A stretch of DNA of 64,000 nt from Candidatus Avimonas caecicola (GTDB lineage: Bacteria; Bacillota; Clostridia; Oscillospirales; Acutalibacteraceae). Location: contig CAJFTG010000002.1 in the NCBI GenBank assembly GCA_904419875.1, positions 24,039 to 88,038 of the forward strand, in the 5' to 3' direction. This document shows, piece by piece, positions 1 to 64,000 of the stretch. The position numbers and the translations under genes were made by a program. Position 1 is the stretch's first letter. The number at the start of each line of letters is the position of its first letter. The notes below the pieces were generated by a model. That model searched no databases, had not been told where the DNA came from, and saw nothing but the letters and a program-made list of their open reading frames with translations.

Positions 1-1
1 C

Positions 2-1414
2 GCCGCCCTGAACCTGACCGCCCTGCCGTATCAGCTGGGCGCGCAGGGAGAGCCCAACGGCCCCTATCATCTGTGGGCGCGCATGAACATTGACGGGCTG
101 GAAGCTGTGGACGGCAGCCGGGAGGCCGGCATTTCGGTGCGGGCGAAATACGGCTACTACACCGCCGGCAGCAGCCAGGAGCAGTATAAGACCGTGGAAC
201 TTTGCTCCTGGACCGCGGACACCGACGGCTGGGTTGACATGACCATGCCGGACGGCCCCCATCTGGCGCTCGAGGCCATCGACCCCTCTGCGGATGACGA
301 CGTATACTGCGACGTGACGGTGGAATTCGTGATGACCAACGCAAAAGGCACCTTCCAGATCGCGGACCTCGTGATCGCGGACAAAGACGATACGATCGTG
401 TATTCCCTGGCCAACGACCCCTGCTTTTCGGCAATCACCGACTTCTCCCGGCGGATGAGCAGCGAGCCCAGCCTGATGTGGAGCCCGCAGATCGACAGAT
501 CGAAGACCGCCATCACGGTGACCACGGCGAAAAGCGGGGAGTATATTCCCAACCGGGTGCTGACCATGGATATCCCGGCCAACGCGGAAGGCGAGACCTC
601 GGCGTATCCGGAAAGCTTCGCCTATCTGCACCTGAATGTCAACAATCCGCCCACCACCGTTTACAACCCCGAGGACGGCCCCTTTACCATGCGGGGCATG
701 GTAAAGGTGGAGGACTTTGCGGTCAACGCCTCCCAGCTGACCGCCGACGCGGAGGTAAGAGCACAGAACGCCGCCTTCCTGATCGGCAACCCCCTCGGCA
801 CCTACCACGGGCTGATTGCGGACACCGACGGCTGGGTCCCCCTCCTGAACGGGGACGGCACCCCCATCACCTTCACGTACGAAGAGGCGGCCGGCGAGGG
901 GAAAATGGGCTGGTATCCCCAGTTCTTCTGCAGCTGGGGCGCCACCGGCAAATACTCCCTGGCGGATTTTGCGGTGCTGGACAAAAACGGGAACGTGGTG
1001 TACAGCTTTGAAACCGACACCCTGCTGACCGACGGTGCGACCTACAAGCCCGGCACCAATCCCCCTTCCGACGGAACCGGCGGCCTGTATCTGTGGGCCA
1101 ATGACTACGTCGGCGTGGACAACAACACCCGCATCGATTACCGGTATGAGGTCGCCGATGAGACGACGGAGCATACGGCGGCCGACTACGCGCTGCGGAC
1201 CTTCGAGGAGGTCTACGTTCCGTATGAGAGCGGTGAACAGCCGACCACCCCTCCCACCGGCTCGGAGAAACCCACGGAGCCGGCCGGCGAGCCTTCCGCC
1301 CCTGCGGAGCCGACGCCTTCTCCGGAAACCGGCGCGGCGCTGCCCCTCGCCGTGCTTCCCCTGGCGGCGCTCGGTCTGACGGCGCTGCTGGTCACCCGCC
1401 GGCGGCAGCGTTGA
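2..1414 (+). CDS. Cell-surface protein, 5' end cut by window edge; C-terminal SPETG sortase-type sorting signal
   Basis: The frame of ORF 83..1414 stays open back to nt 2, so the ATG at 83 is probably internal. Two modules end in a similar motif (FQIADLVIADKDDTIVYS / YSLADFAVLDKNGNVVYS). A Pro/Thr/Glu linker is followed by SPETG, a hydrophobic helix and an RRRQR tail. Confidence 0.7.
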   Translation, partial: AALNLTALPYQLGAQGEPNGPYHLWARMNIDGLEAVDGSREAGISVRAKYGYYTAGSSQEQYKTVELCSWTADTDGWVDMTMPDGPHLALEAIDPSADDDVYCDVTVEFVMTNAKGTFQIADLVIADKDDTIVYSLANDPCFSAITDFSRRMSSEPSLMWSPQIDRSKTAITVTTAKSGEYIPNRVLTMDIPANAEGETSAYPESFAYLHLNVNNPPTTVYNPEDGPFTMRGMVKVEDFAVNASQLTADAEVRAQNAAFLIGNPLGTYHGLIADTDGWVPLLNGDGTPITFTYEEAAGEGKMGWYPQFFCSWGATGKYSLADFAVLDKNGNVVYSFETDTLLTDGATYKPGTNPPSDGTGGLYLWANDYVGVDNNTRIDYRYEVADETTEHTAADYALRTFEEVYVPYESGEQPTTPPTGSEKPTEPAGEPSAPAEPTPSPETGAALPLAVLPLAALGLTALLVTRRRQR

Positions 1415-1445
1415 CCACCGCCCGCTTCTGCCGTAAAACCGGGAA

Positions 1446-1481
1446 GGGATGCAGGAGCGCCCGCGGGCGCTCCTGCATCCC
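1446..1481 (+). terminator. GC-rich hairpin after the surface-protein gene (16-bp perfect stem, 4-nt loop)
   Basis: gggatgcaggagcgcc-cgcg-ggcgctcctgcatccc, 32 nt after the stop at 1414. There is no clear T-tract, so intrinsic termination is uncertain. Confidence 0.45.
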
Positions 1482-1528
1482 GTCCCGGGCGGCCGGAAAA
1501 TCCTAAATCGTGAAAGGGATGGGCAACT

Positions 1529-2551
1529 ATGGTCAAGCCGCCGTTTTCCCTGCGCCGCTTTCCCTTCGGATCCTCTTCCGAGCGGGCGGCCAGGTCGTTT
1601 GTCCGGGCGGAGCGGTTGGTGCGGGGATTGGGCAAGGCGGTCCTGCTGACGGGGCTCTGCTTCGTCATGCTGTATCCCCTGCTGTTCATCCTGTCCTCCA
1701 GCTTCAAATCCCGGGAAGACATTTATAATCCTGCGGTGGTCTGGATTCCCCAGGAATTCAGCCTGCAGGCGATGAAGACCGCCTTCCGCGTGCTCGACTA
1801 TCCCCAGGCGCTGCTGAAAACCCTGATGATTCTGGTCCCCGGCGTGCTGCTCCAGCTGGCCGCGTCGCTCCTCGCGGGATACGGCTTCGCGCGGTTCCGC
1901 TTTCCCTGCCGGGGGCTGCTGTTCGGGCTGCTGATCTTCACGATCATCGTGCCCGTGCAGACCTATATCATCCCGTTGTTTGTAAACATGCAGCAGTTCA
2001 ACTTTTTCGGAATCGGCTCCCTGGTCGGGCTGTTCACCGGCTCCCCCCTGACGCTGAACCTGATCGACACGCCGGCGGTGTTCTACCTGCTGGCGGCGTT
2101 CGGCATGGGCATCCGGTCCGGGCTGTGCATTTTTATCATCCGCCAGTTTTTCCGGAACATGCCGGTCGAGTTGGAAGAAGCCGCCATGATCGACGGCTGC
2201 GGCTCCTTGAAAACCTTCCTGCGGGTGATGGTGCCCAACACGCTGCCCCTGATCGCCACGGTTCTGGTGTTCTCCATCGTCTGGTACTACAACGACTATT
2301 ATCTGTCCGCCATCTTTTTCCGCACGGAATTTCCGCTGTCCGTCAGCCTGACCACGATGAGCCAGCTCCTGGGAACGTACAGCCAGGGGCTGCAGGGAAT
2401 GGGCGGGATGACCGGGCAGGAGCTGGGGCTGATGAAGGAGCCGGTGCTCGCCTGCGGGTGCCTGCTGACCGTGGTGCCGCTGGTGCTGGCGTATGTGTTC
2501 CTCCAGCGGTATTTTACGGAAGGCGTGGAGCGCAGCGGCATCGTCGGCTGA
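1529..2551 (+). CDS. Carbohydrate ABC transporter permease (MalG/CUT1 type), single copy in this plus-strand cluster
   Basis: 340-aa multi-TM protein. It has the N-terminal LLTGLCFVMLYPLLFILSSSFK helix and an EAA-type loop (VELEEAAMIDGCGSLKTFLRVMVPN) typical of sugar ABC membrane components. Confidence 0.85.
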   Translation: MVKPPFSLRRFPFGSSSERAARSFVRAERLVRGLGKAVLLTGLCFVMLYPLLFILSSSFKSREDIYNPAVVWIPQEFSLQAMKTAFRVLDYPQALLKTLMILVPGVLLQLAASLLAGYGFARFRFPCRGLLFGLLIFTIIVPVQTYIIPLFVNMQQFNFFGIGSLVGLFTGSPLTLNLIDTPAVFYLLAAFGMGIRSGLCIFIIRQFFRNMPVELEEAAMIDGCGSLKTFLRVMVPNTLPLIATVLVFSIVWYYNDYYLSAIFFRTEFPLSVSLTTMSQLLGTYSQGLQGMGGMTGQELGLMKEPVLACGCLLTVVPLVLAYVFLQRYFTEGVERSGIVG

Positions 2552-2597
2552 TTCGGCCGGTCCTCTGCCGGTGAACGACAAGAAAGGAAAATCGCCT

Positions 2598-3887
2598 ATG
2601 AAAACTTCCATCGTTATCCGCCTGACGGCGGCGCTGGCCTCTCTGCTGGCGGCCTCCGTCTGTCTGACGGCCTGCAGCGGCGGCGACGGCCCGGGAACGG
2701 AATCCGGGGCGTCGTCCCTGCAGGCGGAAAAGGGGAAAAAGCTGACGTTTATGCTCCCGGCGTTCGACTATCAGGACGATACCCGATTCGAAAATCAGGT
2801 CCTGAAGGAATTTCAGGAGAAATATCCCGAAATCCAGCTCGAACTGGTTACCGCCTCGATCGACAACTGGATGGTCAGGCTGCGCACCAGCGCGGCCAGC
2901 AACGACCCGATCGATGTTTTCCAGGACAGCGCGAACAACAACCCCATGTACGCGCTGCGGGGGATCAACCAGCCCCTGCAGGAGTATATCGACATGAGCA
3001 ATCCCAACCTGCACAAGGAAACCATGGACACCGTCTTCTGCTACGACGGCAATTACTATGTCGCCGTGACGGAACCGGATCCCTGTGTGGTTTTTTATAA
3101 CAAGGAAATCTTTGAAAACGAAGGCATTGACAGCCCGCAGGAGCTGTATGAGGCGGGCGACTGGAATTTCGATTCCCTCACCCGGATCGCCAAGGAGCTG
3201 ACATACAGCGACAACAGCGGGAAGCGCTGGGGCCTGGCCTGCAACTATCCGTACCTCTTTTTCGGCGCGAACGCCACCTCCATGGTTAAGCTGGACGACA
3301 ATTATCAGTACACCCTGAATATCAACGACCCCAACCTTCTGACCTCGCTGGAGGTGATTCAGGACGCCTGGTATACCAGCCAGTGGCAGGGCTGGGAATC
3401 CAACCCCTGGTCTACCTTTTACAGCGGTTCGGCGGCCATGCTGGCGGACTTCAAATGGACGGAACAGAACATCATCGAGGCGAAGGAATACGGCCTGTGC
3501 GACTTCGAATACGGGGTGGTGCCGATGGCATCCGGGCCGAACAATCCGGACGGGCTGACCCCTATGACCGCCTTCGGCTACGCGATGGGGAACGGCTGCG
3601 ACGCACCGTATCACGCAGGTATCCTGATCGACATGCTGATTAACGCCGAGGCGGCCAACAACGCCGAAAACTATGCCTCCTATCCGGAAGAGCACCTGGC
3701 GCTGTATGAGGAGCTTTCCCATAAGCTGTATCCGATCAACAGCTACGATTCCGCCGTGGGCGGCGCCTTCGAGATCTGCCAGGCCATCGGCGCGGGACAG
3801 AGCATTCCGCAGGCGATTGCGGAATACACCCCCATCTACCAGCAGAAAGTAGACGAGGCGAACGGCGTGGTGACCGGCGAGTCCTGA
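2598..3887 (+). CDS. Extracellular sugar-binding lipoprotein (ABC substrate-binding protein)
   Basis: The ATG at 2598 is preceded by GAAAGGAAA. Lipoprotein signal MKTSIVIRLTAALASLLAASVCLTAC. Size (429 aa) and composition fit family-1 SBPs. The longer ORF start at 2493 overlaps the permease and lacks a signal peptide. Confidence 0.85.
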   Translation: MKTSIVIRLTAALASLLAASVCLTACSGGDGPGTESGASSLQAEKGKKLTFMLPAFDYQDDTRFENQVLKEFQEKYPEIQLELVTASIDNWMVRLRTSAASNDPIDVFQDSANNNPMYALRGINQPLQEYIDMSNPNLHKETMDTVFCYDGNYYVAVTEPDPCVVFYNKEIFENEGIDSPQELYEAGDWNFDSLTRIAKELTYSDNSGKRWGLACNYPYLFFGANATSMVKLDDNYQYTLNINDPNLLTSLEVIQDAWYTSQWQGWESNPWSTFYSGSAAMLADFKWTEQNIIEAKEYGLCDFEYGVVPMASGPNNPDGLTPMTAFGYAMGNGCDAPYHAGILIDMLINAEAANNAENYASYPEEHLALYEELSHKLYPINSYDSAVGGAFEICQAIGAGQSIPQAIAEYTPIYQQKVDEANGVVTGES

Positions 3888-3938
3888 ACGGCCGTTCCAC
3901 TAAAGCCTACCGCAGGCTAGAAAAGGCAGGGATATTCC

Positions 3939-5843
3939 ATGACCAAACAAAAACGCTTCTGCGCCGGACTGCTTGCCGCCCTGTTTGTCCTGGCCGCCGC
4001 CGGCTGCCGGTCGGACGGGGAAAGCTCCACGCCCGGGTCGGCTGCTTCCGGAGGCGGCACGAAAACGTCCGGCTCCGCGGGAACCACCACCGGCGGGACC
4101 TCCGGAAGCTCCGCCCCGGCCGGCTCCTCCGGCGGGACGGGGAGCAGCGCCGGGACGGGGACCGGCAGCCAGGCATCTCCCACCACCTCCGCGGTCGTGA
4201 CCAACCCCACCGAGAAGGACTTCATCATCGCCAGGGACGGCGCGGCCCGGGCCTGCATCGTAATCCCCGCCTCCGCATCGGAAAAGGTAAGGAGCGCGGC
4301 GGAAGACCTGCAGGATGTCCTTGAGCAGATGACCGGCGCAAAGCTGGAGATTGTGGCGGATACCGCCGCGCCTCCCCAAACCTACCGTCTCCTTGTCGGC
4401 CCGACGGCGCAGACCAAAGCGCTGGGGATTTCCCAGCCCACCGGCTATCCTTCCAAGGAGCGGGTGATCGTGAAACGGGAGGGCAACAGCCTGGTGCTGA
4501 TCGGCAACGACGACGGGGATTACAAGGGAACCCAGTTCGCCGTCAACATGTTCCTGGAGACGCTGGGCTGCGGCTGGTACGGGCCTCAGGCCCTGTGGCA
4601 GGTGATCCCCTCCCTCAAGACCGTGGCGGTCAATGCGCTGGACATCGATCATACGCCTGCGTTTTCCGCCCGTATCAGCAACGTTTATGTCAACTACGAA
4701 AAATTTTCGGAGCGGTGGTATATGGGCGGCGACAAGAAAAACGTCGGGCACAATATCGCCCTGCTCATCCCGCGGGAGGAGTATTATCCGTCGCACCCGG
4801 AATGGTTCGCCCTGGTGGACGGCAAGCGGGATCCCTACAGCGCGTCGGACACCTACTGGCAGTATTGCTACACCAACGAGGCGCTGGCCGCGGAGGTCGC
4901 CCGCAAACTGATCGCCGTTTTTGACGAGGATCCCTATCTGACCAACTACGCGATCGGCGCAAACGACGGCTGGGAGAAAAACTGGTGCGAATGCAGCTCC
5001 TGCTCCCGCCTGGGAAACGATACCGACGAGCTGCTGACCTTTGCCAACAACGTCGCCCGCGCCGTGGCGAAAAAGTATCCGGACAAGCATCTGACCATCC
5101 TCAGCTATCATTCCATCTACTTCCCTCCCCTCAGCGGGATCAAAGCCGAACCCAACGTGGAGGTAATGTTCTGCCGGGAGACCAGTATGATGGCCCCGCT
5201 GGACCTCAGCCTCAAGCTGCCCACCGGCTATAACGCCATTACCCACAACACGTATACCGAGTCCTGGCTGGACAATTTCAAAGGCTATATCCGGAAAACG
5301 AACCTGAAGAACATATCCATCTGGGAGTGGAACTGCATCGCGGCGGACAAAGCCGCCTGGGCGGAGATCCCCTGGGTGCAGGGCAACGTCGCCACCCGCA
5401 ACCAGGCCCTGTGGAAGGAAAACGGCGCCTCCTACATCTACTACGACCAGGGACCCAGCCCCACCTACCGGGAAAACCGCGCCAGCTTCGCCCTGCGATG
5501 GCCGCTGTGGTACGTATCCTCCAAGGCGATGTGGGACGACAGCCTGTCCGGGGAGGAGATCCTGATGGACGCCTGCCGGAAGCTGTTCGGCACGGCGGCG
5601 CAGGAAATGTTCCTTTACTACAAGGCCCTGGCCGACAGCAGCGAACAGTGCCGGTCCGCCAACACCATCTGCTGGGTGCCGCCGGAACCGTCGGAGGTCT
5701 ACACCCGGGAACGGGTGGCCGTGATCGATGCGGCCGTGGAAGCCGCCAAAGCCAAAATGAGCGCGGTAACCGATGTGCAAAAGGAACGGATGGAGAACCA
5801 GTTCACGTATTGGTCGAACGCCAAAGGGCTGCTGTTTTATTGA
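3939..5843 (+). CDS. Secreted lipoprotein, DUF4838-like putative glycoside hydrolase
   Basis: Lipobox LAAAGC, then a Gly/Ser/Thr linker. An N-terminal module (DFIIARDGAARACIVIPASASEKVRSAAEDLQDVLEQMTGAKLEIV) and a WCECSSCSRLG Cys motif match what I recall for DUF4838 proteins. The family call comes from memory, not from a search. Confidence 0.65.
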   Translation: MTKQKRFCAGLLAALFVLAAAGCRSDGESSTPGSAASGGGTKTSGSAGTTTGGTSGSSAPAGSSGGTGSSAGTGTGSQASPTTSAVVTNPTEKDFIIARDGAARACIVIPASASEKVRSAAEDLQDVLEQMTGAKLEIVADTAAPPQTYRLLVGPTAQTKALGISQPTGYPSKERVIVKREGNSLVLIGNDDGDYKGTQFAVNMFLETLGCGWYGPQALWQVIPSLKTVAVNALDIDHTPAFSARISNVYVNYEKFSERWYMGGDKKNVGHNIALLIPREEYYPSHPEWFALVDGKRDPYSASDTYWQYCYTNEALAAEVARKLIAVFDEDPYLTNYAIGANDGWEKNWCECSSCSRLGNDTDELLTFANNVARAVAKKYPDKHLTILSYHSIYFPPLSGIKAEPNVEVMFCRETSMMAPLDLSLKLPTGYNAITHNTYTESWLDNFKGYIRKTNLKNISIWEWNCIAADKAAWAEIPWVQGNVATRNQALWKENGASYIYYDQGPSPTYRENRASFALRWPLWYVSSKAMWDDSLSGEEILMDACRKLFGTAAQEMFLYYKALADSSEQCRSANTICWVPPEPSEVYTRERVAVIDAAVEAAKAKMSAVTDVQKERMENQFTYWSNAKGLLFY

Positions 5844-5900
5844 AAAGGGCAGCCCTCCTCCCGCGCGGACGAGGGATTTCCCGCCGCCCGCCGCCACAGG

Positions 5901-5934
5901 AAAAGCCGCCGGCATCTCTGCCGGCGGCTTTTTC
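5901..5934 (+). terminator. Rho-independent terminator (potentially bidirectional)
   Basis: aaaagccgccggca-tctc-tgccggcggcttttt: an 11-bp GC stem flanked by an A-run and a T-run, 58 nt after the stop at 5843. Confidence 0.8.
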
Positions 5935-5950
5935 AGGCTGTCAAAACGAA

Positions 5951-5977
5951 CGGGGCAAACGGGGCAAACGGGGCAAA
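5951..5977. repeat. 3 x 9-bp tandem repeat (cggggcaaa)
   Basis: Read directly from the sequence: cggggcaaa cggggcaaa cggggcaaa, in the intergenic region between convergent genes. Confidence 0.9.
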
Positions 5978-6139
5978 TGGAAGCAGCCCCTTCCCGGCGA
6001 GGGCGGCCGGCCCGCGCTTCGTACCCGCCGCTTTCCGTCCCCTTTCCGCCCCCTTTCCACCCCCGGTCCCGTGCCTTTGGGAAAGGGCCGCCTCGGCCGG
6101 CCGGCTGCGGGCCGGACACGCCGGGGAGCGGAGGGGCGG

Positions 6140-7786
6140 TTATTCCGCGTCGGGCGGCGGCGCGTCCTCCCCTTCCGGGGGTGTCCCGCCGTCAGGCGGA
6201 ACGGCCCCGCCCATCCTCGGCCGGATTACGAAGTACCAGAGGCAGAACCCTCCGCCGCCGAGCAGGACAACCGCTCCCGCCACGATCAGCGCCACTCCCC
6301 AGCCGGGAAGCCCGCCGCCCGTTTCCTCCGGTCCGTCGCCGCCCGCCGAGGCGCCGGGACCGGTCGGGCCGCCCGTCTCCTCCGTTTCGCCGGAGGGAGC
6401 GGTGGTCCCGCTCCGGGAGGCTGTCGTTCCCCCGTCCAGGGACGGGCCGGTCGTACTGTCGCCGGTGGGGTCGGTCGCCTCAGGCTCCGGGTCCTCGCCG
6501 CCGGAGGAGGGGCTGTCCGGTTCCCCGCCCCCGTCCGAAGGCGGCGTTTCCCCGCCGCTGTCGGCCGCACCGAGCACCTCGCTCACCCGCACGTTGTCGA
6601 ACAGGATGCCGAAGCCGGCGGGCTGCTGCGCCAGGTTGATGAACAGCCGCAGGCCGTAAATCGACTCCGCCTCAAACGCAGTGGGGGTGTATTCCACGAT
6701 CACCCGCTTGTAGCCGTTGGAAAGGGCCTCGCCCACGTCGTTCTTGATGAGGTTGACGTTGCTCCAGCCGCCGGTGTTGCCCACCATCCTGTCCGCGTCG
6801 GCCATAAAGGAAACGTGGGCCTGCAGGCTGTCCTCCCGGGTGGTTCCCAGGAACTTGTAGTCAAACATCAGGCGGTAGGTCCTGCCCGCCTGCAGCTTTT
6901 CCTGAAAGTTGACATAGACCGAGCCGTAGTTCAGCATCATGTTGCCCTGCATGCGCAGCACCCTGGAGCCGCCGTCCTCGACGACGGTGGAGGCCATCTT
7001 ATCGCCGTCCACCGTCCACCAGCCGTTGACGTCGAAGGCGGGGTCGTACAGGCTGCCGGTCTTCTTGTACTCGAAGTCGCCGCCCTTCACCAGGTTGGTG
7101 GAGGAGAGGTTCACCGCGCCGGCCTCGCCGGCGGAAAGCCCCAGCTTGGAGATCTCCACATTGTCCACCAGCAGGCTGGCCTCGCTCCCCAGCACTTTGC
7201 CGCTGTAGTTGAACTCCGCGAAAAAGCGGATTGCCTTGAAGGTGCCGGGGGATTCCACCACGAAGGTGCCGGTCACCTTCCGCCAGCCGTCCCCCATGTC
7301 CTCCCCGGGCAGGGGCGCCAGGCCGGCGATGATGGTATGGGTGGCGCCGACGCCTCCGTCCATCACGTCGCAGTGGAGCTGGTTGGTCTTGGTCAGCGGG
7401 TCGGTCACCTTGTACAGGAAGCTGACCTGATAGGTTTCGGAGCGCTGGATATGGCCGGTGGGGAAAATGAAGTAGGCCGCGCCGTAGGCGTTTTCGCCGT
7501 TGCCGGCGATCTGCAGGCAGCGCCCGCCCTGATAGCCCTGGTTCACAATGCTGACGGTCGCATAATCGTACTCGTTGGAGCGCCAGCCCTGGGTTGCCGA
7601 GAGTTCCTCGTTGGTCCCCTCCTGGGGCAGCGCGCCCAGCGGCACCGACTCAAAGGTGCCGGTGCAGAAGTTCTCCCCGGCGGTGACCCGGTATGCCGTG
7701 CCCGACTGGGTTTCGGCCGCCGCCGGGATGGCGGCCGCCGACAGCAGCACCAGGGCTGCCGCCGCCAGGCTGATTCCTTTTTTCAT
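6140..7786 (-). CDS. Membrane-anchored surface protein with two CBM4/9-like carbohydrate-binding modules
   Basis: The ATG at 7786 is preceded by GGAGGAGG. Signal peptide MKKGISLAAAALVLLSAAAIPAAA. Two beta-sandwich-like modules (NFCTGTFESVP... and NLVKGGDFEYK...). A Gly/Pro/Ser/Thr/Glu linker leads to a C-terminal TM helix and a 25-aa tail. The ORF-track N-terminal extension to 8050 overlaps the upstream gene and is Arg/Pro-rich. Confidence 0.8.
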   Translation of the reverse strand: MKKGISLAAAALVLLSAAAIPAAAETQSGTAYRVTAGENFCTGTFESVPLGALPQEGTNEELSATQGWRSNEYDYATVSIVNQGYQGGRCLQIAGNGENAYGAAYFIFPTGHIQRSETYQVSFLYKVTDPLTKTNQLHCDVMDGGVGATHTIIAGLAPLPGEDMGDGWRKVTGTFVVESPGTFKAIRFFAEFNYSGKVLGSEASLLVDNVEISKLGLSAGEAGAVNLSSTNLVKGGDFEYKKTGSLYDPAFDVNGWWTVDGDKMASTVVEDGGSRVLRMQGNMMLNYGSVYVNFQEKLQAGRTYRLMFDYKFLGTTREDSLQAHVSFMADADRMVGNTGGWSNVNLIKNDVGEALSNGYKRVIVEYTPTAFEAESIYGLRLFINLAQQPAGFGILFDNVRVSEVLGAADSGGETPPSDGGGEPDSPSSGGEDPEPEATDPTGDSTTGPSLDGGTTASRSGTTAPSGETEETGGPTGPGASAGGDGPEETGGGLPGWGVALIVAGAVVLLGGGGFCLWYFVIRPRMGGAVPPDGGTPPEGEDAPPPDAE

Positions 7787-7817
7787 GGGATGTTGCCTCC
7801 TCCCCCTTGCGGGACAA

Positions 7818-9311
7818 TTATCCGCGGCGGCGGCGCGACGCGCCAACCGCCGCAGCGGAAGCGGCCGCCAGCAGCAGGACCGGAACGGCGGCAGAAACGA
7901 CGCCGGTTTCCGGGTTGTCGGTGCTGCCGGGCTTTTCCGGTTCCGTGGGGCCGGTCGGGCCGGCGGGCTGTGTGGGGCCGGCGGGCTGCGTGGGGCCGTC
8001 CGGATGTTCCGTAGTCTCGTCCACGTCCGCAAGGTCGTACAGCGAAACATTGTCTATGAAGAGGCCGGTATCGCTGCCGGCGCCGCCGAGCTGGATGAAG
8101 AAGCGCAGGTCGGTGAACAGCGAGGTCTCAAACGCGGAGGGGGTGAAATCCACGGCGACGCGGGTATACCCGTTTTCCAGCGCTTCGCCCGGATGGGTCA
8201 GCAGGTTCACGGTGTACAGCCCGCCGGCGCCCAGGGTCTGCACGGCGCCGTCGTTGAGGATTTCGGCGTGGGCCTGCAGGCTGATTTCATCGGTGTTGTC
8301 GATGAACTTGTAGTCAAAGGACAGACGGTATGTATGGTCCGCCGTCAGCTCGGGGAGCCGGTACAGGGCCACGCCGTAGGCCAGGGCGTTGTTCCCCGCC
8401 AGGCGGAGGACCTTGGAATTGCCGTCCCGGGTGACGGAGGTGGACTCATAGTCCCAGACGGTGGAGCCCCAGCCGTTGTCGTCGTAGGTGGTGGCGAGCT
8501 GCTCGCCCAGGCCGTAATCCTCAAAGTCGCCGGCCTTGATCAGGTTGGTGTCGCTCCGGTTTTCCGGCGCGTCGGCATCCGCGGTCAGGGCCGCTTCGCC
8601 GACCTGCACGTCGTCAAACAGCACATACGCGTCGCTGCCGAGGGAGGGCGTGCCGTCCGGCTGGCGGAAGTCCGCAAACAGCCGCAGGAAGGTGCGTTCG
8701 CCGAACGCCTCGCAGGCGATGGTGCCGGTGACGCGGTACCATCCGCCCCCTACCGGCGTGCCGAGCTCGGCGATGCCGCAGAGCTCTTCAGTAATCGGCA
8801 CCGCGCCGGGGTCGTCCTTCACCACGATGATCGGCTCGCCGGCCGCATACACCGTGTTGCCGACAATATGGGCGTGGAGCTGGACGCCGCCCTCCTTCAT
8901 CGCGTCGGAGAGCTTGTAAAGGAAGGAGACCGCGATCACGTCCTTATCGCCGAATTCCCCGGCGCTCACCGGCAGCTTGTAATACGCCGCGCCGAACGCC
9001 TTGCTTCCGTCCCCGGCGAGCTTGAGGGCGTTCCCGCCGCCGAAGCCTTCGCCCTCGGCCACCGCGGCGCCGATGTCCGCCGGGTTGGAGAACCAGCCGC
9101 CGGTCGCGGACAGGTCCTGCCCCACGACGGTATCCTGATCGTACAGGGGCAGCGCGCCGGCCGGGGCGTCCTCAAAATCGCCGCCGGCGCAGAAGTTGCG
9201 GATGCCCCATTCATAGACGGCGCCGGGCGCGGCGGCGAAGGCCGTCACCGACGCGGCGAACACCATGGACAGGGACAGTACAAGGGAAAGCGCTTTTTTC
9301 ATGGTTTTCAT
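7818..9311 (-). CDS. Sortase-anchored surface protein with two CBM4/9-like modules (paralog of 6140..7786)
   Basis: GGAGG lies 7 nt before the ATG at 9311. Signal peptide MKTMKKALSLVLSLSMVFAASVTAFA. Modules NFCAGGDFEDAP... and NLIKAGDFEDYG... run parallel to the neighbouring gene. PTQPAG repeats are followed by NPETG, a hydrophobic stretch and RRRRG. Confidence 0.85.
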   Translation of the reverse strand: MKTMKKALSLVLSLSMVFAASVTAFAAAPGAVYEWGIRNFCAGGDFEDAPAGALPLYDQDTVVGQDLSATGGWFSNPADIGAAVAEGEGFGGGNALKLAGDGSKAFGAAYYKLPVSAGEFGDKDVIAVSFLYKLSDAMKEGGVQLHAHIVGNTVYAAGEPIIVVKDDPGAVPITEELCGIAELGTPVGGGWYRVTGTIACEAFGERTFLRLFADFRQPDGTPSLGSDAYVLFDDVQVGEAALTADADAPENRSDTNLIKAGDFEDYGLGEQLATTYDDNGWGSTVWDYESTSVTRDGNSKVLRLAGNNALAYGVALYRLPELTADHTYRLSFDYKFIDNTDEISLQAHAEILNDGAVQTLGAGGLYTVNLLTHPGEALENGYTRVAVDFTPSAFETSLFTDLRFFIQLGGAGSDTGLFIDNVSLYDLADVDETTEHPDGPTQPAGPTQPAGPTGPTEPEKPGSTDNPETGVVSAAVPVLLLAAASAAAVGASRRRRG

Positions 9312-9385
9312 ACAGTAACCTCCTTGAAATGGATTCTCCCTTTTGCGGACAGATCTATGGAAAGGCCGTCCGGTGGGGACAGGCC

Positions 9386-10345
9386 CTATTCCCCGGTAAT
9401 CCCGCTCTTGTCAATGCTTTCAATCAGCCTGCGCTCCACCAGAACATAGATCAGGAGCAGCGGGAGGATGGAAAGCACGGCCGCCGCCATCTCGATCCCC
9501 TCGTTGAGCCGGGCTTCGATGCTGTCGGTATCCACCGAGGGATACATCCGCAGGAAGCTGTCGCGGAACCGCTCGAGCGCCAGCGGCAGGGTGACCAGGT
9601 CTTTGCCGAAATAGGTGTCCGCCGCCGACGTCTCGTTCCAGTTCCACACCAGAGAGAAAATGAAGACGACCACGGTGGCGGGCGTTGCGGTGCGCAGGTT
9701 GATTTTCAGGAAAATCCCCGGCTGGCTCGCCCCGTCGATCGCCGCCGCCTCGTCCAGGGAGGGCGGGGACATGCGGAAAAACTGATAATAGATCAGAATG
9801 AAAATCGACTGCTTCAGCCCCTGCCCGAGCAGGGAGGGGAGCAGCACCGGCAGGATGGAATTGTCCAGCCGGTACGAGGTAAACATCACGTATTCCGGCA
9901 GGAAGGAAACCTGGCTCGGGATAAAGAAGGTGGCGAGCATCAGCGCAAAAAGGATCTTTTTGAACGGGAAATCGTGCTTGGCGAACCCATAGGCGATCAT
10001 GGCGGAAACGGCGGTCTGCGCCACGGCGATAATCCCCATGTTCACCAGGGTGACCAACGCGGTCCGGTATCCGCCCAGCGCATTGTACGCCTTGACAAAG
10101 TTGCCGAAGTTGAACGAGGTCGGAAGCCAGCGCACCAGGGGGTCCACCAGGTCATAGGCATCCTTGCCGCTGGCGGAGAGGAAGCAGAAAATCGGGTAGA
10201 GAAATGTGAAGCTCACGCCGGTGAGCAGGACATAGATCACCGCCCGGGACAGGACGGACGGCCTGCCTCCCGCGCCGGTGAAAATCCGCCGGAGCGTCCC
10301 CCTTGTCCATTTCCGCCCGCGGCGGGAGGGACGAATTTCGGTCAT
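9386..10345 (-). CDS. Carbohydrate ABC transporter permease (MalG type)
   Basis: GGAGGGAA Shine-Dalgarno (SD, ribosome-binding site). 319-aa multi-TM protein with an EAA loop (LDEAAAIDGASQPGIFLKINLR). Confidence 0.9.
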   Translation of the reverse strand: MTEIRPSRRGRKWTRGTLRRIFTGAGGRPSVLSRAVIYVLLTGVSFTFLYPIFCFLSASGKDAYDLVDPLVRWLPTSFNFGNFVKAYNALGGYRTALVTLVNMGIIAVAQTAVSAMIAYGFAKHDFPFKKILFALMLATFFIPSQVSFLPEYVMFTSYRLDNSILPVLLPSLLGQGLKQSIFILIYYQFFRMSPPSLDEAAAIDGASQPGIFLKINLRTATPATVVVFIFSLVWNWNETSAADTYFGKDLVTLPLALERFRDSFLRMYPSVDTDSIEARLNEGIEMAAAVLSILPLLLIYVLVERRLIESIDKSGITGE

Positions 10346-10375
10346 ATGGCTGTTCCCTCCTTTCAGGAAAACCGG

Positions 10376-11326
10376 TCAGCCCCGGATCTTGTACCGCCTC
10401 GCCGCGCGCTTCTGCTGCCGGGCCAGCCGGCGGCGGCGTTTGCGCAGCGCCTTTTCCTTCTGCTTCAGGATGTCCTTCTCCCGGCGCCCGAACACAAGGA
10501 ACGCGACCGCCAGAGCCGCCAGGATGAGCAGGAAATACAGCCAGGACGCCGCCGAGGAAAAGCCGAAGCCCTGGGAGGGGGCGAACATCCCCTCCTCAAT
10601 CACGGCGATAAACGGGCTGAGGGAGGACATGGAGATGTCCACCACGGTGTACACCGCGATCAGCAGGATAAACGGCCGGACCATGGGGATGGTGATTTTC
10701 CAGAACTGCTGCCAGGCCGACGCGCCGTCCACCATCGAGGCTTCATACAGCGAGCGGTCCACCTTTTGCAGGCCGGACAGGAAAATCAGCACCTGCACCC
10801 CGCTGAACCAGAAAATCAGCACAATGTTCTGCACGATATACTGGATCGGCGCCGCCAGCAGCGGCGGGACCTGGGTGTTGATAAACTCAAACACAAAGAA
10901 GTCCCCGGCGCCGGGCAGTTCGGTGGCCCCTACGTCCCGCACCTTCTCCAGAATCGGGCCGCTGATGAGGACGACCGGGAGGAAGAAGATCGCCCGGTAA
11001 ACCCGCTGGCCGCGGATATGGCTGTTCAGCAGCAGGGCGAAAAGCAGGGAAAACACCACCACCATCGGCACCATAAACACCATCTGCTGGAGGTAGGTGG
11101 GAATGCCCAGGGTGAAATCCGGGTCGGTAAACAGCACGTCGGTGTAGTTTTTGAGGCCCACCGGCTCGGTACGGGTGCCGTGCGGGGTGATGGTCACGCT
11201 GGAAAAGCTGTACAGGATGGTCTGCGACAGCGGGTAAACCAGGAACACCGCAAAGCCGACGACCCAAGGCAGAACCAGGCAGAAGCCGAACAGCTTCTTC
11301 CGGGTGGAATATTTCATGATCTTCAC
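10376..11326 (-). CDS. Sugar ABC transporter permease (MalF type)
   Basis: GTG start at 11326, 8 nt after GGAGGG (alternative ATG at 11317). N-terminus MKIMKYSTRKKLFGFCLVLPWVVGFAVFLVYPL and loop LYEASMVDGASAWQQFWKITIP are typical. Confidence 0.9.
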   Translation of the reverse strand: MKIMKYSTRKKLFGFCLVLPWVVGFAVFLVYPLSQTILYSFSSVTITPHGTRTEPVGLKNYTDVLFTDPDFTLGIPTYLQQMVFMVPMVVVFSLLFALLLNSHIRGQRVYRAIFFLPVVLISGPILEKVRDVGATELPGAGDFFVFEFINTQVPPLLAAPIQYIVQNIVLIFWFSGVQVLIFLSGLQKVDRSLYEASMVDGASAWQQFWKITIPMVRPFILLIAVYTVVDISMSSLSPFIAVIEEGMFAPSQGFGFSSAASWLYFLLILAALAVAFLVFGRREKDILKQKEKALRKRRRRLARQQKRAARRYKIRG

Positions 11327-11349
11327 GCGGCTTTCCCTCCTTTCCGGGC

Positions 11350-13623
11350 TCAGCCCGCCGAGGCGATGCAGACGGCCTTTCCCGCGGGCACCGTGACGCC
11401 CTCCGCCTGCACCGCATACCCGTTGTAATTCACCAGGACGGTCCGGCCGTTGTCGTACCGCACCACGGATACGCCGTCCTCCGGGCAGCTCCGTCCAACG
11501 GCCGCGGCGCCCGATACCTGGGCCAGCACCGCGTCCACCTGCGCATAAACCTCGCGGATTTCCCCCAGATAATCGTCAAAACGGGAGGAGTACACCGTGT
11601 TGGTGTGGCAGTTGACAAATTCGTCCGAAGACGCCTCGGTCAGCAGATAGGCCGGGTAGACGTTGTAGTCGATCAGCCGCAGGACGGCGTTGTTCCCGCC
11701 CGCGCCAAGGTTCAGCCAGGGCGCAAAGCTCCGGATATGCCCGCCGGTCACCATCTGGGCGAAGGGCACGGCGTCGGTTTCGAAGATATACCGCGAATGC
11801 TGCATATCCACGTTGTAAACAACGTCGGCAAAGGCCAGCGCGTACTGGGACGGGGCCTCGAGCGCCACCAGCCCGCTGGCTTCCCGCAGGGCCCGGAGGT
11901 TCTCCTGCGTGGCGGCCAGCATTTCCGCGCGGGTCATCTCCCGCCCTTCCTTGAAATTGCTGTACAGGGCGCCGCCGATGCCCGGCAGGGCGGCGTTGCG
12001 CTTGTAGGCCGGGAGCCCGGCGTACGAATCCACCAGGCGGGAAACCGTCGGGGCGTCCAGATAATACCGGCTGCTGAAAAGATTGCCGGTGTCGGGCGTG
12101 CTGGTGAACACCCGGTTGATCGCATACAGGAAACCGCTCCGGCGGTACTGGCCCTCGTACGCGCGGCTGAACTCTTTGCTCAGCAGGAGGCCGGAACCGG
12201 GGACGTTCAGCGTGTTGTAAAGCGCCTCCAGCTCCTTTTCGCTGCCCACGCGCCCCTCCAGCGCGTAGCTGCCGGCGTCCCCGCCGCTGTACCCGCCCTT
12301 TTCAAAGCCGTGCAGGGACAGCAGAAGGTTAGGGATCCCCGCCTCCCGCAGCCGGGCCGCCCAGTCCGCCGCGTCCTCCAGGGTGGTAAACACCCGGGTG
12401 GAGGTGCCGAACAGGGAAGCGGCCTGGTCGGCCATAAACGCCTGCACATACAGCGGGATATGCTCCAGGGCCTCCTGCCGCCCCGGCAGCGCCCCCTGCG
12501 CCGCCAGTTGCTCCCGGTAGGCATTCGCCATCCCGGCATAGCTGGCGTCCTCCCCGCTGAGCAGGGTGTAGGTCACCTCCGCGTTGACGGCGTTCGGGGT
12601 CTGCTGCACCACGTCGAAGCCCTCCGATGACCCGGTGGACTGGCGGTACTGCTCCCGGTAGATGAAGACGGGGGACATCCAGTGGAAATCGATCTTGACC
12701 CCGGCAGGGCTGATTTCAAAGCCGGCATAGGTTTCGCCGCCGGTGATCGTCCCCAGGAAGCCGTTCTGGTTGTACCCGTGCACCGCCCCGTACACCGGGA
12801 AGAGCAGGTTTTTGACCGGGGTGGGCGCCAGCCCGTCCCGATAGGCGGCCGGCGCCTGGACGCTGGCATCCGCGCCGTATACCCGCAATAGGGTGGAGGA
12901 ATTGTAGGTTTTGGGTTCCTCGAACCGCATCAGCGCGCCGCAGCCGTCCGGAATGAAGAAATAGCCGGGGATGCTGTCGGCATACGCGGAGCCGAGGAAG
13001 GGCATCACATACAGCCGGGCAAGCCGGTTGTCCTCCTTGTTGAACACCATCTCGTCGTCCGGCACCCGGACGGTAAATCCCTCGTCGGTCAGGGTGATAT
13101 ACACCCGCACGCTCGCATCCGGTTCCTGAAACCGGAGGGTGGCGGCGAGGCCGTCTTCGGTATACACAAGGCCGGCGGTCTCCCGGCTGTACCGGGCGGA
13201 GGAGCGCAGGCTTGCGCCGGTGGCGTTGAAATAGTCCATGGTCAGGAACGCCCGGGAAAAACGCCGCCAGGTTCCGGTCATCGACTGGGCCTCGTTTGCC
13301 GCCGCGCCGCTGGACCAGAGGTAATCCCCCTGCTTGTCCAGCACCTTGACGATAAATTCCTCCTCGTCCACATACAGCGCGAGGCGGTCGTTTTCGCAGA
13401 CCAGCCGGTCGGTGTCCAGGAGCTGCTCGCTCTCCGCCGTGCCCTCCATGTCCTTTTTCACCGTGTAGTCAACGCTTGCCTGCGGGGACAGGGGCCGGGA
13501 ATCCGCCGCCCCGCCGCCGTCACCCTCCTCGCCAAGGGCCGCGCTTCCCGCCAGGAAGGCGGCCGCGCAGAGCAGGGCGGCCGCCCCAAGCAGCCGTTTT
13601 CCGGTTTTTGTCCCGTTAATCAC
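11350..13623 (-). CDS. Large secreted protein of unknown function (DUF5696-like)
   Basis: GTG start at 13623, 7 nt after GGAGGTG, overlapping the upstream stop by 8 nt (GTGATTAA). Signal peptide GKRLLGAAALLCAAAFLAGSAALG. 757 aa with no motif I can assign. The family guess rests on the recurring gene neighbourhood (Yip1 plus sugar permeases) that I recall from Firmicute genomes. Confidence 0.75.
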   Translation of the reverse strand: MINGTKTGKRLLGAAALLCAAAFLAGSAALGEEGDGGGAADSRPLSPQASVDYTVKKDMEGTAESEQLLDTDRLVCENDRLALYVDEEEFIVKVLDKQGDYLWSSGAAANEAQSMTGTWRRFSRAFLTMDYFNATGASLRSSARYSRETAGLVYTEDGLAATLRFQEPDASVRVYITLTDEGFTVRVPDDEMVFNKEDNRLARLYVMPFLGSAYADSIPGYFFIPDGCGALMRFEEPKTYNSSTLLRVYGADASVQAPAAYRDGLAPTPVKNLLFPVYGAVHGYNQNGFLGTITGGETYAGFEISPAGVKIDFHWMSPVFIYREQYRQSTGSSEGFDVVQQTPNAVNAEVTYTLLSGEDASYAGMANAYREQLAAQGALPGRQEALEHIPLYVQAFMADQAASLFGTSTRVFTTLEDAADWAARLREAGIPNLLLSLHGFEKGGYSGGDAGSYALEGRVGSEKELEALYNTLNVPGSGLLLSKEFSRAYEGQYRRSGFLYAINRVFTSTPDTGNLFSSRYYLDAPTVSRLVDSYAGLPAYKRNAALPGIGGALYSNFKEGREMTRAEMLAATQENLRALREASGLVALEAPSQYALAFADVVYNVDMQHSRYIFETDAVPFAQMVTGGHIRSFAPWLNLGAGGNNAVLRLIDYNVYPAYLLTEASSDEFVNCHTNTVYSSRFDDYLGEIREVYAQVDAVLAQVSGAAAVGRSCPEDGVSVVRYDNGRTVLVNYNGYAVQAEGVTVPAGKAVCIASAG

Positions 13624-15646
13624 GCAGGCTCACCTCCGTTATAATCTCGCCGGCAAAAGTGAAAATCTGCTTGACCAGCAGGTAGGCCAGGGACAGCACC
13701 AGGATGGCCACCAGCATGAAAAAGGCGGTCAGCAGCAGGTTCTTGACCAGCTTGCGGAAGGAATAGTCGTGAATCTGGATGAGCGCCGCCATCAGGCCGC
13801 ACGCCACCCAGGCGATGAGGAAGAGGAGCGCCATCTGCCGGATAAACCGCTCGTTATAGGTCAGGGCGTTGAGCAGCAGCGTCAGCAACGGCAGCAGCAG
13901 GATCGCCGGGGAAAAGCTGTAGATGGTGACGATGTAGATGGAGCGCAGCGTGCCCTTTCCGTCCTGGATGGAGCTGATAAAGAAATTGCCGAGGATAAAC
14001 AGGCCGAAGGCGGCGGCCAGAAACAGGAAATTGCTGACGAGGGAAAAATCCTCCGCCTTCTGGGAGAAAAGGAAACCCGACGCCAGCTGAAAGACCACAA
14101 AGACCACAAAGAAGGCCGCAAAAACGAGGGTGGCGGAAAGCACGCTGCCCGCGCGGCCCGCCTGCACCTCGTAGGCGGTGTCGATCGGATGGAGGGCGAA
14201 CCGCCGGACCAGGAGCAGGTCCCGGCCCAGCCTGCCCGCACGGCCCGGAGCCTTCGGCGCGGGCGGGGGCGCGGCGGCCGCCTTTTTTGCCCGGCGACGC
14301 CTCCCCTCCCTCAGCGCCACGGCCAGCACGGCCAGGGCCAGCAGCGCGATCAGGATATACAGCATGTTGTCCTGCAGCCAGAGGTTGCGCAGCTCCCAGT
14401 AGGCTTCGCTGTACTCCTCCCTGGCGCCGGCCACCCGGAATTCCCGGATCGCCCGGGCGTAATCCCCCTGCTGCATATAGTTCTGCCCCATATACAGCCG
14501 CACAAAATACGAGGTGCTGTTCCGCATCAGCACCGATTCCAGTACCTCGCGGCTTTCGTCGTATTTCCCTTCGGAATAGAGGGTCAGCGCGGTGTAAATG
14601 TTCCGCTGAACGTCGGTCGGCTCAAAAATCTGGATATAATTCCGCTGTGCGTCCAGGACATACAGGCGGCCGTCCCCATCCTCGCCGATGCCGGTGGCCA
14701 GGTCGAAAAGGCCGACCCGCTCGGCGCCGTTGGAGCTTCCCCCGAACCGGCAGAGGAAATGGCCGTCCCGGTCCGCCACGGTGATATAGCCCGCGTTGTC
14801 CACCACCAGCATCCGGCCGTCCCCGGCCACAAAAAGGTCTCCCGCCGAGTCAAAGGCCGGAAGACCGCTGCGGCCGGCAAACAGGTCCAGCCCGTTCAGG
14901 CTGTGGCGCTGGACGGTGGAACCCGCCTGCTTGTTGACGGTATACACCAGCCCGTCGGAGCCGGTGAAAATACTGCCGTAGCTCGGCGGGACGCTGGGAA
15001 GGAACCGGTTGAGCTGGTCCTCGGTCAGCACCACGTCCAACAGCTTTTCAAACAAGCCCTTATTCACGTCGTTGGAGGCGAAGAAGCCCAGAAACTCCCC
15101 GGTGCCGTCCATATGGATGACGCCGGTGGTGGAATCCTCGCTGATAATATACGCCCCGCCGCTGCCGGCCGCCGCGATTTTCAGCGGGGAAAACCGGGTG
15201 TTTTTGCCGAAGCTGGGGGTCTGCGGGCGTTCAAACACCTGCTCCACCTCCCCGGTGGGAGAAAAGCGGTAAGCCAGCCCCGCGCCGCGGTCGGCGACGT
15301 AAATGCGGCCCTCCTCGTCGGCGGCCACCCCGCGGGGGTCCTGCAGCAGCCCTTCCCCCACGGTGAAGACGGTTTCCTTCTCAGTATCCAGCACCACCAC
15401 CCGCGCATTCCCGCTGTCCGCGATGTAGAGGGTATGCCCCGCCACATACAGGTCCTGGGCGTTGTCCAGGCCGAGGCTGCCGTACACCCCCACGGGAAGA
15501 TAGGCGTCCGGGGAAATTTCCATCCCCCCGCTGATGGTGGGGGAAACGGTATAGCTGGTGGAGCCGGCGTCCGCCAGCACGCCCAGGCAAAGCGCCGGGA
15601 ACAGCAGCGCCGTCAGGAGGCCGCGGCTCAAAGTGCGGCGTTTCAT
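13616..15646 (-). CDS. Signal peptide + NHL-repeat beta-propeller + TPR + C-terminal Yip1-type multi-TM domain
   Basis: The N-terminal half has repeated NHL-like blades (LYIADSGNARVVVLD, PRGVAADEEGRIYVADRGAG, GDLFVAGDGRMLVVDNAGYITVADRDG, GEDGDGRLYVLDAQRN). A TPR-like segment follows (YSEGKYDESREVLE...QQGDYARAIREF). Then come a TM helix, an Arg/Ala/Pro linker and about five more TM helices resembling Yip1 domains. Confidence 0.8.
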   Translation of the reverse strand: MKRRTLSRGLLTALLFPALCLGVLADAGSTSYTVSPTISGGMEISPDAYLPVGVYGSLGLDNAQDLYVAGHTLYIADSGNARVVVLDTEKETVFTVGEGLLQDPRGVAADEEGRIYVADRGAGLAYRFSPTGEVEQVFERPQTPSFGKNTRFSPLKIAAAGSGGAYIISEDSTTGVIHMDGTGEFLGFFASNDVNKGLFEKLLDVVLTEDQLNRFLPSVPPSYGSIFTGSDGLVYTVNKQAGSTVQRHSLNGLDLFAGRSGLPAFDSAGDLFVAGDGRMLVVDNAGYITVADRDGHFLCRFGGSSNGAERVGLFDLATGIGEDGDGRLYVLDAQRNYIQIFEPTDVQRNIYTALTLYSEGKYDESREVLESVLMRNSTSYFVRLYMGQNYMQQGDYARAIREFRVAGAREEYSEAYWELRNLWLQDNMLYILIALLALAVLAVALREGRRRRAKKAAAAPPPAPKAPGRAGRLGRDLLLVRRFALHPIDTAYEVQAGRAGSVLSATLVFAAFFVVFVVFQLASGFLFSQKAEDFSLVSNFLFLAAAFGLFILGNFFISSIQDGKGTLRSIYIVTIYSFSPAILLLPLLTLLLNALTYNERFIRQMALLFLIAWVACGLMAALIQIHDYSFRKLVKNLLLTAFFMLVAILVLSLAYLLVKQIFTFAGEIITEVSLRD

Positions 15647-15686
15647 GCAACCCTTCCTTTCTTGGACAAAGCGGAGCCGATCGGCC

Positions 15687-16562
15687 TCATTTGATGCCCG
15701 AATGCGCCATGGTGTTGAGCACCTTGTTCTGCATAAAGATAAAGATGACCAGGTTCGGCAGGAACATCACCAGCGTGGCGGCGGCCAGCACGCCCCGGCC
15801 CGCGACCGTGTTGCCCATGCCCACGATCAGGCTGGACAGGTAGAAGGCGAAGGTTCGCATCAGGTCGTTGTCCACATAATACGTGGAGATCTCCACGTTG
15901 TTCCAGGAGCTTTGAAAGGCCAGGATCGCCACGGTGGCCAGCGCCGGCTTCACGATCGGCGCGACGATGCCGGTCACGATCCGGAAATCCCCCGCCCCGT
16001 CGATCCGGGCCGCCTCGATCAGGGCGTCCGGCACCTGGTCGATGAACTGCTTGACCAGGAACAGCCCCACCGGCATCGCCAGCAGCGGCAGGAAAAGGAC
16101 GGCAAAATGATCGATCAGATGGGATTTTTCAATCAGCAGATACCGGGGGATCTGCACCGCCTGCGGCACGAACATCAGCGCCGCCGTGTTAACGGCGAAG
16201 AGCGCGCCCTTCCCGCGGAACTGCTTTTTGGACAGCACGTACCCGGCGTTCAGGGAGATCACCAGGGTGCAGGCCACCGCCAGCAGGGAGGAAACCACGC
16301 TGTTGAACAGATAGCGGGAAAGCGGCACGCCGGAGGCGTCGATCGAGGAGGAAATGTCGTAAAAATTCTCCAGCGTCGGCCTCTGCACGAAAAAGCGGGG
16401 CGGATAGGCGAACAGCTCGTCCATCGGCTTGAACGCGGTGGAGAAAATGTACAGGATGGGAAGCAGCATCACCGCCGCCAGCGGCAGCAGGTACGCGTAA
16501 ATCTTCACCTGGGACAGGCTGAACCGGCTGGGGTTGATTTTGCTGCCCTGAAAGCTGGACAT
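15687..16562 (-). CDS. Carbohydrate ABC transporter permease (MalG type), second pair
   Basis: GGAGAGG SD. 291-aa multi-TM protein with EAA loop (LIEAARIDGAGDFRIVTGIVAP). Confidence 0.9.
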   Translation of the reverse strand: MSSFQGSKINPSRFSLSQVKIYAYLLPLAAVMLLPILYIFSTAFKPMDELFAYPPRFFVQRPTLENFYDISSSIDASGVPLSRYLFNSVVSSLLAVACTLVISLNAGYVLSKKQFRGKGALFAVNTAALMFVPQAVQIPRYLLIEKSHLIDHFAVLFLPLLAMPVGLFLVKQFIDQVPDALIEAARIDGAGDFRIVTGIVAPIVKPALATVAILAFQSSWNNVEISTYYVDNDLMRTFAFYLSSLIVGMGNTVAGRGVLAAATLVMFLPNLVIFIFMQNKVLNTMAHSGIK

Positions 16563-16586
16563 GGATGGGACCTCTCCTTTCCCGCG

Positions 16587-17555
16587 TCAGTCGCGCTCCG
16601 CAAAGAATTTGTTGGCCAGCTGCGACACCAGAAGAATCAGAAGGAGCAGCAGCACCGACAGCGCCGCGGCATAGCCCATGTTGTACTGCAGGAAGCCCTC
16701 GTCCGTGATGTGGGAGACCATCGTCTGCCCGGCGTACTGCGGCGTCGGGTTGGAACCGGTCAGGTCGACGCCGATCTGCCCCGCCGAAAAAGCGTTGACA
16801 ATCGCCATCACCGCGCCGAACAGCATCTGGGGCTTCATGGAAGGGAGGGTGATATAGACAATCTCCTGAAAGCGGTTGCGGATCCCGTCGATATAGCCGG
16901 CCTCGTAGATCTCCGAATCGCCGTTGAGCACCCCGGCCAGCATGGACAGAAAGCCTACGCCCATGCTGGACCAGAGGGAGGCGACAATCATGATCGGCAG
17001 GATATAGTCCGGCGATACCAGCCACTGGATGGGGGTGTCGATCAGGCCGAGGGTGAGCAGGAAGTTGTTGAGATAGCCGTACTCATCCCCGGCAAACACC
17101 ACCTTCCACACCACCGACAGGGTGACGCCGGCGGTCATGGAGGGGGAATAAAAGATCAGCGCCAGGATGGTGCGCGGCCAGCGGGAGATCTGCGCCAGGG
17201 ACCAGGCGAGCAGAAACTGGAGCACAAAGCCGCCGGCCCCCACAACGACCGAGAAAACCATCATGTTCGGCAGGACGTTGCGCATGAGCACGTCGTCCTG
17301 GGTCAGCGCCTGGATATAGTTGGCCAGGCCGTTCCACTCCGGAGGGTTCACCATGTTGAAATAGGTGAAGCTCAGGATAATGGCCACAGCGATGGGTGCG
17401 GCGACAAAAAACAGGAACAGCACGCCGTAAGGACCGAGCAGCAGCGTATTGGACAGGAGGTCCCCCCGGCGCCGGGCTCTCCGGCCGCGGGACGGCTTCT
17501 CCTTTTTCTCCCCGTTTTCCCCTTTTCCGCCCTTCACGGCTGCCCCTCCTTCCAT
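16587..17555 (-). CDS. Sugar ABC transporter permease (MalF type), second pair
   Basis: AGGAGG lies 7 nt before the ATG at 17555, inside the 3' end of the upstream SBP gene (22-nt overlap). Loop [23 protein letters not shown]. Lys/Gly/Arg-rich N-terminal tail. Confidence 0.88.
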
Positions 17556-20452
17556 CGGTCGACCTCCTCGCCGGTGACGACTTCAAACGGCCTGACGATG
17601 TGGCCCTGCGCATCCATATAGCCGAACTCCTGCAGCTTCAGGGCAATTTCCCGGTTGCAGGTCAGAATCGCCTTGTCCAGCGCGGCGCGCGGCGTCTCCC
17701 CGCTGTAAACCACGCTGTTCCAGGCGTTGGACAGCTCGCGCTCCACCGCATAGTAGGCCGGGTTGCGGGGGACCTCCTTCGTCTGTTCAATCTGCTCCAG
17801 AATGATCGCCAGATCCTCCGGGTCGAACGCGGTGCTCTCCCTGAGCGCGGTGAGGTTGGCGGTGTTCCAGATATACTCCGGCCCGTTTTTCAGATACAGC
17901 TCCCGGGTATAGTCCGCCTGGGTCCCGGCGGACAGCCACCATTTCAGGAATTCCCAGCCCTCCTGATGCTTGTCGCTGTCCTGAAGCATGACGCAGCCGG
18001 TGCTGACCGCCAGCTGGCTGCGGTTGATGCTGCCGTCCTCCTGCTCCACGCCCACCGACGGGGCGATCCCCCACTGCCCCTTGATTTCCGGGGCGGCGTT
18101 CTGCAGAAGGATGTAGGTGGAGATATCCGACATGCCGATCGGGGTGACGCCCTTTTTAAAATTGTTGTAGAAGTTGGGGATCGACACGGGCAGGCTGTAC
18201 CGGGTGTACAGGTCGGTCATCAGGGTAAAGGCTTCGACGGTGTCCGGGTCGCCCAGCAGTACCTGGCTGCCGTCCTGCGAGTACAGCTTTCCGCCGAACT
18301 GGTTGATAAAGGGCATGGTCGCCCCGAAATGCTTGAGGGATTCCAGATTGGCAAGATAGGTGTTGTAGCTCATGCCGTACCGGCTGAGCACCGGCAGGAT
18401 CTCCAGCACCTCGTCCCAGGTCTGCGGCACCTCCAGCCCCAGGCTCTCCAGGATGTCCCTGCGGTAAAACTGCACCACGAAATTGCAGGTTTCGGGCAGG
18501 CCGAAGCACCGGTCGTCAATGCAGAAAATCGTAATCATTTCGGAATGAAAATCCCGGATGAATTCCCCGAAATCCGGGAACTGCCGCAGGTCGCACAGCG
18601 CGCCGCGCAGCCCGAAGTCAAACGGCCGGTAGGTGGTGGTGCCGAGCACCACATCGGGAGCGCTGCCGGCCGACACGGCAAAAAGCAGCTTCTGTTCGTC
18701 CGCCATGATGGAAAAATTGACGTTCCCCCCGTAGCTTCGCTCCGCCAGCTCCCGCAGGGCCTCCACGTGGAAGGTGGAACGGCCGACCCAGACGTTCAGC
18801 TCCTCCTCGGAGGTGGCGGAGGCGAGGTCGTAGTCCGCCACAAAGGTGTAGAACAGTTTTTCCACCTGCTTCCACAGCCCCTCGAAAAAGCCGGCCTCAT
18901 GGTGCCGCAGGTCCTCGGTGCGCGGGGACAGCAGGATTTGGTCGATCCCCATGGGCTGGTCGAGCAGGTCGTCCATAATCAGCGACACCCGCTCGGCGAC
19001 CGAGCCGCTGCCCTGGGAGAAGTAGGCGATGTTGTTGATGAAATAATCCAGATCCTCGGCGTACCGCCGCAGGGTGGAGGCCGCCACCTGCAGGTCGGCC
19101 ACGGCGGATATGGTCCGCTTTTCAGCCAGGGAGGCGATCGTCTCATAGGCGGAGCCGACCATCCCCGCGATGGACGACAGCTCCGACCGGATGTCGGGAA
19201 GGAACTCTTCCAGGTTCCAGTCCCGGTCTTTGTCCACCTTGTTGCCGGTCACCTTTTTGACCTCGAGCGCGATGCGGTTGATCTCGTTGACCGCTTCCTG
19301 CAGCGTTTCGTAGGTTTCGAACAGCGGCGAGGCGGTGCTTTCCAGGGTCAGGGTATGCTCGCCCTCCGCCAGGTAAATCCCCGCCGGGCCGCCCCCGGCG
19401 CTGACGACCGCCGTATCCAGGCCGTGCCCGGTATAGGGGAACGGGTAGCTCTGCAGCTCCGCAAAGGGGGTTTCCCCGTCGATGCGGATGTTTTTGAACA
19501 CCGGCATGCTGGACTTTTCAGACTGGCTGTAGCGCAGGCCCAGATAATACACGCCGCTCTGTTCCACCCGGAACGTATAGGTGACGGCGTTGCCCGGCTC
19601 CGCCCACATGGCGGCGGAAAGCATATTGATCCGACTGGAGGCGGGGGAATACGGGGTGCAGTTGTAATCCCGCGTCTTCTCTCCCCGTATGTAGGAGTGA
19701 GACTTCCAGGCATACTTCTCCCCTTCCAGCACAATGGCGGGGGCCTGTGACGCGCCGCCCTCCCCCACGCCGGCCGTTTGGGCATACTGCGCGTAGGACG
19801 GAGGGGCCTCCCAGGCGCCGAAGCGGATCTCCCGCACCTGGCAGGAAACGTTGTTTGACTGGATGTCGATGGTGTTGGACCCCTGCTCCAGCTCGAAGAC
19901 CAGGGGGACGTTGAGGTTGTAGACCGTGCTGTTGAGAGCCGCCGTCTGCCAGGTCGGCACATGCTCCGGCAGCGGGTACACCTCGTTGTGGAAGCGGTCG
20001 GTTTTATACTCCTGCGACTCGTCCCTCCACACCGAGGGAAGGGTGATCTCCCGGCTGTCGGTAAAGGGATATTCCCCGTTGATCTGCACGGAAACCGACA
20101 GGTCCTGGGTGGTCTCCTCCGGGATGCGGTAATCCAGAAAAAGGATGTACCCGCCCGCCGCGGCGCAGTCCACCGTGAAGGAAAGCCGGGCCTGGGGCTC
20201 CAGCGTGAGATACGGCCCGTCCCCGTCCGCCTCCCCGGACAGGCTGACGCCGGACGCCTCCGCCGTCAGCCGGATCTCCCCGGGCGACACGGCAAACGCC
20301 GCGTCAGACGATACCAGGTTGTCCGGCCGGTCCTGCTGCCACTGATAATAGGACGGAAGGGTTTCCGCGGTCAGCGCGCCGGCGGGAAACGCCGGGCAGA
20401 TGAAAAGCACGGCCGCCGCCGCGGCTGCCATGCGCCTGATTCGGCTTCGCAA
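17534..20452 (-). CDS. Giant (~970 aa) extracellular solute-binding protein with two N-terminal CBM6/35-like modules
   Basis: My preferred start is the TTG at 20452, 7 nt after GGGAGG. It gives the signal peptide (M)[27 protein letters not shown]. An alternative ATG lies at 20431, and the ORF-track start at 20590 lacks a signal peptide. There are two beta-sandwich-like modules (…[12 protein letters not shown]… and …[12 protein letters not shown]…), a helical linker, then a family-1 SBP domain in the C-terminal ~430 aa. Confidence 0.8.
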
Positions 20453-20522
20453 GACAGGGCCTCCCTTCTCGGATGCCTCTGCCGCCCGCCGCTGGCGGGC
20501 GGCAGAGGCCTTCGTTTTCTCG

Positions 20523-22010
20523 TCAGCCGGTGATATCCTTCCAGGCGGTTTCCGTGGTCGCGTTGATGGTGTCCTGGAGGTTCTGCGCAATGTCCGCCGC
20601 CGTCTGGGAGCCGGTGTACAGGATATTCTGCGTCACCTGATTGGTGACCAGGTTCTCCCAGGTGTTGTTGTACTCCGGCACAATCCGCCAGCAGTCCACA
20701 TAACCGCGGTCAAAGTTGTCCAGCATATAATCGATGCCCGGCTTGTAGCCGACATCCATGCTCTTCCACAGCTCCACGGCTTCGGGGTCGCTGATGGGCA
20801 GCAGGGACAGGGATTCGATCGCGTCCGGCAGGTCGGCGGCGATGTCCGGGTATTTCTCCGCCGTCGCCTGTTTGTCGTAGCTGTTGATGATGTCCACCTT
20901 GTCGCGGTAGCCCTCCAGGTCATAGCTCATATAGCGGATAAGCTCCCATGCCTCCTCCGGGTGCTCGCAGCTGGTGGTGATGCCGTAGTAGTCCACGCTC
21001 AGGCCGGGACGGGACACGTCGCCTTCACCGGAGGAGGGGAAGGGATAATAGTCCCACTCAAAACCGGTGTAGGCGGGATCGGTTTTGTCGAAGCGCAGCG
21101 TCCAGGAGAAATCCTCCTGAAAGGCGACCCGGCCGAGCGCCCAGGGGTTCTCGGTGGTGCCGACCGTCTGCATGAGATAATCGTTGCGCTTCTCGATAAC
21201 CTCCGTCTGCTCCGCCGACCCTTCCTCAAAGTTGGCGGGCAGGCCGATCGCGTCGATATTCTCCCAGATCACATAATCCCGGTCGACGATCTCCTTCATC
21301 AGGTTCACCGTCTCGATCCATTCTTCCCCCAGGGTATATTTTTGGGTCGAGTAGTTGTAGGCCGCCCAGCCGAAATCATCGTTCATCTGGGCCGGCAGGT
21401 GCTTCATCAGCCAGATGATGTTGTTGGCGCCGATGGATTCGCCCTTGACCGAGGCCGCCTCCATGATGTCCATGAAGTCGTCGATGGTCCAGTCGTACCC
21501 CGGCTTCTCGATATTCAGGTCTTCCAGCAGCGTCAGGTTTACCTTGACGCCATGCAGGAACACGTTGCTGGGAAGCACGTACAGCTTGTCGCCAATCGAA
21601 CCGAACTGAATGAAGTTTTCGTATATCGCCTGATTTTCGTCCTGCTCATAGTATGGCTTCAGATCGATGAGCCATTCGTTTTTAACGGGGGTGTACACGT
21701 TTTCGACATTGATGATATCCGGCATTTTATCCGCCGCCGCCAGCTGCGCCAGATCTTCGGTGCCGAGCCATTTGCCCTCCTCCGCCAGCTCAACTTTGAT
21801 GTTCGGATGCTTTTCGGTGAATTTTTCCATCCAGGGGGCTTTCAGGGCGTTGACCTCCCAGCTCGCCAGCGTCAGGGTGACGGGTTCGCCGTCTCCGCCG
21901 CCCGTTCCCTCGGAACCGGTCCCGCCCTCTCCGGGCTTACAGCCCGCGGCAAAGCCCATGACCAGAGTGGCCGCACAGGCCAGACCGAGCAGTCTTGCGA
22001 TTTTCTTCAT
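20523..22010 (-). CDS. Extracellular sugar-binding lipoprotein (ABC SBP), first gene of the operon
   Basis: The ATG at 22010 is preceded by GGGAGAGG. Lipobox MKKIARLLGLACAATLVMGFAAGC followed by a Gly-rich linker. 495 aa. Confidence 0.88.
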   Translation of the reverse strand: MKKIARLLGLACAATLVMGFAAGCKPGEGGTGSEGTGGGDGEPVTLTLASWEVNALKAPWMEKFTEKHPNIKVELAEEGKWLGTEDLAQLAAADKMPDIINVENVYTPVKNEWLIDLKPYYEQDENQAIYENFIQFGSIGDKLYVLPSNVFLHGVKVNLTLLEDLNIEKPGYDWTIDDFMDIMEAASVKGESIGANNIIWLMKHLPAQMNDDFGWAAYNYSTQKYTLGEEWIETVNLMKEIVDRDYVIWENIDAIGLPANFEEGSAEQTEVIEKRNDYLMQTVGTTENPWALGRVAFQEDFSWTLRFDKTDPAYTGFEWDYYPFPSSGEGDVSRPGLSVDYYGITTSCEHPEEAWELIRYMSYDLEGYRDKVDIINSYDKQATAEKYPDIAADLPDAIESLSLLPISDPEAVELWKSMDVGYKPGIDYMLDNFDRGYVDCWRIVPEYNNTWENLVTNQVTQNILYTGSQTAADIAQNLQDTINATTETAWKDITG

Positions 22011-22250
22011 TGCGTACCTCTCCCTTTCCTTGCAGAGCATTGTGTTTTCGGCGTTTCAGGGAAAACCCCGGAACCATTGTCCGTTACTTCCGGGGCAGCG
22101 ATTCCCTGAATTGGTTTCCCCGGGGACGTTTCCTCAAGGTCGTTCCCCTTTGTCCGCGTTTATGATTTCCTTTTTCCCGCTTTTCAGCCATATCCGCCGG
22201 TTGCGGCGGATATGGCCGTCCGCTCTGGCCGCCACCTCCCTCTTTTCAAA

Positions 22251-22270
22251 AATAACATCGATGTCACAAC
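22251..22270. promoter_or_regulatory. Candidate LacI-family operator (site a): aataACATCGATGTcacaac
   Basis: 10-bp perfect palindrome ACATCGATGT with a central CG. It shares A(C/T)AT(C/T)GATGTC with the sites at 22438..22457 and 24064..24081. Confidence 0.45.
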
Positions 22271-22437
22271 CGACAGAAAAAGCCGCCGGGTTGTGGGTTT
22301 GATAAAGGGTTTTCCTTAGTTTTTTTCCTGTATTACATGGTTGTTTGTGATAATTCACAACAAATCCTTTTTCTCCTTCGGTTCTTCCCGGCTTCTTCTC
22401 CGGTCTTCCCTCATCGATTCTCCCCTTTCAAGAAAAA

Positions 22438-22457
22438 AGTGATATCGATGTCTTACC
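22438..22457. promoter_or_regulatory. Candidate LacI-family operator (site b): agtgATATCGATGTcttacc
   Basis: Same ATCGATGTC core as site a. A weaker tcATCGATtc lies at 22411..22420. Confidence 0.4.
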
Positions 22458-22532
22458 AGCCTCAAATCAAGCACAATTCTCGCCGGCAGCCGGTATGCAC
22501 CGCTGCCAAGAATTGTGCTGCACAGCCGGGTC

Positions 22533-22559
22533 CCACGGATTCCACGGGTTCCACGGGTT
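22533..22559. repeat. 3 x 9-bp tandem repeat (ccacggatt ccacgggtt ccacgggtt)
   Basis: Read directly from the sequence, inside the long leader of the SBP operon. Confidence 0.9.
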
Positions 22560-22604
22560 CCTTGGCCCCTTTGGATTTCCCGGTTTCCTCCATAATTCGT
22601 TTTC

Positions 22605-22633
22605 AGTATAGTACGCCACGTTTTATTTGTCAA
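22605..22633 (-). promoter_or_regulatory. Near-consensus sigma-A promoter for the ten-gene ABC/Yip1 operon
   Basis: The minus strand reads TTGACA-17 nt-TATACT (-35 at 22633..22628, -10 at 22610..22605). It lies 25 nt downstream of the LacI stop and about 590 nt upstream of the first start codon. Confidence 0.6.
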
Positions 22634-22657
22634 CAGATTTTTTAAATTTGATCGGTT

Positions 22658-23668
22658 TTATTTGTAATCAATCACAGATTCACGGCAAATTAACTCGGGT
22701 TCGATGAGCAGGCTTTTGCGGAACTCCCGATGGCCGCGTATCCGCTCAAACAGCAGCTCGGCCGCCATGGCGCCAATGGTTTCCTGCTTCATATCCACCG
22801 ATGTGAGGTTCGGGTACACGCAGGTGCAGAAATCCGTATTGTCCAGCGTGACAAGGGAAAGGTCCGCGGGAATTCGCAGGCCCTTTTCATGGCAGACATC
22901 GGCCACCCCCACCCCCATCAGGTCGTTGGCGGTCACCACGGCGGAAACCGGCCGCCCGGATTCCAGAAATTCACGGAATCGGTCCCGCGCAAGGCCGCGT
23001 CGGAAATCGGCTGTCAGGAAATATTCCTCGCGGAAGGACAGGCCGTTGGCCTCCAGCGCTTTAATATAGCCGCTTAACCGCTCGCGGCCGGTCTGCTCTT
23101 CCCGGCTGCCGCCCACGAAAACCACGTCGCGGTGTCCGCGGCGGATCAGGTGATTGGCGGCGAGATACGTCGCCTTGATATGATCGACATACACGCAGTC
23201 AAAGTTGCTTTTTTCGCTGTAATCCTCAAAGAAATTCGTCAGCACCACCGGTACGGCGCAGCGTTTGATCCGCTCGACCAGCGGCTCGGTGAAGTTGAAC
23301 GATACCATAATCAGGCCGTCGGCATATTTTTCCCGCATCGAGTCCACCGTCTGCATTTCCTTTTCGGCGCAGTGATTGCTGGAAACCAGAATGGTGCGGT
23401 ACCGGTATTTTTCGCACACATCGCTGACCCCTTGGATCATGCGGAAATAGAAGGGGTTGTAAATATCCGGAATGCAGAGCAGGATTTTGTTGGTGATGTT
23501 GCTGCGCAGGGTTTTGGCCGCCTGGGACGGGACGTAGTTCATCTCCTTGGCGGTCTTCAGCACCAGCTCCCGCGCCTTCTGGCTGCAGTAGCCCCGGCCG
23601 CTGAGCGCCCGCGCCACGGTCGAGGGCGAAAGCTTCGTTTTCTTGGCGATTTCATAAATATTGCTCAT
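22658..23668 (-). CDS. LacI-family transcriptional regulator
   Basis: ATG at 23668. N-terminal HTH MSNIYEIAKKTKLSPSTVARALSGRGYCSQKARELVLKTAKEMNYVPSQAAKTLRS plus a periplasmic-binding-protein-like sugar-sensor fold. The ORF-track extension to 23881 is Arg/Gly-rich junk. Confidence 0.92.
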   Translation of the reverse strand: MSNIYEIAKKTKLSPSTVARALSGRGYCSQKARELVLKTAKEMNYVPSQAAKTLRSNITNKILLCIPDIYNPFYFRMIQGVSDVCEKYRYRTILVSSNHCAEKEMQTVDSMREKYADGLIMVSFNFTEPLVERIKRCAVPVVLTNFFEDYSEKSNFDCVYVDHIKATYLAANHLIRRGHRDVVFVGGSREEQTGRERLSGYIKALEANGLSFREEYFLTADFRRGLARDRFREFLESGRPVSAVVTANDLMGVGVADVCHEKGLRIPADLSLVTLDNTDFCTCVYPNLTSVDMKQETIGAMAAELLFERIRGHREFRKSLLIEPELICRESVIDYK

Positions 23669-23905
23669 TTGTCTTCCATCCCGCGTTTCGTCCCCGCAAT
23701 TGTGTTCTTCCGCGTCCCTTTGCGTGCTTGTGAGCGCTTTTTCGCCGCTTATGTTTCTTCCGCTTCCCCGCGCGCCTGTTTGCCGCTGTATACGGCGTTT
23801 TCCGCCTGCCCTTCCGGCCCTTCCGCCCCTGCCGGACGGACGGGCCGGCCGTACCCAAAGCCTGCGCCGGGAGCCCGGCAAAGCTTTCCCGCAGCTCTTT
23901 TTTGG

Positions 23906-23935
23906 ATTATATCACACGCCTGTTTCACATGTCAA
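23906..23935 (-). promoter_or_regulatory. Near-consensus sigma-A promoter for the LacI gene
   Basis: The minus strand reads TTGACA-18 nt-TATAAT with an extended -10 (TGaTATAAT). It lies about 230 nt upstream of the LacI ATG. Confidence 0.6.
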
Positions 23936-24031
23936 CTTGAAAACAAGGCAAAATTATCGGCGTTTTTTATAATTATATCCTTTCAATATTGGGTATTATC
24001 CATGATTATCTATAAGAATTTGATTTTCTGC

Positions 24032-24060
24032 TTGACAATTTTCCTTTCTGCATGTATTCT
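24032..24060 (+). promoter_or_regulatory. Sigma-A promoter for the GH172/DUF4185-like operon
   Basis: TTGACA (24032..24037), 17-nt spacer, TATTCT (24055..24060). The operator-like palindrome starts 4 nt downstream. Confidence 0.55.
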
Positions 24061-24063
24061 GAA

Positions 24064-24081
24064 TGTAACATTGATGTCACA
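24064..24081. promoter_or_regulatory. Candidate LacI-family operator (site c): TGTAACATTGATGTCACA
   Basis: 14 of 18 positions are self-complementary. It shares the ACAT(C/T)GATGTCACA core with site a and overlaps the predicted transcription start. Confidence 0.5.
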
Positions 24082-24424
24082 AGCGCAGAGGAACCGCGGG
24101 CTGTATGGAAACATATGGCCTTTTTTTGCTGCCCGAAATCGTCAGCCCCCGGCCGCAGCCGCAAATGCCGCAGAAACAACCGCAACCAACGGGAAGCGGC
24201 GAAAACGGCGGCGGGGGCAGCTGGAGGAGGCAGGGGCGGCAGAGGAGGCAGGAAGCGGCGGGGAGAGCAAACGGGCACACGTCCCCGCGCAGGGAAGGCC
24301 GCCTGCCTGCGGCGCGCCGGCGCGGCGGCCCCCGCCTGTATACCTGAAAATCCACGACCCGACGGAAGGAGCCGGGGGCCAGCCCCGCCGTCCTTCCGGC
24401 AGAGAAGAAAGGAACGGTCAACTC

Positions 24425-25513
24425 ATGAATTTCAACGGAATCTGCACCTCGCTGGGAGACCTGACAACCCTGTCGGACGCCCGCTCCCGCTCCATCTGTC
24501 CGGAAAACCCCACCGGGGAAAAGGGGAAAGGCGGCATGTGCCCGCTGGAAAAGGGAAGCGCTTACCGCGCCGCCCGTGACCTTGGCACCGGCTGGAAGGT
24601 CAATCCCTATGTCGTGATCCCTGCCGGCGAAACCTTTGAACTGGCGGCGATCGAAGGGATGGGCTGCATCCAGCATATCTGGATGACCCCCACCGGGAAA
24701 TGGCGCAACGCCATCCTCCGGATCTATTGGGACGGCCAGGCGCATCCCTCGGTGGAAGCGCCGGTGGGCGATTTCTTCTGTTCGGGCTGGAACCGGTACG
24801 CGCAGCTGAGCTCGCTGGCCGTCTGTGTGAACCCCGGCAGCGCCTTCAACTGCTATTGGCAGATGCCGTTCCGGAAAAGCTGCCGGATTACCCTGGAAAA
24901 CCGCGACGAGGAGCCGGTCACCTATTATTATCAGATCGATTACACCCTGACCGGGATCCCGGAGGACTGCGCCTATTTCCACGCCCGCTTCCGCCGGGTC
25001 AACCCGCTGCCGTACAAGGAGGTATACACCATCCTGGACGGCGTGAAGGGCCGCGGCCATTATGTGGGCACCTACATGGCCTGGGGCGTCAACAACTGCG
25101 GCTGGTGGGGCGAAGGCGAAATCAAGTTCTATATGGACGGCGATAAGGAATATCCCACCATCTGCGGCACCGGCACGGAGGATTATTTCTGCGGCTCCTA
25201 CAACTTTGAAAACCCCGTCACCCACGACGGCTATGTGGCCTTCACCACGCCGTACTCCGGCCTGCACCAGGTGATCGTCCCCGACAGGCTGTATGCCAGC
25301 CAGATGCGGTTCGGCATGTACCGCTGGCACATCACCGACCCCGTCCGCTTCGAAAGCGACCTGCGGGTGACCATCCAGGCCCTGGGCTGGCGGGAAGGCG
25401 GCCGCTACCTGCCTCTGCAGGACGACATCGCCTCGGTAGCCTACTGGTACCAGACGCTGCCCTCCGTCCCCTTCCCGCCGCTGGCCGGTAAGGACGAGCT
25501 TGAAGTCATTTGA
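24425..25513 (+). CDS. DUF2961 / glycoside hydrolase family 172 protein (cytoplasmic, no signal peptide)
   Basis: The ATG at 24425 follows GAAAGGAACGG. Sequence MNFNGICTSLGDLTTLSDARSRSICPENPTGEKGKGG...GMGCIQHIWMT...ILRIYWDG...VEAPVGDFF... and the later WWGEGEIKFYMDGD...PTICGTGTEDYF match my memory of DUF2961. The ORF-track start at 23132 is an artefact. Confidence 0.8.
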   Translation: MNFNGICTSLGDLTTLSDARSRSICPENPTGEKGKGGMCPLEKGSAYRAARDLGTGWKVNPYVVIPAGETFELAAIEGMGCIQHIWMTPTGKWRNAILRIYWDGQAHPSVEAPVGDFFCSGWNRYAQLSSLAVCVNPGSAFNCYWQMPFRKSCRITLENRDEEPVTYYYQIDYTLTGIPEDCAYFHARFRRVNPLPYKEVYTILDGVKGRGHYVGTYMAWGVNNCGWWGEGEIKFYMDGDKEYPTICGTGTEDYFCGSYNFENPVTHDGYVAFTTPYSGLHQVIVPDRLYASQMRFGMYRWHITDPVRFESDLRVTIQALGWREGGRYLPLQDDIASVAYWYQTLPSVPFPPLAGKDELEVI

Positions 25514-25569
25514 GCGGCCGCCGGGGAAAACGCCCGGATGAAACCGCAACGGAGAAAGGGTCTGTTAGA

Positions 25570-27468
25570 ATGAAAAGCAAACGGCTGCTTCGCCGCGGGA
25601 CAGTCTTCCTGCTCTGCGGCGCACTTCTGCTGCTGACGGCATGCGGCGGCAATACGGCTTCTTCCAGCCCGGCGGACTCCTCCGGCTTTTCCGGCCCCTC
25701 CGGCTCTTCGGCCTCCTCCGCCGGCACGAGCGGAACAAGCGGGGAGAGCGGCGCCACGGGGGAGGACGGGAAAACGCAGGGAACCACGTCCGGCAGCGGC
25801 GGGGGCGGAGGCGGAGGCGGGGACGCCGGGCAGAACGGCGGTCCCACTTCACCGCCATCCGGCAGCTCCGGCTCCAGTCAGCCGGATACCCCCGCCGCAT
25901 CCGGCACGCCGCTGGATTCGATCTCCGCGGACGACGGGATCACCAGTACCTTCTTCGGTTCGGTGGAAATCGAGGAGAGGAACTCCTACACCGCCCCGGG
26001 AAGCAGCGGCGACCTCTGGCCGGGCGCCTGGTCGGACGACGGCTACCTCTATGTAGCCAACGGCGACGGCCCCGGCTTCGGGAGCGTCAACGCCGATATC
26101 GCGGTGGGCCGCATCAGCGGCACCCCTTCCACAGGGCTGCGCGGGGAAGGGCTGGCCTGCGGCGACGCCGTGGCGGAAGTCTGGTCCGGCTCCCAGTTCA
26201 ACCGCAAGCCCACCGGCATGGTTTCCGTGGGCGGGGTGCTGTATCTGGCGGTGCAGGACCTGCGCTCCACCTCCAACGGCATCTTTGACGAAGCGCCGGC
26301 CGCCTCCATCTACCAATCCACCGACAAGGGCAGGACCTGGACCGGCACCGACGAGCCGATGTTCGACGACTACGTCTTTACCACCATCCTGTTCCTCGAC
26401 TACGGCCAGGACAACGAGAACAGCCCGGACGGCTATGTCTACGCCTATGGGCTGGACAATAACTGGCGGGATTCCTTCTCCGGGCTGGTGGACGACCCGG
26501 TCAGCCTTTATCTGGCCCGGGTGCCGGCGGACGGCGTGATGGACCGCAGCAAATGGGAGTTTTTCTCCGGGACCTCTTCCTCTCCTTCGTGGAGCCGGGA
26601 CATCAACGCCCGCAAGCCGGTGCTGACCGACACCCGGCGCGTCTACGAACGGGTAACCAGCGGCGTGCCCAGCGTGCGGGACATGTCGGTGATCTCCCAG
26701 GGCAGCATCGTTTACAACGAGCCGCTGGACCGGTATATTTATACCTCCTGGACAGAATATACCTATGAGTTCTACGAATCCCCCACCCCTTACGGGCCGT
26801 TTAAGCTCTTCGCGCGCAAGGATTTCGGCGCCTATCCCTGGAACAGCCAGAAATACGGCGGCTACGGCTGTGTCATCCCCTCCAAGTTCATCAGCGCCGA
26901 CGGCCTGGAAATGTATATCGTCTCCAACACCTTTGTCGACGGGGTCAATCAGTACGGCTACAACATGCGGAAGATGACCGTCACCCTGGCCTCTTCCGCG
27001 CAGGCAAACAACGCGAAGGGCCCGAAAAACCTGGCTGCGGACGGCAGCCTGAACCCGGTGGTTATCAGCACCAGCAATGGGAACGGGCGGCCCCACCGCC
27101 TTAACGACGGTTCCCTCGAATACGAGGAGCAGAGCTGGACGGGCGAGATGAAGGACATCGACTACTGGGGCTACAGCTTCCGCAAGGTCTGCCGGTTCAA
27201 TACCATCGAATACACCACCGGCGAGATGAAGAACGACGGCGGCTGGTTTGCCACCCTCGGCGTCCAGGTCCGGCAGAACGGAAAATGGGTGAACGTGAGC
27301 GGCGGGACGGTCTCTCCCCGCTATCCCAAAACCATGAGCACCGGCTCCAACACCACGTACACCATCCGCTTCGACGAGATCAGCGGCGACGCTGTTCGGA
27401 TCATCGGCCGGCCGGGAGGGTCCATGCGGTACACCACCATCTCGGAGCTGGCGGTGTACTACCGCTGA
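25570..27468 (+). CDS. Lipoprotein: Asp-box beta-propeller glycoside-hydrolase-like domain (tentatively DUF4185/GH183-like) + C-terminal discoidin (F5/8 type C, CBM32-like) module
   Basis: ATG at 25570. Lipobox LLLLTAC, then a Ser/Gly-rich linker. Motifs DLWPGAWSDDGYLYVANGDGPGFG, KPTGMVSVGGVLYLAVQDL, Asp-box STDKGRTWTG and YGGYGCVIPSKFIS. The C-terminal ~150 aa end in ISELAVYYR, like discoidin CBMs. The family assignment is unverified. Confidence 0.7.
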   Translation: MKSKRLLRRGTVFLLCGALLLLTACGGNTASSSPADSSGFSGPSGSSASSAGTSGTSGESGATGEDGKTQGTTSGSGGGGGGGGDAGQNGGPTSPPSGSSGSSQPDTPAASGTPLDSISADDGITSTFFGSVEIEERNSYTAPGSSGDLWPGAWSDDGYLYVANGDGPGFGSVNADIAVGRISGTPSTGLRGEGLACGDAVAEVWSGSQFNRKPTGMVSVGGVLYLAVQDLRSTSNGIFDEAPAASIYQSTDKGRTWTGTDEPMFDDYVFTTILFLDYGQDNENSPDGYVYAYGLDNNWRDSFSGLVDDPVSLYLARVPADGVMDRSKWEFFSGTSSSPSWSRDINARKPVLTDTRRVYERVTSGVPSVRDMSVISQGSIVYNEPLDRYIYTSWTEYTYEFYESPTPYGPFKLFARKDFGAYPWNSQKYGGYGCVIPSKFISADGLEMYIVSNTFVDGVNQYGYNMRKMTVTLASSAQANNAKGPKNLAADGSLNPVVISTSNGNGRPHRLNDGSLEYEEQSWTGEMKDIDYWGYSFRKVCRFNTIEYTTGEMKNDGGWFATLGVQVRQNGKWVNVSGGTVSPRYPKTMSTGSNTTYTIRFDEISGDAVRIIGRPGGSMRYTTISELAVYYR

Positions 27469-27501
27469 ATGCCCCACCGAATTGAGAAAGGACGGAACGG
27501 C

Positions 27502-29166
27502 ATGGGAAAAGGAAGAATCGCAGCCTCCGCTCTGGCTTTTGCCTGTGCGGCCGGGCTGCTGGCCGGCTGCCATCCGACGGAAGGAGAGACTGCCATGAAA
27601 AAAGTCCCGGAGACTGTGGAAAGCGAGACCAACAGCACCTTTTTTTCCACCGTGCACATCGAGGATAAAAACACCGTATCCATCCCCCTGAGCGACGGCG
27701 ACCTCTGGCCGTCCGCCTGGGCGGAGGACGACTTCCTCTATGTCGCCAACGGGGACGGCAAAGGGCTGGACACGGCGGACCCCTGGCAGGACATCCGGGT
27801 CGGCCGGGTGCGGGGAAACCCCTGGGACAACAGCCTGAGCGGGGTGAACCTCGCCTTTGCGGACGGAGTGGCGAAGGTGTGGAACAACCCGGACGAATAC
27901 AACCGCAAGCCCACCGGCATGGTCTGTGTGGACGGCGTGCTGTACCTCGCCGTGCAGGACCTGCGCAAGTCGAGCATCGGCATCTTTGACGACGCACCCA
28001 CCGCCTCCATCTACAAGTCCACCGACAAGGGCGTCACCTGGACGGGGACCGGCGAGCCAATGTTCGACGATTACCGGTTCACCACCGTGATGTTCCTCGA
28101 CTACGGCAAAAACAGCGAAAACTGCCCGGACGAGTATGTCTATGCCTACGGGCTGGACTACAACTGGCGGGATTCCTTCACCAACCGGGTCATCGACCCG
28201 GTGGACCTCTATCTGGCGCGGGTGCACAAGGACCACGTCATGGACCGTTCCCGCTGGGAATTCTTCGCCGGGACGGACGACGGCGGCCAGCCGCTGTGGG
28301 ATGCGGACATCAGCCGGCGGCAGCCTGTCCTGCACGACGAGCGGAAGGTGTATACCAACGTTAACCCCGCCTACAGCGGCGTCAGCAGCATGACCGTGCT
28401 CTCCCAGGGCAGCATTGTGTACAACCGGCCGCTTGACCGGTACATCTACACCTCCTGGACCGAATACACCTTCGAATTTTACGAATCCCCCACCCCCTAC
28501 GGGCCGTGGAAGCTGTTTTTGCAGAAGGATTTCGGCGGCTACCCCTGGACCTCGGATAAGCACGGCGGCTATGCCTGCACCATCCCCTCCAAATTCATCA
28601 GCGAGGACGGGCGGGAAATGTGGGTGCTCTCCGCCACCTTTAACGGCGGCGCCCAGCAGTACCGCTTCACCGCCCGCAAGCTGACGGTCGAACCCTATGA
28701 CCCGGAGGGGGCTTCCAACGCCCGGTCGGAAAACAACCTTGCGCTGGACGGCGCGGTCCCCTATACCCGCTGCAACCGCTACGGGAAGGGGGCTGTCCTC
28801 AACGACGGGGACAAGACCTCGGCCGAGGACAGCTGGACCGGCGAAAACAAGGACGAGGATTACTGGGGCTACACCTATCCGGATTACCGGAACTTCAATG
28901 CCGTGGAATACACCACCGGCAATATCGACGTGCAGGGCGGCTATTTTGAAGACCTGCGCGTTCAGGTGCGGCGCGGCTTTGAATGGGTGGACGTGGAAGG
29001 GCTGACCGTTTCCCCGGACTATTCCTTTGATGAAAACGTGAAGCCGTTCACCACCTACACCCTGACCTTCGATGAGATCGACGGCGACGGCATCCGGGTG
29101 GCGGGCGCCCCGGGCGGCACCCTTTCCTATACCGGCATTTCGGAGCTGGCGGTCTATTACCGCTGA
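27502..29166 (+). CDS. Tandem paralog of 25570..27468 (DUF4185-like propeller + discoidin module), lipoprotein
   Basis: ATG at 27502 after GAGAAAGGACGG. Lipobox LLAGC. It is colinear with the upstream gene (DLWPSAWAEDDFLYVANGDGKGLD, KPTGMVCVDGVLYLAVQDL, STDKGVTWTG, HGGYACTIPSKFIS, ISELAVYYR). Confidence 0.7.
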   Translation: MGKGRIAASALAFACAAGLLAGCHPTEGETAMKKVPETVESETNSTFFSTVHIEDKNTVSIPLSDGDLWPSAWAEDDFLYVANGDGKGLDTADPWQDIRVGRVRGNPWDNSLSGVNLAFADGVAKVWNNPDEYNRKPTGMVCVDGVLYLAVQDLRKSSIGIFDDAPTASIYKSTDKGVTWTGTGEPMFDDYRFTTVMFLDYGKNSENCPDEYVYAYGLDYNWRDSFTNRVIDPVDLYLARVHKDHVMDRSRWEFFAGTDDGGQPLWDADISRRQPVLHDERKVYTNVNPAYSGVSSMTVLSQGSIVYNRPLDRYIYTSWTEYTFEFYESPTPYGPWKLFLQKDFGGYPWTSDKHGGYACTIPSKFISEDGREMWVLSATFNGGAQQYRFTARKLTVEPYDPEGASNARSENNLALDGAVPYTRCNRYGKGAVLNDGDKTSAEDSWTGENKDEDYWGYTYPDYRNFNAVEYTTGNIDVQGGYFEDLRVQVRRGFEWVDVEGLTVSPDYSFDENVKPFTTYTLTFDEIDGDGIRVAGAPGGTLSYTGISELAVYYR

Positions 29167-29206
29167 GCGGAAGCGGTTTCCCCCTGCCGCCGCCTTTAGA
29201 AAAGAT

Positions 29207-29245
29207 TTCGCCCCCGGTGCGGATAACCGCCGTGCCGGGGGCGAA
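29207..29245 (+). terminator. Strong hairpin after the GH operon (11-bp GC stem with nested stem in the loop)
   Basis: ttcgcccccgg-(17 nt)-ccgggggcgaa, 41 nt after the stop at 29166. There is no T-run on the plus strand, while the minus strand would have TCTTTTCT. Confidence 0.5.
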
Positions 29246-29269
29246 TACTATGCCGGGAGGTGAACCGAA

Positions 29270-29443
29270 ATGAGCCCGAAGGAACTGATGTATATCGAGG
29301 ACGCGCTGGGTCACGAGAAATTCCTGAAAACGCAGTGCCAGGAAGCGGTCCAGAACCTGCAGGACGGCGACCTGAAAAACTGCGTGCAGCAGATGCTCAA
29401 CAAGCATCAGCAGCTGTTCGACAGCTTCTATCAGCTGGTGTAA
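29270..29443 (+). CDS. Small spore-coat-associated protein (57 aa), partner of the CotF-like gene; not in the supplied ORF track
   Basis: ATG at 29270 follows GGGAGGTGA. Translation MSPKELMYIEDALGHEKFLKTQCQEAVQNLQDGDLKNCVQQMLNKHQQLFDSFYQLV. This is a helical peptide of the type usually found just upstream of Coat F genes in Clostridia. Confidence 0.6.
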   Translation: MSPKELMYIEDALGHEKFLKTQCQEAVQNLQDGDLKNCVQQMLNKHQQLFDSFYQLV

Positions 29444-29472
29444 GCCACCGGCGGACGAAAGGAGGAAACCGC

Positions 29473-29718
29473 ATGGACGACAAATGCATTATGGAAAACC
29501 TGCTGCTCACCACCAAAGGGGTGTGCGACCTCTATCTGCACGGCACCATCGAATCCGGGACGATGAACGTGCACAGCGCCTTTGACTGCGCGCTGAAGGA
29601 CTCCCTGACCATGCAGGACGACATCTATAAGAAGATGACGGCCAAGGGCTGGTATCCCACCGAGCAGGCGGAGCAGCAGAAGCTCCAGCAGGTCAAGCAG
29701 AAGTTCGCCAACCAATAA
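29473..29718 (+). CDS. Spore coat protein, CotF-like (Coat F domain)
   Basis: ATG at 29473 follows AAAGGAGGAAACC. Translation MDDKCIMENLLLTTKGVCDLYLHGTIESGTMNVHSAFDCALKDSLTMQDDIYKKMTAKGWYP. The ORF-track start at 29260 is in the same frame but is Arg/Gly-rich. Confidence 0.75.
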   Translation: MDDKCIMENLLLTTKGVCDLYLHGTIESGTMNVHSAFDCALKDSLTMQDDIYKKMTAKGWYPTEQAEQQKLQQVKQKFANQ

Positions 29719-29775
29719 AACCGGGCGGACGAGAGCACCGCCGCCGGCATGGCCGGCGGCTTCCAGATCGGTCAA

Positions 29776-29812
29776 AGGGCCGGAGGGGGCTTGACGCCCC
29801 CCTCCGGCCCTT
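29776..29812. terminator. Very strong hairpin between convergent genes (16-bp perfect GC stem, 5-nt loop)
   Basis: agggccggaggggggc-ttgac-gcccccctccggccct, between the CotF-like stop (29718) and the minus-strand stop at 29833. No T-tracts. Confidence 0.55.
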
Positions 29813-29832
29813 CCCCTGCGGGAGGCCCCGCT

Positions 29833-30633
29833 TCACGTTTCCACCGGTTCGCTCCCCGGAACCTTTTTGACCAGGAAGAGCATCGGGTCGCCGTCGCCGG
29901 CGGGCATGGAGAACAAAGGCCCGACATCCACAAACAGGCAGTCCTCATCCGTTTCGTCCCGGTACAGGTCCATCCCCCGGTCCGTGCCCACCTTCTCTCC
30001 GTGCCGGTGGACGGCGCCCAGCGTCGGAACATAAAAGCGGTACTGCGCGCCGTTCCATTCAAACCGGCCATCCACCCAAAGGTTGTAGCGCACATAGGCC
30101 GGCCCGGCCTTGAAAACCAGGCTTTCGGTTTCCGGAACCCCCTGAATCCGGTAGAGGGAACGCTCCGCGTCCAGCGCCGTCCCCACGGCGGTTTCTTCCA
30201 CAAATTCCTCTCCCCCCCGGTACAGAGAGCCGCCCCAGGCCAGGGCGCATGGAATCATGACATTATCCGCAGGGCCGGTGGCGGCGGGCGCCCCGGCGGA
30301 GGAATCCCCTTCGACGCGGGCGGTTTCGCCGGACACCGTGCCGCCGGAAGAGGGGCCGCCCGTCCTGCCGTCCGCGTTTTCGGCAGACGAGGCGGAAACC
30401 GCCGGCGCCGCGTCGTCCAGCGGCGGCGTTTCCGGCGTCCCGGCGCCGGGGCCGGCCAGGAACAGGCAGGCCGCCGCTGCCGACCCCGCCAGCGCCAGCA
30501 CGGCCCGGGAACCGGGCCGCCCGCGGCCCTCCGGCACCCGTGCGGCGAGAAGCCGGCAGGCAAGCCGCCGGCAGGCCGCCTCATCCAGCGCGATTTCCTG
30601 CACCGCCGTTCTATAAGCCGCTTTTGTCAGCAT
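29833..30633 (-). CDS. Membrane-anchored protein downstream of the ECF sigma gene, putative anti-sigma factor
   Basis: ATG at 30633, 9 nt after GGAAAGGA. It has a short cytoplasmic N-terminus (AAYRTAVQEIALDEAACRRLACRLLA), one TM helix (AVLALAGSAAAACLFLAG) and an extracytoplasmic C-terminal domain. The function is inferred from position only. Confidence 0.5.
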   Translation of the reverse strand: MLTKAAYRTAVQEIALDEAACRRLACRLLAARVPEGRGRPGSRAVLALAGSAAAACLFLAGPGAGTPETPPLDDAAPAVSASSAENADGRTGGPSSGGTVSGETARVEGDSSAGAPAATGPADNVMIPCALAWGGSLYRGGEEFVEETAVGTALDAERSLYRIQGVPETESLVFKAGPAYVRYNLWVDGRFEWNGAQYRFYVPTLGAVHRHGEKVGTDRGMDLYRDETDEDCLFVDVGPLFSMPAGDGDPMLFLVKKVPGSEPVET

Positions 30634-30857
30634 ACATTCTCATCCTTTCCATATTGGGGCCGCCTCTGTCCGGGCACACCCGACGCCGGCCCCGTCCGGC
30701 AGGAGCGCCCTCTCTTTCCGGGCCCTCCCTGTCCGCTCCGCCGTTTCCCCGCCGCCCCCCGCCGGCTCAACCCGCTCCTCTTTCCTGCGGAGGGAGGGGA
30801 AGGGGAAGGCTCGGCAGGAGGCGGCAGGGGGCGGCAGGGATGGCAGGGGGGAAGGCG

Positions 30858-31325
30858 TCATCCACCCTCCTCCAGCTCCAGGCGGAGCTTTTTCCTGGCC
30901 CGGCCCAGCCAGGTCTGCACCGTATGCGGGTTCTTCCGCAGAATGGCGGCGATCTCCCGGACAGCATAGCCCTCGTAATAATATAGGTAAAGCACCGTGC
31001 GGTAAGGCGGCGGAAGGGCCCGGACCTGTTCCCAGACCTCCCAGGCGTCGGACGCCTCCGCCGCCCTGTCCTCTTCCAGCGGCCCGGTGCGCCGGAACCA
31101 GGCGGAGCGCAGACGGTCCTTGCACAGGTTCGCCGTGACCCGGTAAAGCCATGCCTTCTCCTGCTCGCCGCTCTCAAACGGCTTTTCCCGCTGCAGCCAT
31201 TTGAGCAGGGCTTCCTGCACCACGTCCTCCGCCTCTGTCCGGCTGGACAGGTAATGAGCGGCCAGCCGCAGCAGGGCGCTGCCGTACCGCGCGACCGCCT
31301 GTTCCACCTCCTGCGCGCTTTTCAC
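30858..31325 (-). CDS. RNA polymerase ECF-type sigma-70 family factor
   Basis: Region 2 (AEDVVQEALLKWLQ...AWLYRVTANLCKDRLR) and region 4 (PPPYRTVLYLYYYEGYAVREIAAILRKNPHTVQTWLGRARKKLR). The start is a GTG at 31325 with a poor SD, so the start is uncertain. Confidence 0.85.
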   Translation of the reverse strand: MKSAQEVEQAVARYGSALLRLAAHYLSSRTEAEDVVQEALLKWLQREKPFESGEQEKAWLYRVTANLCKDRLRSAWFRRTGPLEEDRAAEASDAWEVWEQVRALPPPYRTVLYLYYYEGYAVREIAAILRKNPHTVQTWLGRARKKLRLELEEGG

Positions 31326-31420
31326 CGCTATGCCGTCGCCCCCTCTCTGTCCTTCCCCGGTTCATCCCGAGCCGCCTCTGCCTCATTTCCGCCTCTGCCC
31401 TGCGTCCGCCGCTTTCTACT

Positions 31421-31510
31421 CTTTCTGCCGCCTTCTGCCGCCTTCTGCCGCCTTCTGCCGCCTTCTGCCGCCTTCTGCCGCCTTTTGCCGCCTTTTGCCG
31501 CCTTTTGCCT
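31421..31510. repeat. 9 x 10-bp perfect-period tandem repeat (ccttctgccg x6 including one variant, then ccttttgccg x3)
   Basis: Read directly from the sequence. The copies align exactly with the 10-nt print blocks from 31421 to 31510. The repeat is intergenic, between the divergent ECF sigma and GNAT genes. Confidence 0.95.
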
Positions 31511-31836
31511 TCTACCCACTTCTACCCCGTCTCTGCCACGTTTCCACCCCGCCTCCCTTCGGCCCCGCCCCTTTTTGGGGGCACCTCTTCGGCCGCCGTG
31601 CCGTTGAAGCGCTTTCATTATATAGACGAACCGGCGCGGCTATTTCACTCAGCTTTTTTATTTTTTCCGCTTTTCCTTCCCCGCCTTTATGCCCAGCCGC
31701 TTTGCCCCTGCTTTTACGCCCCTCGCCGCTCCCCGGCGGCGCGCCCTTGACAGGACGGCGGCGGGGCGGTATCCTGAAAGGGAACCGGCCGGCGCGGAAA
31801 CGGGCGTCGGCCGCCTTTGAGCGGAGGTGGACACGG

Positions 31837-32304
31837 TTGGCTCCCTTCTCTTTTTTCCCCGACCCCGCCCTGGAGGACGGGGAGGTCGCGCTCCGGCTCC
31901 AGGAAACGGCGGCTTCTGCGCCGGAGCTGGGCGGAGTTCCCGTTTATCGCTTTGCCATCGTCCGCCGGGCGGACGGCCGGACCGTAGGCCGCTGCGAGCT
32001 GCGGGTCGGCTTCAGCGAAACGCTGTATTATGCCGGAAACATCGGTTATTCGGTGGATAAGCCCGAACGGGGGCACGGCTATGCCAAACGCGCCTGCCTG
32101 CTTCTGCTGCAGCTGGCCCGGCGCCATCGAATGCCGCAGGTGGTCATCACCTGCCGGCCGGACAACGCGCCCTCCCGGCGGATCTGCGAGTCGCTGGGAG
32201 CCCGGCTGCGCGGAATCGTTCCCCTGCCGGCGGACCATCCCCTTTATCGGGACGGCGACCGCGAGGAGTGCCGTTATGTCCTGACCTTTGACGAATACCG
32301 CTGA
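31837..32304 (+). CDS. GNAT family N-acetyltransferase
   Basis: TTG start at 31837, 7 nt after GGAGGTG. Acetyl-CoA motif region (GYSVDKPERGHGYAKRACLLLLQLARRHRM...ITCRPDNAPSRRICESLGA). The 5' 500 nt of ORF 31330..32304 run through the tandem repeat and are not coding. Confidence 0.75.
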   Translation: MAPFSFFPDPALEDGEVALRLQETAASAPELGGVPVYRFAIVRRADGRTVGRCELRVGFSETLYYAGNIGYSVDKPERGHGYAKRACLLLLQLARRHRMPQVVITCRPDNAPSRRICESLGARLRGIVPLPADHPLYRDGDREECRYVLTFDEYR

Positions 32305-32437
32305 AGCCGCCCGCCGGCTGAAATTTAACGGCGGAAGAAAAAAGGCGGCGCATAAACGCCCCGCTCTCTGCGCATCCTATCCCCATCAACGCCTGTCCGT
32401 GGTGAAAACCGGCGGGCGGAGGAAAGGGTAGTACGCG

Positions 32438-32803
32438 ATGGATTGGATGATGATTCTCAAAGCCTTCCTGGTCGGCGGCGCAATCTGCGTGATCGGCCAG
32501 CTGCTGATCGACTATACCGCGATGACCCCCGCGCGGATTCTGGTGCTTTTTGTCACGCTCGGCGTGGCGCTGACCGCCGTGGGCCTTTACGAGCCCCTGG
32601 TGCAGTTCGCAGGCGGCGGCGCAACCGTCCCCCTCACCGGCTTCGGCTACTCCCTGGCCAAAGGGGTGGAGGAGGCGGTGAAGGAGCAGGGGCTGCTCGG
32701 CGCGCTGACCGGCGGGGTCACCGGCGCGGCCGGCGGGATTGCGGCCTCGATTTTCCTGGGCTTCCTCTGTGCGCTGGTTTCCAAATCCGGGGACAAGTCC
32801 TGA
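32438..32803 (+). CDS. spoVAEB: Stage V sporulation protein AE, SpoVAEB-type membrane protein
   Basis: AGGAAAGGG SD. MDWMMILKAFLVGGAICVIGQLLID...YEPLVQFAGGGATVPLTGFGYSLAKG...GLLGALTGG closely resembles SpoVAEB/SpoVAC family proteins. 121 aa. Confidence 0.8.
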   Translation: MDWMMILKAFLVGGAICVIGQLLIDYTAMTPARILVLFVTLGVALTAVGLYEPLVQFAGGGATVPLTGFGYSLAKGVEEAVKEQGLLGALTGGVTGAAGGIAASIFLGFLCALVSKSGDKS

Positions 32804-32929
32804 CTTTCCGTCCGGAAGGCGTCCGCCCGCCGGCCCCCGGCGGGTGTACGTTTTTCCGGCCGAGCAGCACCGGAGCCGTCCGCAAGGCCGATTCTACGCC
32901 GCGGGCGGTGGAGCGGCAGGGCTCCGGCA

Positions 32930-33300
32930 TGGATTCCTCACCCATCGCCCCCGTCCCCTGCTTCCCCCTGCTTCCCCCTGCTTCCCCCTGGTTTCCCCCT
33001 GCTCCCCAGCTTTTCTCTATCTGTTCCCTGCCGTTCCCTCCTGTTTCCCTCTGTTCCCCCTTCTTTTTCCGCCGGTCCCCGCCTCTTGTCCGTCTCCCTA
33101 TCTATCCCCGTCTATCTCCGCTTCCCCTCTTTCCCTCCTCTCTCCTCTCTTATTCTCCCCTTTACCCCCTTACTTCCTCTATTTCCCTCTACTTGCCTGC
33201 GCTTCCCCTCTCTTACCCCCTACTCCTCTCCACACTTCCCCTCTTATCCCGCGGTACTTTCCGGCCGCCCGCCATTTTTCGGCCGCTTTCCCATTGCTTT
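32930..33300. repeat. ~370-bp polypyrimidine (plus-strand C/T) low-complexity block with degenerate 10-bp repeats (cttccccctg x3 at 32961..32990)
   Basis: 33121..33180 contains only 3 purines in 60 nt. No credible ORF. It lies upstream of the small gene at 33388. Confidence 0.9.
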
Positions 33301-33387
33301 TTCCAGATTCTTCTATTACAATATAAACAGAACCGCCGTTTTTCCACACGAAGGGCGAAGGCGGTGGAAAAAGAAAGGAGATGCGGT

Positions 33388-33630
33388 ATGCAGAAAACCA
33401 TTCGCAAGCGGGTTTATGACACGGAGACCGCGGAGAAGCTCTCCACCTACAACGTTGGCTTTTTCGGCGACCCCGCCGGTTACAGCGAGACGCTGTATAA
33501 AACCGAGGACGGGTTTTACTTTCTCCACGCGCTCGGTGGGGAGGAATCCCCCTATCCCAAGGAGACGCTTAAGCCGGTGTCTGCCGCCAATGCCCAGCGG
33601 TGGCTGTCGGACCATCCCGCCGCGGACTGA
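33388..33630 (+). CDS. Small hypothetical protein (80 aa)
   Basis: ATG at 33388, 7 nt after AAAGGAG. The composition is balanced (MQKTIRKRVYDTETAEKLSTYNVGFFGDPAGYSETLYKTEDGFYFLHALGG...), unlike the surrounding junk ORF. It is followed by a classical terminator. Confidence 0.6.
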   Translation: MQKTIRKRVYDTETAEKLSTYNVGFFGDPAGYSETLYKTEDGFYFLHALGGEESPYPKETLKPVSAANAQRWLSDHPAAD

Positions 33631-33653
33631 GCGTCATCCTGGCGGCCGGACAG

Positions 33654-33692
33654 AAAAAACCGCCCCTGTCGAAACGGCAGGGGCGGTTTTTT
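33654..33692. terminator. Bidirectional Rho-independent terminator between convergent genes
   Basis: aaaaaa-ccgcccctg-(9 nt)-caggggcgg-tttttt. Confidence 0.85.
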
Positions 33693-33712
33693 CTTTGTTA
33701 TTTGGCTTGCGG

Positions 33713-35086
33713 TCAGATGACCAGGGTGATAATCCGGAGTGCAAAGAGCACCGCGCAGACATACATCACCGGGTGGATATCCCGGAATTTGCCGGTCACC
33801 AGCTTGAGGATAACCCAGGCCAGCATGCCGAACATAATGCCGTTGGCGATCGAATAGGTGAAGGGCATCATGATCAGGGCCAGGAACCCGCCCAGCACGT
33901 CCGCAATGTCGCCTTCGAATTTCATCTTCATGACCGCGGACATCATCAGCAGGCCGACAAAGACCAGGGCCGGCGTGGTCGCAAAGGACGGGATTGCCAG
34001 GAAGATCGGGGACAGGAAGAGCGCGAGGATAAACATTACCGCCGTGGTGATCGCCGTCAGGCCGGTGCGCCCGCCTTCCGACACGCCGGCGGTGCTTTCC
34101 ACATAGCTGGTAACGGTGGAGGTGCCCAGGCAGGCGCCCGCAACCGTGCCGATCGCATCCGCCATCAGGGCGCGGCCGGCGCGGGGCAGGTTGCCCTTTT
34201 CGTCCAGCAGGTTGCCCTTGCTCGCCACGCCGACCAGGGTGCCGACCGTGTCAAACAGGTCGACGAACAGGAAGGAGAAGGCGATCACGGCAAAGTTCAG
34301 CGCGTTCTTCGCCACATAGCTGAAATCAAACTTGAAGAAGGTGTCGCTCAGGGACGGGGGCAGGAAGCCCGACGGGGTAAAGGACGGGAAGACCGAATAC
34401 ACGCCGGCGGCCGCATCCACCTTATACCAGCCGATCAGCTCCGCGCCCATGCCGAGCACCCAGGTAATCAGTATACCCCAGAGGATCGCGCCCTTGATGC
34501 GGAAGTGATGCATCGCCGCAATCACCAGCAGGCCAACCAGCGCCAGAACAACCGGCGCGCTCTGGAAGCTGCCCATCGTGACCAGCGTGGAGGGCTCCGC
34601 AATCACAATGCCGGCGCCCTTCAGGCCCACGATGGAAATAAACAGGCCGATGCCGGCGGTAATCCCATACTTCAGGTTCTCGGGGATCGAGTTCACCAGC
34701 GTCTCCCGGAATTTAAACAGGGACATGATGATGAAGATGATGCCTTCCACCAGGATGGCGGTCAGCGCCACCTGCCACGGGTTTTCGATTCCCTGCGCCG
34801 CCAGCTCCGTGCAGACGGTGTAGGAAAAATAGGCGTTCAGGCCCATGCCGGACGCCAGGGCGACCGGATAGTTGGCGAACACGCCCATGATGATGGTGGC
34901 AAACGCAGCGGAAACGGCCGTCGCCGTAAACACCGCGCCCGAATTCATGCCCGCATCCGCCAGCATGCTCGGGTTGACGGCCAGAATGTAGGCCATCGCC
35001 AGGAAGGTGGTGATACCAGCGATGATTTCTGTTTTCACCGTGGTGCCATGTTCCTTGAGCTTGAAAAATTTGTCCAGCTTCTCCAC
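33713..35086 (-). CDS. NCS2-family purine permease (AzgA/PbuG-like guanine/hypoxanthine or adenine permease)
   Basis: GTG at 35086, 5 nt after GAGGAGGAG. (M)EKLDKFFKLKEHGTTVKTEIIAGITTFLAMAYILAVNPSML... is the typical N-terminus. 457 aa and multi-TM. The ORF-track extension to 35824 is low-complexity Pro/Ser. Confidence 0.88.
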   Translation of the reverse strand: MEKLDKFFKLKEHGTTVKTEIIAGITTFLAMAYILAVNPSMLADAGMNSGAVFTATAVSAAFATIIMGVFANYPVALASGMGLNAYFSYTVCTELAAQGIENPWQVALTAILVEGIIFIIMSLFKFRETLVNSIPENLKYGITAGIGLFISIVGLKGAGIVIAEPSTLVTMGSFQSAPVVLALVGLLVIAAMHHFRIKGAILWGILITWVLGMGAELIGWYKVDAAAGVYSVFPSFTPSGFLPPSLSDTFFKFDFSYVAKNALNFAVIAFSFLFVDLFDTVGTLVGVASKGNLLDEKGNLPRAGRALMADAIGTVAGACLGTSTVTSYVESTAGVSEGGRTGLTAITTAVMFILALFLSPIFLAIPSFATTPALVFVGLLMMSAVMKMKFEGDIADVLGGFLALIMMPFTYSIANGIMFGMLAWVILKLVTGKFRDIHPVMYVCAVLFALRIITLVI

Positions 35087-35147
35087 TCTTTCTCCTCCTC
35101 TTTTTCTCCTCGTTCTTCTTTGAAAAGCGCGCAAAAACGATGCTTTC

Positions 35148-35176
35148 AGTATAGTCGAAGAATAAGGAAAAATCAA
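35148..35176 (-). promoter_or_regulatory. Sigma-A promoter for the purine permease gene
   Basis: The minus strand reads TTGATT-17 nt-TATACT, about 60 nt upstream of the GTG start. Confidence 0.5.
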
Positions 35177-35289
35177 GTTCCTGTACAAAGTTTGTTCATA
35201 ATTTTTCGAAAATCCCCGGATTTTGTCTTTAAAATGCATCCGGCCGTCCCCGCTTCTTCCCCTCCTTCCCTTTCTTCCCCCGGCGTAAT

Positions 35290-35560
35290 CCTGAGAAGAA
35301 CAGGAGAGAGCTGGATAGAGGATAGAGCAGGATAGAACAGGATAGAAACAGGAGGGAACAAAGGGGCGGGGCCGCGCGGCCGGAAAAGGTAGGGAAAGTG
35401 GGAAAGGTGGGACAGGCGGGAAAACGAGGAGGACAGGAGGACAAGAAGACAGGAAGACAGGGGGACGGCAAGGGGACGAAGAGGAAGAAGGCGGCGGCGA
35501 GGAAGGACGCTCAGGGCAGCTCAAGGCAGCAAAAAAAGGAAAGGAAAGCAAAAGCAGGAC
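35290..35560. repeat. ~270-bp polypurine (plus-strand G/A) low-complexity block with degenerate 8-10-bp repeats (gatagaRcag, gggaaaGtg)
   Basis: 35401..35460 contains only 8 pyrimidines in 60 nt. It is the compositional mirror image of the block at 32930..33300, on the other side of the convergent gene pair. Confidence 0.9.
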
Positions 35561-35576
35561 TGGCCCCGGCAGGCAA

Positions 35577-35618
35577 AACGGACAGCACGGCGGAAGGGAA
35601 TCCCTTCGCCGTGCTGTC
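35577..35618 (-). terminator. Rho-independent terminator (minus strand)
   Basis: The minus strand reads gacagcacggcgaaggg-att-cccttCcgccgtgctgtc followed by CGTTTTG. The stem is 12+5 bp with one bulge. It lies 200 nt after the stop at 35815. Confidence 0.65.
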
Positions 35619-35814
35619 CGTCGCCGCAGGCCGCTCAGGGGAACGGCAGCCTTTCCGGCATCTATTACAAACCGCCGGGGAGAGCGGCTGTAATACACGT
35701 ATTCTCTCCCCACGGACCTCAGCAGGGCCGTCCCGGCGCCGGAGGGCTTCTCCGGCTGCCTGCCGCTGTCCGAAGGAGGCCGGCCGACCGCGGCCGGGTT
35801 TGGATGAGGGCGGG

Positions 35815-36234
35815 TTACGCGCACCGGCCGGCGGCGGCGCCGGCCTCCTTACGCCGGATGTCTTTCCTCCGGGTGTTGCCCCGCCGCACCTCCGCCGTCA
35901 TGGGGACGGGACGGGCGACCGGCAGCGTTACAATCGACTCCGCCCGCTCGGCCGCCGCCCGGCGGCGAAGCGCCCGGGCACGGCGCCGGACGGCCGCGGC
36001 ATCCTGCCGCATGGCGCCGGCGCAGCACAGAAGGATGACCAGCCGCAGCGCCACCAGCACAGCCGTCAGCGCCGGGAAGAGGGCCGGAGTCAGCGCGCCC
36101 GCCGCAATCCCCTCGATCACGGCGCAGAGCAGGGGAAGCAGCGCCATCCGGCGGGTGCGGGCCAGCGCCGCCTTGTTGAACATGTACAGGAACATCCCGG
36201 TCATGGCAAGGATGCTGCAAAGACTGAGGAGCAT
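35815..36234 (-). CDS. Hypothetical small membrane protein (3 predicted TM helices, Arg-rich tail)
   Basis: ATG at 36234 after AAAGGA. MLLSLCSILAMTGMFLYMF...LLPLLCAVIEGIAAGALTPALFPALTAVLVALRLVILLCCAG. The downstream terminator supports transcription. The overlapping ORF 35849..36244 looks like junk. Confidence 0.45.
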   Translation of the reverse strand: MLLSLCSILAMTGMFLYMFNKAALARTRRMALLPLLCAVIEGIAAGALTPALFPALTAVLVALRLVILLCCAGAMRQDAAAVRRRARALRRRAAAERAESIVTLPVARPVPMTAEVRRGNTRRKDIRRKEAGAAAGRCA

Positions 36235-36461
36235 AGCGTTTCATCCTTTCTTCGGGGGACGGGCCCCGGGAGCTTATAAACGTGTGTTCGGAACATGTGT
36301 TCGTTACCGTGTATCCTTATTATACACAACTTTCGCCGAATTGCAAGGGGTTTTTCAAAAAAAATCGAACATGGGTTCGCGTTTCTTTCCGTTGCATCCT
36401 TCTGCCGCGTGTGTTATACTGTATGTTAATTCTCACCCCAGAGCACAGGAGGTTTCCCATT

Positions 36462-38633
36462 ATGAATATACCCGCCGTACTGGCACAGGAATTCCATCTG
36501 CGGCCCGCCCAGGTGGAAAACACCCTTCGGCTGATCGACGACGGCAACACCATCCCCTTCATCGCCCGCTACCGCAAGGAAATGACCGGCTCGCTGGACG
36601 ACCAGGTTCTCCGTGCGCTGTCCGAGCGGCTCGCCTACCTGCGGAATCTGGACGAACAGCGGGAGAAGGTGCGGGCCGCGATTGCGGAGCAGGGAAAGCT
36701 GACCGGCGAGCTCGCCGCCGCGCTGGAGGCCGCCGCCACCCTGACCGAGGTGGAGGACCTTTACCGCCCCTACCGTCCCAAGCGGAAAACCCGCGCCTCC
36801 GTCGCCCGGGAAAAGGGGCTGCAGCCCCTGGCCGACGCCCTTTACGCGCAGGATAAGCAGTCCCCCGCTCCGCTGGAGCTGGCGGCGGCTTACGTGTCGG
36901 AGGAAAAGGGCGTGGCGACGGCGGAGGAGGCGCTGCAGGGCGCGCAGGATATCCTTGCCGAGCAGATTTCGGACGACGCGGGGGTCCGCCGCCGGCTGCG
37001 GGTGGTGTGCATGGCAAACGGCGAGCTGACCGCCAAGGGCGCGCAGGAGGAGCTCGGCGTGTACGAAACGTATCGGGAGTTCCGCGAGCCGCTGCGCCGG
37101 GTCGCCGGCCACCGTGTGTTGGCGGTCAACCGCGGGGAGCGGGAGGGGGCGCTCAAGGCGGGCATCGCCTTCGACCGGGACAAGGGCGTCTCGATCACCG
37201 CCTCCGCCCACGTGAAGGAGGGTTCGCCCTGCACCCCGGTCGTGCGGGCCGCGGCGGAGGACGCTTACGACCGGCTGATCTTCCCCTCCGTCGAGCGGGA
37301 GCTGCGGGGAGAGCTGACCGACCGGGCGGACGAGGCGGCGATCAAGGTGTTTTCCCTCAACCTCCGCCACCTGCTGATGCAGCCTCCGGTCAGGGGGAGG
37401 GTCGCGCTCGGCCTGGATCCCGGTTACCGCACCGGCTGCAAGGTCGCGGTGGTGGACGGGACCGGCAAGGTGCTGGAGACCGGCGTGATCTACCCCGTCC
37501 CGCCCCACAATAAAACCGCGGAGGCCAAGGCGGTGCTTACCCGGCTGATCCGGGAGCACGGGGTGGAGATCCTCGCCATCGGCAACGGCACCGCCTCCCA
37601 TGAGACGGAGGTGTTTGCCGCGGGATTAATCCGGGAGCTGGGCGGCGGCCTCTCCTATATGGTGGTGAGCGAGGCGGGGGCCTCGGTTTATTCCGCCTCC
37701 AAACTGGCGGCGGAGGAATTCCCGGATTACGACGTTTCCCTGCGCTCGGCGGTGTCGATCGCCCGCCGGCTGCAGGACCCGCTCGCCGAGCTGGTGAAAA
37801 TCGACCCCAAGGCCATCGGGGTGGGCCAGTATCAGCACGACATGCCCCAGAACCGGCTCTCCGAAGCGCTGGACGGGGTGGTGGAGGACTGCGTGAACGC
37901 CGTCGGGGTGGACCTGAACACCGCCTCCGCCCCCCTGCTCGCCCGGGTGGCCGGGGTGAACGGGACGGTGGCGAAGAACATCGTCGCCTACCGGGAGGAA
38001 AACGGGGCCTTCCTCACCCGCGCGGCGCTGAAAAAGGTGCCGAAGCTCGGCCCCAAGGCGTTTGAGCAGTGCGCGGGCTTCCTGCGGGTGCCGGAGAGCA
38101 GGAACGCGCTGGATAACACCGCCGTCCATCCCGAAAGCTACGAGGCCGCCAGACGCCTCCTCGCCCGCTGCGGGGCGGACGAAGCGGACGTGAAAAGCGG
38201 CGCGCTCGGCGCCCTGCCGGAAAAAATCCGCGAGCTGGGGGAAGAAGCCCTCGCGGCGGAGATCGGGGTGGGCGTCCCCACCCTGCAGGACATCGCGGCG
38301 GAGCTGGCCAAGCCCGGCCGCGACCCGCGGGACGAGCTGCCTCCCCCGCTGCTGCGCACCGACGTGATGGGGCTGGAGGACCTCCGGCCCGGCATGGAAC
38401 TGGACGGCACGGTCCGCAACGTGATCGACTTCGGCGCGTTTGTGGACATCGGCGTACACCAGGACGGGCTGGTCCATATCTCCCAGATTACCAACCGCTT
38501 TATCCGGCATCCCGCCGAGGTGGTCAAGGTGGGCGACGTGGTGAAGGTCTGGGTGCTGTCGGTGGATCCGGCGAAAAAGCGGATTTCCCTGACCATGAAG
38601 CCGCCCCAGCCGGAAAAAGCCGCCGTCCGCTGA
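36462..38633 (+). CDS. tex: Tex-like transcription accessory protein (YqgF/RuvX-like + HhH + S1 RNA-binding domain)
   Basis: ATG at 36462, 9 nt after AGGAGG. MNIPAVLAQEFHLRPAQVENTLRLIDDGNTIPFIARYRKEMTGSLDD is the hallmark N-terminus. C-terminal S1 domain (GTVRNVIDFGAFVDIGVHQDGLVHISQI). Confidence 0.92.
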   Translation: MNIPAVLAQEFHLRPAQVENTLRLIDDGNTIPFIARYRKEMTGSLDDQVLRALSERLAYLRNLDEQREKVRAAIAEQGKLTGELAAALEAAATLTEVEDLYRPYRPKRKTRASVAREKGLQPLADALYAQDKQSPAPLELAAAYVSEEKGVATAEEALQGAQDILAEQISDDAGVRRRLRVVCMANGELTAKGAQEELGVYETYREFREPLRRVAGHRVLAVNRGEREGALKAGIAFDRDKGVSITASAHVKEGSPCTPVVRAAAEDAYDRLIFPSVERELRGELTDRADEAAIKVFSLNLRHLLMQPPVRGRVALGLDPGYRTGCKVAVVDGTGKVLETGVIYPVPPHNKTAEAKAVLTRLIREHGVEILAIGNGTASHETEVFAAGLIRELGGGLSYMVVSEAGASVYSASKLAAEEFPDYDVSLRSAVSIARRLQDPLAELVKIDPKAIGVGQYQHDMPQNRLSEALDGVVEDCVNAVGVDLNTASAPLLARVAGVNGTVAKNIVAYREENGAFLTRAALKKVPKLGPKAFEQCAGFLRVPESRNALDNTAVHPESYEAARRLLARCGADEADVKSGALGALPEKIRELGEEALAAEIGVGVPTLQDIAAELAKPGRDPRDELPPPLLRTDVMGLEDLRPGMELDGTVRNVIDFGAFVDIGVHQDGLVHISQITNRFIRHPAEVVKVGDVVKVWVLSVDPAKKRISLTMKPPQPEKAAVR

Positions 38634-39987
38634 GGCGGGCGGCGGGAAAAGACGGCTGTGCAGATCCCCGGCTCATGGGCCGGCGGGAAAAGAGCGGGTA
38701 TTTTCCCCGGGCGGTACGTCCCAAGGTATCCCGCGGCAAAGCAGGGCATGCCGGGCCGCCATGGCGGATCTGTGCCGGCTCGGCCGCGCTTGCCCGTTTC
38801 CGGCTGCCGCCTCCCCGCGGGGATTCCCCGCGGCTTTTCCTGACCTGGCCGGGAAAAGGGCGCCGGGCCCGGCGGCGGATGCTGGGCATTCGCGAAAATG
38901 GTGCGGCAGCCATGGCGAGGCAGTTCCGGGGGACGCGGGCCTGTCCGAAAGGCGAAAACGCCGGCGCCCCCTTTGCGGAAAACAGGTAGGCGTTATGGCT
39001 GTTTCCGCCGCCCATAAAGCTCCCCCTGCGGGCTGCCGGCGGCAGATCCCGCGTCGTTTATCCGCTCCGCCGTCGGAGGGGACACCGCGCGGGGCGGGCG
39101 CCTGCCTCACGCCGGGCGGCCGTTCGGGCTGTCCGCTGCTGCGCCGCGCTGATGCGGGGGACGGAAAGCCGGTTTTTCCGGCTCGCATGCGGCAAATATG
39201 CCCCCGCCCTTCCCTCCGTGGGCAGCCGGCCGGCGTGCAGAACCGGCGGCTGTCCGTCTGCAGCAGCGCGCAGCCGGGCGCCGGCTTTCTTGTGGAACGG
39301 CCGGCCGGGGAAGCCGGCCCGGTGGTTCATTCCGCCCGCAGGGTTTCCTCCGCCTGCTGTTCGGAGCGGACGGCTCCGAGAATCCCGCTTTCCTTTGCCC
39401 CCCGGCGCGGGAGGCCGCGGCACGGACGGGATGGCGCGCTTGACAGGCGCGTGTCTCTTCCCCGTCGGGAGGCGGAATCCGGCCCCGCAGGCACGGCCTG
39501 GCCTCCCTTGCAGGGCCGGCCCGGCCACAGTCCATACCGGGCGGTTTGCGCCATGCCCAAAATCTGCCCGACCGGTCCACGGCCGCGGCGAAAGCGGCGT
39601 CCGCCCGCGTCGTTTAAGCAGGCAGAAAACCGCGCGTTCCGGCCGCAGCCGCGCCGCATATGCCCGCCTGCCGTTGGGAAGCCGTCCACGGAAGCTGCCG
39701 GCCTCACCTGGCAGAACCGAGGCGTTATTGCGGACGAACACAGTCATAACCACCAGCGGGGCGGCCTGAACCGACCCGGAGGGGGGCTTTTGCCGACCGG
39801 CGTCAAAGGACGCATGGGAATTTCGACCCTCGCGTCAAGCGCCCTGCCGCCTGGAAATCCGCCCGCTGAATAACGGTTCTGCCAAGCTTCCAGTTTTTCG
39901 AACGGCATCCTGCGTCAATCCGCACGGGAAGCGAATGCTTTTTACGGGATTCCTCCGCCGGCAAGGCCGGCGGGGTTCCGATACGGC

Positions 39988-40024
39988 CAAAACGGCCCTG
40001 CACGCCCGGTCAGGCGCGCAGGGC
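39988..40024 (-). terminator. Rho-independent terminator for gpmI
   Basis: The minus strand reads ggccctgcgcgc-(8 nt)-gcgtgcagggcc followed by GTTTTGG (12-bp stem, one mismatch), 33 nt after the stop. Confidence 0.55.
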
Positions 40025-40056
40025 CGTTGTTCATGGTTTGATTAACGCTTCCGGGG

Positions 40057-41592
40057 TCAGGAAACGATCAGGCTCCGGCCGTCCATCTCCTGCGGCTGAG
40101 GCAGGCCCATCAGCTCAAGCATGGTGGGCGCGATGTCCGCCAGGCGGCCGCCCTCCCGCAGCTTGCAGGGACGGCCCGCCACACAGAACGGCACCGGGAA
40201 GGTGGTGTGGGCGGTAAACGGCGTGCCGTCCGGCTCGCTCATCTTGTCCGCATTGCCGTGGTCGGCGGTGATCAGGGCCACGCCGCCCATCGACAGGGTG
40301 GCTTCCACCACCCGGCCGACGCACTCGTCCACCGTCTCCACCGCCTTGACCGCCGCGTCAAAAATGCCGGTATGGCCGACCATATCGCAGTTGGCGAAGT
40401 TCAGGACCACCATGTCGTACGCGCCGGACTTCAGCCGCTCCACCACCGCGTCGCACACCGGATAGGCGCTCATCTCCGGCTTGAGGTCGAAGGTCGCCAC
40501 ATCGGGGGTGGGGATCAGCACCCGGTCCTCGCCGGGAAACTTCACTTCCTCGCCGCCGTTAAAGAAGAAGGTGACATGCGCGTATTTGGTGGTTTCTGCA
40601 ATGCGCAGCTGGGTTCTGCCCGCCTTGCTGACCGTCTCGCCCATGGTCATGGTGAGTTCCTTGGGGGCGAAGGCGACCTTCACGTTCGGCATGGTCGCGT
40701 CGTACTCGGTCATGCAGACGTAGGTCAGCCGCAGCATGCCGCCCCGGCGATCGAAGCCGGTGAAATCCGGATCCACAAAGGCGCGGGTCAGCTCGCGGGC
40801 GCGGTCGGGACGGAAGTTGAAAAACACCACGCTGTCCCCGTCCTTCACCGGCGAGCCGCCGGCGATGACGGTGGGGATGACAAACTCGTCGGTGATGTGC
40901 TTGCCCTCTTCGTCAATGGTCTCATAGGACTTGGCGACCGCGGCGGCCGGGTCGTCCGCCTGGATGCCTTCCCGCAGGACCATGGCGTTGTACGCCTTTT
41001 CCACGCGGCCCCACTGGGTGTCGCGGTCCATGCCGTAGTACCGGCCCATGACGGTGGCGATCCGTCCCACGCCGATTTCCTTCAGCCGGGCCTCCAGTTC
41101 CTCGACGTACCCCTTGCCGGAGGCGGGGGGTACGTCCCGGCCGTCCAGCATCGCGTGGACGCAGACGTTTTCCACCCCCCGCTTTTTCGCCATCTCCAGC
41201 AGGGCGAAAAGGTGGGTGTTGTGGCTGTGCACGCCGCCGTCCGACAGCAGCCCCAGCAGGTGGAGGGCCGCGCCCGGCCTTTTGGCGTTTTCCATCGCCT
41301 CGGTCAGCACCGGGTTCTGGAAGAAATCCCCGTCCTGGATGGCCTTGGTAATCCGGGTCAGCTCCTGGTACACCACCCGGCCGGCGCCGATGTTGGTGTG
41401 GCCGACCTCGCTGTTGCCCATCTGGCCGTCCGGCAGGCCGACATCCATCCCCGAGGCGCCGATGGTGGTGAAGGGATTTTCGGCAAACAGCCGGTCGAGG
41501 TTGGGGGTGTTGGCCGCCTTGACGGCGTTACCGCGGGTTTCCGGGTTCATGCCGAACCCGTCCATTATAATTAACGTAACCGGTTTTTTCAT
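40057..41592 (-). CDS. gpmI: 2,3-bisphosphoglycerate-independent phosphoglycerate mutase
   Basis: 511 aa. [14 protein letters not shown]...NTPNLD...[14 protein letters not shown]...ITADHGNA are hallmark iPGM motifs. Confidence 0.95.
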
Positions 41593-41733
41593 GGCTGTGG
41601 CCTTTCCTTTCCCGTTGGCGGGCGGCAGCCCCCGGCCGGCGCCGGAGAGAAAAGTCCCGGCCCCGCCGCATGCGTGCAGTCGGCCGGCAGGCGGCCTCCA
41701 ACGGCTTTTTCCAGTGTTTGATGGTTTCCTGAT

Positions 41734-42405
41734 TTATTGCTTTCCGATGGCGAGCAGGCCGGCCAGCTTGCTGAAGGGCATGGTCTGAATCCAGATATGG
41801 CCCGGCCCGGTCAGGCGGGTGTTGAACAGCCCCTCGCCGCCGAACACCACGTTTTTCACGCCCTTGACCGTCTCCACCGTCATCTGCACGGTGGCGGTCA
41901 TCGCGGCCAGGTGGCCGGAGTCGATCATCAGGGACTGGCCGGGCGCGAGGTCGTATTCCACCACATGGCCGTCCATTTCCAGGAACGCCATGCCCTGCCC
42001 GGACAGGCGCTGCATGATGAAGCCCTCTCCGCCGAAGAAGCCCGCGCCGATCTTCCGGCTGAAGTGGGTGCTCAGCTGCACCCCCGCTTCCGCCGCCAGA
42101 AAGGCGGTCTTCTGCACAATGATCTCCGCCCCCGGGGCGATCGGAATCGCCAGGATCCGGCCCGGGAAGCTGCTGGCAAAGGCGATCAGCCCTTCCCCGC
42201 CCCGGCAGGTATAGGTGTTCATGAACATCGATTCCCCGCTGAAGGCCCGGCCGAACGCCTTGCCCAGTCCGCCTTCCATGGAGGTCTTCATCTCCATGTT
42301 CGGGGTCATCCAGCTCATGGCTCCTTTTTCGGTGAGCATCTGCTCCCCGTCGCTCAGGGTGCAGATGACCACCGGAAGATTGCCGCCTTCAATGGTGTAG
42401 CGCAT
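41734..42405 (-). CDS. AIM24/TIGR00266 (DUF124) family protein
   Basis: 223 aa. MRYTIEGGNLPVVICTLSDGEQMLTEKGAMSWMTPNMEMKT...GEGFIMQRLSGQGMAFLEMDGHVVEYDL...GEGLFNTRLTGPGHIWIQTM matches the family pattern as I recall it. Confidence 0.8.
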   Translation of the reverse strand: MRYTIEGGNLPVVICTLSDGEQMLTEKGAMSWMTPNMEMKTSMEGGLGKAFGRAFSGESMFMNTYTCRGGEGLIAFASSFPGRILAIPIAPGAEIIVQKTAFLAAEAGVQLSTHFSRKIGAGFFGGEGFIMQRLSGQGMAFLEMDGHVVEYDLAPGQSLMIDSGHLAAMTATVQMTVETVKGVKNVVFGGEGLFNTRLTGPGHIWIQTMPFSKLAGLLAIGKQ

Positions 42406-42483
42406 GGTTCTCCCATCCTTTCTCCGGGGCGGCCGTGCCGGCCGTCCTCCGCCTCTCTTCGTTTGTGCCGCGTTATCCGCCGC

Positions 42484-43239
42484 TTATTTCGCCGCTTTCA
42501 CAATCGTGGCAAAATCGGGCGCCTTGAGGGACGCGCCGCCGATCAGGCCGCCGTCCACATCGGGCTGCGCAAGCAGCTCGGCCGCGTTGCCGGCGTTCAT
42601 CGAGCCGCCGTACTGGATCACCGTGTCCTCCGCCGTCTTCGCGTCGTACAGCCCGGCGAGGGTGCCGCGGATGAGGCGGCAGACCTCGTTGGCCTGGGCC
42701 GCGGTCGCGGTGCGGCCGGTGCCGATGGCCCATACCGGCTCATAGGCGATGATGACGCGGGCCATCTCCTGGGCCGACACGCCGCCCAGGGCGATCTTGG
42801 TCTGCATGGCCACCACCTCGCCGGTCACGCCCTGCTCCCGCTGCTCCAGATACTCGCCCACGCAGAGGATCACGGTCAGGCCGGCATCCAGCGCGGCGCG
42901 CACCCTCTTCTGCACGGTCACGTCGGTGTCCCCGAAATAGGTGCGGCGCTCGCTGTGGCCGAGGATGACATAGCCGACCCCCATGCTTTTGAGCATGTCG
43001 GCCGACACCTCCCCGGTGAAGGCGCCGGATTTCTCCCAGTGGCAGTTCTGCGCGGCGACCCCGATTCCGGACCCCTTCACCGCTTCCAGGGCGGCGGGCA
43101 GGTCCACGAAGGGCACGCCCACCACCACGTCGCAGGAGGCGTCCGCGACCAGGGGCTTGATCTCCCCGATCAGGGCGGCGGCCTCCGCGGGGGTTTTGTT
43201 CATCTTCCAGTTGCCGGCGATTACATACTTACGGCTCAT
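42484..43239 (-). CDS. tpiA: Triose-phosphate isomerase
   Basis: 251 aa. VIAGNWKMNK, ILGHSERR, AYEPVWAIGTG and YGGS motifs. Confidence 0.95.
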   Translation of the reverse strand: MSRKYVIAGNWKMNKTPAEAAALIGEIKPLVADASCDVVVGVPFVDLPAALEAVKGSGIGVAAQNCHWEKSGAFTGEVSADMLKSMGVGYVILGHSERRTYFGDTDVTVQKRVRAALDAGLTVILCVGEYLEQREQGVTGEVVAMQTKIALGGVSAQEMARVIIAYEPVWAIGTGRTATAAQANEVCRLIRGTLAGLYDAKTAEDTVIQYGGSMNAGNAAELLAQPDVDGGLIGGASLKAPDFATIVKAAK

Positions 43240-43438
43240 TTTTATGCTTCCTTCCTGTGTTTCATGATGAATTTTCGGCCGGAAACGCCGCCGAAGCGGC
43301 CTTTACAGCGCAAGAGCGCCGCAAAACGCGGTTTGCGGCGCTCTGGAAGACCCGCCCGGCCCGCGCCGGGGACGGCCGCTTTCACCGTCCCCGCGCGCTT
43401 GGTTCCCGGACCTCTCCGGACCCGGCGCGTTCGTCCTC

Positions 43439-44629
43439 TTATTTGTCGTTGAGGCAGGCGATACCCGGCAGCTCCAGCCCTTCCAGGAATTCCAGCGACG
43501 CGCCGCCGCCGGTGGAGATGTGGGTCATCTTATCCGCGAAGCCGAGCTGCTCCACCGCCGCGGCCGAATCGCCGCCGCCGATGATGGAGATGGCGTCCGA
43601 ATCGGCGATCGCCTTGGCCACCGCGACGGTTCCCTTGGCAAAGGGCGCCATTTCAAACACGCCCATCGGGCCGTTCCAGATGACGGTGCCGGCATCCTTC
43701 ACCGCATCGGCAAAGAGCGCCTGGGTCTTCGGGCCGATGTCCAGGCCCATCCAGCCGTCGTCGATATCGCCTTCGAACACCTTGGTGTTGGCATTGACGT
43801 CAAAGGCGTCCGCCGCCACGTTGTCCATCGGCAGCAGGAACCGGATCCCCTTGGCCTGCGCTTTGGCGAGGATCTCCTTCGCCAGATCCACCTTGTCGGC
43901 CTCAAACTTGGAATCGCCGATCTTGATCCCGCGGGCCGCGTTGAAGGTGTAGGCCATGGCGCCGCCGATAATCAGGGTGTCCACCTTGTCGATCAGGTTG
44001 GTGATCACGCCGATCTTGTCCGAAACCTTGGCTCCGCCCAGAATGGCGACGAACGGGCGCTTCGGATTCTCCAGCGCGCCGCCCATGACCTTGATCTCCT
44101 TCTGGATCAGGTAACCGCAGACGGCGGGCAGGTAATCGGCCACGCCGGCGGTGGAAGCATGGGCGCGGTGTGCGGTGCCGAACGCGTCGTTGACATAGAT
44201 CTCCGCCAGGGAAGCGAGCGCCTTGGCAAAATCGGGATCGTTTTTGGTTTCCTCCTTATAGAAGCGGACGTTCTCGATCACCAGGATCTCGCCGGGCTTG
44301 AGCGCCGCGGCCATCGCGTGAGCCTCGTCCCCGATGATATCGGTGGTGAACTTCACTTCCCGCCCCATCAGCTCGGACAGGCGTTTGGCGACCGGCGCCA
44401 GGGTGCATTTTTTCTTGGACTCCTCGTCCTTGGGGCGGCCGAGGTGGGAGCAGAGGATGACCGCCGCGCCGTGGTCCGCCAGGTACTGGATGGTCGGGAT
44501 CGATTCGCGGATGCGCTTGTCGTCGGTGATGACGCCGTCGGCCAGCGGGACGTTGAAGTCGCAGCGCACCAGCACCTTCTTGCCGTTAACGTCGATGTCT
44601 TCAATGGTCTTTTTGTTCAGGTAGTTCAA
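43439..44629 (-). CDS. pgk: Phosphoglycerate kinase
   Basis: 396 aa. [18 protein letters not shown] and GGGDS motifs. The start codon is a TTG at 44629 (caa on the plus strand), with GGAAAGGG 9 nt upstream. Confidence 0.95.
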
Positions 44630-44978
44630 CTACGGACACCCTTTCCTGTTTTGTTAAAAAGTAAACAAGCTCTCTAATAGAATAGTTTATAATAGAATTT
44701 CGTATTTTTCAAGGGGGAGGGTGGAAAAATGCCCCTTCGCACAAAAAAGTGCCGGCGGCCTCCCTGCTCCGCGGGCATTTCTCCTCTTCCGGCCTTCCCT
44801 GCGGGCGGGCCGGGCCCGTCCGGCTCCGGGTTCCCTTCCGGTTTTCACCGGCTTTTGCGGGCTTTGCCTTCGCATTGCCGCCTTGCGCCTTCCCCGCTTT
44901 CCTTCCCTATCCCCCTGCACGGGGGCGGGACGCCCGCTTCCGCGGCCGCCGGGCGGCCGGTTTTCCCCCGATTCGAGG

Positions 44979-45007
44979 TTGACACCGGAAACGCTTTTTT
45001 CTACAAT
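44979..45007 (+). promoter_or_regulatory. Near-consensus sigma-A promoter for the MscS gene
   Basis: TTGACA-17 nt-TACAAT. Confidence 0.6.
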
Positions 45008-45158
45008 GGAAAGGAGGAATACTATCCTTATGCCGTTCGGTTTCTTTTCCTCCCGTGCGGCGGTTTTTTTCCGCACGGGAGCCCTTGCGCCGCAGGACGC
45101 CGCCGGGGAGGCGGCAAAAGCGGCAGAGACGGCAGAAAACGTTGTAGAAAGGATCAAG

Positions 45159-46016
45159 ATGTCTATGGAACAATTGCGCGCGGCCTGGGAATCCTTCGCC
45201 TCGGGGTTCCTCGCCTTCCTTCCCCACCTGCTGCAGGCGGTCATCATCCTGCTGATCGGCTATTTTGTGACCCGGCTCGTCCCGCGGCCCATCAACGCCA
45301 TGCTGAAGCGGACCAACATCGACCCGGTGGCGGTCAAATATATCCTGCGGGTGGTGAGGGTTTCCCTGTGGGTGCTCATCGTGGTGATGGTGCTGGATAA
45401 GATCGGGGTGCCGGTCACCAGCCTGCTCACCGTGCTGGCCGCGGTCGGCGCGGCCGTCGCCCTGGCTATCCGGGACAATCTGGCAAACCTGGCCTCCGGC
45501 GTGGTGCTGCTCTTCACCAAGCCCTTTAAGGCGGGCGACTATGTGGAAATCGGCGACCTGGCAGGCACGGTGACCGAGATCGAACTGATGCAGACCTATC
45601 TGGACACCACGGGAAACATGCGCATTGCGGTGCCCAACACCAAGATGATGACCGAGACCCTGGTCAATTATTCCGCCCATGACATCCGCCGGCAGGACCT
45701 GGTATACTCCATCAGCTACGAAAACGACCTGCTCGCGGCGAAGGCCCTGCTGGCCGGGCTGGTGGAAAATCACCCGCTCGTCCTCAAGGAGCCGGCCCCG
45801 CCCCGGGTGGTGGTTTCCGAGTACGCCGCCTCTTCCGTCAACCTGACGGCGCAGCTCTGGTGCAGCGGCAAGGAGTACTGGAATCTCCGCTTCGACCTTA
45901 ACGAAAAGGTGAAGGCGCTCTTTGACGAAAACGGGATCGTCATCCCCTATAATCAGCTGGATGTACACCTCCGCCCCGCCGACAGCCCGGCAGGCGCCCC
46001 TGCGCCCGAAGAGTAG
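45159..46016 (+). CDS. Small-conductance mechanosensitive channel (MscS family)
   Basis: Preferred ATG at 45159, 5 nt after GAAAGGA, giving 285 aa (the typical size). An alternative in-frame ATG lies at 45030. Three TM helices are followed by the beta-domain motif FTKPFKAGDYVEIGDLAGTVTEIELMQTYL. The ORF-track start at 44721 is low-complexity. Confidence 0.85.
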   Translation: MSMEQLRAAWESFASGFLAFLPHLLQAVIILLIGYFVTRLVPRPINAMLKRTNIDPVAVKYILRVVRVSLWVLIVVMVLDKIGVPVTSLLTVLAAVGAAVALAIRDNLANLASGVVLLFTKPFKAGDYVEIGDLAGTVTEIELMQTYLDTTGNMRIAVPNTKMMTETLVNYSAHDIRRQDLVYSISYENDLLAAKALLAGLVENHPLVLKEPAPPRVVVSEYAASSVNLTAQLWCSGKEYWNLRFDLNEKVKALFDENGIVIPYNQLDVHLRPADSPAGAPAPEE

Positions 46017-46335
46017 GCCGGCGGAACCGGACAGGACCGACCCTGGTCTGCGCCGGTTCGAAGCGGCCGGACCCGATGGGACAGGGAGCTTCCGGGCGGC
46101 GGCAGAGTGGTGACCGGAAAGCGGCTGGGAAGCAGCGGGGAGGCGCCGGCCCTCACGGCGTCCTCCCCTTCGCCCGCTTCATCCGCCGCGGTCCGCCGCC
46201 TTCCCGTCTTTGTTCAAGGGGATGCCCTTTTTTCCACAGGGGAAAAGGAATGCGGGGAAACCCGTTCCGCTTTCCCCCGTTTCACATCGCATTTTATTGC
46301 ACTTTCACCCGTTTCCACTAAGTTTTCAACAATTA

Positions 46336-46370
46336 CGGCCCATTAAGGCGCGTTCCGCCTTAATGGGCCG
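46336..46370. terminator. Hairpin terminator between convergent MscS and glycosyltransferase genes (15-bp perfect stem)
   Basis: cggcccattaaggcg-cgttc-cgccttaatgggccg, with AT-rich flanks on both sides, 25 nt after the minus-strand stop at 46395. Confidence 0.65.
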
Positions 46371-46394
46371 TATAATTATTCGAGAATAATACAA

Positions 46395-48332
46395 TTAGTT
46401 GTATGCTTCGCTGGTTTCGGACGGTTCCACCTGGTAATCCGGCGTGGGGCCGTTTGCCCTTTCTTCCATCACCCGCCGGGTCCGTTCCATCAGCTCCTGC
46501 ACCGCGGCATTGCGGGAAAGGGCGGGATCCGCATACTGCGGCGCACAGATCAGCAGCCGCATACACGGCTTTTTCTTGAACAGACCCAGCAGCGGGCCGG
46601 GGCGGCGGTAGGTCATCACCATCGGCAGGATCGGCCGGCCGGTACGCACCGCTGTAAAAAAGGCGCCGCGGTGGAATTCCCGCAGGGATTCGTGATACCG
46701 CACAAGCTGCCCCTCCGGGTAAAAATGGACGAGATCGCCGCGCAGGACCGCCTCCTCGATCTGGCGCTGAAACTGTACCAGCTCCTTGGGCGTATCCGGG
46801 ATGGGCACGCCGCCGAACAGACGGACCAGCCAGCCGGTAAAGGGCAGGTCCAGGTTCCGGCGCAGGCTGATGAAATACGTCCGCCGGGGAAAGGTAGCGA
46901 GCTTCACCATGGTGCAGTCCATCGGATGGACATGGTTCATCACCGTGACGCCGCCCTCAATCTCCTCCAGATACCGCCGGCCCTCGACTGTAAAGCCGAA
47001 ATACACCGTGTTGATAAGGAACAGCAGCGGGGAGAAAAGGGTGGTGAGGAAGGCAAGCAGCTCCCGCTTCCAGGGGGCGGCGGGGCAATATTCAAATTCG
47101 GCCGACCGCATCTTCTCGGTGTTGGGATGAAGAAGGCGCTTGATTGGCCCCTGGCGGGGATGCCGGTAACCGTGGTCGTGATAATCCTGGATGGCGTCGC
47201 GGTACATCTTTTCCGCTTTTTCCACGCAGGCGCTGACACGGATGCCGTCCCCCACCCGGGCGTATTCCCTCCCCATGTCCGCCCGTTCCTCCGGATGCTC
47301 GATCCAGTAGTCGATCTTTTGGGCGAGGGAATCGGCGTCCCCGGCGCGAAACAGGCTCCGCTCGTCGAGCGCGTACTGGTTGGTGGCGGAGCGTTTGGAA
47401 TCGCTGATGACCGGAACCAGCCCGCAGGCCAGCGCCTCCATGCAGGAAATGCCCTCGATCTCCGCGTCGGAGGCGTGGATATACAGGTCGCAGGCGTTCA
47501 TCAGCTTGACCAGCTCCTCCTGCTCAAAAAAGCCGAAGGACGGCCGGTTGGGAAGCGAGGCGCCCTGCTGGCGGTAATCGGCCTCCTTCGGGCCCCGGCC
47601 GGCAAAAATCAGCTGAATCCTGTCGCGGTACCGGCTCCGCTTCGCCGCCTCGATAATCAGGTCCTGCCGCTTTTCGGCGGAGAGGCGGCCGACCATCAGA
47701 ATCACAAATTTATCCTTGAACGCCGGGGGACGGGCGACCTTCCGCGGGACGAAAGCGTCGTCCACCCCGTTGGAGATGACGCACAGGTTCGCGTCATAGC
47801 CATGCTCCCTGAGCTGGTCCGCGATAAACTGGCTGGGGCAGTGGATATAGGAAAAGCGGTTATAGAATTCCCGGTAGCACCAGCCGTACAGGAAATCGTT
47901 GACCGGGCGGCAGTTGCCCATGCCGATGGTAAAGGTGACGTTTTCCGGCTGCATGTGGAAGGCCGCAACGGTGGGAATATGCATCTGCCGCGCGATCTCC
48001 TCCCCGCGGCGGCAGAAGCGGAACGGCAGGTAAAAATGGACGATATCCGCCCCCTTGAACGCCTGATAATACGCCTCGTCCACCGGGCGGGCAAACTGCA
48101 TGCCCTGGGATTTGATTATCCCGTCCACCAGGGGGAGCCGGTTTTCCGGCGCGCCGACCTTCTTCACGCCGTCCTCCAGCATCCCCGACTCGCCGCAGGC
48201 CAGCACGGTCACGGTATGCCCGCGCTGCTGCAGCTGTTCCGCATAACGGCGGGCGGTCACGGTGGTGCCGTTGTTGCCGCTGTCAAACTGGTCGATTACC
48301 AGCACGATTTTCATGGGTTTCATGGGTTTCAT
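46395..48332 (-). CDS. Fusion protein: N-terminal GT4 glycosyltransferase + C-terminal lysophospholipid/glycerol-3-phosphate-type acyltransferase (PlsC/LPLAT)
   Basis: ATG at 48332 after GGAGGAG, starting MKPMKPMK (3 x 9-bp repeat). The GT-B N-terminus reads KIVLVIDQFDSGNNGTTVTARRYAEQL, with an EX7E-like EIEGISCMEALACGLVPV. The C-terminal half carries acyltransferase motifs NHVHPMD (HX4D), FYPEG and RPILPMV. Confidence 0.8.
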   Translation of the reverse strand: MKPMKPMKIVLVIDQFDSGNNGTTVTARRYAEQLQQRGHTVTVLACGESGMLEDGVKKVGAPENRLPLVDGIIKSQGMQFARPVDEAYYQAFKGADIVHFYLPFRFCRRGEEIARQMHIPTVAAFHMQPENVTFTIGMGNCRPVNDFLYGWCYREFYNRFSYIHCPSQFIADQLREHGYDANLCVISNGVDDAFVPRKVARPPAFKDKFVILMVGRLSAEKRQDLIIEAAKRSRYRDRIQLIFAGRGPKEADYRQQGASLPNRPSFGFFEQEELVKLMNACDLYIHASDAEIEGISCMEALACGLVPVISDSKRSATNQYALDERSLFRAGDADSLAQKIDYWIEHPEERADMGREYARVGDGIRVSACVEKAEKMYRDAIQDYHDHGYRHPRQGPIKRLLHPNTEKMRSAEFEYCPAAPWKRELLAFLTTLFSPLLFLINTVYFGFTVEGRRYLEEIEGGVTVMNHVHPMDCTMVKLATFPRRTYFISLRRNLDLPFTGWLVRLFGGVPIPDTPKELVQFQRQIEEAVLRGDLVHFYPEGQLVRYHESLREFHRGAFFTAVRTGRPILPMVMTYRRPGPLLGLFKKKPCMRLLICAPQYADPALSRNAAVQELMERTRRVMEERANGPTPDYQVEPSETSEAYN

Positions 48333-48471
48333 GGGTTCTCCTCCCCTTCCCTGAGGCGCCGCCGCCAAAATCCGCCCGCAGCCCGCGCCCATGCCCGGCC
48401 GCTCCGGGAAATGCCTTCCCGCGTACCATCCGGGCGCTTCCGGCCGTCCCGCCCCTGTACATGCCGCCGCT

Positions 48472-49062
48472 TCATCCGGCCGGGGCGGCGGCCGCCTGGC
48501 GGGGGCCTTCGATCATTTCGGTCATCAGGGCCCGCACCATCTCCAGATCCTGCTCCCCTTCGAGCAGCAGGTCGCCGATCCCGTTAACCACCACCCGGAT
48601 ATACGCCGCCGGGTAGGGAAGCCGGAGCTCCCCGGCCCGGACGCCCTCCTCCGCCAGTTCCGTCAGCAGGGAGGAAACCACCGATTTCACCCGCACGCTC
48701 ATCCGGCCGATGATCGCGCTTTCCTTGAAGAGCGGGTCGTCCCACTTCCCGCCTACCGCCAACCGGCGGTAGGCGGTGAAGCAGGCGTCCAGAAACGCCT
48801 GGAAGCGTTCGTGAAAGCTCCCCCTGACCGTTCCGATAAAGCGGCGCAGTTCCTCTTCAAACCGGTCGGTCAACCGGACGATTACGGCCTCCACGATCTC
48901 CTTTTTGGAGTGAAAATAGTAATAATACAGTCCCTGGGCAACTCCGACCCGCCGGACGATCTGCTGGACGCTGGTTGCCTCCACCCCTTGTTCATAAAAA
49001 AGCGATTGCGCGGCGTCCAGAAATTCCTGGCGCCGTTCCTCCGGCCGTTTGCTCACCCGCAT
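48472..49062 (-). CDS. TetR/AcrR family transcriptional regulator
   Basis: HTH region RRQEFLDAAQSLFYEQGVEATSVQQIVRRVGVAQGLYYYYFHSKKEI. The ATG at 49062 is preferred; the ORF stays open to a GTG at 49074. Confidence 0.88.
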   Translation of the reverse strand: MRVSKRPEERRQEFLDAAQSLFYEQGVEATSVQQIVRRVGVAQGLYYYYFHSKKEIVEAVIVRLTDRFEEELRRFIGTVRGSFHERFQAFLDACFTAYRRLAVGGKWDDPLFKESAIIGRMSVRVKSVVSSLLTELAEEGVRAGELRLPYPAAYIRVVVNGIGDLLLEGEQDLEMVRALMTEMIEGPRQAAAAPAG

Positions 49063-49170
49063 GGACTTGCCCACCCTTTTGGTCTGTATGAAACCCTGAC
49101 ATGCGTTTTCCTGCCGCCGCGGGCATCGCCGGCGGGCCGCCGGGCAGGGGTGCGGAGGCGTGTTCAGCCG

Positions 49171-49200
49171 TTATCCGGCCTTATCCGGCCTTATCCGGCC
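49171..49200. repeat. 3 x 10-bp tandem repeat (ttatccggcc)
   Basis: Read directly from the sequence, inside the predicted TetR leader. Confidence 0.9.
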
Positions 49201-49270
49201 CTCTTCCCGCCCTGTCCCGCCGCGCAGGCAGCCGCCCGCGTCCGCCAGCTCCCGCGGCGTCTTGTAGCGT

Positions 49271-49300
49271 ATTATACCATGGGCCGAACCGGAGCGTCAA
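49271..49300 (-). promoter_or_regulatory. Sigma-A promoter with extended -10 for the TetR / GT4-acyltransferase operon
   Basis: The minus strand reads TTGACG-18 nt-TATAAT with TGg immediately upstream of the -10 (catggTATAAT). Confidence 0.6.
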
Positions 49301-49302
49301 TA

Positions 49303-49337
49303 CGACTGACTGACATTCAATGAAAAAAAGTCAGTCG
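49303..49337. promoter_or_regulatory. Inverted repeat abutting the -35 element, candidate TetR operator
   Basis: CGACTGAC-(19 nt, A/T-rich)-GTCAGTCG. It lies directly upstream of the -35 TTGACG on the minus strand. Confidence 0.45.
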
Positions 49338-49440
49338 CACGGTGTGACCAACAAATTCTCCCCTTCCTCCTCCGCGTTGGAGAGGGCGGAACCCTCTCCA
49401 TGAGAACATGAAGCGGGCCTCCTCCTTGAGGCAGGGGTGA

Positions 49441-49476
49441 GGGCGGGAGTAAGGGCGGGAGTAAGGGCGGGAGTGA
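49441..49476. repeat. 3 x 12-bp tandem repeat (gggcgggagtaa, third copy gggcgggagtga) within a purine-rich block
   Basis: Read directly from the sequence. Confidence 0.9.
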
Positions 49477-50104
49477 GGACGGGGGTGGGAGGGGGAGCGA
49501 GGGCGGGAGATGCCCGCCGCATCCATTCCCTCCCCGCGCTGTGCCGCCGCCCGGTGTACCTGCCATGATCTCCGGGGCCAATATGCCGCCGTCGGCTTGC
49601 GTGCCGGTGGCTGGCAGGCACGATCGCGGATGCCTCCGTCGGCCGGGAGCCGAGGGGACGGGCGCTTGGGGGCATGGGGACATGGGCACACGGCGGAGGT
49701 ATCGCCCGGCGCCCGATGCCCCGACCATGCGAAACGCCGCCGCCCACGCCGGCGAACAGGCCGGCCCGGCTTTGGTGCATTCGGAAACCAAAACGGGGAT
49801 AATCAAACCCACAAATAAACGAGTGGTTTGCGCAGACCCCGGAGGGGCCAGTACCTGCCGACCCCTGGGAAGGGTACTGAAAATAATCATCGCATCGCTT
49901 GCCCTGCTGCTGGTAAACCAGCTCTCTTTGGTATTCCATAGCATCGCGAAAGGGATGCTTTTCACGAGCATCCCCGCGTTCCTTTCCGAACCTCCGTACC
50001 GTTCTTTCTCTTTGGAAGGACAATCGATCTTTTTCCTTTTTTTGCCAAGGCTTGTTATCTACCCGATCTACTCCTGGTAGAACCAGGCGTTTTGTTTTGC
50101 TTTA

Positions 50105-50148
50105 AGAAAAAACAGGATGTATAATTGTTAAAAATTATACATCCTGTT
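50105..50148 (-). terminator. Classical Rho-independent terminator overlapping the stop codon of 50135..50947
   Basis: The minus strand reads AACAGGATGTATAATT-tttaac-AATTATACATCCTGTT followed by TTTTCTT. The stem is 16 bp and perfect, and the TAA stop lies in the 5' arm. Confidence 0.85.
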
Positions 50149-50947
50149 CCCTTTGCGCCTCATCCGCCGCGTGGGGCCTGTTCTCCGGACGCCGATAAAG
50201 GTAGGCACGGCCGCGTTTTCCTTCCCGTATAATTGCACCGATCATATACAAAACATTGACAACCTGCCCCGCCCTCTTTGGGGAAAGACGGAGCGCGGCC
50301 CCGACATCGGCAACGGTAAAGCTTTCCGGGAGAGCGGGCGGGAGAAGCCCGGCAAAGTCAGCCGGTGAACGGAGCGTTTCCTCCCCTGCCAGGGCGGAGG
50401 GGATCCGCTCCACCCGGCAGGCCCCCTTTTTCCGGTCGCGGCTCCAGCCGTTGAGCAGCCTGTACTCCTCCATATCCAGATATACCAGCCGGATTGTCAG
50501 ATCCGCCTTGCCCTCCCCCGCCGCCTTCAGCGCATCGCGGATATAATAAAGCTCCCGGAAGGCGTCCCAGACCGTGCCGGTTTTCGGAGATTTGCGGGGA
50601 GCGGATGCCTCCCCGCTTTCCGGATCCACCCAGATCAGCCGCTTGGTCCGGGCGATGGGATGCAGGATCGTCACCGGGTAGGCCGGCAGCAGCCGGGCCA
50701 GCTTGGGCCGCAGTTTGCTGAAGCCGCGGGTCTGGATTTCGGTGACCCTCTCCCCGTCGTACAGGTCGGCGATCAGGCGGCAGGGCAGAGCCACCTCGTG
50801 GTGGCTCTCGTCGGGATCGGCCCAGTATTTCAAAATCGCGTGCAGGCTGCGCTCCCGCAGGGTGCCGATGGCCGCCCTTCCCGGCGGCGGGGTCCCCCGC
50901 ATCCGGCCGAGGGCGCGGGCTTTCGCCTCCTGAAAGCGGTCGCTCAT
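50135..50947 (-). CDS. Conserved hypothetical protein; possible PD-(D/E)XK-like N-terminal core and C-terminal winged-helix
   Basis: 270 aa. The ATG overlaps the upstream TGA (ATGA at 50944..50947). IADLYDGERVTEIQTRGFSKL resembles a D...E-x-Q/K nuclease-fold motif. The C-terminus (VADVGAALRLSPKRAGQVVNVLYMIGAIIREGKRGRAYLY) looks wHTH-like. The function is unknown. Confidence 0.6.
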   Translation of the reverse strand: MSDRFQEAKARALGRMRGTPPPGRAAIGTLRERSLHAILKYWADPDESHHEVALPCRLIADLYDGERVTEIQTRGFSKLRPKLARLLPAYPVTILHPIARTKRLIWVDPESGEASAPRKSPKTGTVWDAFRELYYIRDALKAAGEGKADLTIRLVYLDMEEYRLLNGWSRDRKKGACRVERIPSALAGEETLRSPADFAGLLPPALPESFTVADVGAALRLSPKRAGQVVNVLYMIGAIIREGKRGRAYLYRRPENRPHAADEAQREQDV

Positions 50948-51720
50948 CCCTTTTGGACGGCGGCCGGCGCCATAAAGAGCTGCGCTTCAAAACAGCGGCG
51001 GCCATCCGGCAGGTCGCCGGCCACCCAGTGCGGGAAGGCTTCCCCCTCGGCGCCGACGCCGGCCCGCAGGGCCAGCGCCTCCCCTTCCGTCGCTTCATGC
51101 ACAAAGGCGATGGAGTATTCCAGCACCTGCCGGCCTTCCATGCCGCCCGGCAGCGCGTCGCACGCGATGTCGGCATACACCGCATTGTTGAGGTGCCCGT
51201 TGCAGTCGATATCCGACCAGCGCACCCGCCGCTCCCCGGCGGGGGACAGGGTGTCGGGCAGCTTCCATTTCGCGGGGTCAGGGCAGTCTCCCCGCCGTTG
51301 AGGCTGTTCCCTCAGGCCGAACTGCTCAAACACCGTGGGCCGCAGAAGCCGGTGGTTTTCCACACCCACCAGGGCAAAGGCGGTAACGCTGTCGATCAGG
51401 GAACGGCCCTCCCCGTCCAGGAACTGGTAACAGCGGTAAAACCGCGGCCCATGGGAATCCCGGTGCCAGGTGCGCAGCCGCACAGCCTCTCCCATCACCG
51501 GCGCCCGCAAGATCCGGCTGCGGGTACGGGTCAGGACAAACGCCATGCCGCGGCGGTACAGCTCCTCATACCCCAGCCCCCCGGCGGAAAGGTGGAGTTC
51601 CCCCACCTCCTGCTGCAGCTTGAGCTGGCTGGACAGGCGGAGCCGGCGGTCCGGCCCGGTTTCGAAGGAATTGATCCGGATTTCCCAGGTATAATCGGGG
51701 GCAATTGGATAGGCGTCCAT
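50944..51720 (-). CDS. Acyl-ACP thioesterase family protein
   Basis: The ATG at 51720 (MDAYPIAPDYTWEIRINSFETGPDRRLRLSSQLKLQQEVGELH...) has the double hot-dog layout. The second-half motif RVRWSDIDCNGHLNNAVY is typical of FatA/B-like bacterial thioesterases. Confidence 0.8.
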   Translation of the reverse strand: MDAYPIAPDYTWEIRINSFETGPDRRLRLSSQLKLQQEVGELHLSAGGLGYEELYRRGMAFVLTRTRSRILRAPVMGEAVRLRTWHRDSHGPRFYRCYQFLDGEGRSLIDSVTAFALVGVENHRLLRPTVFEQFGLREQPQRRGDCPDPAKWKLPDTLSPAGERRVRWSDIDCNGHLNNAVYADIACDALPGGMEGRQVLEYSIAFVHEATEGEALALRAGVGAEGEAFPHWVAGDLPDGRRCFEAQLFMAPAAVQKG

Positions 51721-51757
51721 AAAATTCAACTCTCCGTATATTAGTGAAAATTTATTC

Positions 51758-52240
51758 TCACTGTTCCCCGCTGTCCGGCAGCTTGCAGACATCCACCCAG
51801 CCGCGGCTGCGGGAATAGGCCGCCAGCTCCTCCGTCGTCAGCCGGATGGCCGAATTGCTGCTGCCACAGGCAGGGTACACGATTTTCTGTGCGAGCAGGG
51901 AGCGGTCAAGATACACCGGCACATCCTCCGGCAGGGCGAAGGGACAGACGCCGCCCACCGCATGGCCGGTCAGCTCCAGCGCGCGGTCGGGAGGAAGCAT
52001 CCGGGCCTTCATGCCGAAGGCGGCCTTGAATTTGGCGTTGTCAATGCGCGCGTTGCCCGCGGCCACCACCAGGAGGCAGCCGTCCTCCCGGACAAAGGAT
52101 AGGGTTTTGGCAATCTGCGCGGGCTTGGTGTGCAGCGCCTCGGCCGCCAGCTCCACGGTAGCGCTGGAAACCGGAAATTCCAAAACATCGTTCTCCCGCC
52201 CCCATTGGGCGAGGTACTCCCTGACCGCTTCTATGGACAT
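51758..52240 (-). CDS. YbaK/ProX-type aminoacyl-tRNA deacylase domain protein
   Basis: 160 aa. IAKTLSF...LVVAAGNARIDNAKFKAAFG...LTGHAVGGVCPF...VYLDRSL pattern of YbaK/EbsC family proteins. Confidence 0.8.
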   Translation of the reverse strand: MSIEAVREYLAQWGRENDVLEFPVSSATVELAAEALHTKPAQIAKTLSFVREDGCLLVVAAGNARIDNAKFKAAFGMKARMLPPDRALELTGHAVGGVCPFALPEDVPVYLDRSLLAQKIVYPACGSSNSAIRLTTEELAAYSRSRGWVDVCKLPDSGEQ

Positions 52241-52387
52241 AGCCTTCCTCTTCCTTCCGCTTTGTTTTCAACATTTTCCGGGGAAACGGGGGAAAACCGT
52301 CCCGGCCGCTTCCCGCCTCCTGCCGGCGGCCGGACAGGAGGGCCGTCTGCCCGGTCGATGCCCCGGCCCGCGGGGTCCGGCTCCCGA

Positions 52388-53248
52388 TCAGCCTTCCTCC
52401 GGCACCAGGTCGTTGGCCAGCATCCGCAGGTCGTCCTGCGAATAGAACTCGATCTGGAGAAGCCCGCCCTTCTTCCCTTCGCTGACCCGCACCTTCCGGC
52501 CCAGGTGTTCGGTGAGGGAAAGCTCCACCTCATCGTAAAAGCTGACGCGGGAGAAGGCCGTCTCGGCCGGGCGTTCCCGGGTTTTTTTGGCCGCTTTCGC
52601 CCGTTTCTCCAGCTCCCGCACCGACAGGCCGCCCTGGAGGGCCGCCTGCGCCGCGGCGAGCTGCTCCTCCTCCCCGTTGAAGGCGAGGACCGCCCGGGCG
52701 TGGCCGGCCGAAAGCTTCCCTTCCGCCACCAGGTCGGCCACCGGCCGGGGCAGATGGAGCAGCCGCAGGGCGTTGGCCACCGCCGGCCGGGATTTGTTCA
52801 CCGCCTGTGCCGTCTCCTCCTGTGTCAGGCCGTAACTTTCCATCAGGGTCTTGAAGCCCTGCGCCTCCTCCATGGGGTTGAGGTCCTCCCGCTGCAGGTT
52901 TTCGATCAGCGCCAGCTCGGCGGCTTCGCGGTCGGTCATCTCGCGGACGACCACCGGCACCTCGGTCAGCCCGGCCATGCGGGCCGCCCGCCAGCGCCGC
53001 TCCCCTGCCACCAGCTGGTAGTGCCCGTCGCTCAGCGGCCGCACCAGCAGGGGCTGCAGCACGCCGTGCTGGGCGATGGAGGCGGAAAGCTCGGCCAGCG
53101 CCTCCTCGTCAAACTGCTTGCGGGGCTGGGCGCGGTTTGGCTCGATCTCCGCGATTCGCAGGGAAACCGTTTTTCCCTGCTCCTCCACCGCGTTTTCCGC
53201 CAACAGTGCCTCCAACCCCTTGCCCAATCCGCCTTTTTTCGTCGCCAT
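52388..53248 (-). CDS. parB: Chromosome partitioning protein ParB (Spo0J)
   Basis: MATKKGGLGKGLEALL...IEPNRAQPRKQFDEEALAELSASIAQHGVLQPLLVR...YQLVAGERRWRAA...ALIENLQREDLNPMEEA. Confidence 0.93.
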   Translation of the reverse strand: MATKKGGLGKGLEALLAENAVEEQGKTVSLRIAEIEPNRAQPRKQFDEEALAELSASIAQHGVLQPLLVRPLSDGHYQLVAGERRWRAARMAGLTEVPVVVREMTDREAAELALIENLQREDLNPMEEAQGFKTLMESYGLTQEETAQAVNKSRPAVANALRLLHLPRPVADLVAEGKLSAGHARAVLAFNGEEEQLAAAQAALQGGLSVRELEKRAKAAKKTRERPAETAFSRVSFYDEVELSLTEHLGRKVRVSEGKKGGLLQIEFYSQDDLRMLANDLVPEEG

Positions 53249-53272
53249 AACCGTTCCTCCGTCGCTTTCCCC

Positions 53273-54040
53273 TTATTTTTTGCCAATAAATTCCGCGGCC
53301 AGTGCCTCATAAGCCTGCGCCCCGCGGGAGCTGCGGTCATAATAACAGATCGGTTTGCCGAAGCTCGGCGCCTCCGACAGCCGCACGCTGCGGGGGATGG
53401 CGGTCGCGTACACCTTGCGGGGGAAGAACTTCTTCACCTCCGCCACCACCTGCTGGGTGAGATTCAGCCGCCCGTCGTACATGGTCAGCAGCACGCCGTC
53501 CAGCTCAAGCTGGGGGTTATACAGCCGCTTGACCTGCCGGACCGTCGCCATCAGCTGAGACAGGCCCTCCAGCGCGTAGTATTCACACTGGACCGGCACC
53601 AGCAGCGTGTCCGCCGCACACAGGGCGTTCAGCGTCAGCAGACCTAACGACGGCGGGCAGTCGATAAAGATATAGTCGTAACGGTCCCGCAGCGGCGCGA
53701 GAACGGCAGTCAGCCGGTTTTCCCGGCGGTTGAGATCCACCATCTCAATCTCCGCTCCGGCCAGCCGGATGCCGGAGGGAAGCAGGTCCACGTTTTTATA
53801 CGCGGTGTGCAGCAGCACCTTCTCCGGCTCCGCCGTGCCGATCAGCAACTCATAGGTTGACTGCGCGGCGTCCCGCTTGTCCACGCCCAGGCCGCTGGTG
53901 GCGTTCCCCTGCGGGTCCACATCCACCAGCAGGCAGCGTTTTCCCGCGGCTCCTACCGCCGCCGTGAGGTTGACGGCGGTGGTGGTCTTCCCCACCCCGC
54001 CCTTCTGGTTCACGACCGTGACAATCTTCCCCATCTGCAT
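53273..54040 (-). CDS. parA: Chromosome partitioning ATPase ParA (Soj)
   Basis: ATG at 54040, 6 nt after GGGGAAAGG (alternative at 54034). Deviant Walker A VVNQKGGVGKTTTAVNL. Confidence 0.93.
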   Translation of the reverse strand: MQMGKIVTVVNQKGGVGKTTTAVNLTAAVGAAGKRCLLVDVDPQGNATSGLGVDKRDAAQSTYELLIGTAEPEKVLLHTAYKNVDLLPSGIRLAGAEIEMVDLNRRENRLTAVLAPLRDRYDYIFIDCPPSLGLLTLNALCAADTLLVPVQCEYYALEGLSQLMATVRQVKRLYNPQLELDGVLLTMYDGRLNLTQQVVAEVKKFFPRKVYATAIPRSVRLSEAPSFGKPICYYDRSSRGAQAYEALAAEFIGKK

Positions 54041-54066
54041 GCCCTGCCTTTCCCCGGATTTTCCGT

Positions 54067-54642
54067 TCACTTCCGCGCGGCGTCCCGAAAGTCCCCCCGG
54101 TGCCCGGACGCCGCGCCGCCGGCCCCTTCGCCGTTGTCGAAGAAATAGATATCCCCCGGCGTGCCGTCCTCATATTCCGTGCCGGGGACCGCCGTTTCCA
54201 GCCGGTAACGGCCGCCGGTATACTCCCGGATTACGGCGTCCCAAAAACGGACCGAGGCGCTGTTCGCGGGGTGCCGCTTCACCTGCCACCGGCCGCGGAA
54301 ACGGTCAAAAAGCGCCCGGGCGGCGGTTCTTCCTACGCCCCGGCGGCGGTATTTAAACAACACAAAAAACTCCGCGAGGGTGTAATCCGTCGGTTCGGCC
54401 GCCTCCGGGAAGTCGTTCACCATGGCGAAGCCGGCCAACCGGCCGTCAGCCAAAAGGAAGTAAGCCCAGCGGTTTTTCTCCGTCCAGTAGCAGTCCAGAT
54501 AATCGTAACCGTAAAGCCCCAGGGCGTTGACATCCCGGCCGTCCCACTGGCTGAACTCATAGGCATACTTCTCCAAAAGGTTACGAAGGATCTCCTTCTC
54601 TTCAGCGGCGGCCAGGCGAAGGGTAATCTGCATCTTCCGCAT
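54067..54642 (-). CDS. GNAT-family acetyltransferase-like protein inserted between noc and soj
   Basis: 191 aa. ...EILRNLLEKYAYEFSQWD...AYFLLADGRLAGFAMV...FFVLFKYRRRGVGRTAARALFDRF is a GNAT-like core. It ends 26 nt before the soj start. Confidence 0.7.
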   Translation of the reverse strand: MRKMQITLRLAAAEEKEILRNLLEKYAYEFSQWDGRDVNALGLYGYDYLDCYWTEKNRWAYFLLADGRLAGFAMVNDFPEAAEPTDYTLAEFFVLFKYRRRGVGRTAARALFDRFRGRWQVKRHPANSASVRFWDAVIREYTGGRYRLETAVPGTEYEDGTPGDIYFFDNGEGAGGAASGHRGDFRDAARK

Positions 54643-54808
54643 CCTTTCCGTTTTTTTCCGACCGGCCCCTTTAGACGGGGCGACCGACGGTATCGCGGCT
54701 TGTTTTTTATTATATCACAATCCATGGGGAGGGAAAAGGGGCAATTTTCAAAAGCGAGCGGAGGCGGCAGGCGGAGGTGGAGGCGCGGGATGGAAAAGGG
54801 CAGGGGGA

Positions 54809-54824
54809 TGTTTCACATGAAACA
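54809..54824. promoter_or_regulatory. parS site TGTTTCACATGAAACA embedded in a 38-bp palindrome (54798..54835) that may also terminate noc transcription
   Basis: 15/16 match to the Firmicute parS consensus TGTTTCACGTGAAACA. The flanking arms gggcaggggga / tccccctgccc extend the stem to 18 bp. The minus strand then continues with TTTTCC. Confidence 0.75.
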
Positions 54825-54952
54825 TCCCCCTGCCCTCCTGTCTCCTTCCCTTCTTCCTCCTGTCCCCTCCTGCCCCCGGATTTTACCCCGTCCAAGCAGA
54901 AAGCGGGAATCCGCCCTCTGTGTCTTCGATGCTTTCCTGCCCCTTCTGCCCC

Positions 54953-55855
54953 TCAGGCAGTAAAATTCTCCTTATGCGGCAGGGCAAAGGCCGGCGCGCC
55001 CGTTTTTACCGCTGCCGGCGAAGGCCGGCATCCGCGCCGGTTCCTCTCCTCCCCTTTGGGAATACGGACCAGGTACTCAATAAAGTCGTCGGTTTCCGTC
55101 TTTTCCGCACTTGCCTCGATACCCGAACGGCGCATGGTGTCCACCGCGTTGTTGACGGTGTTCAGGAACAGCCGAATATCCCGTACCAACGGGAGGGGGC
55201 GTTTCGGCTTTTTCTTCTGCCCGCCCGTGCCGCGGAGCATCTCCTCCACAAGCCGGTCGCTCTGCGCGGCGTTCAGCTTCCCCTCGATTATCCGCCCGAG
55301 GGCGGCTTGTCTCTGTTCCGGTTCCGTCAGGCGGAGCAGGGCGCGCGCGTGCCGCTCAGTCAGCCCGGCATCCAGAATGGCCCGCCGCTCCGAGGGCTCC
55401 AGACGCAAAAGGCGCAGATGGTTGGCGACGGTCGGCTGGGAACAGCCGAGCCGGTTTGCCGCCTCCTCCTGTGTGAGGCCGTAAACGGTAATCAGCCGCC
55501 GGATGCCCTCAGCCTCCTCAAAGCAGTTCATGTCTTCCCGCTGGAGATTCTCAATCAGGGCAAGCAGGGCGGAACGGGATTCGTCTGCCTCCACTTCCAG
55601 GCAGGGAATTTCACGGATGCCGGCGATTTTGGCCGCCCGCAGCCGCCGTTCCCCTGCCACCAGGATGGGTTTTTCCCCTTCGAACCGGATACTGACCGGA
55701 TGGATCATCCCGTTTTCCCCAATGCTCTGCGCCAGTTCCAGCAGCTTTTCATAGCTGAAGTCCTTTCGCGGCTGATCGGGATTCGGCTGGAGGTCGCCGG
55801 TGGGAATCATGAGAACCCGGCCCGTGGTTTTGTATTTTTGTTTGAACATCCGCAT
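54953..55855 (-). CDS. noc: ParB-like nucleoid occlusion protein (Noc-type Spo0J paralog)
   Basis: DLQPNPDQPRKDFSYEKLLELAQSIGENGMIHPVSIR...LVAGERRLRAAKIAGIREIPC...ALIENLQREDMNCFEEAEG...LGCSQPTVANHLRLLRL. It sits between rsmG and soj, as in other Firmicutes. Confidence 0.8.
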   Translation of the reverse strand: MRMFKQKYKTTGRVLMIPTGDLQPNPDQPRKDFSYEKLLELAQSIGENGMIHPVSIRFEGEKPILVAGERRLRAAKIAGIREIPCLEVEADESRSALLALIENLQREDMNCFEEAEGIRRLITVYGLTQEEAANRLGCSQPTVANHLRLLRLEPSERRAILDAGLTERHARALLRLTEPEQRQAALGRIIEGKLNAAQSDRLVEEMLRGTGGQKKKPKRPLPLVRDIRLFLNTVNNAVDTMRRSGIEASAEKTETDDFIEYLVRIPKGEERNRRGCRPSPAAVKTGAPAFALPHKENFTA

Positions 55856-55981
55856 ACCGACACGTCCCTTTCCTAAGGTGAATAGGTCCCGCAGTGTCAG
55901 TATAGCATGGAAGACATTTCCTGTTTTGTCGGATGCCGTTGTCGAATTTCCGCATGTCGGCGGGCAATTTCCCGCCGCCTG

Positions 55982-56710
55982 TCAATGCAGCGGGCCCTGC
56001 TTGGCGATTTTTGCCGAGGGGCGGGGATATTTCGGCGGGGTTGACGACACTTTGTCGACAGAAATCAGCAGCCTCTCCAGCGTTTCCTCCCCCTTTTCGC
56101 CGGGCAGCGCCGTCCGAATGCGCCGGCCTACCCGCCCGCCGAGCTGTACGGCCGCGGGAGCCGCCGCCGCGGCCTCCGCCTCCCCGTCCGGCCCTTTCAT
56201 CGCCCAGAAAACGCCGCCCGGTTTCACAAAGGGCAGGCAGTATTCGCATAGGGTCGGCAAGGCGGCCACCGCGCGGGCAGCCGCCACGTCAAACTGCTCC
56301 CGCAGAGCCGGCTGCCTTCCTCCCTCCTCGGCCCGCGCGTGTATAAGCGAGACGGGGACGGCAAGGGCGGTGCAGAGCTCCCGGAGAAAGAGCAGCCGCT
56401 TATTGAGGCTGTCTAGCAGGGTCAGCTCCATCCGCGGGCAGGCCAGCGCCAGGGCGACGCCGGGAAAGCCGGCTCCCGTTCCGACGTCGATCAGGCGGAA
56501 CGCCGTCTCGGGCAGAAGGGGAAGAAGGGTCAGGCTGTCCACAAAATGTTTGCGCACAATCTCCTGCGGCGAGGTAATCGCGGTAAGATTCATTTTCTGG
56601 TTCCACTCCACCAATAGCGCCGCATAGCGGTCAAAGCGGTCCAGCATATCGCCGGTCAGCGCGACCCCCTGCTCCGCTGCCTGCCGCTGCAGGCTGTCCC
56701 GGTCAATCAC
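55982..56710 (-). CDS. rsmG: 16S rRNA (guanine527-N7)-methyltransferase RsmG (GidB)
   Basis: The GTG at 56710 follows AAAGGAGAAAGGGGG and overlaps the mnmG stop (GTGA). YAALLVEWNQKMNLTAI...LIDVGTGAGFPG motifs. 242 aa. The ORF-track extension to 56866 lies inside mnmG. Confidence 0.9.
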   Translation of the reverse strand: MIDRDSLQRQAAEQGVALTGDMLDRFDRYAALLVEWNQKMNLTAITSPQEIVRKHFVDSLTLLPLLPETAFRLIDVGTGAGFPGVALALACPRMELTLLDSLNKRLLFLRELCTALAVPVSLIHARAEEGGRQPALREQFDVAAARAVAALPTLCEYCLPFVKPGGVFWAMKGPDGEAEAAAAAPAAVQLGGRVGRRIRTALPGEKGEETLERLLISVDKVSSTPPKYPRPSAKIAKQGPLH

Positions 56711-58710
56711 CGTGTTCCCCCTTTCTCCTTTAACTCCGTTATCTCTCCTGTTTCCCCGGTCTTCCCAAGCTTCCCGTTCATTCCGTTCTTCTCTTTTCCC
56801 CGTTCCTGTTCCTCCGCGGCGTCCGGGTTTATAGCCCCGCACTGCGCCCTTCCGCTGCTCAGCCACACCAGAAGGACCGAAATATCTGCCGGGCTGACGC
56901 CGCTGATGCGGGACGCCTGCCCAATGCTGCGGGGGCGCACCCGGTTCAGCTTCTCCTGTGCCTCCCGGGTCAGGCCAGTGATGCGGTCGTAGGCGATGGT
57001 CTCCGGGAGCAGGCGGCTTTCCAGGCGCCGCATCTCCTGGATGGCGCTTTCCTGCCGGCGGATGTATCCCTCGTACTTCAGTTCCACCTCCACCTGCTCC
57101 CGGACCAGCGGGTCGAGGGGCGGCCGGCCGGTGTCCACCGTCGTCAGCTTCGTATAATCCAGCTGCGGACGGCGGAGCAGCTCTTCCAGCCGGACGCCGG
57201 TAGTCACCGGCGTTGTTTCACATGAAACAAGGAGTTCATTCAACGCCGGGTCGGGCGGCAGAACGGTTTCCCGCAGCCGGCGGCGCTCCTCCCGCTTCTG
57301 CTCCTGCCGGGAGGTAAAATGCGCCCAGCGGCTTTCGTCCACCAGCCCCATTTCCCGACCGACCGGCGTCAGGCGCTCGTCCGCATTATCCTGCCGCAGC
57401 ACCAGCCGGTACTCTGACCGGGAGGTCATCATCCGGTAGGGATCGGTGCAGCCCTTGGTCACCAGATCGTCCACCAGCGTGCCGATATAGCTGGAGGCGC
57501 GGTCCAGCCGCATGGCGGACAGCCCCTTCGCCTTCCGTGCGGCGTTGACGCCCGCCACGAGCCCCTGCGCCCCCGCTTCCTCGTAGCCGGAGCTGCCGTT
57601 GAACTGACCCGCGCCGTATAGCCCGGGCAGATCCAGGAATTCCAGGGTGGCGTCGAGCTGCAGCGGGTCGCAGCAATCGTATTCGATCGCATACGCGGGC
57701 CGCATCACCTTGACCTGTTCCAGGCCGGGGATGGTGCGGAGGAAGGCAAGCTGCACATCCACCGGCAGGGAGGAGGAAAGCCCCTGCAGATACATCTCGT
57801 CGGTGTGAAGCCCGCAGGGCTCCACAAAAACCGGATGCCGCTCTTTCTCCGCAAAGCGTACCACCTTATCCTCGATGCTCGGGCAGTAGCGCGGGCCCAC
57901 CCCCTCAATCTTCCCGCCGTACAGGGGGGACCGGTGAAGGTTGGCGAGAATCACCGCCTTGGTTTCGGGCGTGGTCCAGGTCATATGGCACACCTCCCGG
58001 TTCTCCAGCACCCCACCCGTCTCAAAGGAAAAGGGCACCACCGGGGTTTCCCCCTCCTGCCGCTCCATCCGGGAGAAATCCAGGCTCGACTTCAGCACCC
58101 GCGCCGGCGTCCCGGTCTTGAACCGGCGGAGGGACACGCCCAGCGCCCGCAGGGAGCCGGTCAGCCCGGTCGCAGCGAACAGGCCGTCGGGCCCGCCGTC
58201 GTAAGAAACGTCGCCCACAAAGATCTTCCCCTGCAGAAAGGTGCCGGTGGCAAGGATGACGGTGCGGGCGACAAACTCCTCTTCCAGCCGGGTGATCAGC
58301 TTCCAGCGGCCGTCCTGCCGTTCCAGCGCGGTCACCTCCGCCTGATGAATGTCCAGCCCCGGCGTGCGTTCCAGCGTGCGCTTCATATACGCGGAATATT
58401 CCCGGCGGTCGATCTGAGCGCGCAGGGAATGCACTGCCGGCCCCTTCCCGCGGTTCAGCATCCGGGACTGCAGGAAGGTGGCGTCCGCCGCCTTCCCCAT
58501 CTCGCCGCCCAGCGCGTCAATTTCCCGCACCAGATGGCCCTTCGCCGTTCCGCCGATCGAGGGGTTGCAGGGCATATTCCCCACCCAATCCAGGTTGATG
58601 GTAAACACCGCCGTCGAGCAGCCCATCCTCGCCGCGGCAAGCGCGGCTTCGATGCCCGCATGTCCCGCGCCAACTACGGCCACTTCATAGCCGCCTGCAA
58701 AAAATCTCAT
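56707..58710 (-). CDS. mnmG: tRNA uridine 5-carboxymethylaminomethyl modification enzyme MnmG (GidA)
   Basis: ATG at 58710. YEVAVVGAGHAGIEAALAAARMGC FAD motif, followed by a full-length GidA-like sequence. There is a Lys/Glu/Gly-rich C-terminal tail of about 40 aa. Confidence 0.95.
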   Translation of the reverse strand: MRFFAGGYEVAVVGAGHAGIEAALAAARMGCSTAVFTINLDWVGNMPCNPSIGGTAKGHLVREIDALGGEMGKAADATFLQSRMLNRGKGPAVHSLRAQIDRREYSAYMKRTLERTPGLDIHQAEVTALERQDGRWKLITRLEEEFVARTVILATGTFLQGKIFVGDVSYDGGPDGLFAATGLTGSLRALGVSLRRFKTGTPARVLKSSLDFSRMERQEGETPVVPFSFETGGVLENREVCHMTWTTPETKAVILANLHRSPLYGGKIEGVGPRYCPSIEDKVVRFAEKERHPVFVEPCGLHTDEMYLQGLSSSLPVDVQLAFLRTIPGLEQVKVMRPAYAIEYDCCDPLQLDATLEFLDLPGLYGAGQFNGSSGYEEAGAQGLVAGVNAARKAKGLSAMRLDRASSYIGTLVDDLVTKGCTDPYRMMTSRSEYRLVLRQDNADERLTPVGREMGLVDESRWAHFTSRQEQKREERRRLRETVLPPDPALNELLVSCETTPVTTGVRLEELLRRPQLDYTKLTTVDTGRPPLDPLVREQVEVELKYEGYIRRQESAIQEMRRLESRLLPETIAYDRITGLTREAQEKLNRVRPRSIGQASRISGVSPADISVLLVWLSSGRAQCGAINPDAAEEQERGKEKNGMNGKLGKTGETGEITELKEKGGTR
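57214..57229. promoter_or_regulatory. Second parS site TGTTTCACATGAAACA, inside the mnmG coding sequence
   Basis: The 16-mer is identical to the site at 54809..54824 and encodes ...VSCETT... of MnmG. Confidence 0.7.
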
Positions 58711-58774
58711 CCTGTCGCTCCCATCCCTGTCGGCCCGCACCGCCCGGCGGGCTGTTTCCTCGCCGTTTTCCACC

Positions 58775-60151
58775 CTATTTGCCGACGCAGAAACGGGCGA
58801 ACACCTCATCCACCACCGCTTCGGTCGTCCTCTCCCCGGTCAGCTCCAGCACGGCCGAGAGCGCCCCATCAATACTCACCCCGACCGCGTCCAGGGTCAG
58901 CCCCGCCCGCAGCGCGGCCAGAGCCTCCTCCAGGCAGCATAGGCAATCGGCGGCACAGCGCCGCTGCCGTTCATTGGCCAGCAGAGGTTCCGTCCCATTG
59001 ATGCCGTTCAAACCCACAGCCTTCCGCACTGCCTGTTCCAGCTCCGCCATCCCTTCGCCATCCCGCGCAGAAATCACTACGGTTTGTTGAAATAATGACC
59101 TAATATACTTATCGTCAATTTTTAGGCCCAAATCTGTTTTATTAATCACCGCAACCGCATTCTGGCGGCAGGCCGCCTCTGCCATGCGGCGATCGTCCCC
59201 GCTCAAAGGGCGGGAGCCGTCGAACACCGCGAGCAGCAGGGCGGCGGTCTCCATTCGGGACCGGGCACGGCGGACGCCGATGCTCTCCACCTCATCCTCC
59301 GCGGCGCGCAGGCCGGCGGTGTCCGCCAGCCGCAGCAGCACATCCCCCAGCCGCACGGTTTCCTCCACCACGTCCCGGGTCGTGCCGGCGATCGGGGTGA
59401 CGATGCTCCGCTCACACCCGGCCAGCCAGTTCATCAGGGTGGATTTGCCGACGTTCGGGCTTCCCACAATCACGGTGTCCACCCCTTCGCGGAGCACCCG
59501 CCCCGCGTCGTAGGTGTCCAGCAACCCCCGTATGGCATCCCGCGCGGACGAAAGCCGCGGCGCCAGCGCCTCCGGGGTAAGGTCGGGGATATCCTCGTCC
59601 GGATAATCCACATAAGCGGACAGGGCGGCCGCCGCGCCGAGGAGGTCGTTTTTTATCCCTTCCAGCTTCCGATAGACCGCGCCCTCCCTCGCTGCCAGCG
59701 CGGTCTTGGCGGCCAGCCGCCCGTTTGCCGCAATCAGGTCCATCACCGCTTCCGCGCGGGTCAGATCCACCTTCCCGTTCAGGAAAGCGCGGCGGGTGAA
59801 TTCCCCCGCTTCCGCCGGCCGGGCGCCCGCATCCAATACCGCCCGCAGGACGCGCTGCAGAAGGTACAGCCCCCCGTGGCAGGAAAGCTCCACCACCTCT
59901 TCCCCTGTATAGCTGTGGGGCGCGCGGAACACCAGGGCCACACACTCGTCGATTTCCCCATCCCGGTCGACCACCCGGCCGTACAGCGCGGCATACCCCG
60001 GCAGGTCGGACAGGCGGCGGGTCCGCGAGGCGGGGCGGAACACCTTTTCCGCCACCGACGCCGCGCCCGCGCCGGAAATCCGGATTACTCCCAGCCCCGC
60101 GGGGGCCAGCGGGGTGGAAATCGCGGCAATAACCGGGAACTGATTACTCAT
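58775..60151 (-). CDS. mnmE: tRNA modification GTPase MnmE (TrmE)
   Basis: 458 aa. IAAISTP...G(L)GVIRISG, G-domain GSPNVGKSTL and the C-terminal FCVGK motif. AGGAGAGGG SD. Confidence 0.95.
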   Translation of the reverse strand: MSNQFPVIAAISTPLAPAGLGVIRISGAGAASVAEKVFRPASRTRRLSDLPGYAALYGRVVDRDGEIDECVALVFRAPHSYTGEEVVELSCHGGLYLLQRVLRAVLDAGARPAEAGEFTRRAFLNGKVDLTRAEAVMDLIAANGRLAAKTALAAREGAVYRKLEGIKNDLLGAAAALSAYVDYPDEDIPDLTPEALAPRLSSARDAIRGLLDTYDAGRVLREGVDTVIVGSPNVGKSTLMNWLAGCERSIVTPIAGTTRDVVEETVRLGDVLLRLADTAGLRAAEDEVESIGVRRARSRMETAALLLAVFDGSRPLSGDDRRMAEAACRQNAVAVINKTDLGLKIDDKYIRSLFQQTVVISARDGEGMAELEQAVRKAVGLNGINGTEPLLANERQRRCAADCLCCLEEALAALRAGLTLDAVGVSIDGALSAVLELTGERTTEAVVDEVFARFCVGK

Positions 60152-60254
60152 TGTATATTCCCTCTCCTATAATCCAATTAACCGCACTCCCCTGCCGCGG
60201 TCTGCCCGGCGGAAGAAGGAACGGGCGCTCAAAGCGCGGCGGGGAAACCCAGTC

Positions 60255-60287
60255 AAAAATCCCCGCGTACCAAACCGTACGCGGGGA
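60255..60287 (-). terminator. Rho-independent terminator after the YebC-family gene
   Basis: The minus strand reads tccccgcgtac-ggtttg-gtacgcgggga followed by TTTTTGAC. Confidence 0.85.
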
Positions 60288-60338
60288 CAGCAGCCGGAAA
60301 GCGCCGGCAGGACCCGGCGCCCGCCCCGTTTTCCTTCC

Positions 60339-61085
60339 TTATTCCTCTTCCTCGTCGTCCGGGCGGTCCCAGTTATGCCAGACGTTCTGCACGTCGTCGT
60401 TGTCGTCGAGCATATCCAGCAGCTTTTCCATCTTCTTGACGGCTTCCGGGTCCTCAATCTGGTTGTAAACGTCGGGGACCTGCTCAATTTCGGCGGACAC
60501 GAAGGCGTAGCCCTTGGCTTCGAGGTCGTCCCGCACCCCGGAAAAGTCGGCGGGGTCGGTGGTGACCTCAAACACGTCGCCGTCGGTGGAGAAATCGGAG
60601 GCGCCGGCCTCCAGCGCATCCTCCATCACCTTTTCCTCGTCCAGGCCCTCCGCCTCAATGGCCAGGACGCCCTTTTTCTGGAACAGGAAGCCGACGCAGC
60701 CGGTCATCCCGAGGTTGCCGCCGCATTTGTCAAAATAATGGCGCAGGTCGCCGGCCGTCCGGTTGCGGTTGTCGGTGAGGGTTTCGACAATCACGGCGAT
60801 GCCGCTCGGTCCGTAGCCCTCGTACTGGATGGCTTCGTAATTGTCCGCGCTGCCCTCGCCCATCGCCTTTTTGATAATCCGCTCGATATTGTCGTTAGGC
60901 ACGTTGTTCGCTTTGGCTTTGGCGATCGCATCCTTGAGCTTGGAGTTGCTCGCCGGGTCGCCGCTGCCGCCTTCCTTGACCGCCACGGCGATCTCCCGGC
61001 CCATTTTGGTAAAGATCTTGGCCTTCTGGCCGTCGGTCTTCTCCTTTTTCCGTTTGATATTGTTCCATTTGGAATGTCCCGACAT
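60339..61085 (-). CDS. YebC/PmpR family DNA-binding transcriptional regulator
   Basis: [40 protein letters not shown] is the hallmark N-terminus. 248 aa. Confidence 0.93.
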
Positions 61086-61419
61086 GGATCAAAACAGCCC
61101 TTTCGTCATAGAGTAACAGCCCGGCCGCCTTTATTCCCCGCTTTTCGCCGGCGTTCCGGAAAAGGCGGCAGCCAGTTCAGTGTATCACAAACGCCGCCGC
61201 TTGGCAAGGCGGCGGGCGCCTTTCTTTCAACACGCCGGAAAAAAGCCGGCGCCGGCAGCCGCCGGAGACGCTGAGGGAGCCGGTGGGGCCGGAAGGGGCG
61301 GTGGAAGGGATGGTGGAATCGGCGGGAACGGCGGGAAGGGAATCCCGGTCCGGCCGGAAAGCGACCCTTCGCCCGCCGCCGGGCCGGCAGCCCCTGCACG
61401 CAAAGGAGCCTTCCCGGGT

Positions 61420-62013
61420 CTATTCTTCTTTCCTCGCCCTTTCGGCGGCCTGCTGCTTCCGCCGCAGGGATTTCTTCAGCCGGTGGCCCTGCGGCGGAGC
61501 CGTTTCGCCGCCGTCGGAAAAAATCGCCGCGCCGGACAGGTCGAACGTCGGCTCCCGGGACAGGGAAAGCTGAAATTCCCGGCTTTTCATATAGGTGCGT
61601 TCGCACAGCCAGGCGGGAATCATCGCCAAAGGAACCAGCACCATACCGATGTGCCGCCAGACCAGCTTCCAGGTGGAAAGGCCGGGGTCGGTATCGTAGC
61701 CGGAAATCCGCACCGGGAAGGCGCGGCCCAGGTCAAAGGCGATCACCACGATGGCAACGCCCGCCAGGATGGCGACCACCACCCCGATATACCGCCGCTT
61801 TTCCCACACGGTGAACAGGATCACCGCCGCCAGCATCGCCGCGGTGGTGACCAGCAGGGGGACGATGTTGTACGCGTCCTCCGGCCGGCCCAGCTCGGCG
61901 GCCGTGGCGTTGTTCCCAAGCTGGATGGACAGAATGGTCGCTACCTGGAGAATCACATAAAACACCAGGGCGATCCACATGATAACTTTTGCAACCGTTG
62001 CTGCCGTTCGCAT
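61420..62013 (-). CDS. Hypothetical integral membrane protein (4-5 TM helices)
   Basis: Preferred ATG at 62013, 7 nt after GGAGGA; the ORF is open to 62034. MRTAATVAKVIMWIALVFYVILQVATIL... The hydrophobic helices alternate with short loops, and the C-terminal tail is basic. Confidence 0.65.
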   Translation of the reverse strand: MRTAATVAKVIMWIALVFYVILQVATILSIQLGNNATAAELGRPEDAYNIVPLLVTTAAMLAAVILFTVWEKRRYIGVVVAILAGVAIVVIAFDLGRAFPVRISGYDTDPGLSTWKLVWRHIGMVLVPLAMIPAWLCERTYMKSREFQLSLSREPTFDLSGAAIFSDGGETAPPQGHRLKKSLRRKQQAAERARKEE

Positions 62014-62118
62014 AGTCAGTTCCTCCGTTTGCATTCCGGTTGTTTCCTATCCGCAGGCAGGGAGGCCGCGGGGGTTCCGGCCCGGCAGGGGGGTCCCGCC
62101 GGGCCGGCTCCCGCGGCT

Positions 62119-64000
62119 TTATTCCCCGTCCATCTCTGCGTCCGCCTTTGCGGCCGCCGGTTCCTCCCCGGCCGGCCCGGCCTCCTCTTCCTCCTCATGC
62201 GGCGCGCGGGCCAGGGACACGATGCGCGCCCCTTCGTCCACCCGCATCACCCGCACGCCCTTGGAGGGGCGGCGGCAGAGCCGCACCTCGTCCGCGCTCA
62301 TGCGGATAATCACGCCGTCCGTGGCGATGAGGATGATGTCGTCCCCCTCGTCCACGACCTTGATGGCCGCCACGTCGCCGAACTGCTCGGTGTGGTAATT
62401 AATCAAGCCCTTGCCGCCGCGGGACTGGAGGCGGTAGTCCGCCAGCTCGCTCCGCCGCCCGTATCCGGTCTCGGAGACGGTCAGAAGCAGGCCGCCCTCG
62501 CGGCAGACCGACATGCCGATCACTTCGTCCCCTTCCTCCAGGGTGATCGCCTTCACGCCGCGGGCGGTGCGGCCCACCACACGGGCGTCGTTTTCATCAA
62601 AACGGATGGCCATGCCTTTGCGGGTGCCCACCACCAGCGTCTGATAGCCGTCGGTCATCCGCACCCAGGCAAGCTCGTCCCCCTCGTCCAGGTCAATGGC
62701 GATCAGGCCGCTTTTGCGGGCGTTGGAGTAAGCGTCCAGCCGGGTGCGCTTGATGATGCCCTTGCGGGTGACCATGCACAGGTATTTGTCCCCTTCGAAT
62801 TCGGAAACCCGAATCATCGCGGTCACCTTTTCCTCCGGCGACAGGGGCAGGAGGTTGACCACGTTCATCCCCTTGGCGGTTCGGCCGCCCTCCGGCACCT
62901 CATAGCACTTGAGGCGGTACACCCGGCCCATGGAGGTGAAGAACATCACGTAATCGTGGCTGGAACAGATAAACATGGTTTCGGCAAAGTCCTCGTCCCG
63001 GGTGGCCATGCCCATGATCCCGCGGCCGCCGCGCCGCTGGGACTTGTACACGTCCACCGCCTGCCGCTTGATGTAGCCGAAGCGGGTCAGGGTGAGCACG
63101 CAGTCCTCCACCGGGATCAGGTCCTCGATATCCACCTCGCCCGAAACGGCGGAGATGTCGGTGCGGCGTTCGTCGCCGTATTTGTCCCGCATCTTCAGGC
63201 ACTCGTCCTTGACGATCTCCTTGATTTTATGATCGTCCGCCAGGATTCCCTCCAGCTCCGCAATCCGCAGGTGCAGCGCGCTAAGTTCATCCTCGATCTT
63301 CTGCCGCTCCAGGCCGGAGAGCTGCCCCAGGCGCATCTTCACAATCGCGTCGGCCTGCAAATCGTCGAAGGAAAAGCGCTCCATCAGGCGTTCCTTGGCC
63401 TCCGGCGTGTCCTTGGAAGAGCGGATGATGGCGATGACTTCGTCGATGAAATCGCTGGCCACCTTAAGCGCTTCCCAGATATGGGCGCGCTCCTTGGCCT
63501 TGCGCAGCTCGAACAGGGTGCGGCGGGTAATCACGTCGCACTGGAATTTAATGTATTCCTCCAGCATCTGCTTGAGGGTGAGGATGCGGGGCACCCCGTC
63601 CACCAGGGCGAGCATGATTACGCCGAAGGTGGTCTGCATCTGCGTATAGGTGAACAGCTGGTTGAGCACCACCTGGGGATTGGCGTCCTTTTTCAGGTCG
63701 ATGACCACCCGCATCCCCTCGCGGCTGGAATGGTCCACCACGTCGGCGATGCCGTCCACCCGCTTCTCGTCCGACAGCTCAATGATCGATTTGACCAGGT
63801 TCAACTTGTTCACCTGATAGGGGATCTCAGTAATCACGATGCGGTAGCGGCCGTTATGGTGCTCCTCGATCTCGGTGCGGGCCCGCACGATGATCCGGCC
63901 CCGGCCGGTCGCATACGCCGCGCGGATGCCGGCATACCCCATGATTACGCCGCCGGTCGGGAAATCCGGCCCCTTGATCCGGTCCATGATCTCGGCCATG
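62119..64000 (-). CDS. gyrA: DNA gyrase subunit A, C-terminal ~626 aa (5' end beyond window)
   Basis: ...GPDFPTGG..., a coiled-coil tower region, and then GyrA C-terminal beta-pinwheel repeats (QRRGGRGI GyrA-box-like motif). The frame is open to the window edge. Confidence 0.93.
   Translation of the reverse strand, partial: MAEIMDRIKGPDFPTGGVIMGYAGIRAAYATGRGRIIVRARTEIEEHHNGRYRIVITEIPYQVNKLNLVKSIIELSDEKRVDGIADVVDHSSREGMRVVIDLKKDANPQVVLNQLFTYTQMQTTFGVIMLALVDGVPRILTLKQMLEEYIKFQCDVITRRTLFELRKAKERAHIWEALKVASDFIDEVIAIIRSSKDTPEAKERLMERFSFDDLQADAIVKMRLGQLSGLERQKIEDELSALHLRIAELEGILADDHKIKEIVKDECLKMRDKYGDERRTDISAVSGEVDIEDLIPVEDCVLTLTRFGYIKRQAVDVYKSQRRGGRGIMGMATRDEDFAETMFICSSHDYVMFFTSMGRVYRLKCYEVPEGGRTAKGMNVVNLLPLSPEEKVTAMIRVSEFEGDKYLCMVTRKGIIKRTRLDAYSNARKSGLIAIDLDEGDELAWVRMTDGYQTLVVGTRKGMAIRFDENDARVVGRTARGVKAITLEEGDEVIGMSVCREGGLLLTVSETGYGRRSELADYRLQSRGGKGLINYHTEQFGDVAAIKVVDEGDDIILIATDGVIIRMSADEVRLCRRPSKGVRVMRVDEGARIVSLARAPHEEEEEAGPAGEEPAAAKADAEMDGE

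Follow-up and report, generated by a model that had tools for sequence, protein, structure and literature searches.

The window, the whole 64-kb stretch of Candidatus Avimonas caecicola DNA that was analysed, contains ten minus-strand genes spanning positions 22010..6140 that form one operon (Table 1). Gene boundaries were taken from the list of open reading frames and from inspection of start codons, and domains from Pfam. The original prediction described a single operon with spacings of 70, −22, 24, 40, −8, 23, 30, 74 and 31 nt, which we reproduce exactly: at all nine junctions the genes overlap or are no more than 74 nt apart, and a promoter and a terminator bracket the ten genes. Public gene calls made independently on this DNA recover all ten products (495, 965, 322, 291, 676, 757, 316, 319, 497 and 548 aa for genes 1–10), the sole mismatch being the start of the giant solute-binding protein (SBP), ATG 20431 in the public calls versus TTG 20452 here. 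A strong terminator, which the original prediction did not mention, occurs only after gene 10. Signals that could divide the genes into independent transcription units are no more frequent inside the operon than in shuffled sequence (5 promoter-like matches versus 4.3 ± 2.4; 29 terminator-like matches versus 19.7 ± 6.3). The predicted lack of an ATPase holds across the whole 64-kb window, where a search for the ABC ATPase motif pair found none. Like this absence, the promoter, terminator, hairpin and operator-like elements were observed directly.

Table 1. Features of the ten-gene operon and its surroundings, in window coordinates.
Feature	Position	Strand	Remarks
Bidirectional intrinsic terminator	5901..5932	.	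14-bp perfect stem, A and T runs either side; fold energy −32 kcal/mol, z = −4.4
Gene 10, surface protein, 548 aa	6140..7786	-	Two CBM_4_9 modules; C-terminal TM anchor
Gene 9, surface protein, 497 aa	7818..9311	-	Two CBM_4_9-like modules
Gene 8, MalG-type permease 2, 319 aa	9386..10345	-	BPD_transp_1, E = 1e-13
Gene 7, MalF-type permease 2, 316 aa	10376..11326	-	BPD_transp_1
Gene 6, DUF5696 protein, 757 aa	11350..13623	-	PF18952, 461.6 bits; N-terminal hydrophobic segment
Gene 5, NHL-TPR-Yip1 protein, 676 aa	13616..15646	-	NHL β-propeller, TPR, TM segment, Yip1 polytopic domain
Gene 4, MalG-type permease 1, 291 aa	15687..16562	-	BPD_transp_1
Gene 3, MalF-type permease 1, 322 aa	16587..17555	-	BPD_transp_1; overlaps giant SBP gene stop
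Gene 2, giant SBP	17534..20452	-	972 aa (TTG 20452) or 965 aa (ATG 20431); SBP_bac_1/8 in C-terminal part
Intercistronic hairpin	20475..20509	-	Perfect 16-bp GC stem, no U-run; −50 kcal/mol, z = −4.9
Gene 1, SBP1, 495 aa	20523..22010	-	Family-1 lipoprotein, lipobox ...GFAAGC; SBP_bac_1, E = 3e-16
Leader, ~595 nt	22011..22604	-	Two operator-like palindromes and a conserved inverted repeat
Operator-like palindrome TGACATCGATGTTA	22253-22266		In leader of operon
Operator-like palindrome GACATCGATATC	22441-22452		In leader of operon
Conserved inverted repeat AGCACAATT / AATTGTGCT	22511-22519 / 22470-22478		In leader of operon
Sigma-70-type promoter	22605..22633	-	TTGACA-17-TATACT; 11/12 consensus matches
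LacI-family regulator, 336 aa	22658..23668	-	LacI and Peripla_BP_1/3; directly upstream of promoter
Divergent promoter	24032..24079	+	TTGACA-17-TATTCT; followed directly by operator-like TAACATTGATGTCA
GH172 gene	24425-25513	+	DUF2961, E = 5e-99 (Pfam); downstream of divergent promoter
Two DUF4185 genes	25510-29166	+	Pfam E = 1e-13 and 7e-11; downstream of divergent promoter

The promoter lies where the original prediction had placed it. Its −35 hexamer is invariant and its −10 hexamer conserved in the window and in three related genomes (L001, L002 and L004), all of which carry the LacI-family regulator in the same position. In four genomes the palindromes and the inverted repeat of the leader are unchanged amid sequence that has diverged, and an Rfam search of the leader gave no family match. 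The operator-like 12-mer has 6 strand-hits versus 0.55 expected by chance; TAACATTGATGTCA matches it with one mismatch, and the palindrome is common to the ten-gene operon and the divergent GH172/DUF4185 operon. From the promoter to the first ATG is a distance of ~595 nt, with the operator-like boxes far downstream of the promoter, and a second, unrecognised promoter is possible. Between the SBP1 and giant-SBP genes, hairpins with perfect stems of 14–16 bp and different sequence recur in the same three relatives and in Paenibacillus (L081); the conserved hairpin probably causes parts of the transcript to be expressed at different levels.

SBP1 has a ribosome-binding site and start codon, and its closest solved relatives are sugar SBPs. 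The giant SBP runs from a signal peptide through two CBM6/35-like β-sandwiches and a helical bundle or stalk to a family-1 SBP domain. Against PDB profiles, its SBP part matches Lin1841 (E = 1e-34), and residues 299–397 match residues 431–519 of CITase, the CBM35 region of that enzyme (E = 9e-8). The AF2 model of its N-terminal 560 aa (pLDDT 82.5) matches isolated CBM35/CBM6 modules in Foldseek with target TM-scores of 0.63–0.74; the CBM label given to this protein in the original prediction stands by fold but not by Pfam. A lipobox is absent in 50 of 58 orthologues, and a mostly non-lipidated giant SBP poses an anchoring problem. All four permeases carry EAA loops, as do 195 of 200 permease orthologues (42/42 and 43/43 for MalF- and MalG-type permease 1, 52/56 and 58/59 for MalF- and MalG-type permease 2), and the top named NCBIfam similarities of MalG-type permease 1 are UgpE, GlcU and MalG. 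Family-1 SBPs, BPD_transp_1 permeases and EAA loops together support the identity of a sugar importer.

Between the two permease pairs lie the NHL-TPR-Yip1 and DUF5696 genes. In the former, Pfam recognises NHL (E = 1e-10) and TPR_19/TPR_2, with Yip1 at 28.5 bits versus a cut-off of 28.6, and hydropathy gives 1 + 1 + 5 TM segments. Many Ruminococcus loci encode the NHL-TPR-TM part and Yip1 as two proteins; because both fused and split forms occur, the two parts appear functionally tied. The 8-nt overlap with the DUF5696 gene is found in the window and also in L005, L006 and L086.

The original prediction called gene 6 DUF5696-like; the family was right, and the protein is a full member rather than a mere likeness (E = 5.5e-138). 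Profiles and predicted structure also make it a distant relative of GH129, whose members NagBb (α-N-acetylgalactosaminidase) and ZgGH129 (3,6-anhydro-D-galactosidase) share the predicted three-domain fold of β-sandwich, (β/α)8 barrel and β-sandwich (AF2 model, pLDDT 85, pTM 0.87; TM-scores 0.64/0.72). The top Foldseek matches of the model are the GH129 structures 5opq and 5wzn (E = 1e-23 to 9e-28), and profile comparisons with GH129 reach E = 1e-11 to 1e-12, including E = 1.3e-11 for NagBb, with an hhalign probability of 97.8%. By two methods, E589 of the window protein aligns with NagBb E478, where 65 of 80 sequences have D or E. Unlike GH129, to which sequence identity is only 12–14%, DUF5696 has its own PDGCGAL motif, in the N-terminal domain and the most conserved of the family; the protein is either secreted or tethered to the membrane, and permease genes accompany it in every case. 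In the segment aligned with NagBb LHLDGW, DUF5696 lacks the Asp. The position aligned to the GH129 nucleophile (NagBb D435) is not acidic, and the nearest conserved Asp, at column 556 (D in 58 of 80 sequences), is Asn in the window's clade; hydrolase activity of the window protein is therefore uncertain. Because GH129 active sites are reportedly built from two protomers (bioRxiv 10.64898/2026.08.13.744632), catalytic residues could lie outside the barrel.

The last two genes encode paralogues (37% identical, E = 7e-74). Gene 10 matches CBM_4_9 over two stretches (E = 4e-15) and starts at 7786 with a ribosome-binding site; gene 9 is sub-threshold for the same family (E = 0.006), and its translation ends in NPETG, a hydrophobic stretch and RRRRG, a sortase-type sorting signal. 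The giant SBP's CBM6/35-like fold and the CBM_4_9 modules of these two proteins support glycan binding.

The original prediction stated that permeases, a Yip1 protein, DUF5696 and an oversized SBP form a recurring combination in Firmicutes, which the synteny strongly supports. DUF5696 led to 54 genome loci with sufficient flanking DNA: 47 have giant SBP, MalF, MalG, NHL-TPR-Yip1, DUF5696, MalF and MalG in identical order at protein identities of 22–40%, and 3 have the same genes permuted. In the other 4, NHL-TPR-Yip1, DUF5696 and a MalF/MalG pair are accompanied by Yip1-HlyD-MacB in place of the giant SBP unit. The only set present in 54/54 loci is NHL-TPR-Yip1, DUF5696, MalF2 and MalG2; at every locus with sufficient flank MalF2 adjoins DUF5696. 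An independent look-up through distant DUF5696 homologues added five contigs with the cassette, including Paenibacillus and an Acholeplasmataceae-like contig that have the same order plus a leading SBP, and the cassette spans Clostridia, Bacilli and the latter lineage. Gene order, coupling, domain identities, fold relationships and EAA loops are, like this deep synteny, direct observations.

Not all ten genes belong to the conserved unit. The first eight are an uncharacterised Firmicute cassette with kept order, consistent with the original statement that no function had been assigned, and DUF5696 and PF18952 were mentioned nowhere in the literature searched. The pair of CBM_4_9 proteins is not part of it but a lineage-specific addition, with orthologues only in L001–L004, the window's close relatives. 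The leading SBP belongs to it in some lineages only, occurring at the SBP1 position in L001, L002, L004–L006, Paenibacillus (L081) and L086. In most genomes the two permease pairs come with a single SBP, and only the presence of SBP1 completes a two-importer picture. Outside the cassette nothing is conserved between genomes. A carbohydrate context is given in the window by LacI, GH172 and DUF4185, and in other genomes by GH38, a PF10091 glycoamylase and a PfkB kinase with a sugar isomerase; adjoining regulators are of sugar type (LacI, GntR-PBP and ROK). Because the flanking enzymes differ, the context does not point to a shared substrate. A small ABC_tran gene sits immediately upstream of the cassette in 10 of 34 loci, on the opposite strand in those checked.

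We consider it moderately likely that the locus is a LacI-controlled transcript of ~16.7 kb that joins this cassette to two lineage-specific surface lectins, and that it captures, trims and imports an extracellular glycan. From domain content, we infer each functional step, including the scaffold role, the hydrolase activity and the substrate, as follows. The anchored CBM_4_9 proteins would hold the polymer at the cell surface, aided by the giant SBP through its two CBM6/35-like modules. The membrane-proximal DUF5696 protein, a distant relative of GH129-type α-glycosidases, would remove or release sugar units, and the giant SBP and lipoprotein SBP1 would bind the products and pass them to the two separate permease pairs. 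The NHL-TPR-Yip1 protein may be a membrane scaffold that keeps the giant SBP, the enzyme or both beside the permeases, for which there is precedent in YknW, a Yip1 protein that modulates assembly of the YknXYZ ABC transporter (PMC4887032). Both pairs would be energised by an MsmK/MalK-type ATPase that they share and whose gene lies elsewhere in the genome, and the stable hairpin after the SBP1 gene would raise SBP1 expression relative to the distal genes.

It is unlikely, in our judgement, that DUF5696 is instead a glycan receptor or adaptor, a pseudo-glycosidase that with NHL-TPR-Yip1 stands in for the SBP that the second permease pair lacks and hands substrate directly to MalF2/MalG2. The invariant four-gene set, the mostly absent second SBP, the non-acidic nucleophile position and the clade's Asn fit such a role, as does the conservation of acidic barrel residues at only 72–81% versus ~95–98% for PDGCGAL. 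However, the acid/base-equivalent residue is widely kept, the high-confidence model has a complete GH129 fold, catalytic residues could sit outside the barrel, and lineages with SBP1 require no substitute. A receptor would further need a type I ABC importer that works without an SBP, and we know of none.

Quite improbable is a role for the cassette not in nutrition but in signalling or in the cell's own envelope, where it would recycle, remodel or sense a surface glycopolymer with Yip1 and propeller in an envelope-spanning assembly. This would suit the conserved cassette's lack of a cytoplasmic catabolic enzyme, the membrane glycerophosphodiester phosphodiesterase that follows it in 6 of 44 loci, and the variant loci, which join NHL-TPR-Yip1 and DUF5696 to a second Yip1, an HlyD-type adaptor and a MacB-type permease, as in YknWXZ-like export. 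Yet the cassette also occurs in the contig resembling Acholeplasmataceae, a wall-less group, and it lies beside sugar-type regulators and genes for glycoside hydrolases and sugar kinases. CUT1-type permeases paired with family-1 SBPs are, to our knowledge, solely importers of sugars and related solutes. Finally, although each half (SBP, MalF and MalG) resembles a standard CUT1 unit and a strong hairpin separates SBP1 from the remaining genes, a meaningless arrangement of two ordinary, independent sugar importers beside two unrelated genes is highly implausible, contradicted by overlapping junctions, by conservation confined to the cassette, and by synteny that retains all parts even when permuted, at identities of 22–40% that argue against recent horizontal copies of a single element.

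Besides the GH129 enzymes, three known systems come closest to the operon. It resembles Gram-positive CUT1 importers that share an MsmK-type ATPase in its family-1 SBPs, its MalF/MalG-type permeases with EAA loops, its sugar-type repressor, its lack of an ATPase gene at the locus and its glycoside hydrolase neighbours. Unlike them, it has two permease pairs within one operon and, translationally coupled between these, two conserved non-transporter genes; one SBP, of ~970 aa, combines a helical stalk with two CBM6/35-like modules and in most cases lacks a lipid anchor; and many cassette genomes have a single SBP for both pairs. As in the four-component YknWXYZ transporter of Bacillus (Yip1 protein YknW, MFP YknX and MacB-type YknYZ), a Yip1 protein is encoded with ABC permeases, and five variant loci bring Yip1, HlyD-type and MacB-type genes beside DUF5696. 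In contrast to that system, the window has neither an MFP nor a MacB-type permease, the Yip1 domain shares one polypeptide with an extracellular propeller and TPR, and the transporter it is paired with is of the type I importer class rather than an exporter. Gram-positive polysaccharide utilisation loci follow the same logic of repressor, anchored CBM proteins, extracellular enzyme and ABC importer, but here a fixed cassette of seven to eight genes moves between enzyme contexts in place of a substrate-specific collection of known glycoside hydrolases.

The unit conserved across genomes comprises seven genes, or eight with SBP1, the leading solute-binding protein (SBP), and its invariant part is NHL-TPR-Yip1, DUF5696, MalF2 and MalG2. 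This delimitation follows from a comparison of related loci and a census of their neighbours. A DUF5696 search with one genome per species gave 80 loci, mostly from Oscillospiraceae and Ruminococcus MAGs, in a sample biased to motif-keeping sequences because the locus search was anchored on the GYFFIPDGC motif of a 7-sequence alignment. Comparison by tblastn, with the window proteins split by domain as queries, bears out the original prediction that the combination recurs in Firmicutes: 47 of the 54 loci with enough flank carry, in this order, the giant SBP (counted as an N-terminal part and an SBP part), MalF1, MalG1, NHL(-TPR)-Yip1, DUF5696, MalF2 and MalG2, at 22-40% identity. Three more (L025, L030 and L038) have the same genes in permuted order. 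The other pattern, seen in 4 of the 54 (L049, L057, L061 and L070), is a variant in which NHL-TPR-Yip1 and DUF5696 are followed by a second Yip1, an HlyD-type adaptor and a MacB-type permease, then MalF2 and MalG2; L059 has the same variant and lies outside the 54, its upstream flank being too small. Neither an ATPase nor a family-1 SBP was found within the operon itself in these five variant loci. They belong to low-GC unclassified MAGs (for example, L049:7926-16595), the MacB-type permease consisting of PCD and FtsX and the Yip1 protein standing alone. Upstream in L061 lie genes for a PfkB kinase, an SBP_bac_5 protein and a xylose-isomerase-like protein.

Five contigs reached by protein search through distant DUF5696 homologues are free of the motif bias, and all of them, Paenibacillus sp. 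J5C_2022 (L081) and loci L083, L084, L085 and L086, carry the same cassette. Sugar-type regulators adjoin it, and the accompanying glycoside hydrolases vary. The DUF5696 protein of L086 shares a 90%-identity cluster with a protein of an Acholeplasmataceae MAG, and a leading SBP of roughly 470-500 aa is present in L081 and L086. On the 199,925-bp contig of L084, the giant SBP gives way to a pair of short ORFs (369 and 138 aa) that may be remnants of a decayed or truncated gene, and the remaining cassette is intact; this contig also has a DUF222/HNH gene, a type that we presume to be associated with Actinomycetota.

A Pfam census of the nearest neighbours (34 upstream, 44 downstream) found nothing else conserved, and the idea of reading a common substrate from these neighbours was dropped. 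An SBP1-like gene precedes the cassette in 6 of 34 loci and a membrane GDPD gene follows it in 6 of 44; among the related loci, CBM_4_9 proteins corresponding to genes 9 and 10 are restricted to L001-L004, the close relatives of the window. The ten-gene machine that had been proposed thus survives as a syntenic core of seven or eight genes, with the CBM_4_9 proteins and SBP1 as accessories; the underlying observation is confirmed and its interpretation supported. The DUF5696 family is large, with 4,080 clusters at 50% identity (E <= 1e-30), and no paper in the library that we searched contains 'DUF5696' or 'PF18952'.

Coordinates of the operon, its signals and its neighbours in the window
Feature	Position	Strand	Unit or remark
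Third sugar ABC system	83-5843	+	convergent on terminator; beginning outside window
Surface protein, ends SPETG, TM segment, RRRQR	83-1414	+	third sugar ABC system
MalG-type permease	1529-2551	+	third sugar ABC system
SBP, 429 aa		+	third sugar ABC system; public call
DUF4838 lipoprotein	3939-5843	+	third sugar ABC system
ORF, 739 aa	3900..6119	-	rejected as eleventh gene
Bidirectional terminator	5901..5932		end of ten-gene operon
Short tandem repeat CCCGTTTGC x3	5945-5975		between gene 10 stop and terminator
Gene 10, CBM_4_9 surface protein	7786-6140	-	ten-gene operon
Gene 9, CBM_4_9-like surface protein	9311-7818	-	ten-gene operon
Gene 8, MalG-type permease 2	10345-9386	-	ten-gene operon
Gene 7, MalF-type permease 2	11326-10376	-	ten-gene operon
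Gene 6, DUF5696	13623-11350	-	ten-gene operon
Gene 5, NHL-TPR-Yip1	15646-13616	-	ten-gene operon
Gene 4, MalG-type permease 1	16562-15687	-	ten-gene operon
Gene 3, MalF-type permease 1	17555-16587	-	ten-gene operon
Gene 2, giant SBP	20452-17534	-	ten-gene operon
SBP domain of giant SBP	17534-18770		gene 2
Hairpin, perfect 16-bp GC stem	20475-20509		between genes 1 and 2
Gene 1, SBP1	22010-20523	-	ten-gene operon
CG-centred palindrome TGACATCGATGTTA	22253-22266		leader block
Palindrome TTGTGAATTATCACAA	about 22338-22353		rejected operator
CG-centred palindrome GACATCGATATC	22441-22452		leader block
Inverted repeat AGCACAATT / AATTGTGCT	22470-22519	-	leader block
Operon promoter TTGACA-17-TATACT	22633..22605	-	ten-gene operon
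LacI-family repressor gene	22658-23668		directly upstream of operon
Divergent operon	24032-29166	+	
Promoter TTGACA-17-TATTCT	24032-24079	+	divergent operon; start site overlapped by TAACATTGATGTCA
GH172 (DUF2961)	24425-25513	+	divergent operon
DUF4185 lipoprotein-like gene	25510-27468	+	divergent operon
DUF4185 lipoprotein-like gene	27469-29166	+	divergent operon

In the window, gene spans set by inspection of start codons and ribosome-binding sites reproduce exactly the spacing first reported (70, -22, 24, 40, -8, 23, 30, 74 and 31 nt). Independent public gene calls contain the same ten products, along with the LacI, DUF4838, SBP and permease neighbours; the sole disagreement is the start of the giant SBP, an ATG at 20431 (965 aa) in the public call versus a TTG at 20452. 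Every domain call made from the sequence is backed by Pfam. The operon promoter scores 11/12, and three related genomes, with proteins 72-83% identical, have the same -35 hexamer and a conserved -10 hexamer. About 595 nt separate it from the first ATG, and the operon ends at a bidirectional terminator with a perfect 14-bp stem, preceded by a short tandem repeat. That these genes form a single operon is also sustained: promoter-like and terminator-like matches inside it are no commoner than in shuffled sequence. Internal terminators were considered and set aside, the minus-strand candidates being weak 5-7-bp stems within coding sequence, in a number within about 1.5 sd of the shuffles. An eleventh gene, suggested by an ORF 20 nt past gene 10, was likewise rejected: this ORF only shadows DUF4838, which is encoded on the plus strand (Pfam E = 1e-36).

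The sole strong internal structure of the operon is a GC hairpin without a U-run between the SBP1 and giant SBP genes (-50 kcal/mol, z = -4.9). The same junction in L001, L002, L004 and Paenibacillus holds a hairpin with a perfect stem of 14-16 bp and a different sequence. Hairpins that raise SBP expression relative to distal genes are known in other SBP-first ABC operons, and this one reads as a stabiliser or partial stop lifting SBP1 expression over the distal genes; it is no boundary separating independent units.

Within the long leader, three blocks are invariant across four genomes and the surrounding sequence diverges. The first is an inverted repeat whose arms are invariant around an interior of variable length and sequence; these arms may pair as an RNA stem or serve as two DNA half-sites, and four sequences are too few for a covariation test. 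The others are CG-centred palindromes; relative to the predicted start site, they lie 146 and 333 nt downstream. The start site of the divergent GH172 promoter is overlapped by a third copy of the palindrome, this one centred on TG, and the 12-mer at one mismatch or fewer gives 6 strand-hits against a chance expectation of 0.55. A LacI-family repressor gene lies directly upstream of the operon, as it does in L001, L002 and L004. This arrangement suggests one repressor for both the ten-gene and the GH172/DUF4185 operons, acting at putative operators, and the two may constitute one LacI regulon. Another leader palindrome, tried as a lac-type operator, is not conserved in L001, L002 or L004 and was dropped. 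No riboswitch or known RNA family reaches its gathering score anywhere in the window, the only match in the leader being PreQ1 at chance level (E = 0.38). The divergent operon has a GC-rich leader of about 358 nt.

The transporter parts resemble those of sugar importers. SBP_bac_1 matches gene 1 with E = 3e-16. In gene 2 its match has E = 3e-14 and is C-terminal, SBP_bac_1/8 covering the last 400 of roughly 970 residues; the PDB relatives of both genes are sugar SBPs. BPD_transp_1 is found in four proteins, making two MalF-like/MalG-like pairs whose best named similarities are UgpA/UgpE, GlcT/GlcU and MalF/MalG. All four window permeases and 195 of 200 orthologues keep the EAA loop, which predicts that each pair couples to an ATPase. 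As had been claimed, the operon has no ATPase, and no protein anywhere in the 64-kb window combines Walker A with LSGGQ; CUT1-type importers in Firmicutes usually share an ATPase whose gene lies at another locus. A simple motif scan of the related loci also finds no ABC ATPase, yet Pfam finds ABC_tran in 10 of 34; the scan is too strict for these loci, and the statement on the ATPase applies to the window. These matches are to a small gene (about 246-282 aa) just upstream of the cassette, at L014:931-1668 (-) and at the corresponding place in nine more Ruminococcus-clade loci. It is divergently oriented in those checked, and its product is too short for an MsmK-type ATPase.

The giant SBP combines this binding domain with predicted carbohydrate-binding modules. 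Among solved relatives, its SBP domain is nearest to Lin1841 (E = 1e-34), which we take to be a beta-1,2-gluco-oligosaccharide binding protein of Listeria. A model of the N-terminal 560 residues (pLDDT 82.5) has two beta-sandwiches and, after them, a bundle of helices about 160 residues long, and the sandwiches match isolated CBM35 (2w1w, 2vzp) and CBM6 (2cdp) structures at Foldseek target TM 0.63-0.74. A giant SBP profile matches CITase residues 431-519 (E = 9e-8), presumably the CBM35 region of that enzyme. Pfam gives no CBM match in the window protein, and the homologue P0033 has a weak CBM_35 match (E = 5e-5) below the cut-off. A signal peptide without a lipobox is found in 50 of 58 giant SBP orthologues; such an SBP is unusual in a Gram-positive bacterium, which raises the question of its retention.

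The Yip1 assignment (PF04893) of gene 5 is borderline, with 28.5 bits where the cut-off is 28.6. A score of 29.9 bits is reached by the stand-alone Yip1 of variant L049, and the orthologous parts in L081, L083, L085 and L086 have precomputed PF04893 matches. By hydropathy, the gene 5 product begins with a signal peptide and an extracellular propeller with TPR; a single TM segment and a basic cytoplasmic linker then lead to a Yip1 domain with five TM segments. In the window one protein carries both NHL-TPR and Yip1; in many Ruminococcus loci they are separate neighbouring proteins, a fusion and split pattern that ties them functionally.

Of the two surface proteins, gene 10 matches CBM_4_9 (PF02018) in two stretches (56.7 bits versus 25.9) and has a C-terminal TM anchor. 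Gene 9, its paralogue (37% identity, E = 7e-74), scores below threshold (17.5 bits), and its C-terminus is a sortase-type sorting signal (NPETG, hydrophobic stretch, RRRRG). The [NS]PETG form of this signal is common to gene 9 and the surface protein of the third sugar ABC system, which converges on the operon terminator.

Gene 6, originally called DUF5696-like, turns out to be a full member of the family (PF18952; E = 5.5e-138, 461.6 bits versus 25.6, model positions 6-610 of 612). Fold and profile identify DUF5696 as a distant relative of GH129. An AlphaFold2 model (pLDDT 85, pTM 0.87) has a (beta/alpha)8 barrel between two beta-sandwiches, one N-terminal and one C-terminal. Its top Foldseek matches in the PDB are both characterised GH129 enzymes, first the 3,6-anhydro-D-galactosidase ZgGH129 (5opq; E = 9e-28, TM 0.64/0.72) and then the alpha-N-acetylgalactosaminidase NagBb (5wzn; E = 1e-23); GH101, GH36 and GH31 come next. 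A 43-sequence DUF5696 profile finds NagBb (E = 1.3e-11) and ZgGH129 (E = 2.4e-7) by hmmsearch, and the hhalign probability is 97.8% (E = 9e-13). E478 of NagBb, which we take to be the acid/base Glu, aligns with window E589 in both alignments; the column is D or E in 65 of 80 sequences, and E589 lies, as read from the sequence, at a strand end, consistent with that role.

The nucleophile is less clear. NagBb D435, presumably the nucleophile Asp, aligns with a non-acidic column, and column 556, in an LY[GS]D motif four residues away, is Asp in 58 of 80 sequences; the register from the HMM and HH alignments is ambiguous by these four residues. Residue 556 is Asn in the window, L002, L004, L006, L025 and L030 and His in L003. 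Part of the family may be catalytically altered, and catalytic competence, in the window clade especially, is putative and unproven. The most conserved motif, G-Y-x-x-x-P-D-G-C-G-A-L (residues 220-231), lies in the N-terminal domain. In a GH129 enzyme, each active site is reportedly built by two protomers (2026 preprint, bioRxiv 10.64898/2026.08.13.744632), and residues beyond the barrel may therefore matter.

From domain content and conservation we infer, with moderate confidence, that the cassette is a cell-surface device for glycan capture, trimming and import. A polymer would be held by the CBM proteins together with the modules of the giant SBP, and the GH129-like DUF5696 protein would trim it. 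The two SBPs would feed two permease pairs, both energised by an MsmK-type ATPase from another locus. A membrane scaffold would be provided by the propeller-TPR-Yip1 protein, a role with a precedent in the Yip1 protein YknW, echoed by the variant loci carrying Yip1, HlyD and MacB genes. The main rival makes DUF5696 a non-catalytic receptor in place of the SBP that the second permease pair lacks; we consider it unlikely, and it feeds the most far-reaching reading, an importer coupled to an enzyme or adaptor without an SBP, which we consider equally unlikely. In this reading the cassette would encode a new kind of ABC importer supercomplex: the Yip1/propeller scaffold would hold the GH129-like protein and the unanchored, CBM-bearing SBP over two permease pairs, and the invariant quartet NHL-TPR-Yip1/DUF5696/MalF2/MalG2 would be an SBP-free, enzyme-coupled importer to which the enzyme or propeller hands substrate directly. 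The prospects are slightly poorer still for a role in the envelope of the cell itself: the cassette is present on a contig whose DUF5696 clusters with a protein of the Acholeplasmataceae, a wall-less group, and sugar regulators and sugar enzymes always surround it. The synteny contradicts the idea that two ordinary importers lie together by chance.

For the substrate of the favoured capture and import device, three leads diverge. In this genome, the operator-like motif connects the operon with GH172 and DUF4185 genes. We take DUF4185 to be GH183. D-arabinan is degraded by exo- and endo-acting members of GH172 and GH183, and the characterised relatives of these genes thereby offer a concrete candidate substrate class for this genome. 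The second lead joins the similarity of the giant SBP to the presumed beta-1,2-gluco-oligosaccharide binder with L086, in which a PF10091 'glycoamylase' gene (L086:12420-13757), of a family that we understand to be associated with beta-1,2-glucanases, comes after the cassette; a beta-1,2-glucan-type substrate is a possible, single-genome lead. The third is a GH38 alpha-mannosidase gene adjoining the Paenibacillus cassette. Together the leads fit a cassette reused with different enzyme sets.

Every part of the cassette comes from a known superfamily: CUT1 importer parts, a GH129-like fold, Yip1, NHL, TPR and CBMs. It resembles a CUT1-type ABC sugar importer in its family-1 SBPs and two kinds of permease with EAA loops; no MalK/MsmK-type ATPase is encoded in the 64-kb window. 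Unlike YknWXYZ, the Bacillus four-component transporter with a Yip1 protein, the window operon has neither HlyD nor MacB_PCD/FtsX, and HlyD and MacB-type parts appear only in the five variants L049, L057, L059, L061 and L070. We found no described system in which two permease pairs and a CBM-bearing, unanchored SBP are fixed together, nor one with a propeller-Yip1 membrane protein or a GH129-like DUF. In rumen and gut Oscillospiraceae, soil Paenibacillus and an Acholeplasmataceae-like lineage alike, DUF5696 is tied to one and the same set of transporter genes. Solving the cassette would give a function to DUF5696 and to the bacterial Yip1/propeller fusion and a reason for keeping two permease pairs together, and could reveal how glycan capture, cleavage and import are organised at a Gram-positive membrane, much as the SusCD paradigm has done for Bacteroidota.

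Follow-up and report, generated by a model that had tools for sequence, protein, structure and literature searches.

The window analysed here, a 64,000-nt stretch of the Candidatus Avimonas caecicola genome, holds a LacI-family repressor gene on the minus strand and, divergent from it on the plus strand, an operon encoding a GH172 protein and two lipoproteins, hereafter A and B (Table 1). This order agrees with the initial annotation, as do the three solute-binding proteins (SBPs) and five permeases nearby. The lacI gene starts at the ATG at 23668 and has the same coordinates as in the public annotation of L001, an identical contig.

Table 1. Genes and regulatory elements of the locus (window positions)
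Feature	Position	Strand	Evidence
ABC permease genes (two)	16587-17555, 15687-16562	-	Pfam BPD_transp_1
Large solute-binding protein 2, ~965 aa	17534-20431	-	SBP domain at C-terminus
Solute-binding protein 1, 495 aa	20523-22010	-	Pfam SBP_bac_1; gene call in L001
Operator O2, AATAACATCGATGTCACA, within leader of SBP/ABC operon	22251-22268		second operator copy
SBP/ABC operon promoter, TTGACA-17-TATACT	22605-22633	-	predicted from sequence
LacI-family repressor gene, 336 aa	22658-23668	-	Pfam LacI HTH + Peripla_BP_1/3/4
lacI promoter, TTGACA-18-TG-TATAAT, 12/12 matches	23906-23935	-	promoter scan
GH172-operon promoter, TTGACA-17-TATTCT	24032-24060	+	promoter scan
Operator O1, TGTAACAT-TG-ATGTCACA	24064-24081		read from sequence
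Leader hairpin then U-run, terminator/attenuator-like	24098-24128	+	terminator scan
GH172 exo-alpha-D-arabinofuranosidase-like protein, 362 aa	24425-25513	+	Pfam DUF2961, 331 bits, E 4.5e-99
Lipoprotein A, 632 aa	25570-27468	+	Pfam DUF4185, 51.5 bits; canonical GH183 profile, E 3.5e-9
Lipoprotein B, 554 aa	27502-29166	+	Pfam DUF4185, 42.4 bits; canonical GH183 profile, E 1.3e-8
16-bp GC-rich stem-loop after lipoprotein B stop codon	29207-29246	+	fold -34.9 kcal/mol, z -4.3

The three operon genes, spaced 56 and 33 nt apart, lie behind a single conserved promoter and operator. Both elements had been proposed at the outset, as a promoter with an operator-like palindrome at its start site, and the promoter scan together with conservation in orthologous loci bears them out. 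O1 is an imperfect palindrome (arms 7/8 complementary) immediately 3' of the -10 element, over the predicted start site; the -35 and -10 are kept in L005, L008 and L009, and promoter and operator are invariant in four orthologous loci, the flanks of which have diverged. The lacI promoter block is likewise kept in orthologous loci. Hydrolase and SBP operons carry the same operator, its second copy recurring at the equal relative position in L001, L008, L009 and L092, with 0 chance matches in 100 shuffles. SBP1 is the candidate oligosaccharide receptor of this regulon; the N-terminal ~600 aa of SBP2 gave no family match. The GH172 gene begins at 24425, not at 24032, leaving a leader of ~360 nt between promoter and start codon, which carries a hairpin ~35 nt past the start site with a stem kept and a loop variable in L005, L008 and L009. 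The stem-loop after lipoprotein B, without a U-run, likely marks the end of the operon.

The first gene product, initially read as a cytoplasmic DUF2961/GH172 protein, fits that reading in its Pfam match and in having no signal peptide. It shares 54% identity with the exo-alpha-D-arabinofuranosidase ExoMA1 of Microbacterium (8IC8; E 1e-128) and is much more distant from alphaFFase1 (E 2.6e-47). The catalytic Glu230 and Glu252 are retained in the motifs WWGEGE and GTGTEDYF, and Asn260 occupies the position of ExoMA1 Asn253, the residue that excludes fructofuranose in ExoMA1, where alphaFFase1 has Gly299 (PMC10509167). Grouping with the difructose-dianhydride enzymes, an outcome named beforehand as counting against the initial annotation, did not occur. 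Genes for ExoMA1-like GH172 proteins abound in many phyla, and the lipoprotein subfamily lies nearby in only 3 of 80 such loci, so GH172 alone is insufficient to fix the substrate.

The other two genes encode tandem paralogous lipoproteins, as first described, with 59% identity over 513 aa and a lipobox in each. Lipoprotein A consists of a signal peptide with lipobox LLTAC (Cys25), a Ser/Gly-rich linker (~26-125), a propeller and a C-terminal CBM32/discoidin-like domain, and lipoprotein B of a lipobox (LLAGC, Cys23), a GH183-like propeller and a CBM32/discoidin-like domain (~400-554). Public gene calls place the start of B at Met43 (27595), so that the signal peptide is lost; the start is most likely the ATG at 27502, and not 27469, because the in-frame lipobox is retained in L005 (an 85% ortholog), although the sequence there has diverged and differs by a 6-nt indel. 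Both proteins share the motifs STDKG[RV]TWTG, GDLWP.AW..D..LYVANGDG and ISELAVYYR, of which STDKG.TW is an Asp-box that aligns to the Asp-boxes of sialidases. The proposed discoidin-like CBM is supported by a confident model of the C-terminal domain of B (pLDDT 93; TM 0.6-0.72 to CBM32 domains) and, through intermediate sequences, by matches to proteins in which the corresponding repeats are Pfam F5_F8_type_C.

The tentative assignment of the propellers to DUF4185/GH183 held up on several lines of evidence. Both lipoproteins score above the Pfam cutoff of 39.5 bits, and a profile built from EndoMA1 homologues matches only these two proteins within the window. A profile of their subfamily aligns to the canonical GH183 profile by hhalign with a probability of 99.7% (E 1e-26). 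Moreover, Foldseek with the AlphaFold (AF2) model of B (pLDDT 92.9) returned the endo-D-arabinanase EndoMA1 as the best PDB match (6e-21), with Mtb AraH2 (8AN0) also among the matches; sialidases (1e-13) and GH43s (1e-10) matched more weakly. The lack of a DUF4185/GH183 match, the other outcome named beforehand as refuting, was thus not observed. The Asp-box beta-propeller of the initial annotation is five-bladed and GH183/GH43-like. The relationship is distant: identity to EndoMA1 is ~14%, hmmsearch with the subfamily's own profile did not reach EndoMA1, and neither Pfam nor hhalign confidently aligned the N-terminal blade bearing the candidate catalytic Asp pair. A and B belong to a tight, uncharacterised subfamily of distant relatives of enzymes that cut mycobacterial D-arabinan.

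The candidate pair is Asp148/Asp166 in A and Asp67/Asp85 in B, and the latter positions do not vary across 94 sequences drawn from several phyla. Its 18-residue spacing equals that of the pairs in EndoMA1 (D33/D51) and DgGH4185b (D170/D188) (PMC10509167, PMC10115798). The essential Glu243 of EndoMA1 is an invariant Gln in the subfamily (Gln377 in A, Gln302 in B), and Arg198 and Trp138 are likewise not kept, indicating that the minus subsites differ.

The subfamily occurs in Paenibacillus, Bacillaceae, Chloroflexota and actinomycetes, its members in the last being orphan genes. Among 32 metagenome loci flanked by 10 kb or more of sequence, GH172 accompanies it in 23 and a canonical GH183 in 11. 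Recurring neighbours are GH116, an FGGY kinase, a FucI-like isomerase, an SBP with permeases and LacI, all of them present in a Chloroflexia locus (L172), and this set matches the components of the D-arabinan cluster known from Microbacterium. Paenibacillus and Cytobacillus loci also pair the subfamily with GH172, and in close relatives (L009, L092, L097) the operon is extended by an FGGY kinase and an L-fucose/D-arabinose isomerase. The window itself contains no GH116 (an exo-beta enzyme), FGGY kinase or FucI/D-arabinose isomerase; elsewhere, these three complete the D-arabinan pathway. The pairing that the initial annotation singled out is real but not peculiar to this genome, the subfamily being widespread and usually adjoining GH172.

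D-arabinan is the arabinan of arabinogalactan and lipoarabinomannan in Mycobacteriales such as Corynebacterium and Mycobacterium. We consider it probable that the locus is a LacI-repressed module for the use of this D-arabinofuranan. A and B would sit anchored on the cell surface, where the CBM32-like domain may hold the glycan and the propeller would make internal cuts in it through a retaining mechanism that relies on the invariant Asp pair. The neighbouring ABC system, bearing the same operator, would import the oligosaccharides, from which the cytoplasmic GH172 would take off alpha-D-arabinofuranose units to yield D-arabinose; an oligosaccharide or D-arabinose would presumably release LacI from O1 and O2. 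The substrates first suggested (D-Araf, Galf or fructan-derived) can be narrowed to D-Araf.

A shifted substrate within the same enzyme families, with GH172 trimming fragments of D-Araf-containing O-antigens, pilin or exopolysaccharide glycans, or galactofuranans, seems unlikely, though several features would fit it: the replaced minus-subsite residues, a CBM32-like module where EndoMA1 has a CBM4/61-like one (PMC10509167), the canonical GH183 in 11 of the 32 loci, which suggests non-redundant roles, and the orphan genes of actinomycetes. Against this, the Asn-bearing GH172 and the nearby GH116, FucI-type isomerase and FGGY kinase point to a D-arabinose product, and all DUF4185 lobes tested to date are endo-D-arabinanases inactive on D-galactan (PMC10115798).

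The Gln at the Glu243 position, the poorly aligned catalytic blade and the surface location with a CBM would also suit non-catalytic glycan-binding lipoproteins that feed the transporter, with GH172 as the operon's sole enzyme. We regard this as improbable, given the invariance and canonical spacing of the Asp pair, the dispensability of the equivalent Glu in DgGH4185b (PMC10115798), and ~50% identity across phyla from end to end of the propeller, which fits a strongly constrained enzyme. Slimmer still are the chances that GH172 acts on alpha-D-fructofuranosides (difructose dianhydrides, inulin/caramel) beside unrelated lipoproteins: alphaFFase1 belongs to the family and ExoMA1 has weak alpha-D-Fruf-ase activity, but Asn260 fills a position that must be Gly for the fructose hydroxymethyl group to fit (PMC10509167), the protein is far nearer ExoMA1, the genes are tightly spaced under one promoter and operator, and the GH172-subfamily pairing recurs in unrelated lineages.

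Among the closest counterparts of the proposed D-arabinan module is the Microbacterium arabinogalactanolyticum cluster of EndoMA1/2 (GH183), ExoMA1 (GH172), ExoMA2 (GH116), an ABC transporter, an isomerase and a kinase (PMC10509167). Both follow a Gram-positive logic, without an outer membrane, of secreted DUF4185-lineage endo-enzymes, ABC uptake with a solute-binding protein and an intracellular GH172. Here, however, the endo-enzymes are a separate, lipid-anchored subfamily, LacI control acts through an identified operator, GH116, isomerase and kinase genes are absent from the window, and the operon belongs to an anaerobic spore-former of the Clostridium type from the gut. Since the Microbacterium cluster has been described, the initial claim of an undescribed Gram-positive locus narrows to its occurrence in a gut Firmicute and to the divergence of the subfamily. 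The D-arabinan PUL of Dysgonomonas gadei (DgGH4185a/b and DgGH172a-c; PMC10115798) shares the GH183-GH172 pairing, the Asp spacing and the gut habitat, whereas it is of the SusC/D type found in Bacteroidota and has its GH172s in the periplasm; the present locus has an ABC importer and keeps its GH172 in the cytoplasm. The enzyme alphaFFase1, a difructose dianhydride I synthase/hydrolase of Bifidobacterium dentium, shares the GH172 family and catalytic Glu pair and differs at the Asn260 position.

Rv3707c and AraH2 are endogenous mycobacterial endo-D-arabinanases (GH183) that remodel the producer's own wall. They share the fold family of A and B, but to our knowledge the host of this operon has no D-arabinan, and the role of A and B would thus be nutritional or antagonistic. 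The operon represents a variant, widespread yet not characterised before, of the system known from Microbacterium and Dysgonomonas.

The three plus-strand genes divergent from lacI, encoding a GH172 enzyme and the lipoproteins A and B, most likely serve the LacI-controlled use of D-arabinan, as judged from sequence comparison and structure modelling. Under this scheme, A and B would act as two surface-anchored endo-enzymes that cleave D-arabinan, a co-regulated ABC system would take up the oligosaccharides, and the cytoplasmic GH172 would free alpha-D-arabinofuranose. The window has a G+C content of about 63%, and its host is a spore-former, as shown by spore coat F and SpoVAC genes just downstream. 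Identical contigs are present in ENA and Logan metagenome assemblies, one being Logan run ERR3414577, and the closest genomes, gut MAGs that carry the labels uncultured Ruminococcaceae and Eubacteriales, share 87-89% identity in the GH172 gene.

Only 56 and 33 nt lie between the three genes, and a strong stem-loop marks the end of the set. The TTGACA-17-TATTCT promoter with a palindrome at its start site, described in the initial annotation, was recovered, and both elements are unchanged across four orthologous loci despite diverged surroundings. A second copy of the predicted operator, for which shuffled sequences lead one to expect zero matches, lies in the leader of the next minus-strand operon, and the two-copy layout is found again in L001 (the identical contig) and in the related loci L008, L009 and L092. 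With an operator copy in each leader, the hydrolase operon and the one with two SBPs and permeases are probably both under the LacI-family regulator.

Features of the hydrolase operon and its surroundings, in window coordinates
Feature	Position	Strand	Basis or remark
Third sugar-transport set	83-5843	+	
DUF4838 gene	3939-5843	+	within third set
Long cluster behind second operator	6140-22010	-	
CBM4_9-like protein	6140-8050	-	
CBM4_9-like protein	7818-9311	-	
DUF5696 gene	11350-13623	-	
NHL/TPR/Yip1 membrane protein	13616-15646	-	
Second predicted operator copy	22251-22268		inside 590-nt leader of next minus-strand operon
SBP/permease operon's own promoter	22605-22633	-	
LacI-family gene	22658-23668	-	Pfam
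GC-rich stretch, lacI leader	23669-23900		~230 nt, 64% GC
lacI promoter	23906-23935	-	perfect extended -10; promoter scan
GH172-operon promoter	24032-24060	+	TTGACA-17-TATTCT; divergent from lacI
Predicted operator palindrome	24064-24081		TGTAACAT-TG-ATGTCACA; directly 3' of promoter
Leader hairpin	24098-24128	+	GGCUGUAUG...CAUAUGGCC, then U-run
80-aa leader ORF	24105-24347		treated as spurious
GC-rich stretch, GH172 leader	24125-24425		~300 nt, 70% GC
GH172 gene	24425-25513	+	Pfam DUF2961 (PF11175), 331 bits, E 4.5e-99
Lipoprotein A	25570-27468	+	
Lipoprotein B	27502-29166	+	
Strong stem-loop	29207-29246	+	end of three-gene set
57-aa ORF and CotF spore-coat gene	29260-29720		
266-aa protein	29833-30633	-	possibly anti-sigma factor
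ECF-type sigma factor gene	30858-31325	-	

The leader hairpin lies about 35 nt past the predicted start site and about 300 nt 5' of the GH172 start codon; across the orthologous loci L005, L008 and L009 its stem is kept and its loops vary. The structure resembles an intrinsic terminator or attenuator within the leader, and Rfam matched no family in the lacI-GH172 intergenic region, the hairpin included. The GC-rich stretches of both leaders are missing from orthologous loci and have no repeats elsewhere in the window. The low-complexity ORF called here by public pipelines was taken as spurious because it is absent from the orthologs.

The long cluster behind the second predicted operator runs in the order SBP, a ~965-aa SBP whose N-terminal ~600 aa are without family match, two permeases, the NHL/TPR/Yip1 protein, DUF5696, two more permeases and the two CBM4_9-like proteins. 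The third sugar-transport set consists of a 443-aa protein without family match, a permease, an SBP and DUF4838. On the other side, the ECF-type sigma factor gene is followed by the gene for the 266-aa protein, itself without family match, and this pair is missing from L005, the 85% ortholog locus.

The best solved relative of the GH172 protein is ExoMA1 (8IC8) of Microbacterium arabinogalactanolyticum (E 1e-128, 54% identity), with E 2.6e-47 for alphaFFase1, the difructose-dianhydride (DFA) enzyme of Bifidobacterium dentium, and 3.5e-38 for DgGH172c of Dysgonomonas gadei. The alignment retains the catalytic pair as Glu230 (WWGEGE) and Glu252 (GTGTEDYF), equivalent to E270/E291 in alphaFFase1 and E233/E254 in DgGH172c. 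Like the intracellular ExoMA1, the protein has no signal peptide. A fructofuranoside role, which the inclusion of alphaFFase1 in the same family raises, is unlikely: Asn260 (SYNF) aligns with Asn253 of ExoMA1 (AWN253F), which blocks alpha-D-fructofuranose and has Gly299 as its counterpart in alphaFFase1 (PMC10509167). We rejected a DFA role on the much greater closeness to ExoMA1 and on Asn260 in place of Gly, and the firm grouping with DFA enzymes that the initial annotation had named as a counter-argument was not found.

A and B are paralogues (59% identical), and each carries a signal peptide with a terminal lipobox ([LVI][ASTVI][GAS]C), LLLLTAC in A (Cys25) and GLLAGC in B (Cys23), in keeping with their earlier description as lipoproteins; the B ortholog in L005 has FISGC. 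Public gene calls begin B at Met43 (523 aa), thereby losing its lipoprotein signal peptide (27469-27600; L001 and L005). We place the start at ATG 27502, since the in-frame lipobox upstream of Met43 is kept in the 85% ortholog despite divergence and a 6-nt length difference. Met43 is preceded by a strong internal Shine-Dalgarno-like GGAG.

Several lines of comparison bear on the assignment of A and B to GH183. Pfam DUF4185 (PF13810) matches both just above its cutoff of 39.5 bits (A 51.5, B 42.4), with matches limited to the central blades (profile positions 61-296 in A and 88-264 in B, of 309), and in a scan of a 20-member alignment of the GH183-like subfamily formed by A, B and their relatives, 11 members reach E<=0.01. 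A search with a profile of EndoMA1 homologues finds A (E 3.5e-9) and B (1.3e-8) and nothing else in the window. Compared by hhalign with the lipoprotein family, the canonical GH183 profile gives a probability of 99.7% (E 1e-26); it was seeded by residues 10-323 of EndoMA1, the M. arabinogalactanolyticum GH183 enzyme, from an alignment with 8HHV/8IC1 whose query was a small canonical DUF4185 protein adjoining the Paenibacillus homologue of locus L088. The AlphaFold (AF2) model of B (pLDDT 92.9) is a five-bladed beta-propeller nearest EndoMA1, whose structures 8IC1/8HHV take Foldseek ranks 1-2 (E 6e-21, whole-chain TM 0.46-0.53), followed by sialidases with CBM32 (1e-13), GH43s (1e-10) and the M. 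tuberculosis endo-D-arabinofuranase AraH2. Against PDB sequences, phmmer with B returned nothing relevant, and the profile of the subfamily, itself only ~14% identical to EndoMA1, picked up sialidases by Asp-box similarity alone and missed EndoMA1. We rejected sialidase/GH33 and GH43 as identities for A and B, as their fold matches are much weaker than that to EndoMA1. The profile and model evidence thus argues that A and B belong to the GH183 lineage, as the initial annotation had tentatively proposed, and not to the sialidase or GH43 families among the alternatives it had listed.

Residue comparison suggests where the subfamily departs from characterized GH183 enzymes. None of 94 sequences varies at Asp67 (GDLW) or Asp85 (NGDG; numbering of B), and the two positions differ by 18 residues, the spacing of the catalytic pairs D33/D51 in EndoMA1 (PMC10509167) and D170/D188 in DgGH4185b of D. 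gadei (PMC10115798). Their candidacy as the catalytic pair is a correspondence of motif and spacing alone, in a blade that profile methods do not align with confidence: Asp67 was matched to D33 only by ungapped motif comparison (TDLG...FGD vs GDLW...NGD), hhalign put Asp85 on D51 only at very low confidence, and hhalign confined to the N-terminal blade found nothing significant. The 'GD' that hhalign preferred further on in this blade was rejected because its Asp is not conserved. EndoMA1 Glu243, the third essential carboxylate, which supports Arg198 in that enzyme, aligns with an invariant Gln302 (Gln377 in A) and so has no carboxylate counterpart; Arg198, which aligns with Trp222 next to Arg223, and Trp138 are likewise not conserved. 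In DgGH4185b, however, the mutant E381A of the equivalent Glu stays active (PMC10115798), so the third Glu is not universal in GH183. Given the invariant Asp pair, the replaced Glu243, Arg198 and Trp138, and the dispensable Glu of DgGH4185b, the catalytic centre is probably intact and the minus subsites built differently. That A and B are non-catalytic binding proteins, a reading to which their replaced residues and attached binding module might lend themselves, is unlikely beside the invariant Asp pair.

The discoidin-like CBM described for both lipoproteins is supported as a fold and through intermediate sequences, while the direct Pfam match stays below threshold (F5_F8_type_C, E 0.099 in A; 2 of 20 members, E as low as 6.5e-4). 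Modelled alone, the C-terminal 150 residues reach pLDDT 93, and Foldseek finds the BgaA CBM, C. perfringens CBM32s and the N-terminal domain of galactose oxidase (TM 0.6-0.72, E down to 2e-7). The domain shares 35-42% identity with repeats, assigned by Pfam to F5/8 type C, of giant proteins; in two of these proteins, P0283 and P0290, the repeats match residues ~440-552 (whole-protein E 2.3e-73 and 5.5e-67, summed over 4-5 repeats) and carry PF00754 annotations (E 3e-25 and 1e-18). A search of PDB sequences with the domain profile gave BurrH repeat matches only, judged spurious. The giant multidomain proteins (P0261, P0272, P0277, P0283 and P0290; 1,400-2,500 aa) hold 3-6 tandem copies of the module along with PKD, fn3, subtilase, ricin or GSDH domains; judged from these copies, the module is a mobile binding unit that extends beyond GH183-like enzymes.

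The subfamily is compact, strongly conserved and widespread, with >1,200 homologues (90% clustering) at ~50-58% identity over full length in Paenibacillus, Cohnella, Bacillaceae, Chloroflexota, Armatimonadota, Streptomyces and Micromonospora, and 146 representatives (50% clustering) scoring below 1e-30. We found no mention of its Firmicute members in the literature searched, the two founding papers included. Seen from the subfamily, pairing with GH172 is the rule (23 of 32 metagenome loci with >=10 kb flank; 11 of 32 carry a canonical GH183); seen from GH172, it is rare, with the subfamily within 10 kb at 3 of the 80 best loci. ExoMA1-like GH172 genes (>=68% identity) occur in hundreds of genomes of many phyla. 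Those of loci L008-L087, 68-75% identical across phyla that are very far apart (Bacillota, Chloroflexota, Acidobacteriota, Planctomycetota, Verrucomicrobiota and others), mostly have sugar ABC transporters, Gfo/Idh/MocA oxidoreductases or ribulokinase-like genes as neighbours and lack an endo-enzyme close by. For an enzyme with no known substrate other than D-arabinan fragments, to be so well conserved and so widely distributed is striking.

Recurrent neighbours of the subfamily are GH116 (the exo-beta-D-arabinofuranosidase family), FGGY kinase, FucI-like isomerase, DUF6259, SBP with permeases, and LacI, in effect the component set of the D-arabinan pathway defined by experiment in Microbacterium. 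E. coli FucI, an L-fucose isomerase, also isomerises D-arabinose. A Chloroflexia MAG (L172) carries the subfamily gene, a canonical DUF4185, FGGY, GH172 and GH116 in a single cluster. A subfamily gene is paired with GH172 in Paenibacillus silvisoli and in a Cytobacillus, and it occurs by itself in Streptomyces and Micromonospora. Among close relatives of the window, L009 (14881-18314), L092 and L097 have an FGGY kinase and L-fucose isomerase after gene B in the same operon, and a Haloplasmataceae locus has the same set. At this position the window and L005 instead have the 57-aa ORF and CotF gene, and tblastn matched no GH116, FGGY, FucI or DUF6259 in the 64-kb window. Unlike the Microbacterium-type cluster, which is complete with GH116, isomerase and kinase, the window has none of these three; with no beta-cap enzyme, isomerase or kinase here, either another part of the genome would complete the pathway or this lineage would have only part of it.

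The chief alternative to D-arabinan as substrate takes the altered subsites and different binding module of A and B to reflect another D-Araf-containing or furanosidic polymer; the ExoMA1-like GH172 and the Microbacterium-type neighbourhood of the subfamily indicate D-arabinose as end product. A further proposal, which we advance tentatively and consider rather doubtful, is that A and B form a functionally distinct GH183 branch, marked by Gln for Glu243, Trp/Arg for Arg198 and the discoidin-type module, that might cut D-arabinan regions left uncut by canonical GH183 enzymes (for example branched or capped termini, or arabinan of the intact wall) and that gut Clostridia, soil Bacillota and Chloroflexota would use to feed on or attack corynebacterial and mycobacterial walls.

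The walls of mycobacteria and corynebacteria have D-arabinan as their essential scaffold, which is also what ethambutol targets. To our knowledge, D-arabinan-cleaving enzymes were not identified until 2023, when they were described from Bacteroidota, Actinomycetota, a myxobacterium and a phage. The suggestion of an undescribed Gram-positive locus needs narrowing: D-arabinan clusters of GH183 and GH172 are already known, and one of them, of ABC type, belongs to a Gram-positive actinomycete. What is new is the divergent GH183-like subfamily with its fused discoidin-type module, how widely it is spread over Firmicutes and other phyla, and that it occurs in gut Clostridia together with a defined operator. 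For annotation, about half of the subfamily is missed by the Pfam model, and the signal peptide of B is dropped in public gene calls. The subfamily could supply endo-arabinanases with new cleavage patterns for work on arabinogalactan/LAM structure and for diagnostics. If the D-arabinan reading is true, recycling of these walls or attack on them would extend to a wider set of organisms, members of the human and chicken gut flora among them.
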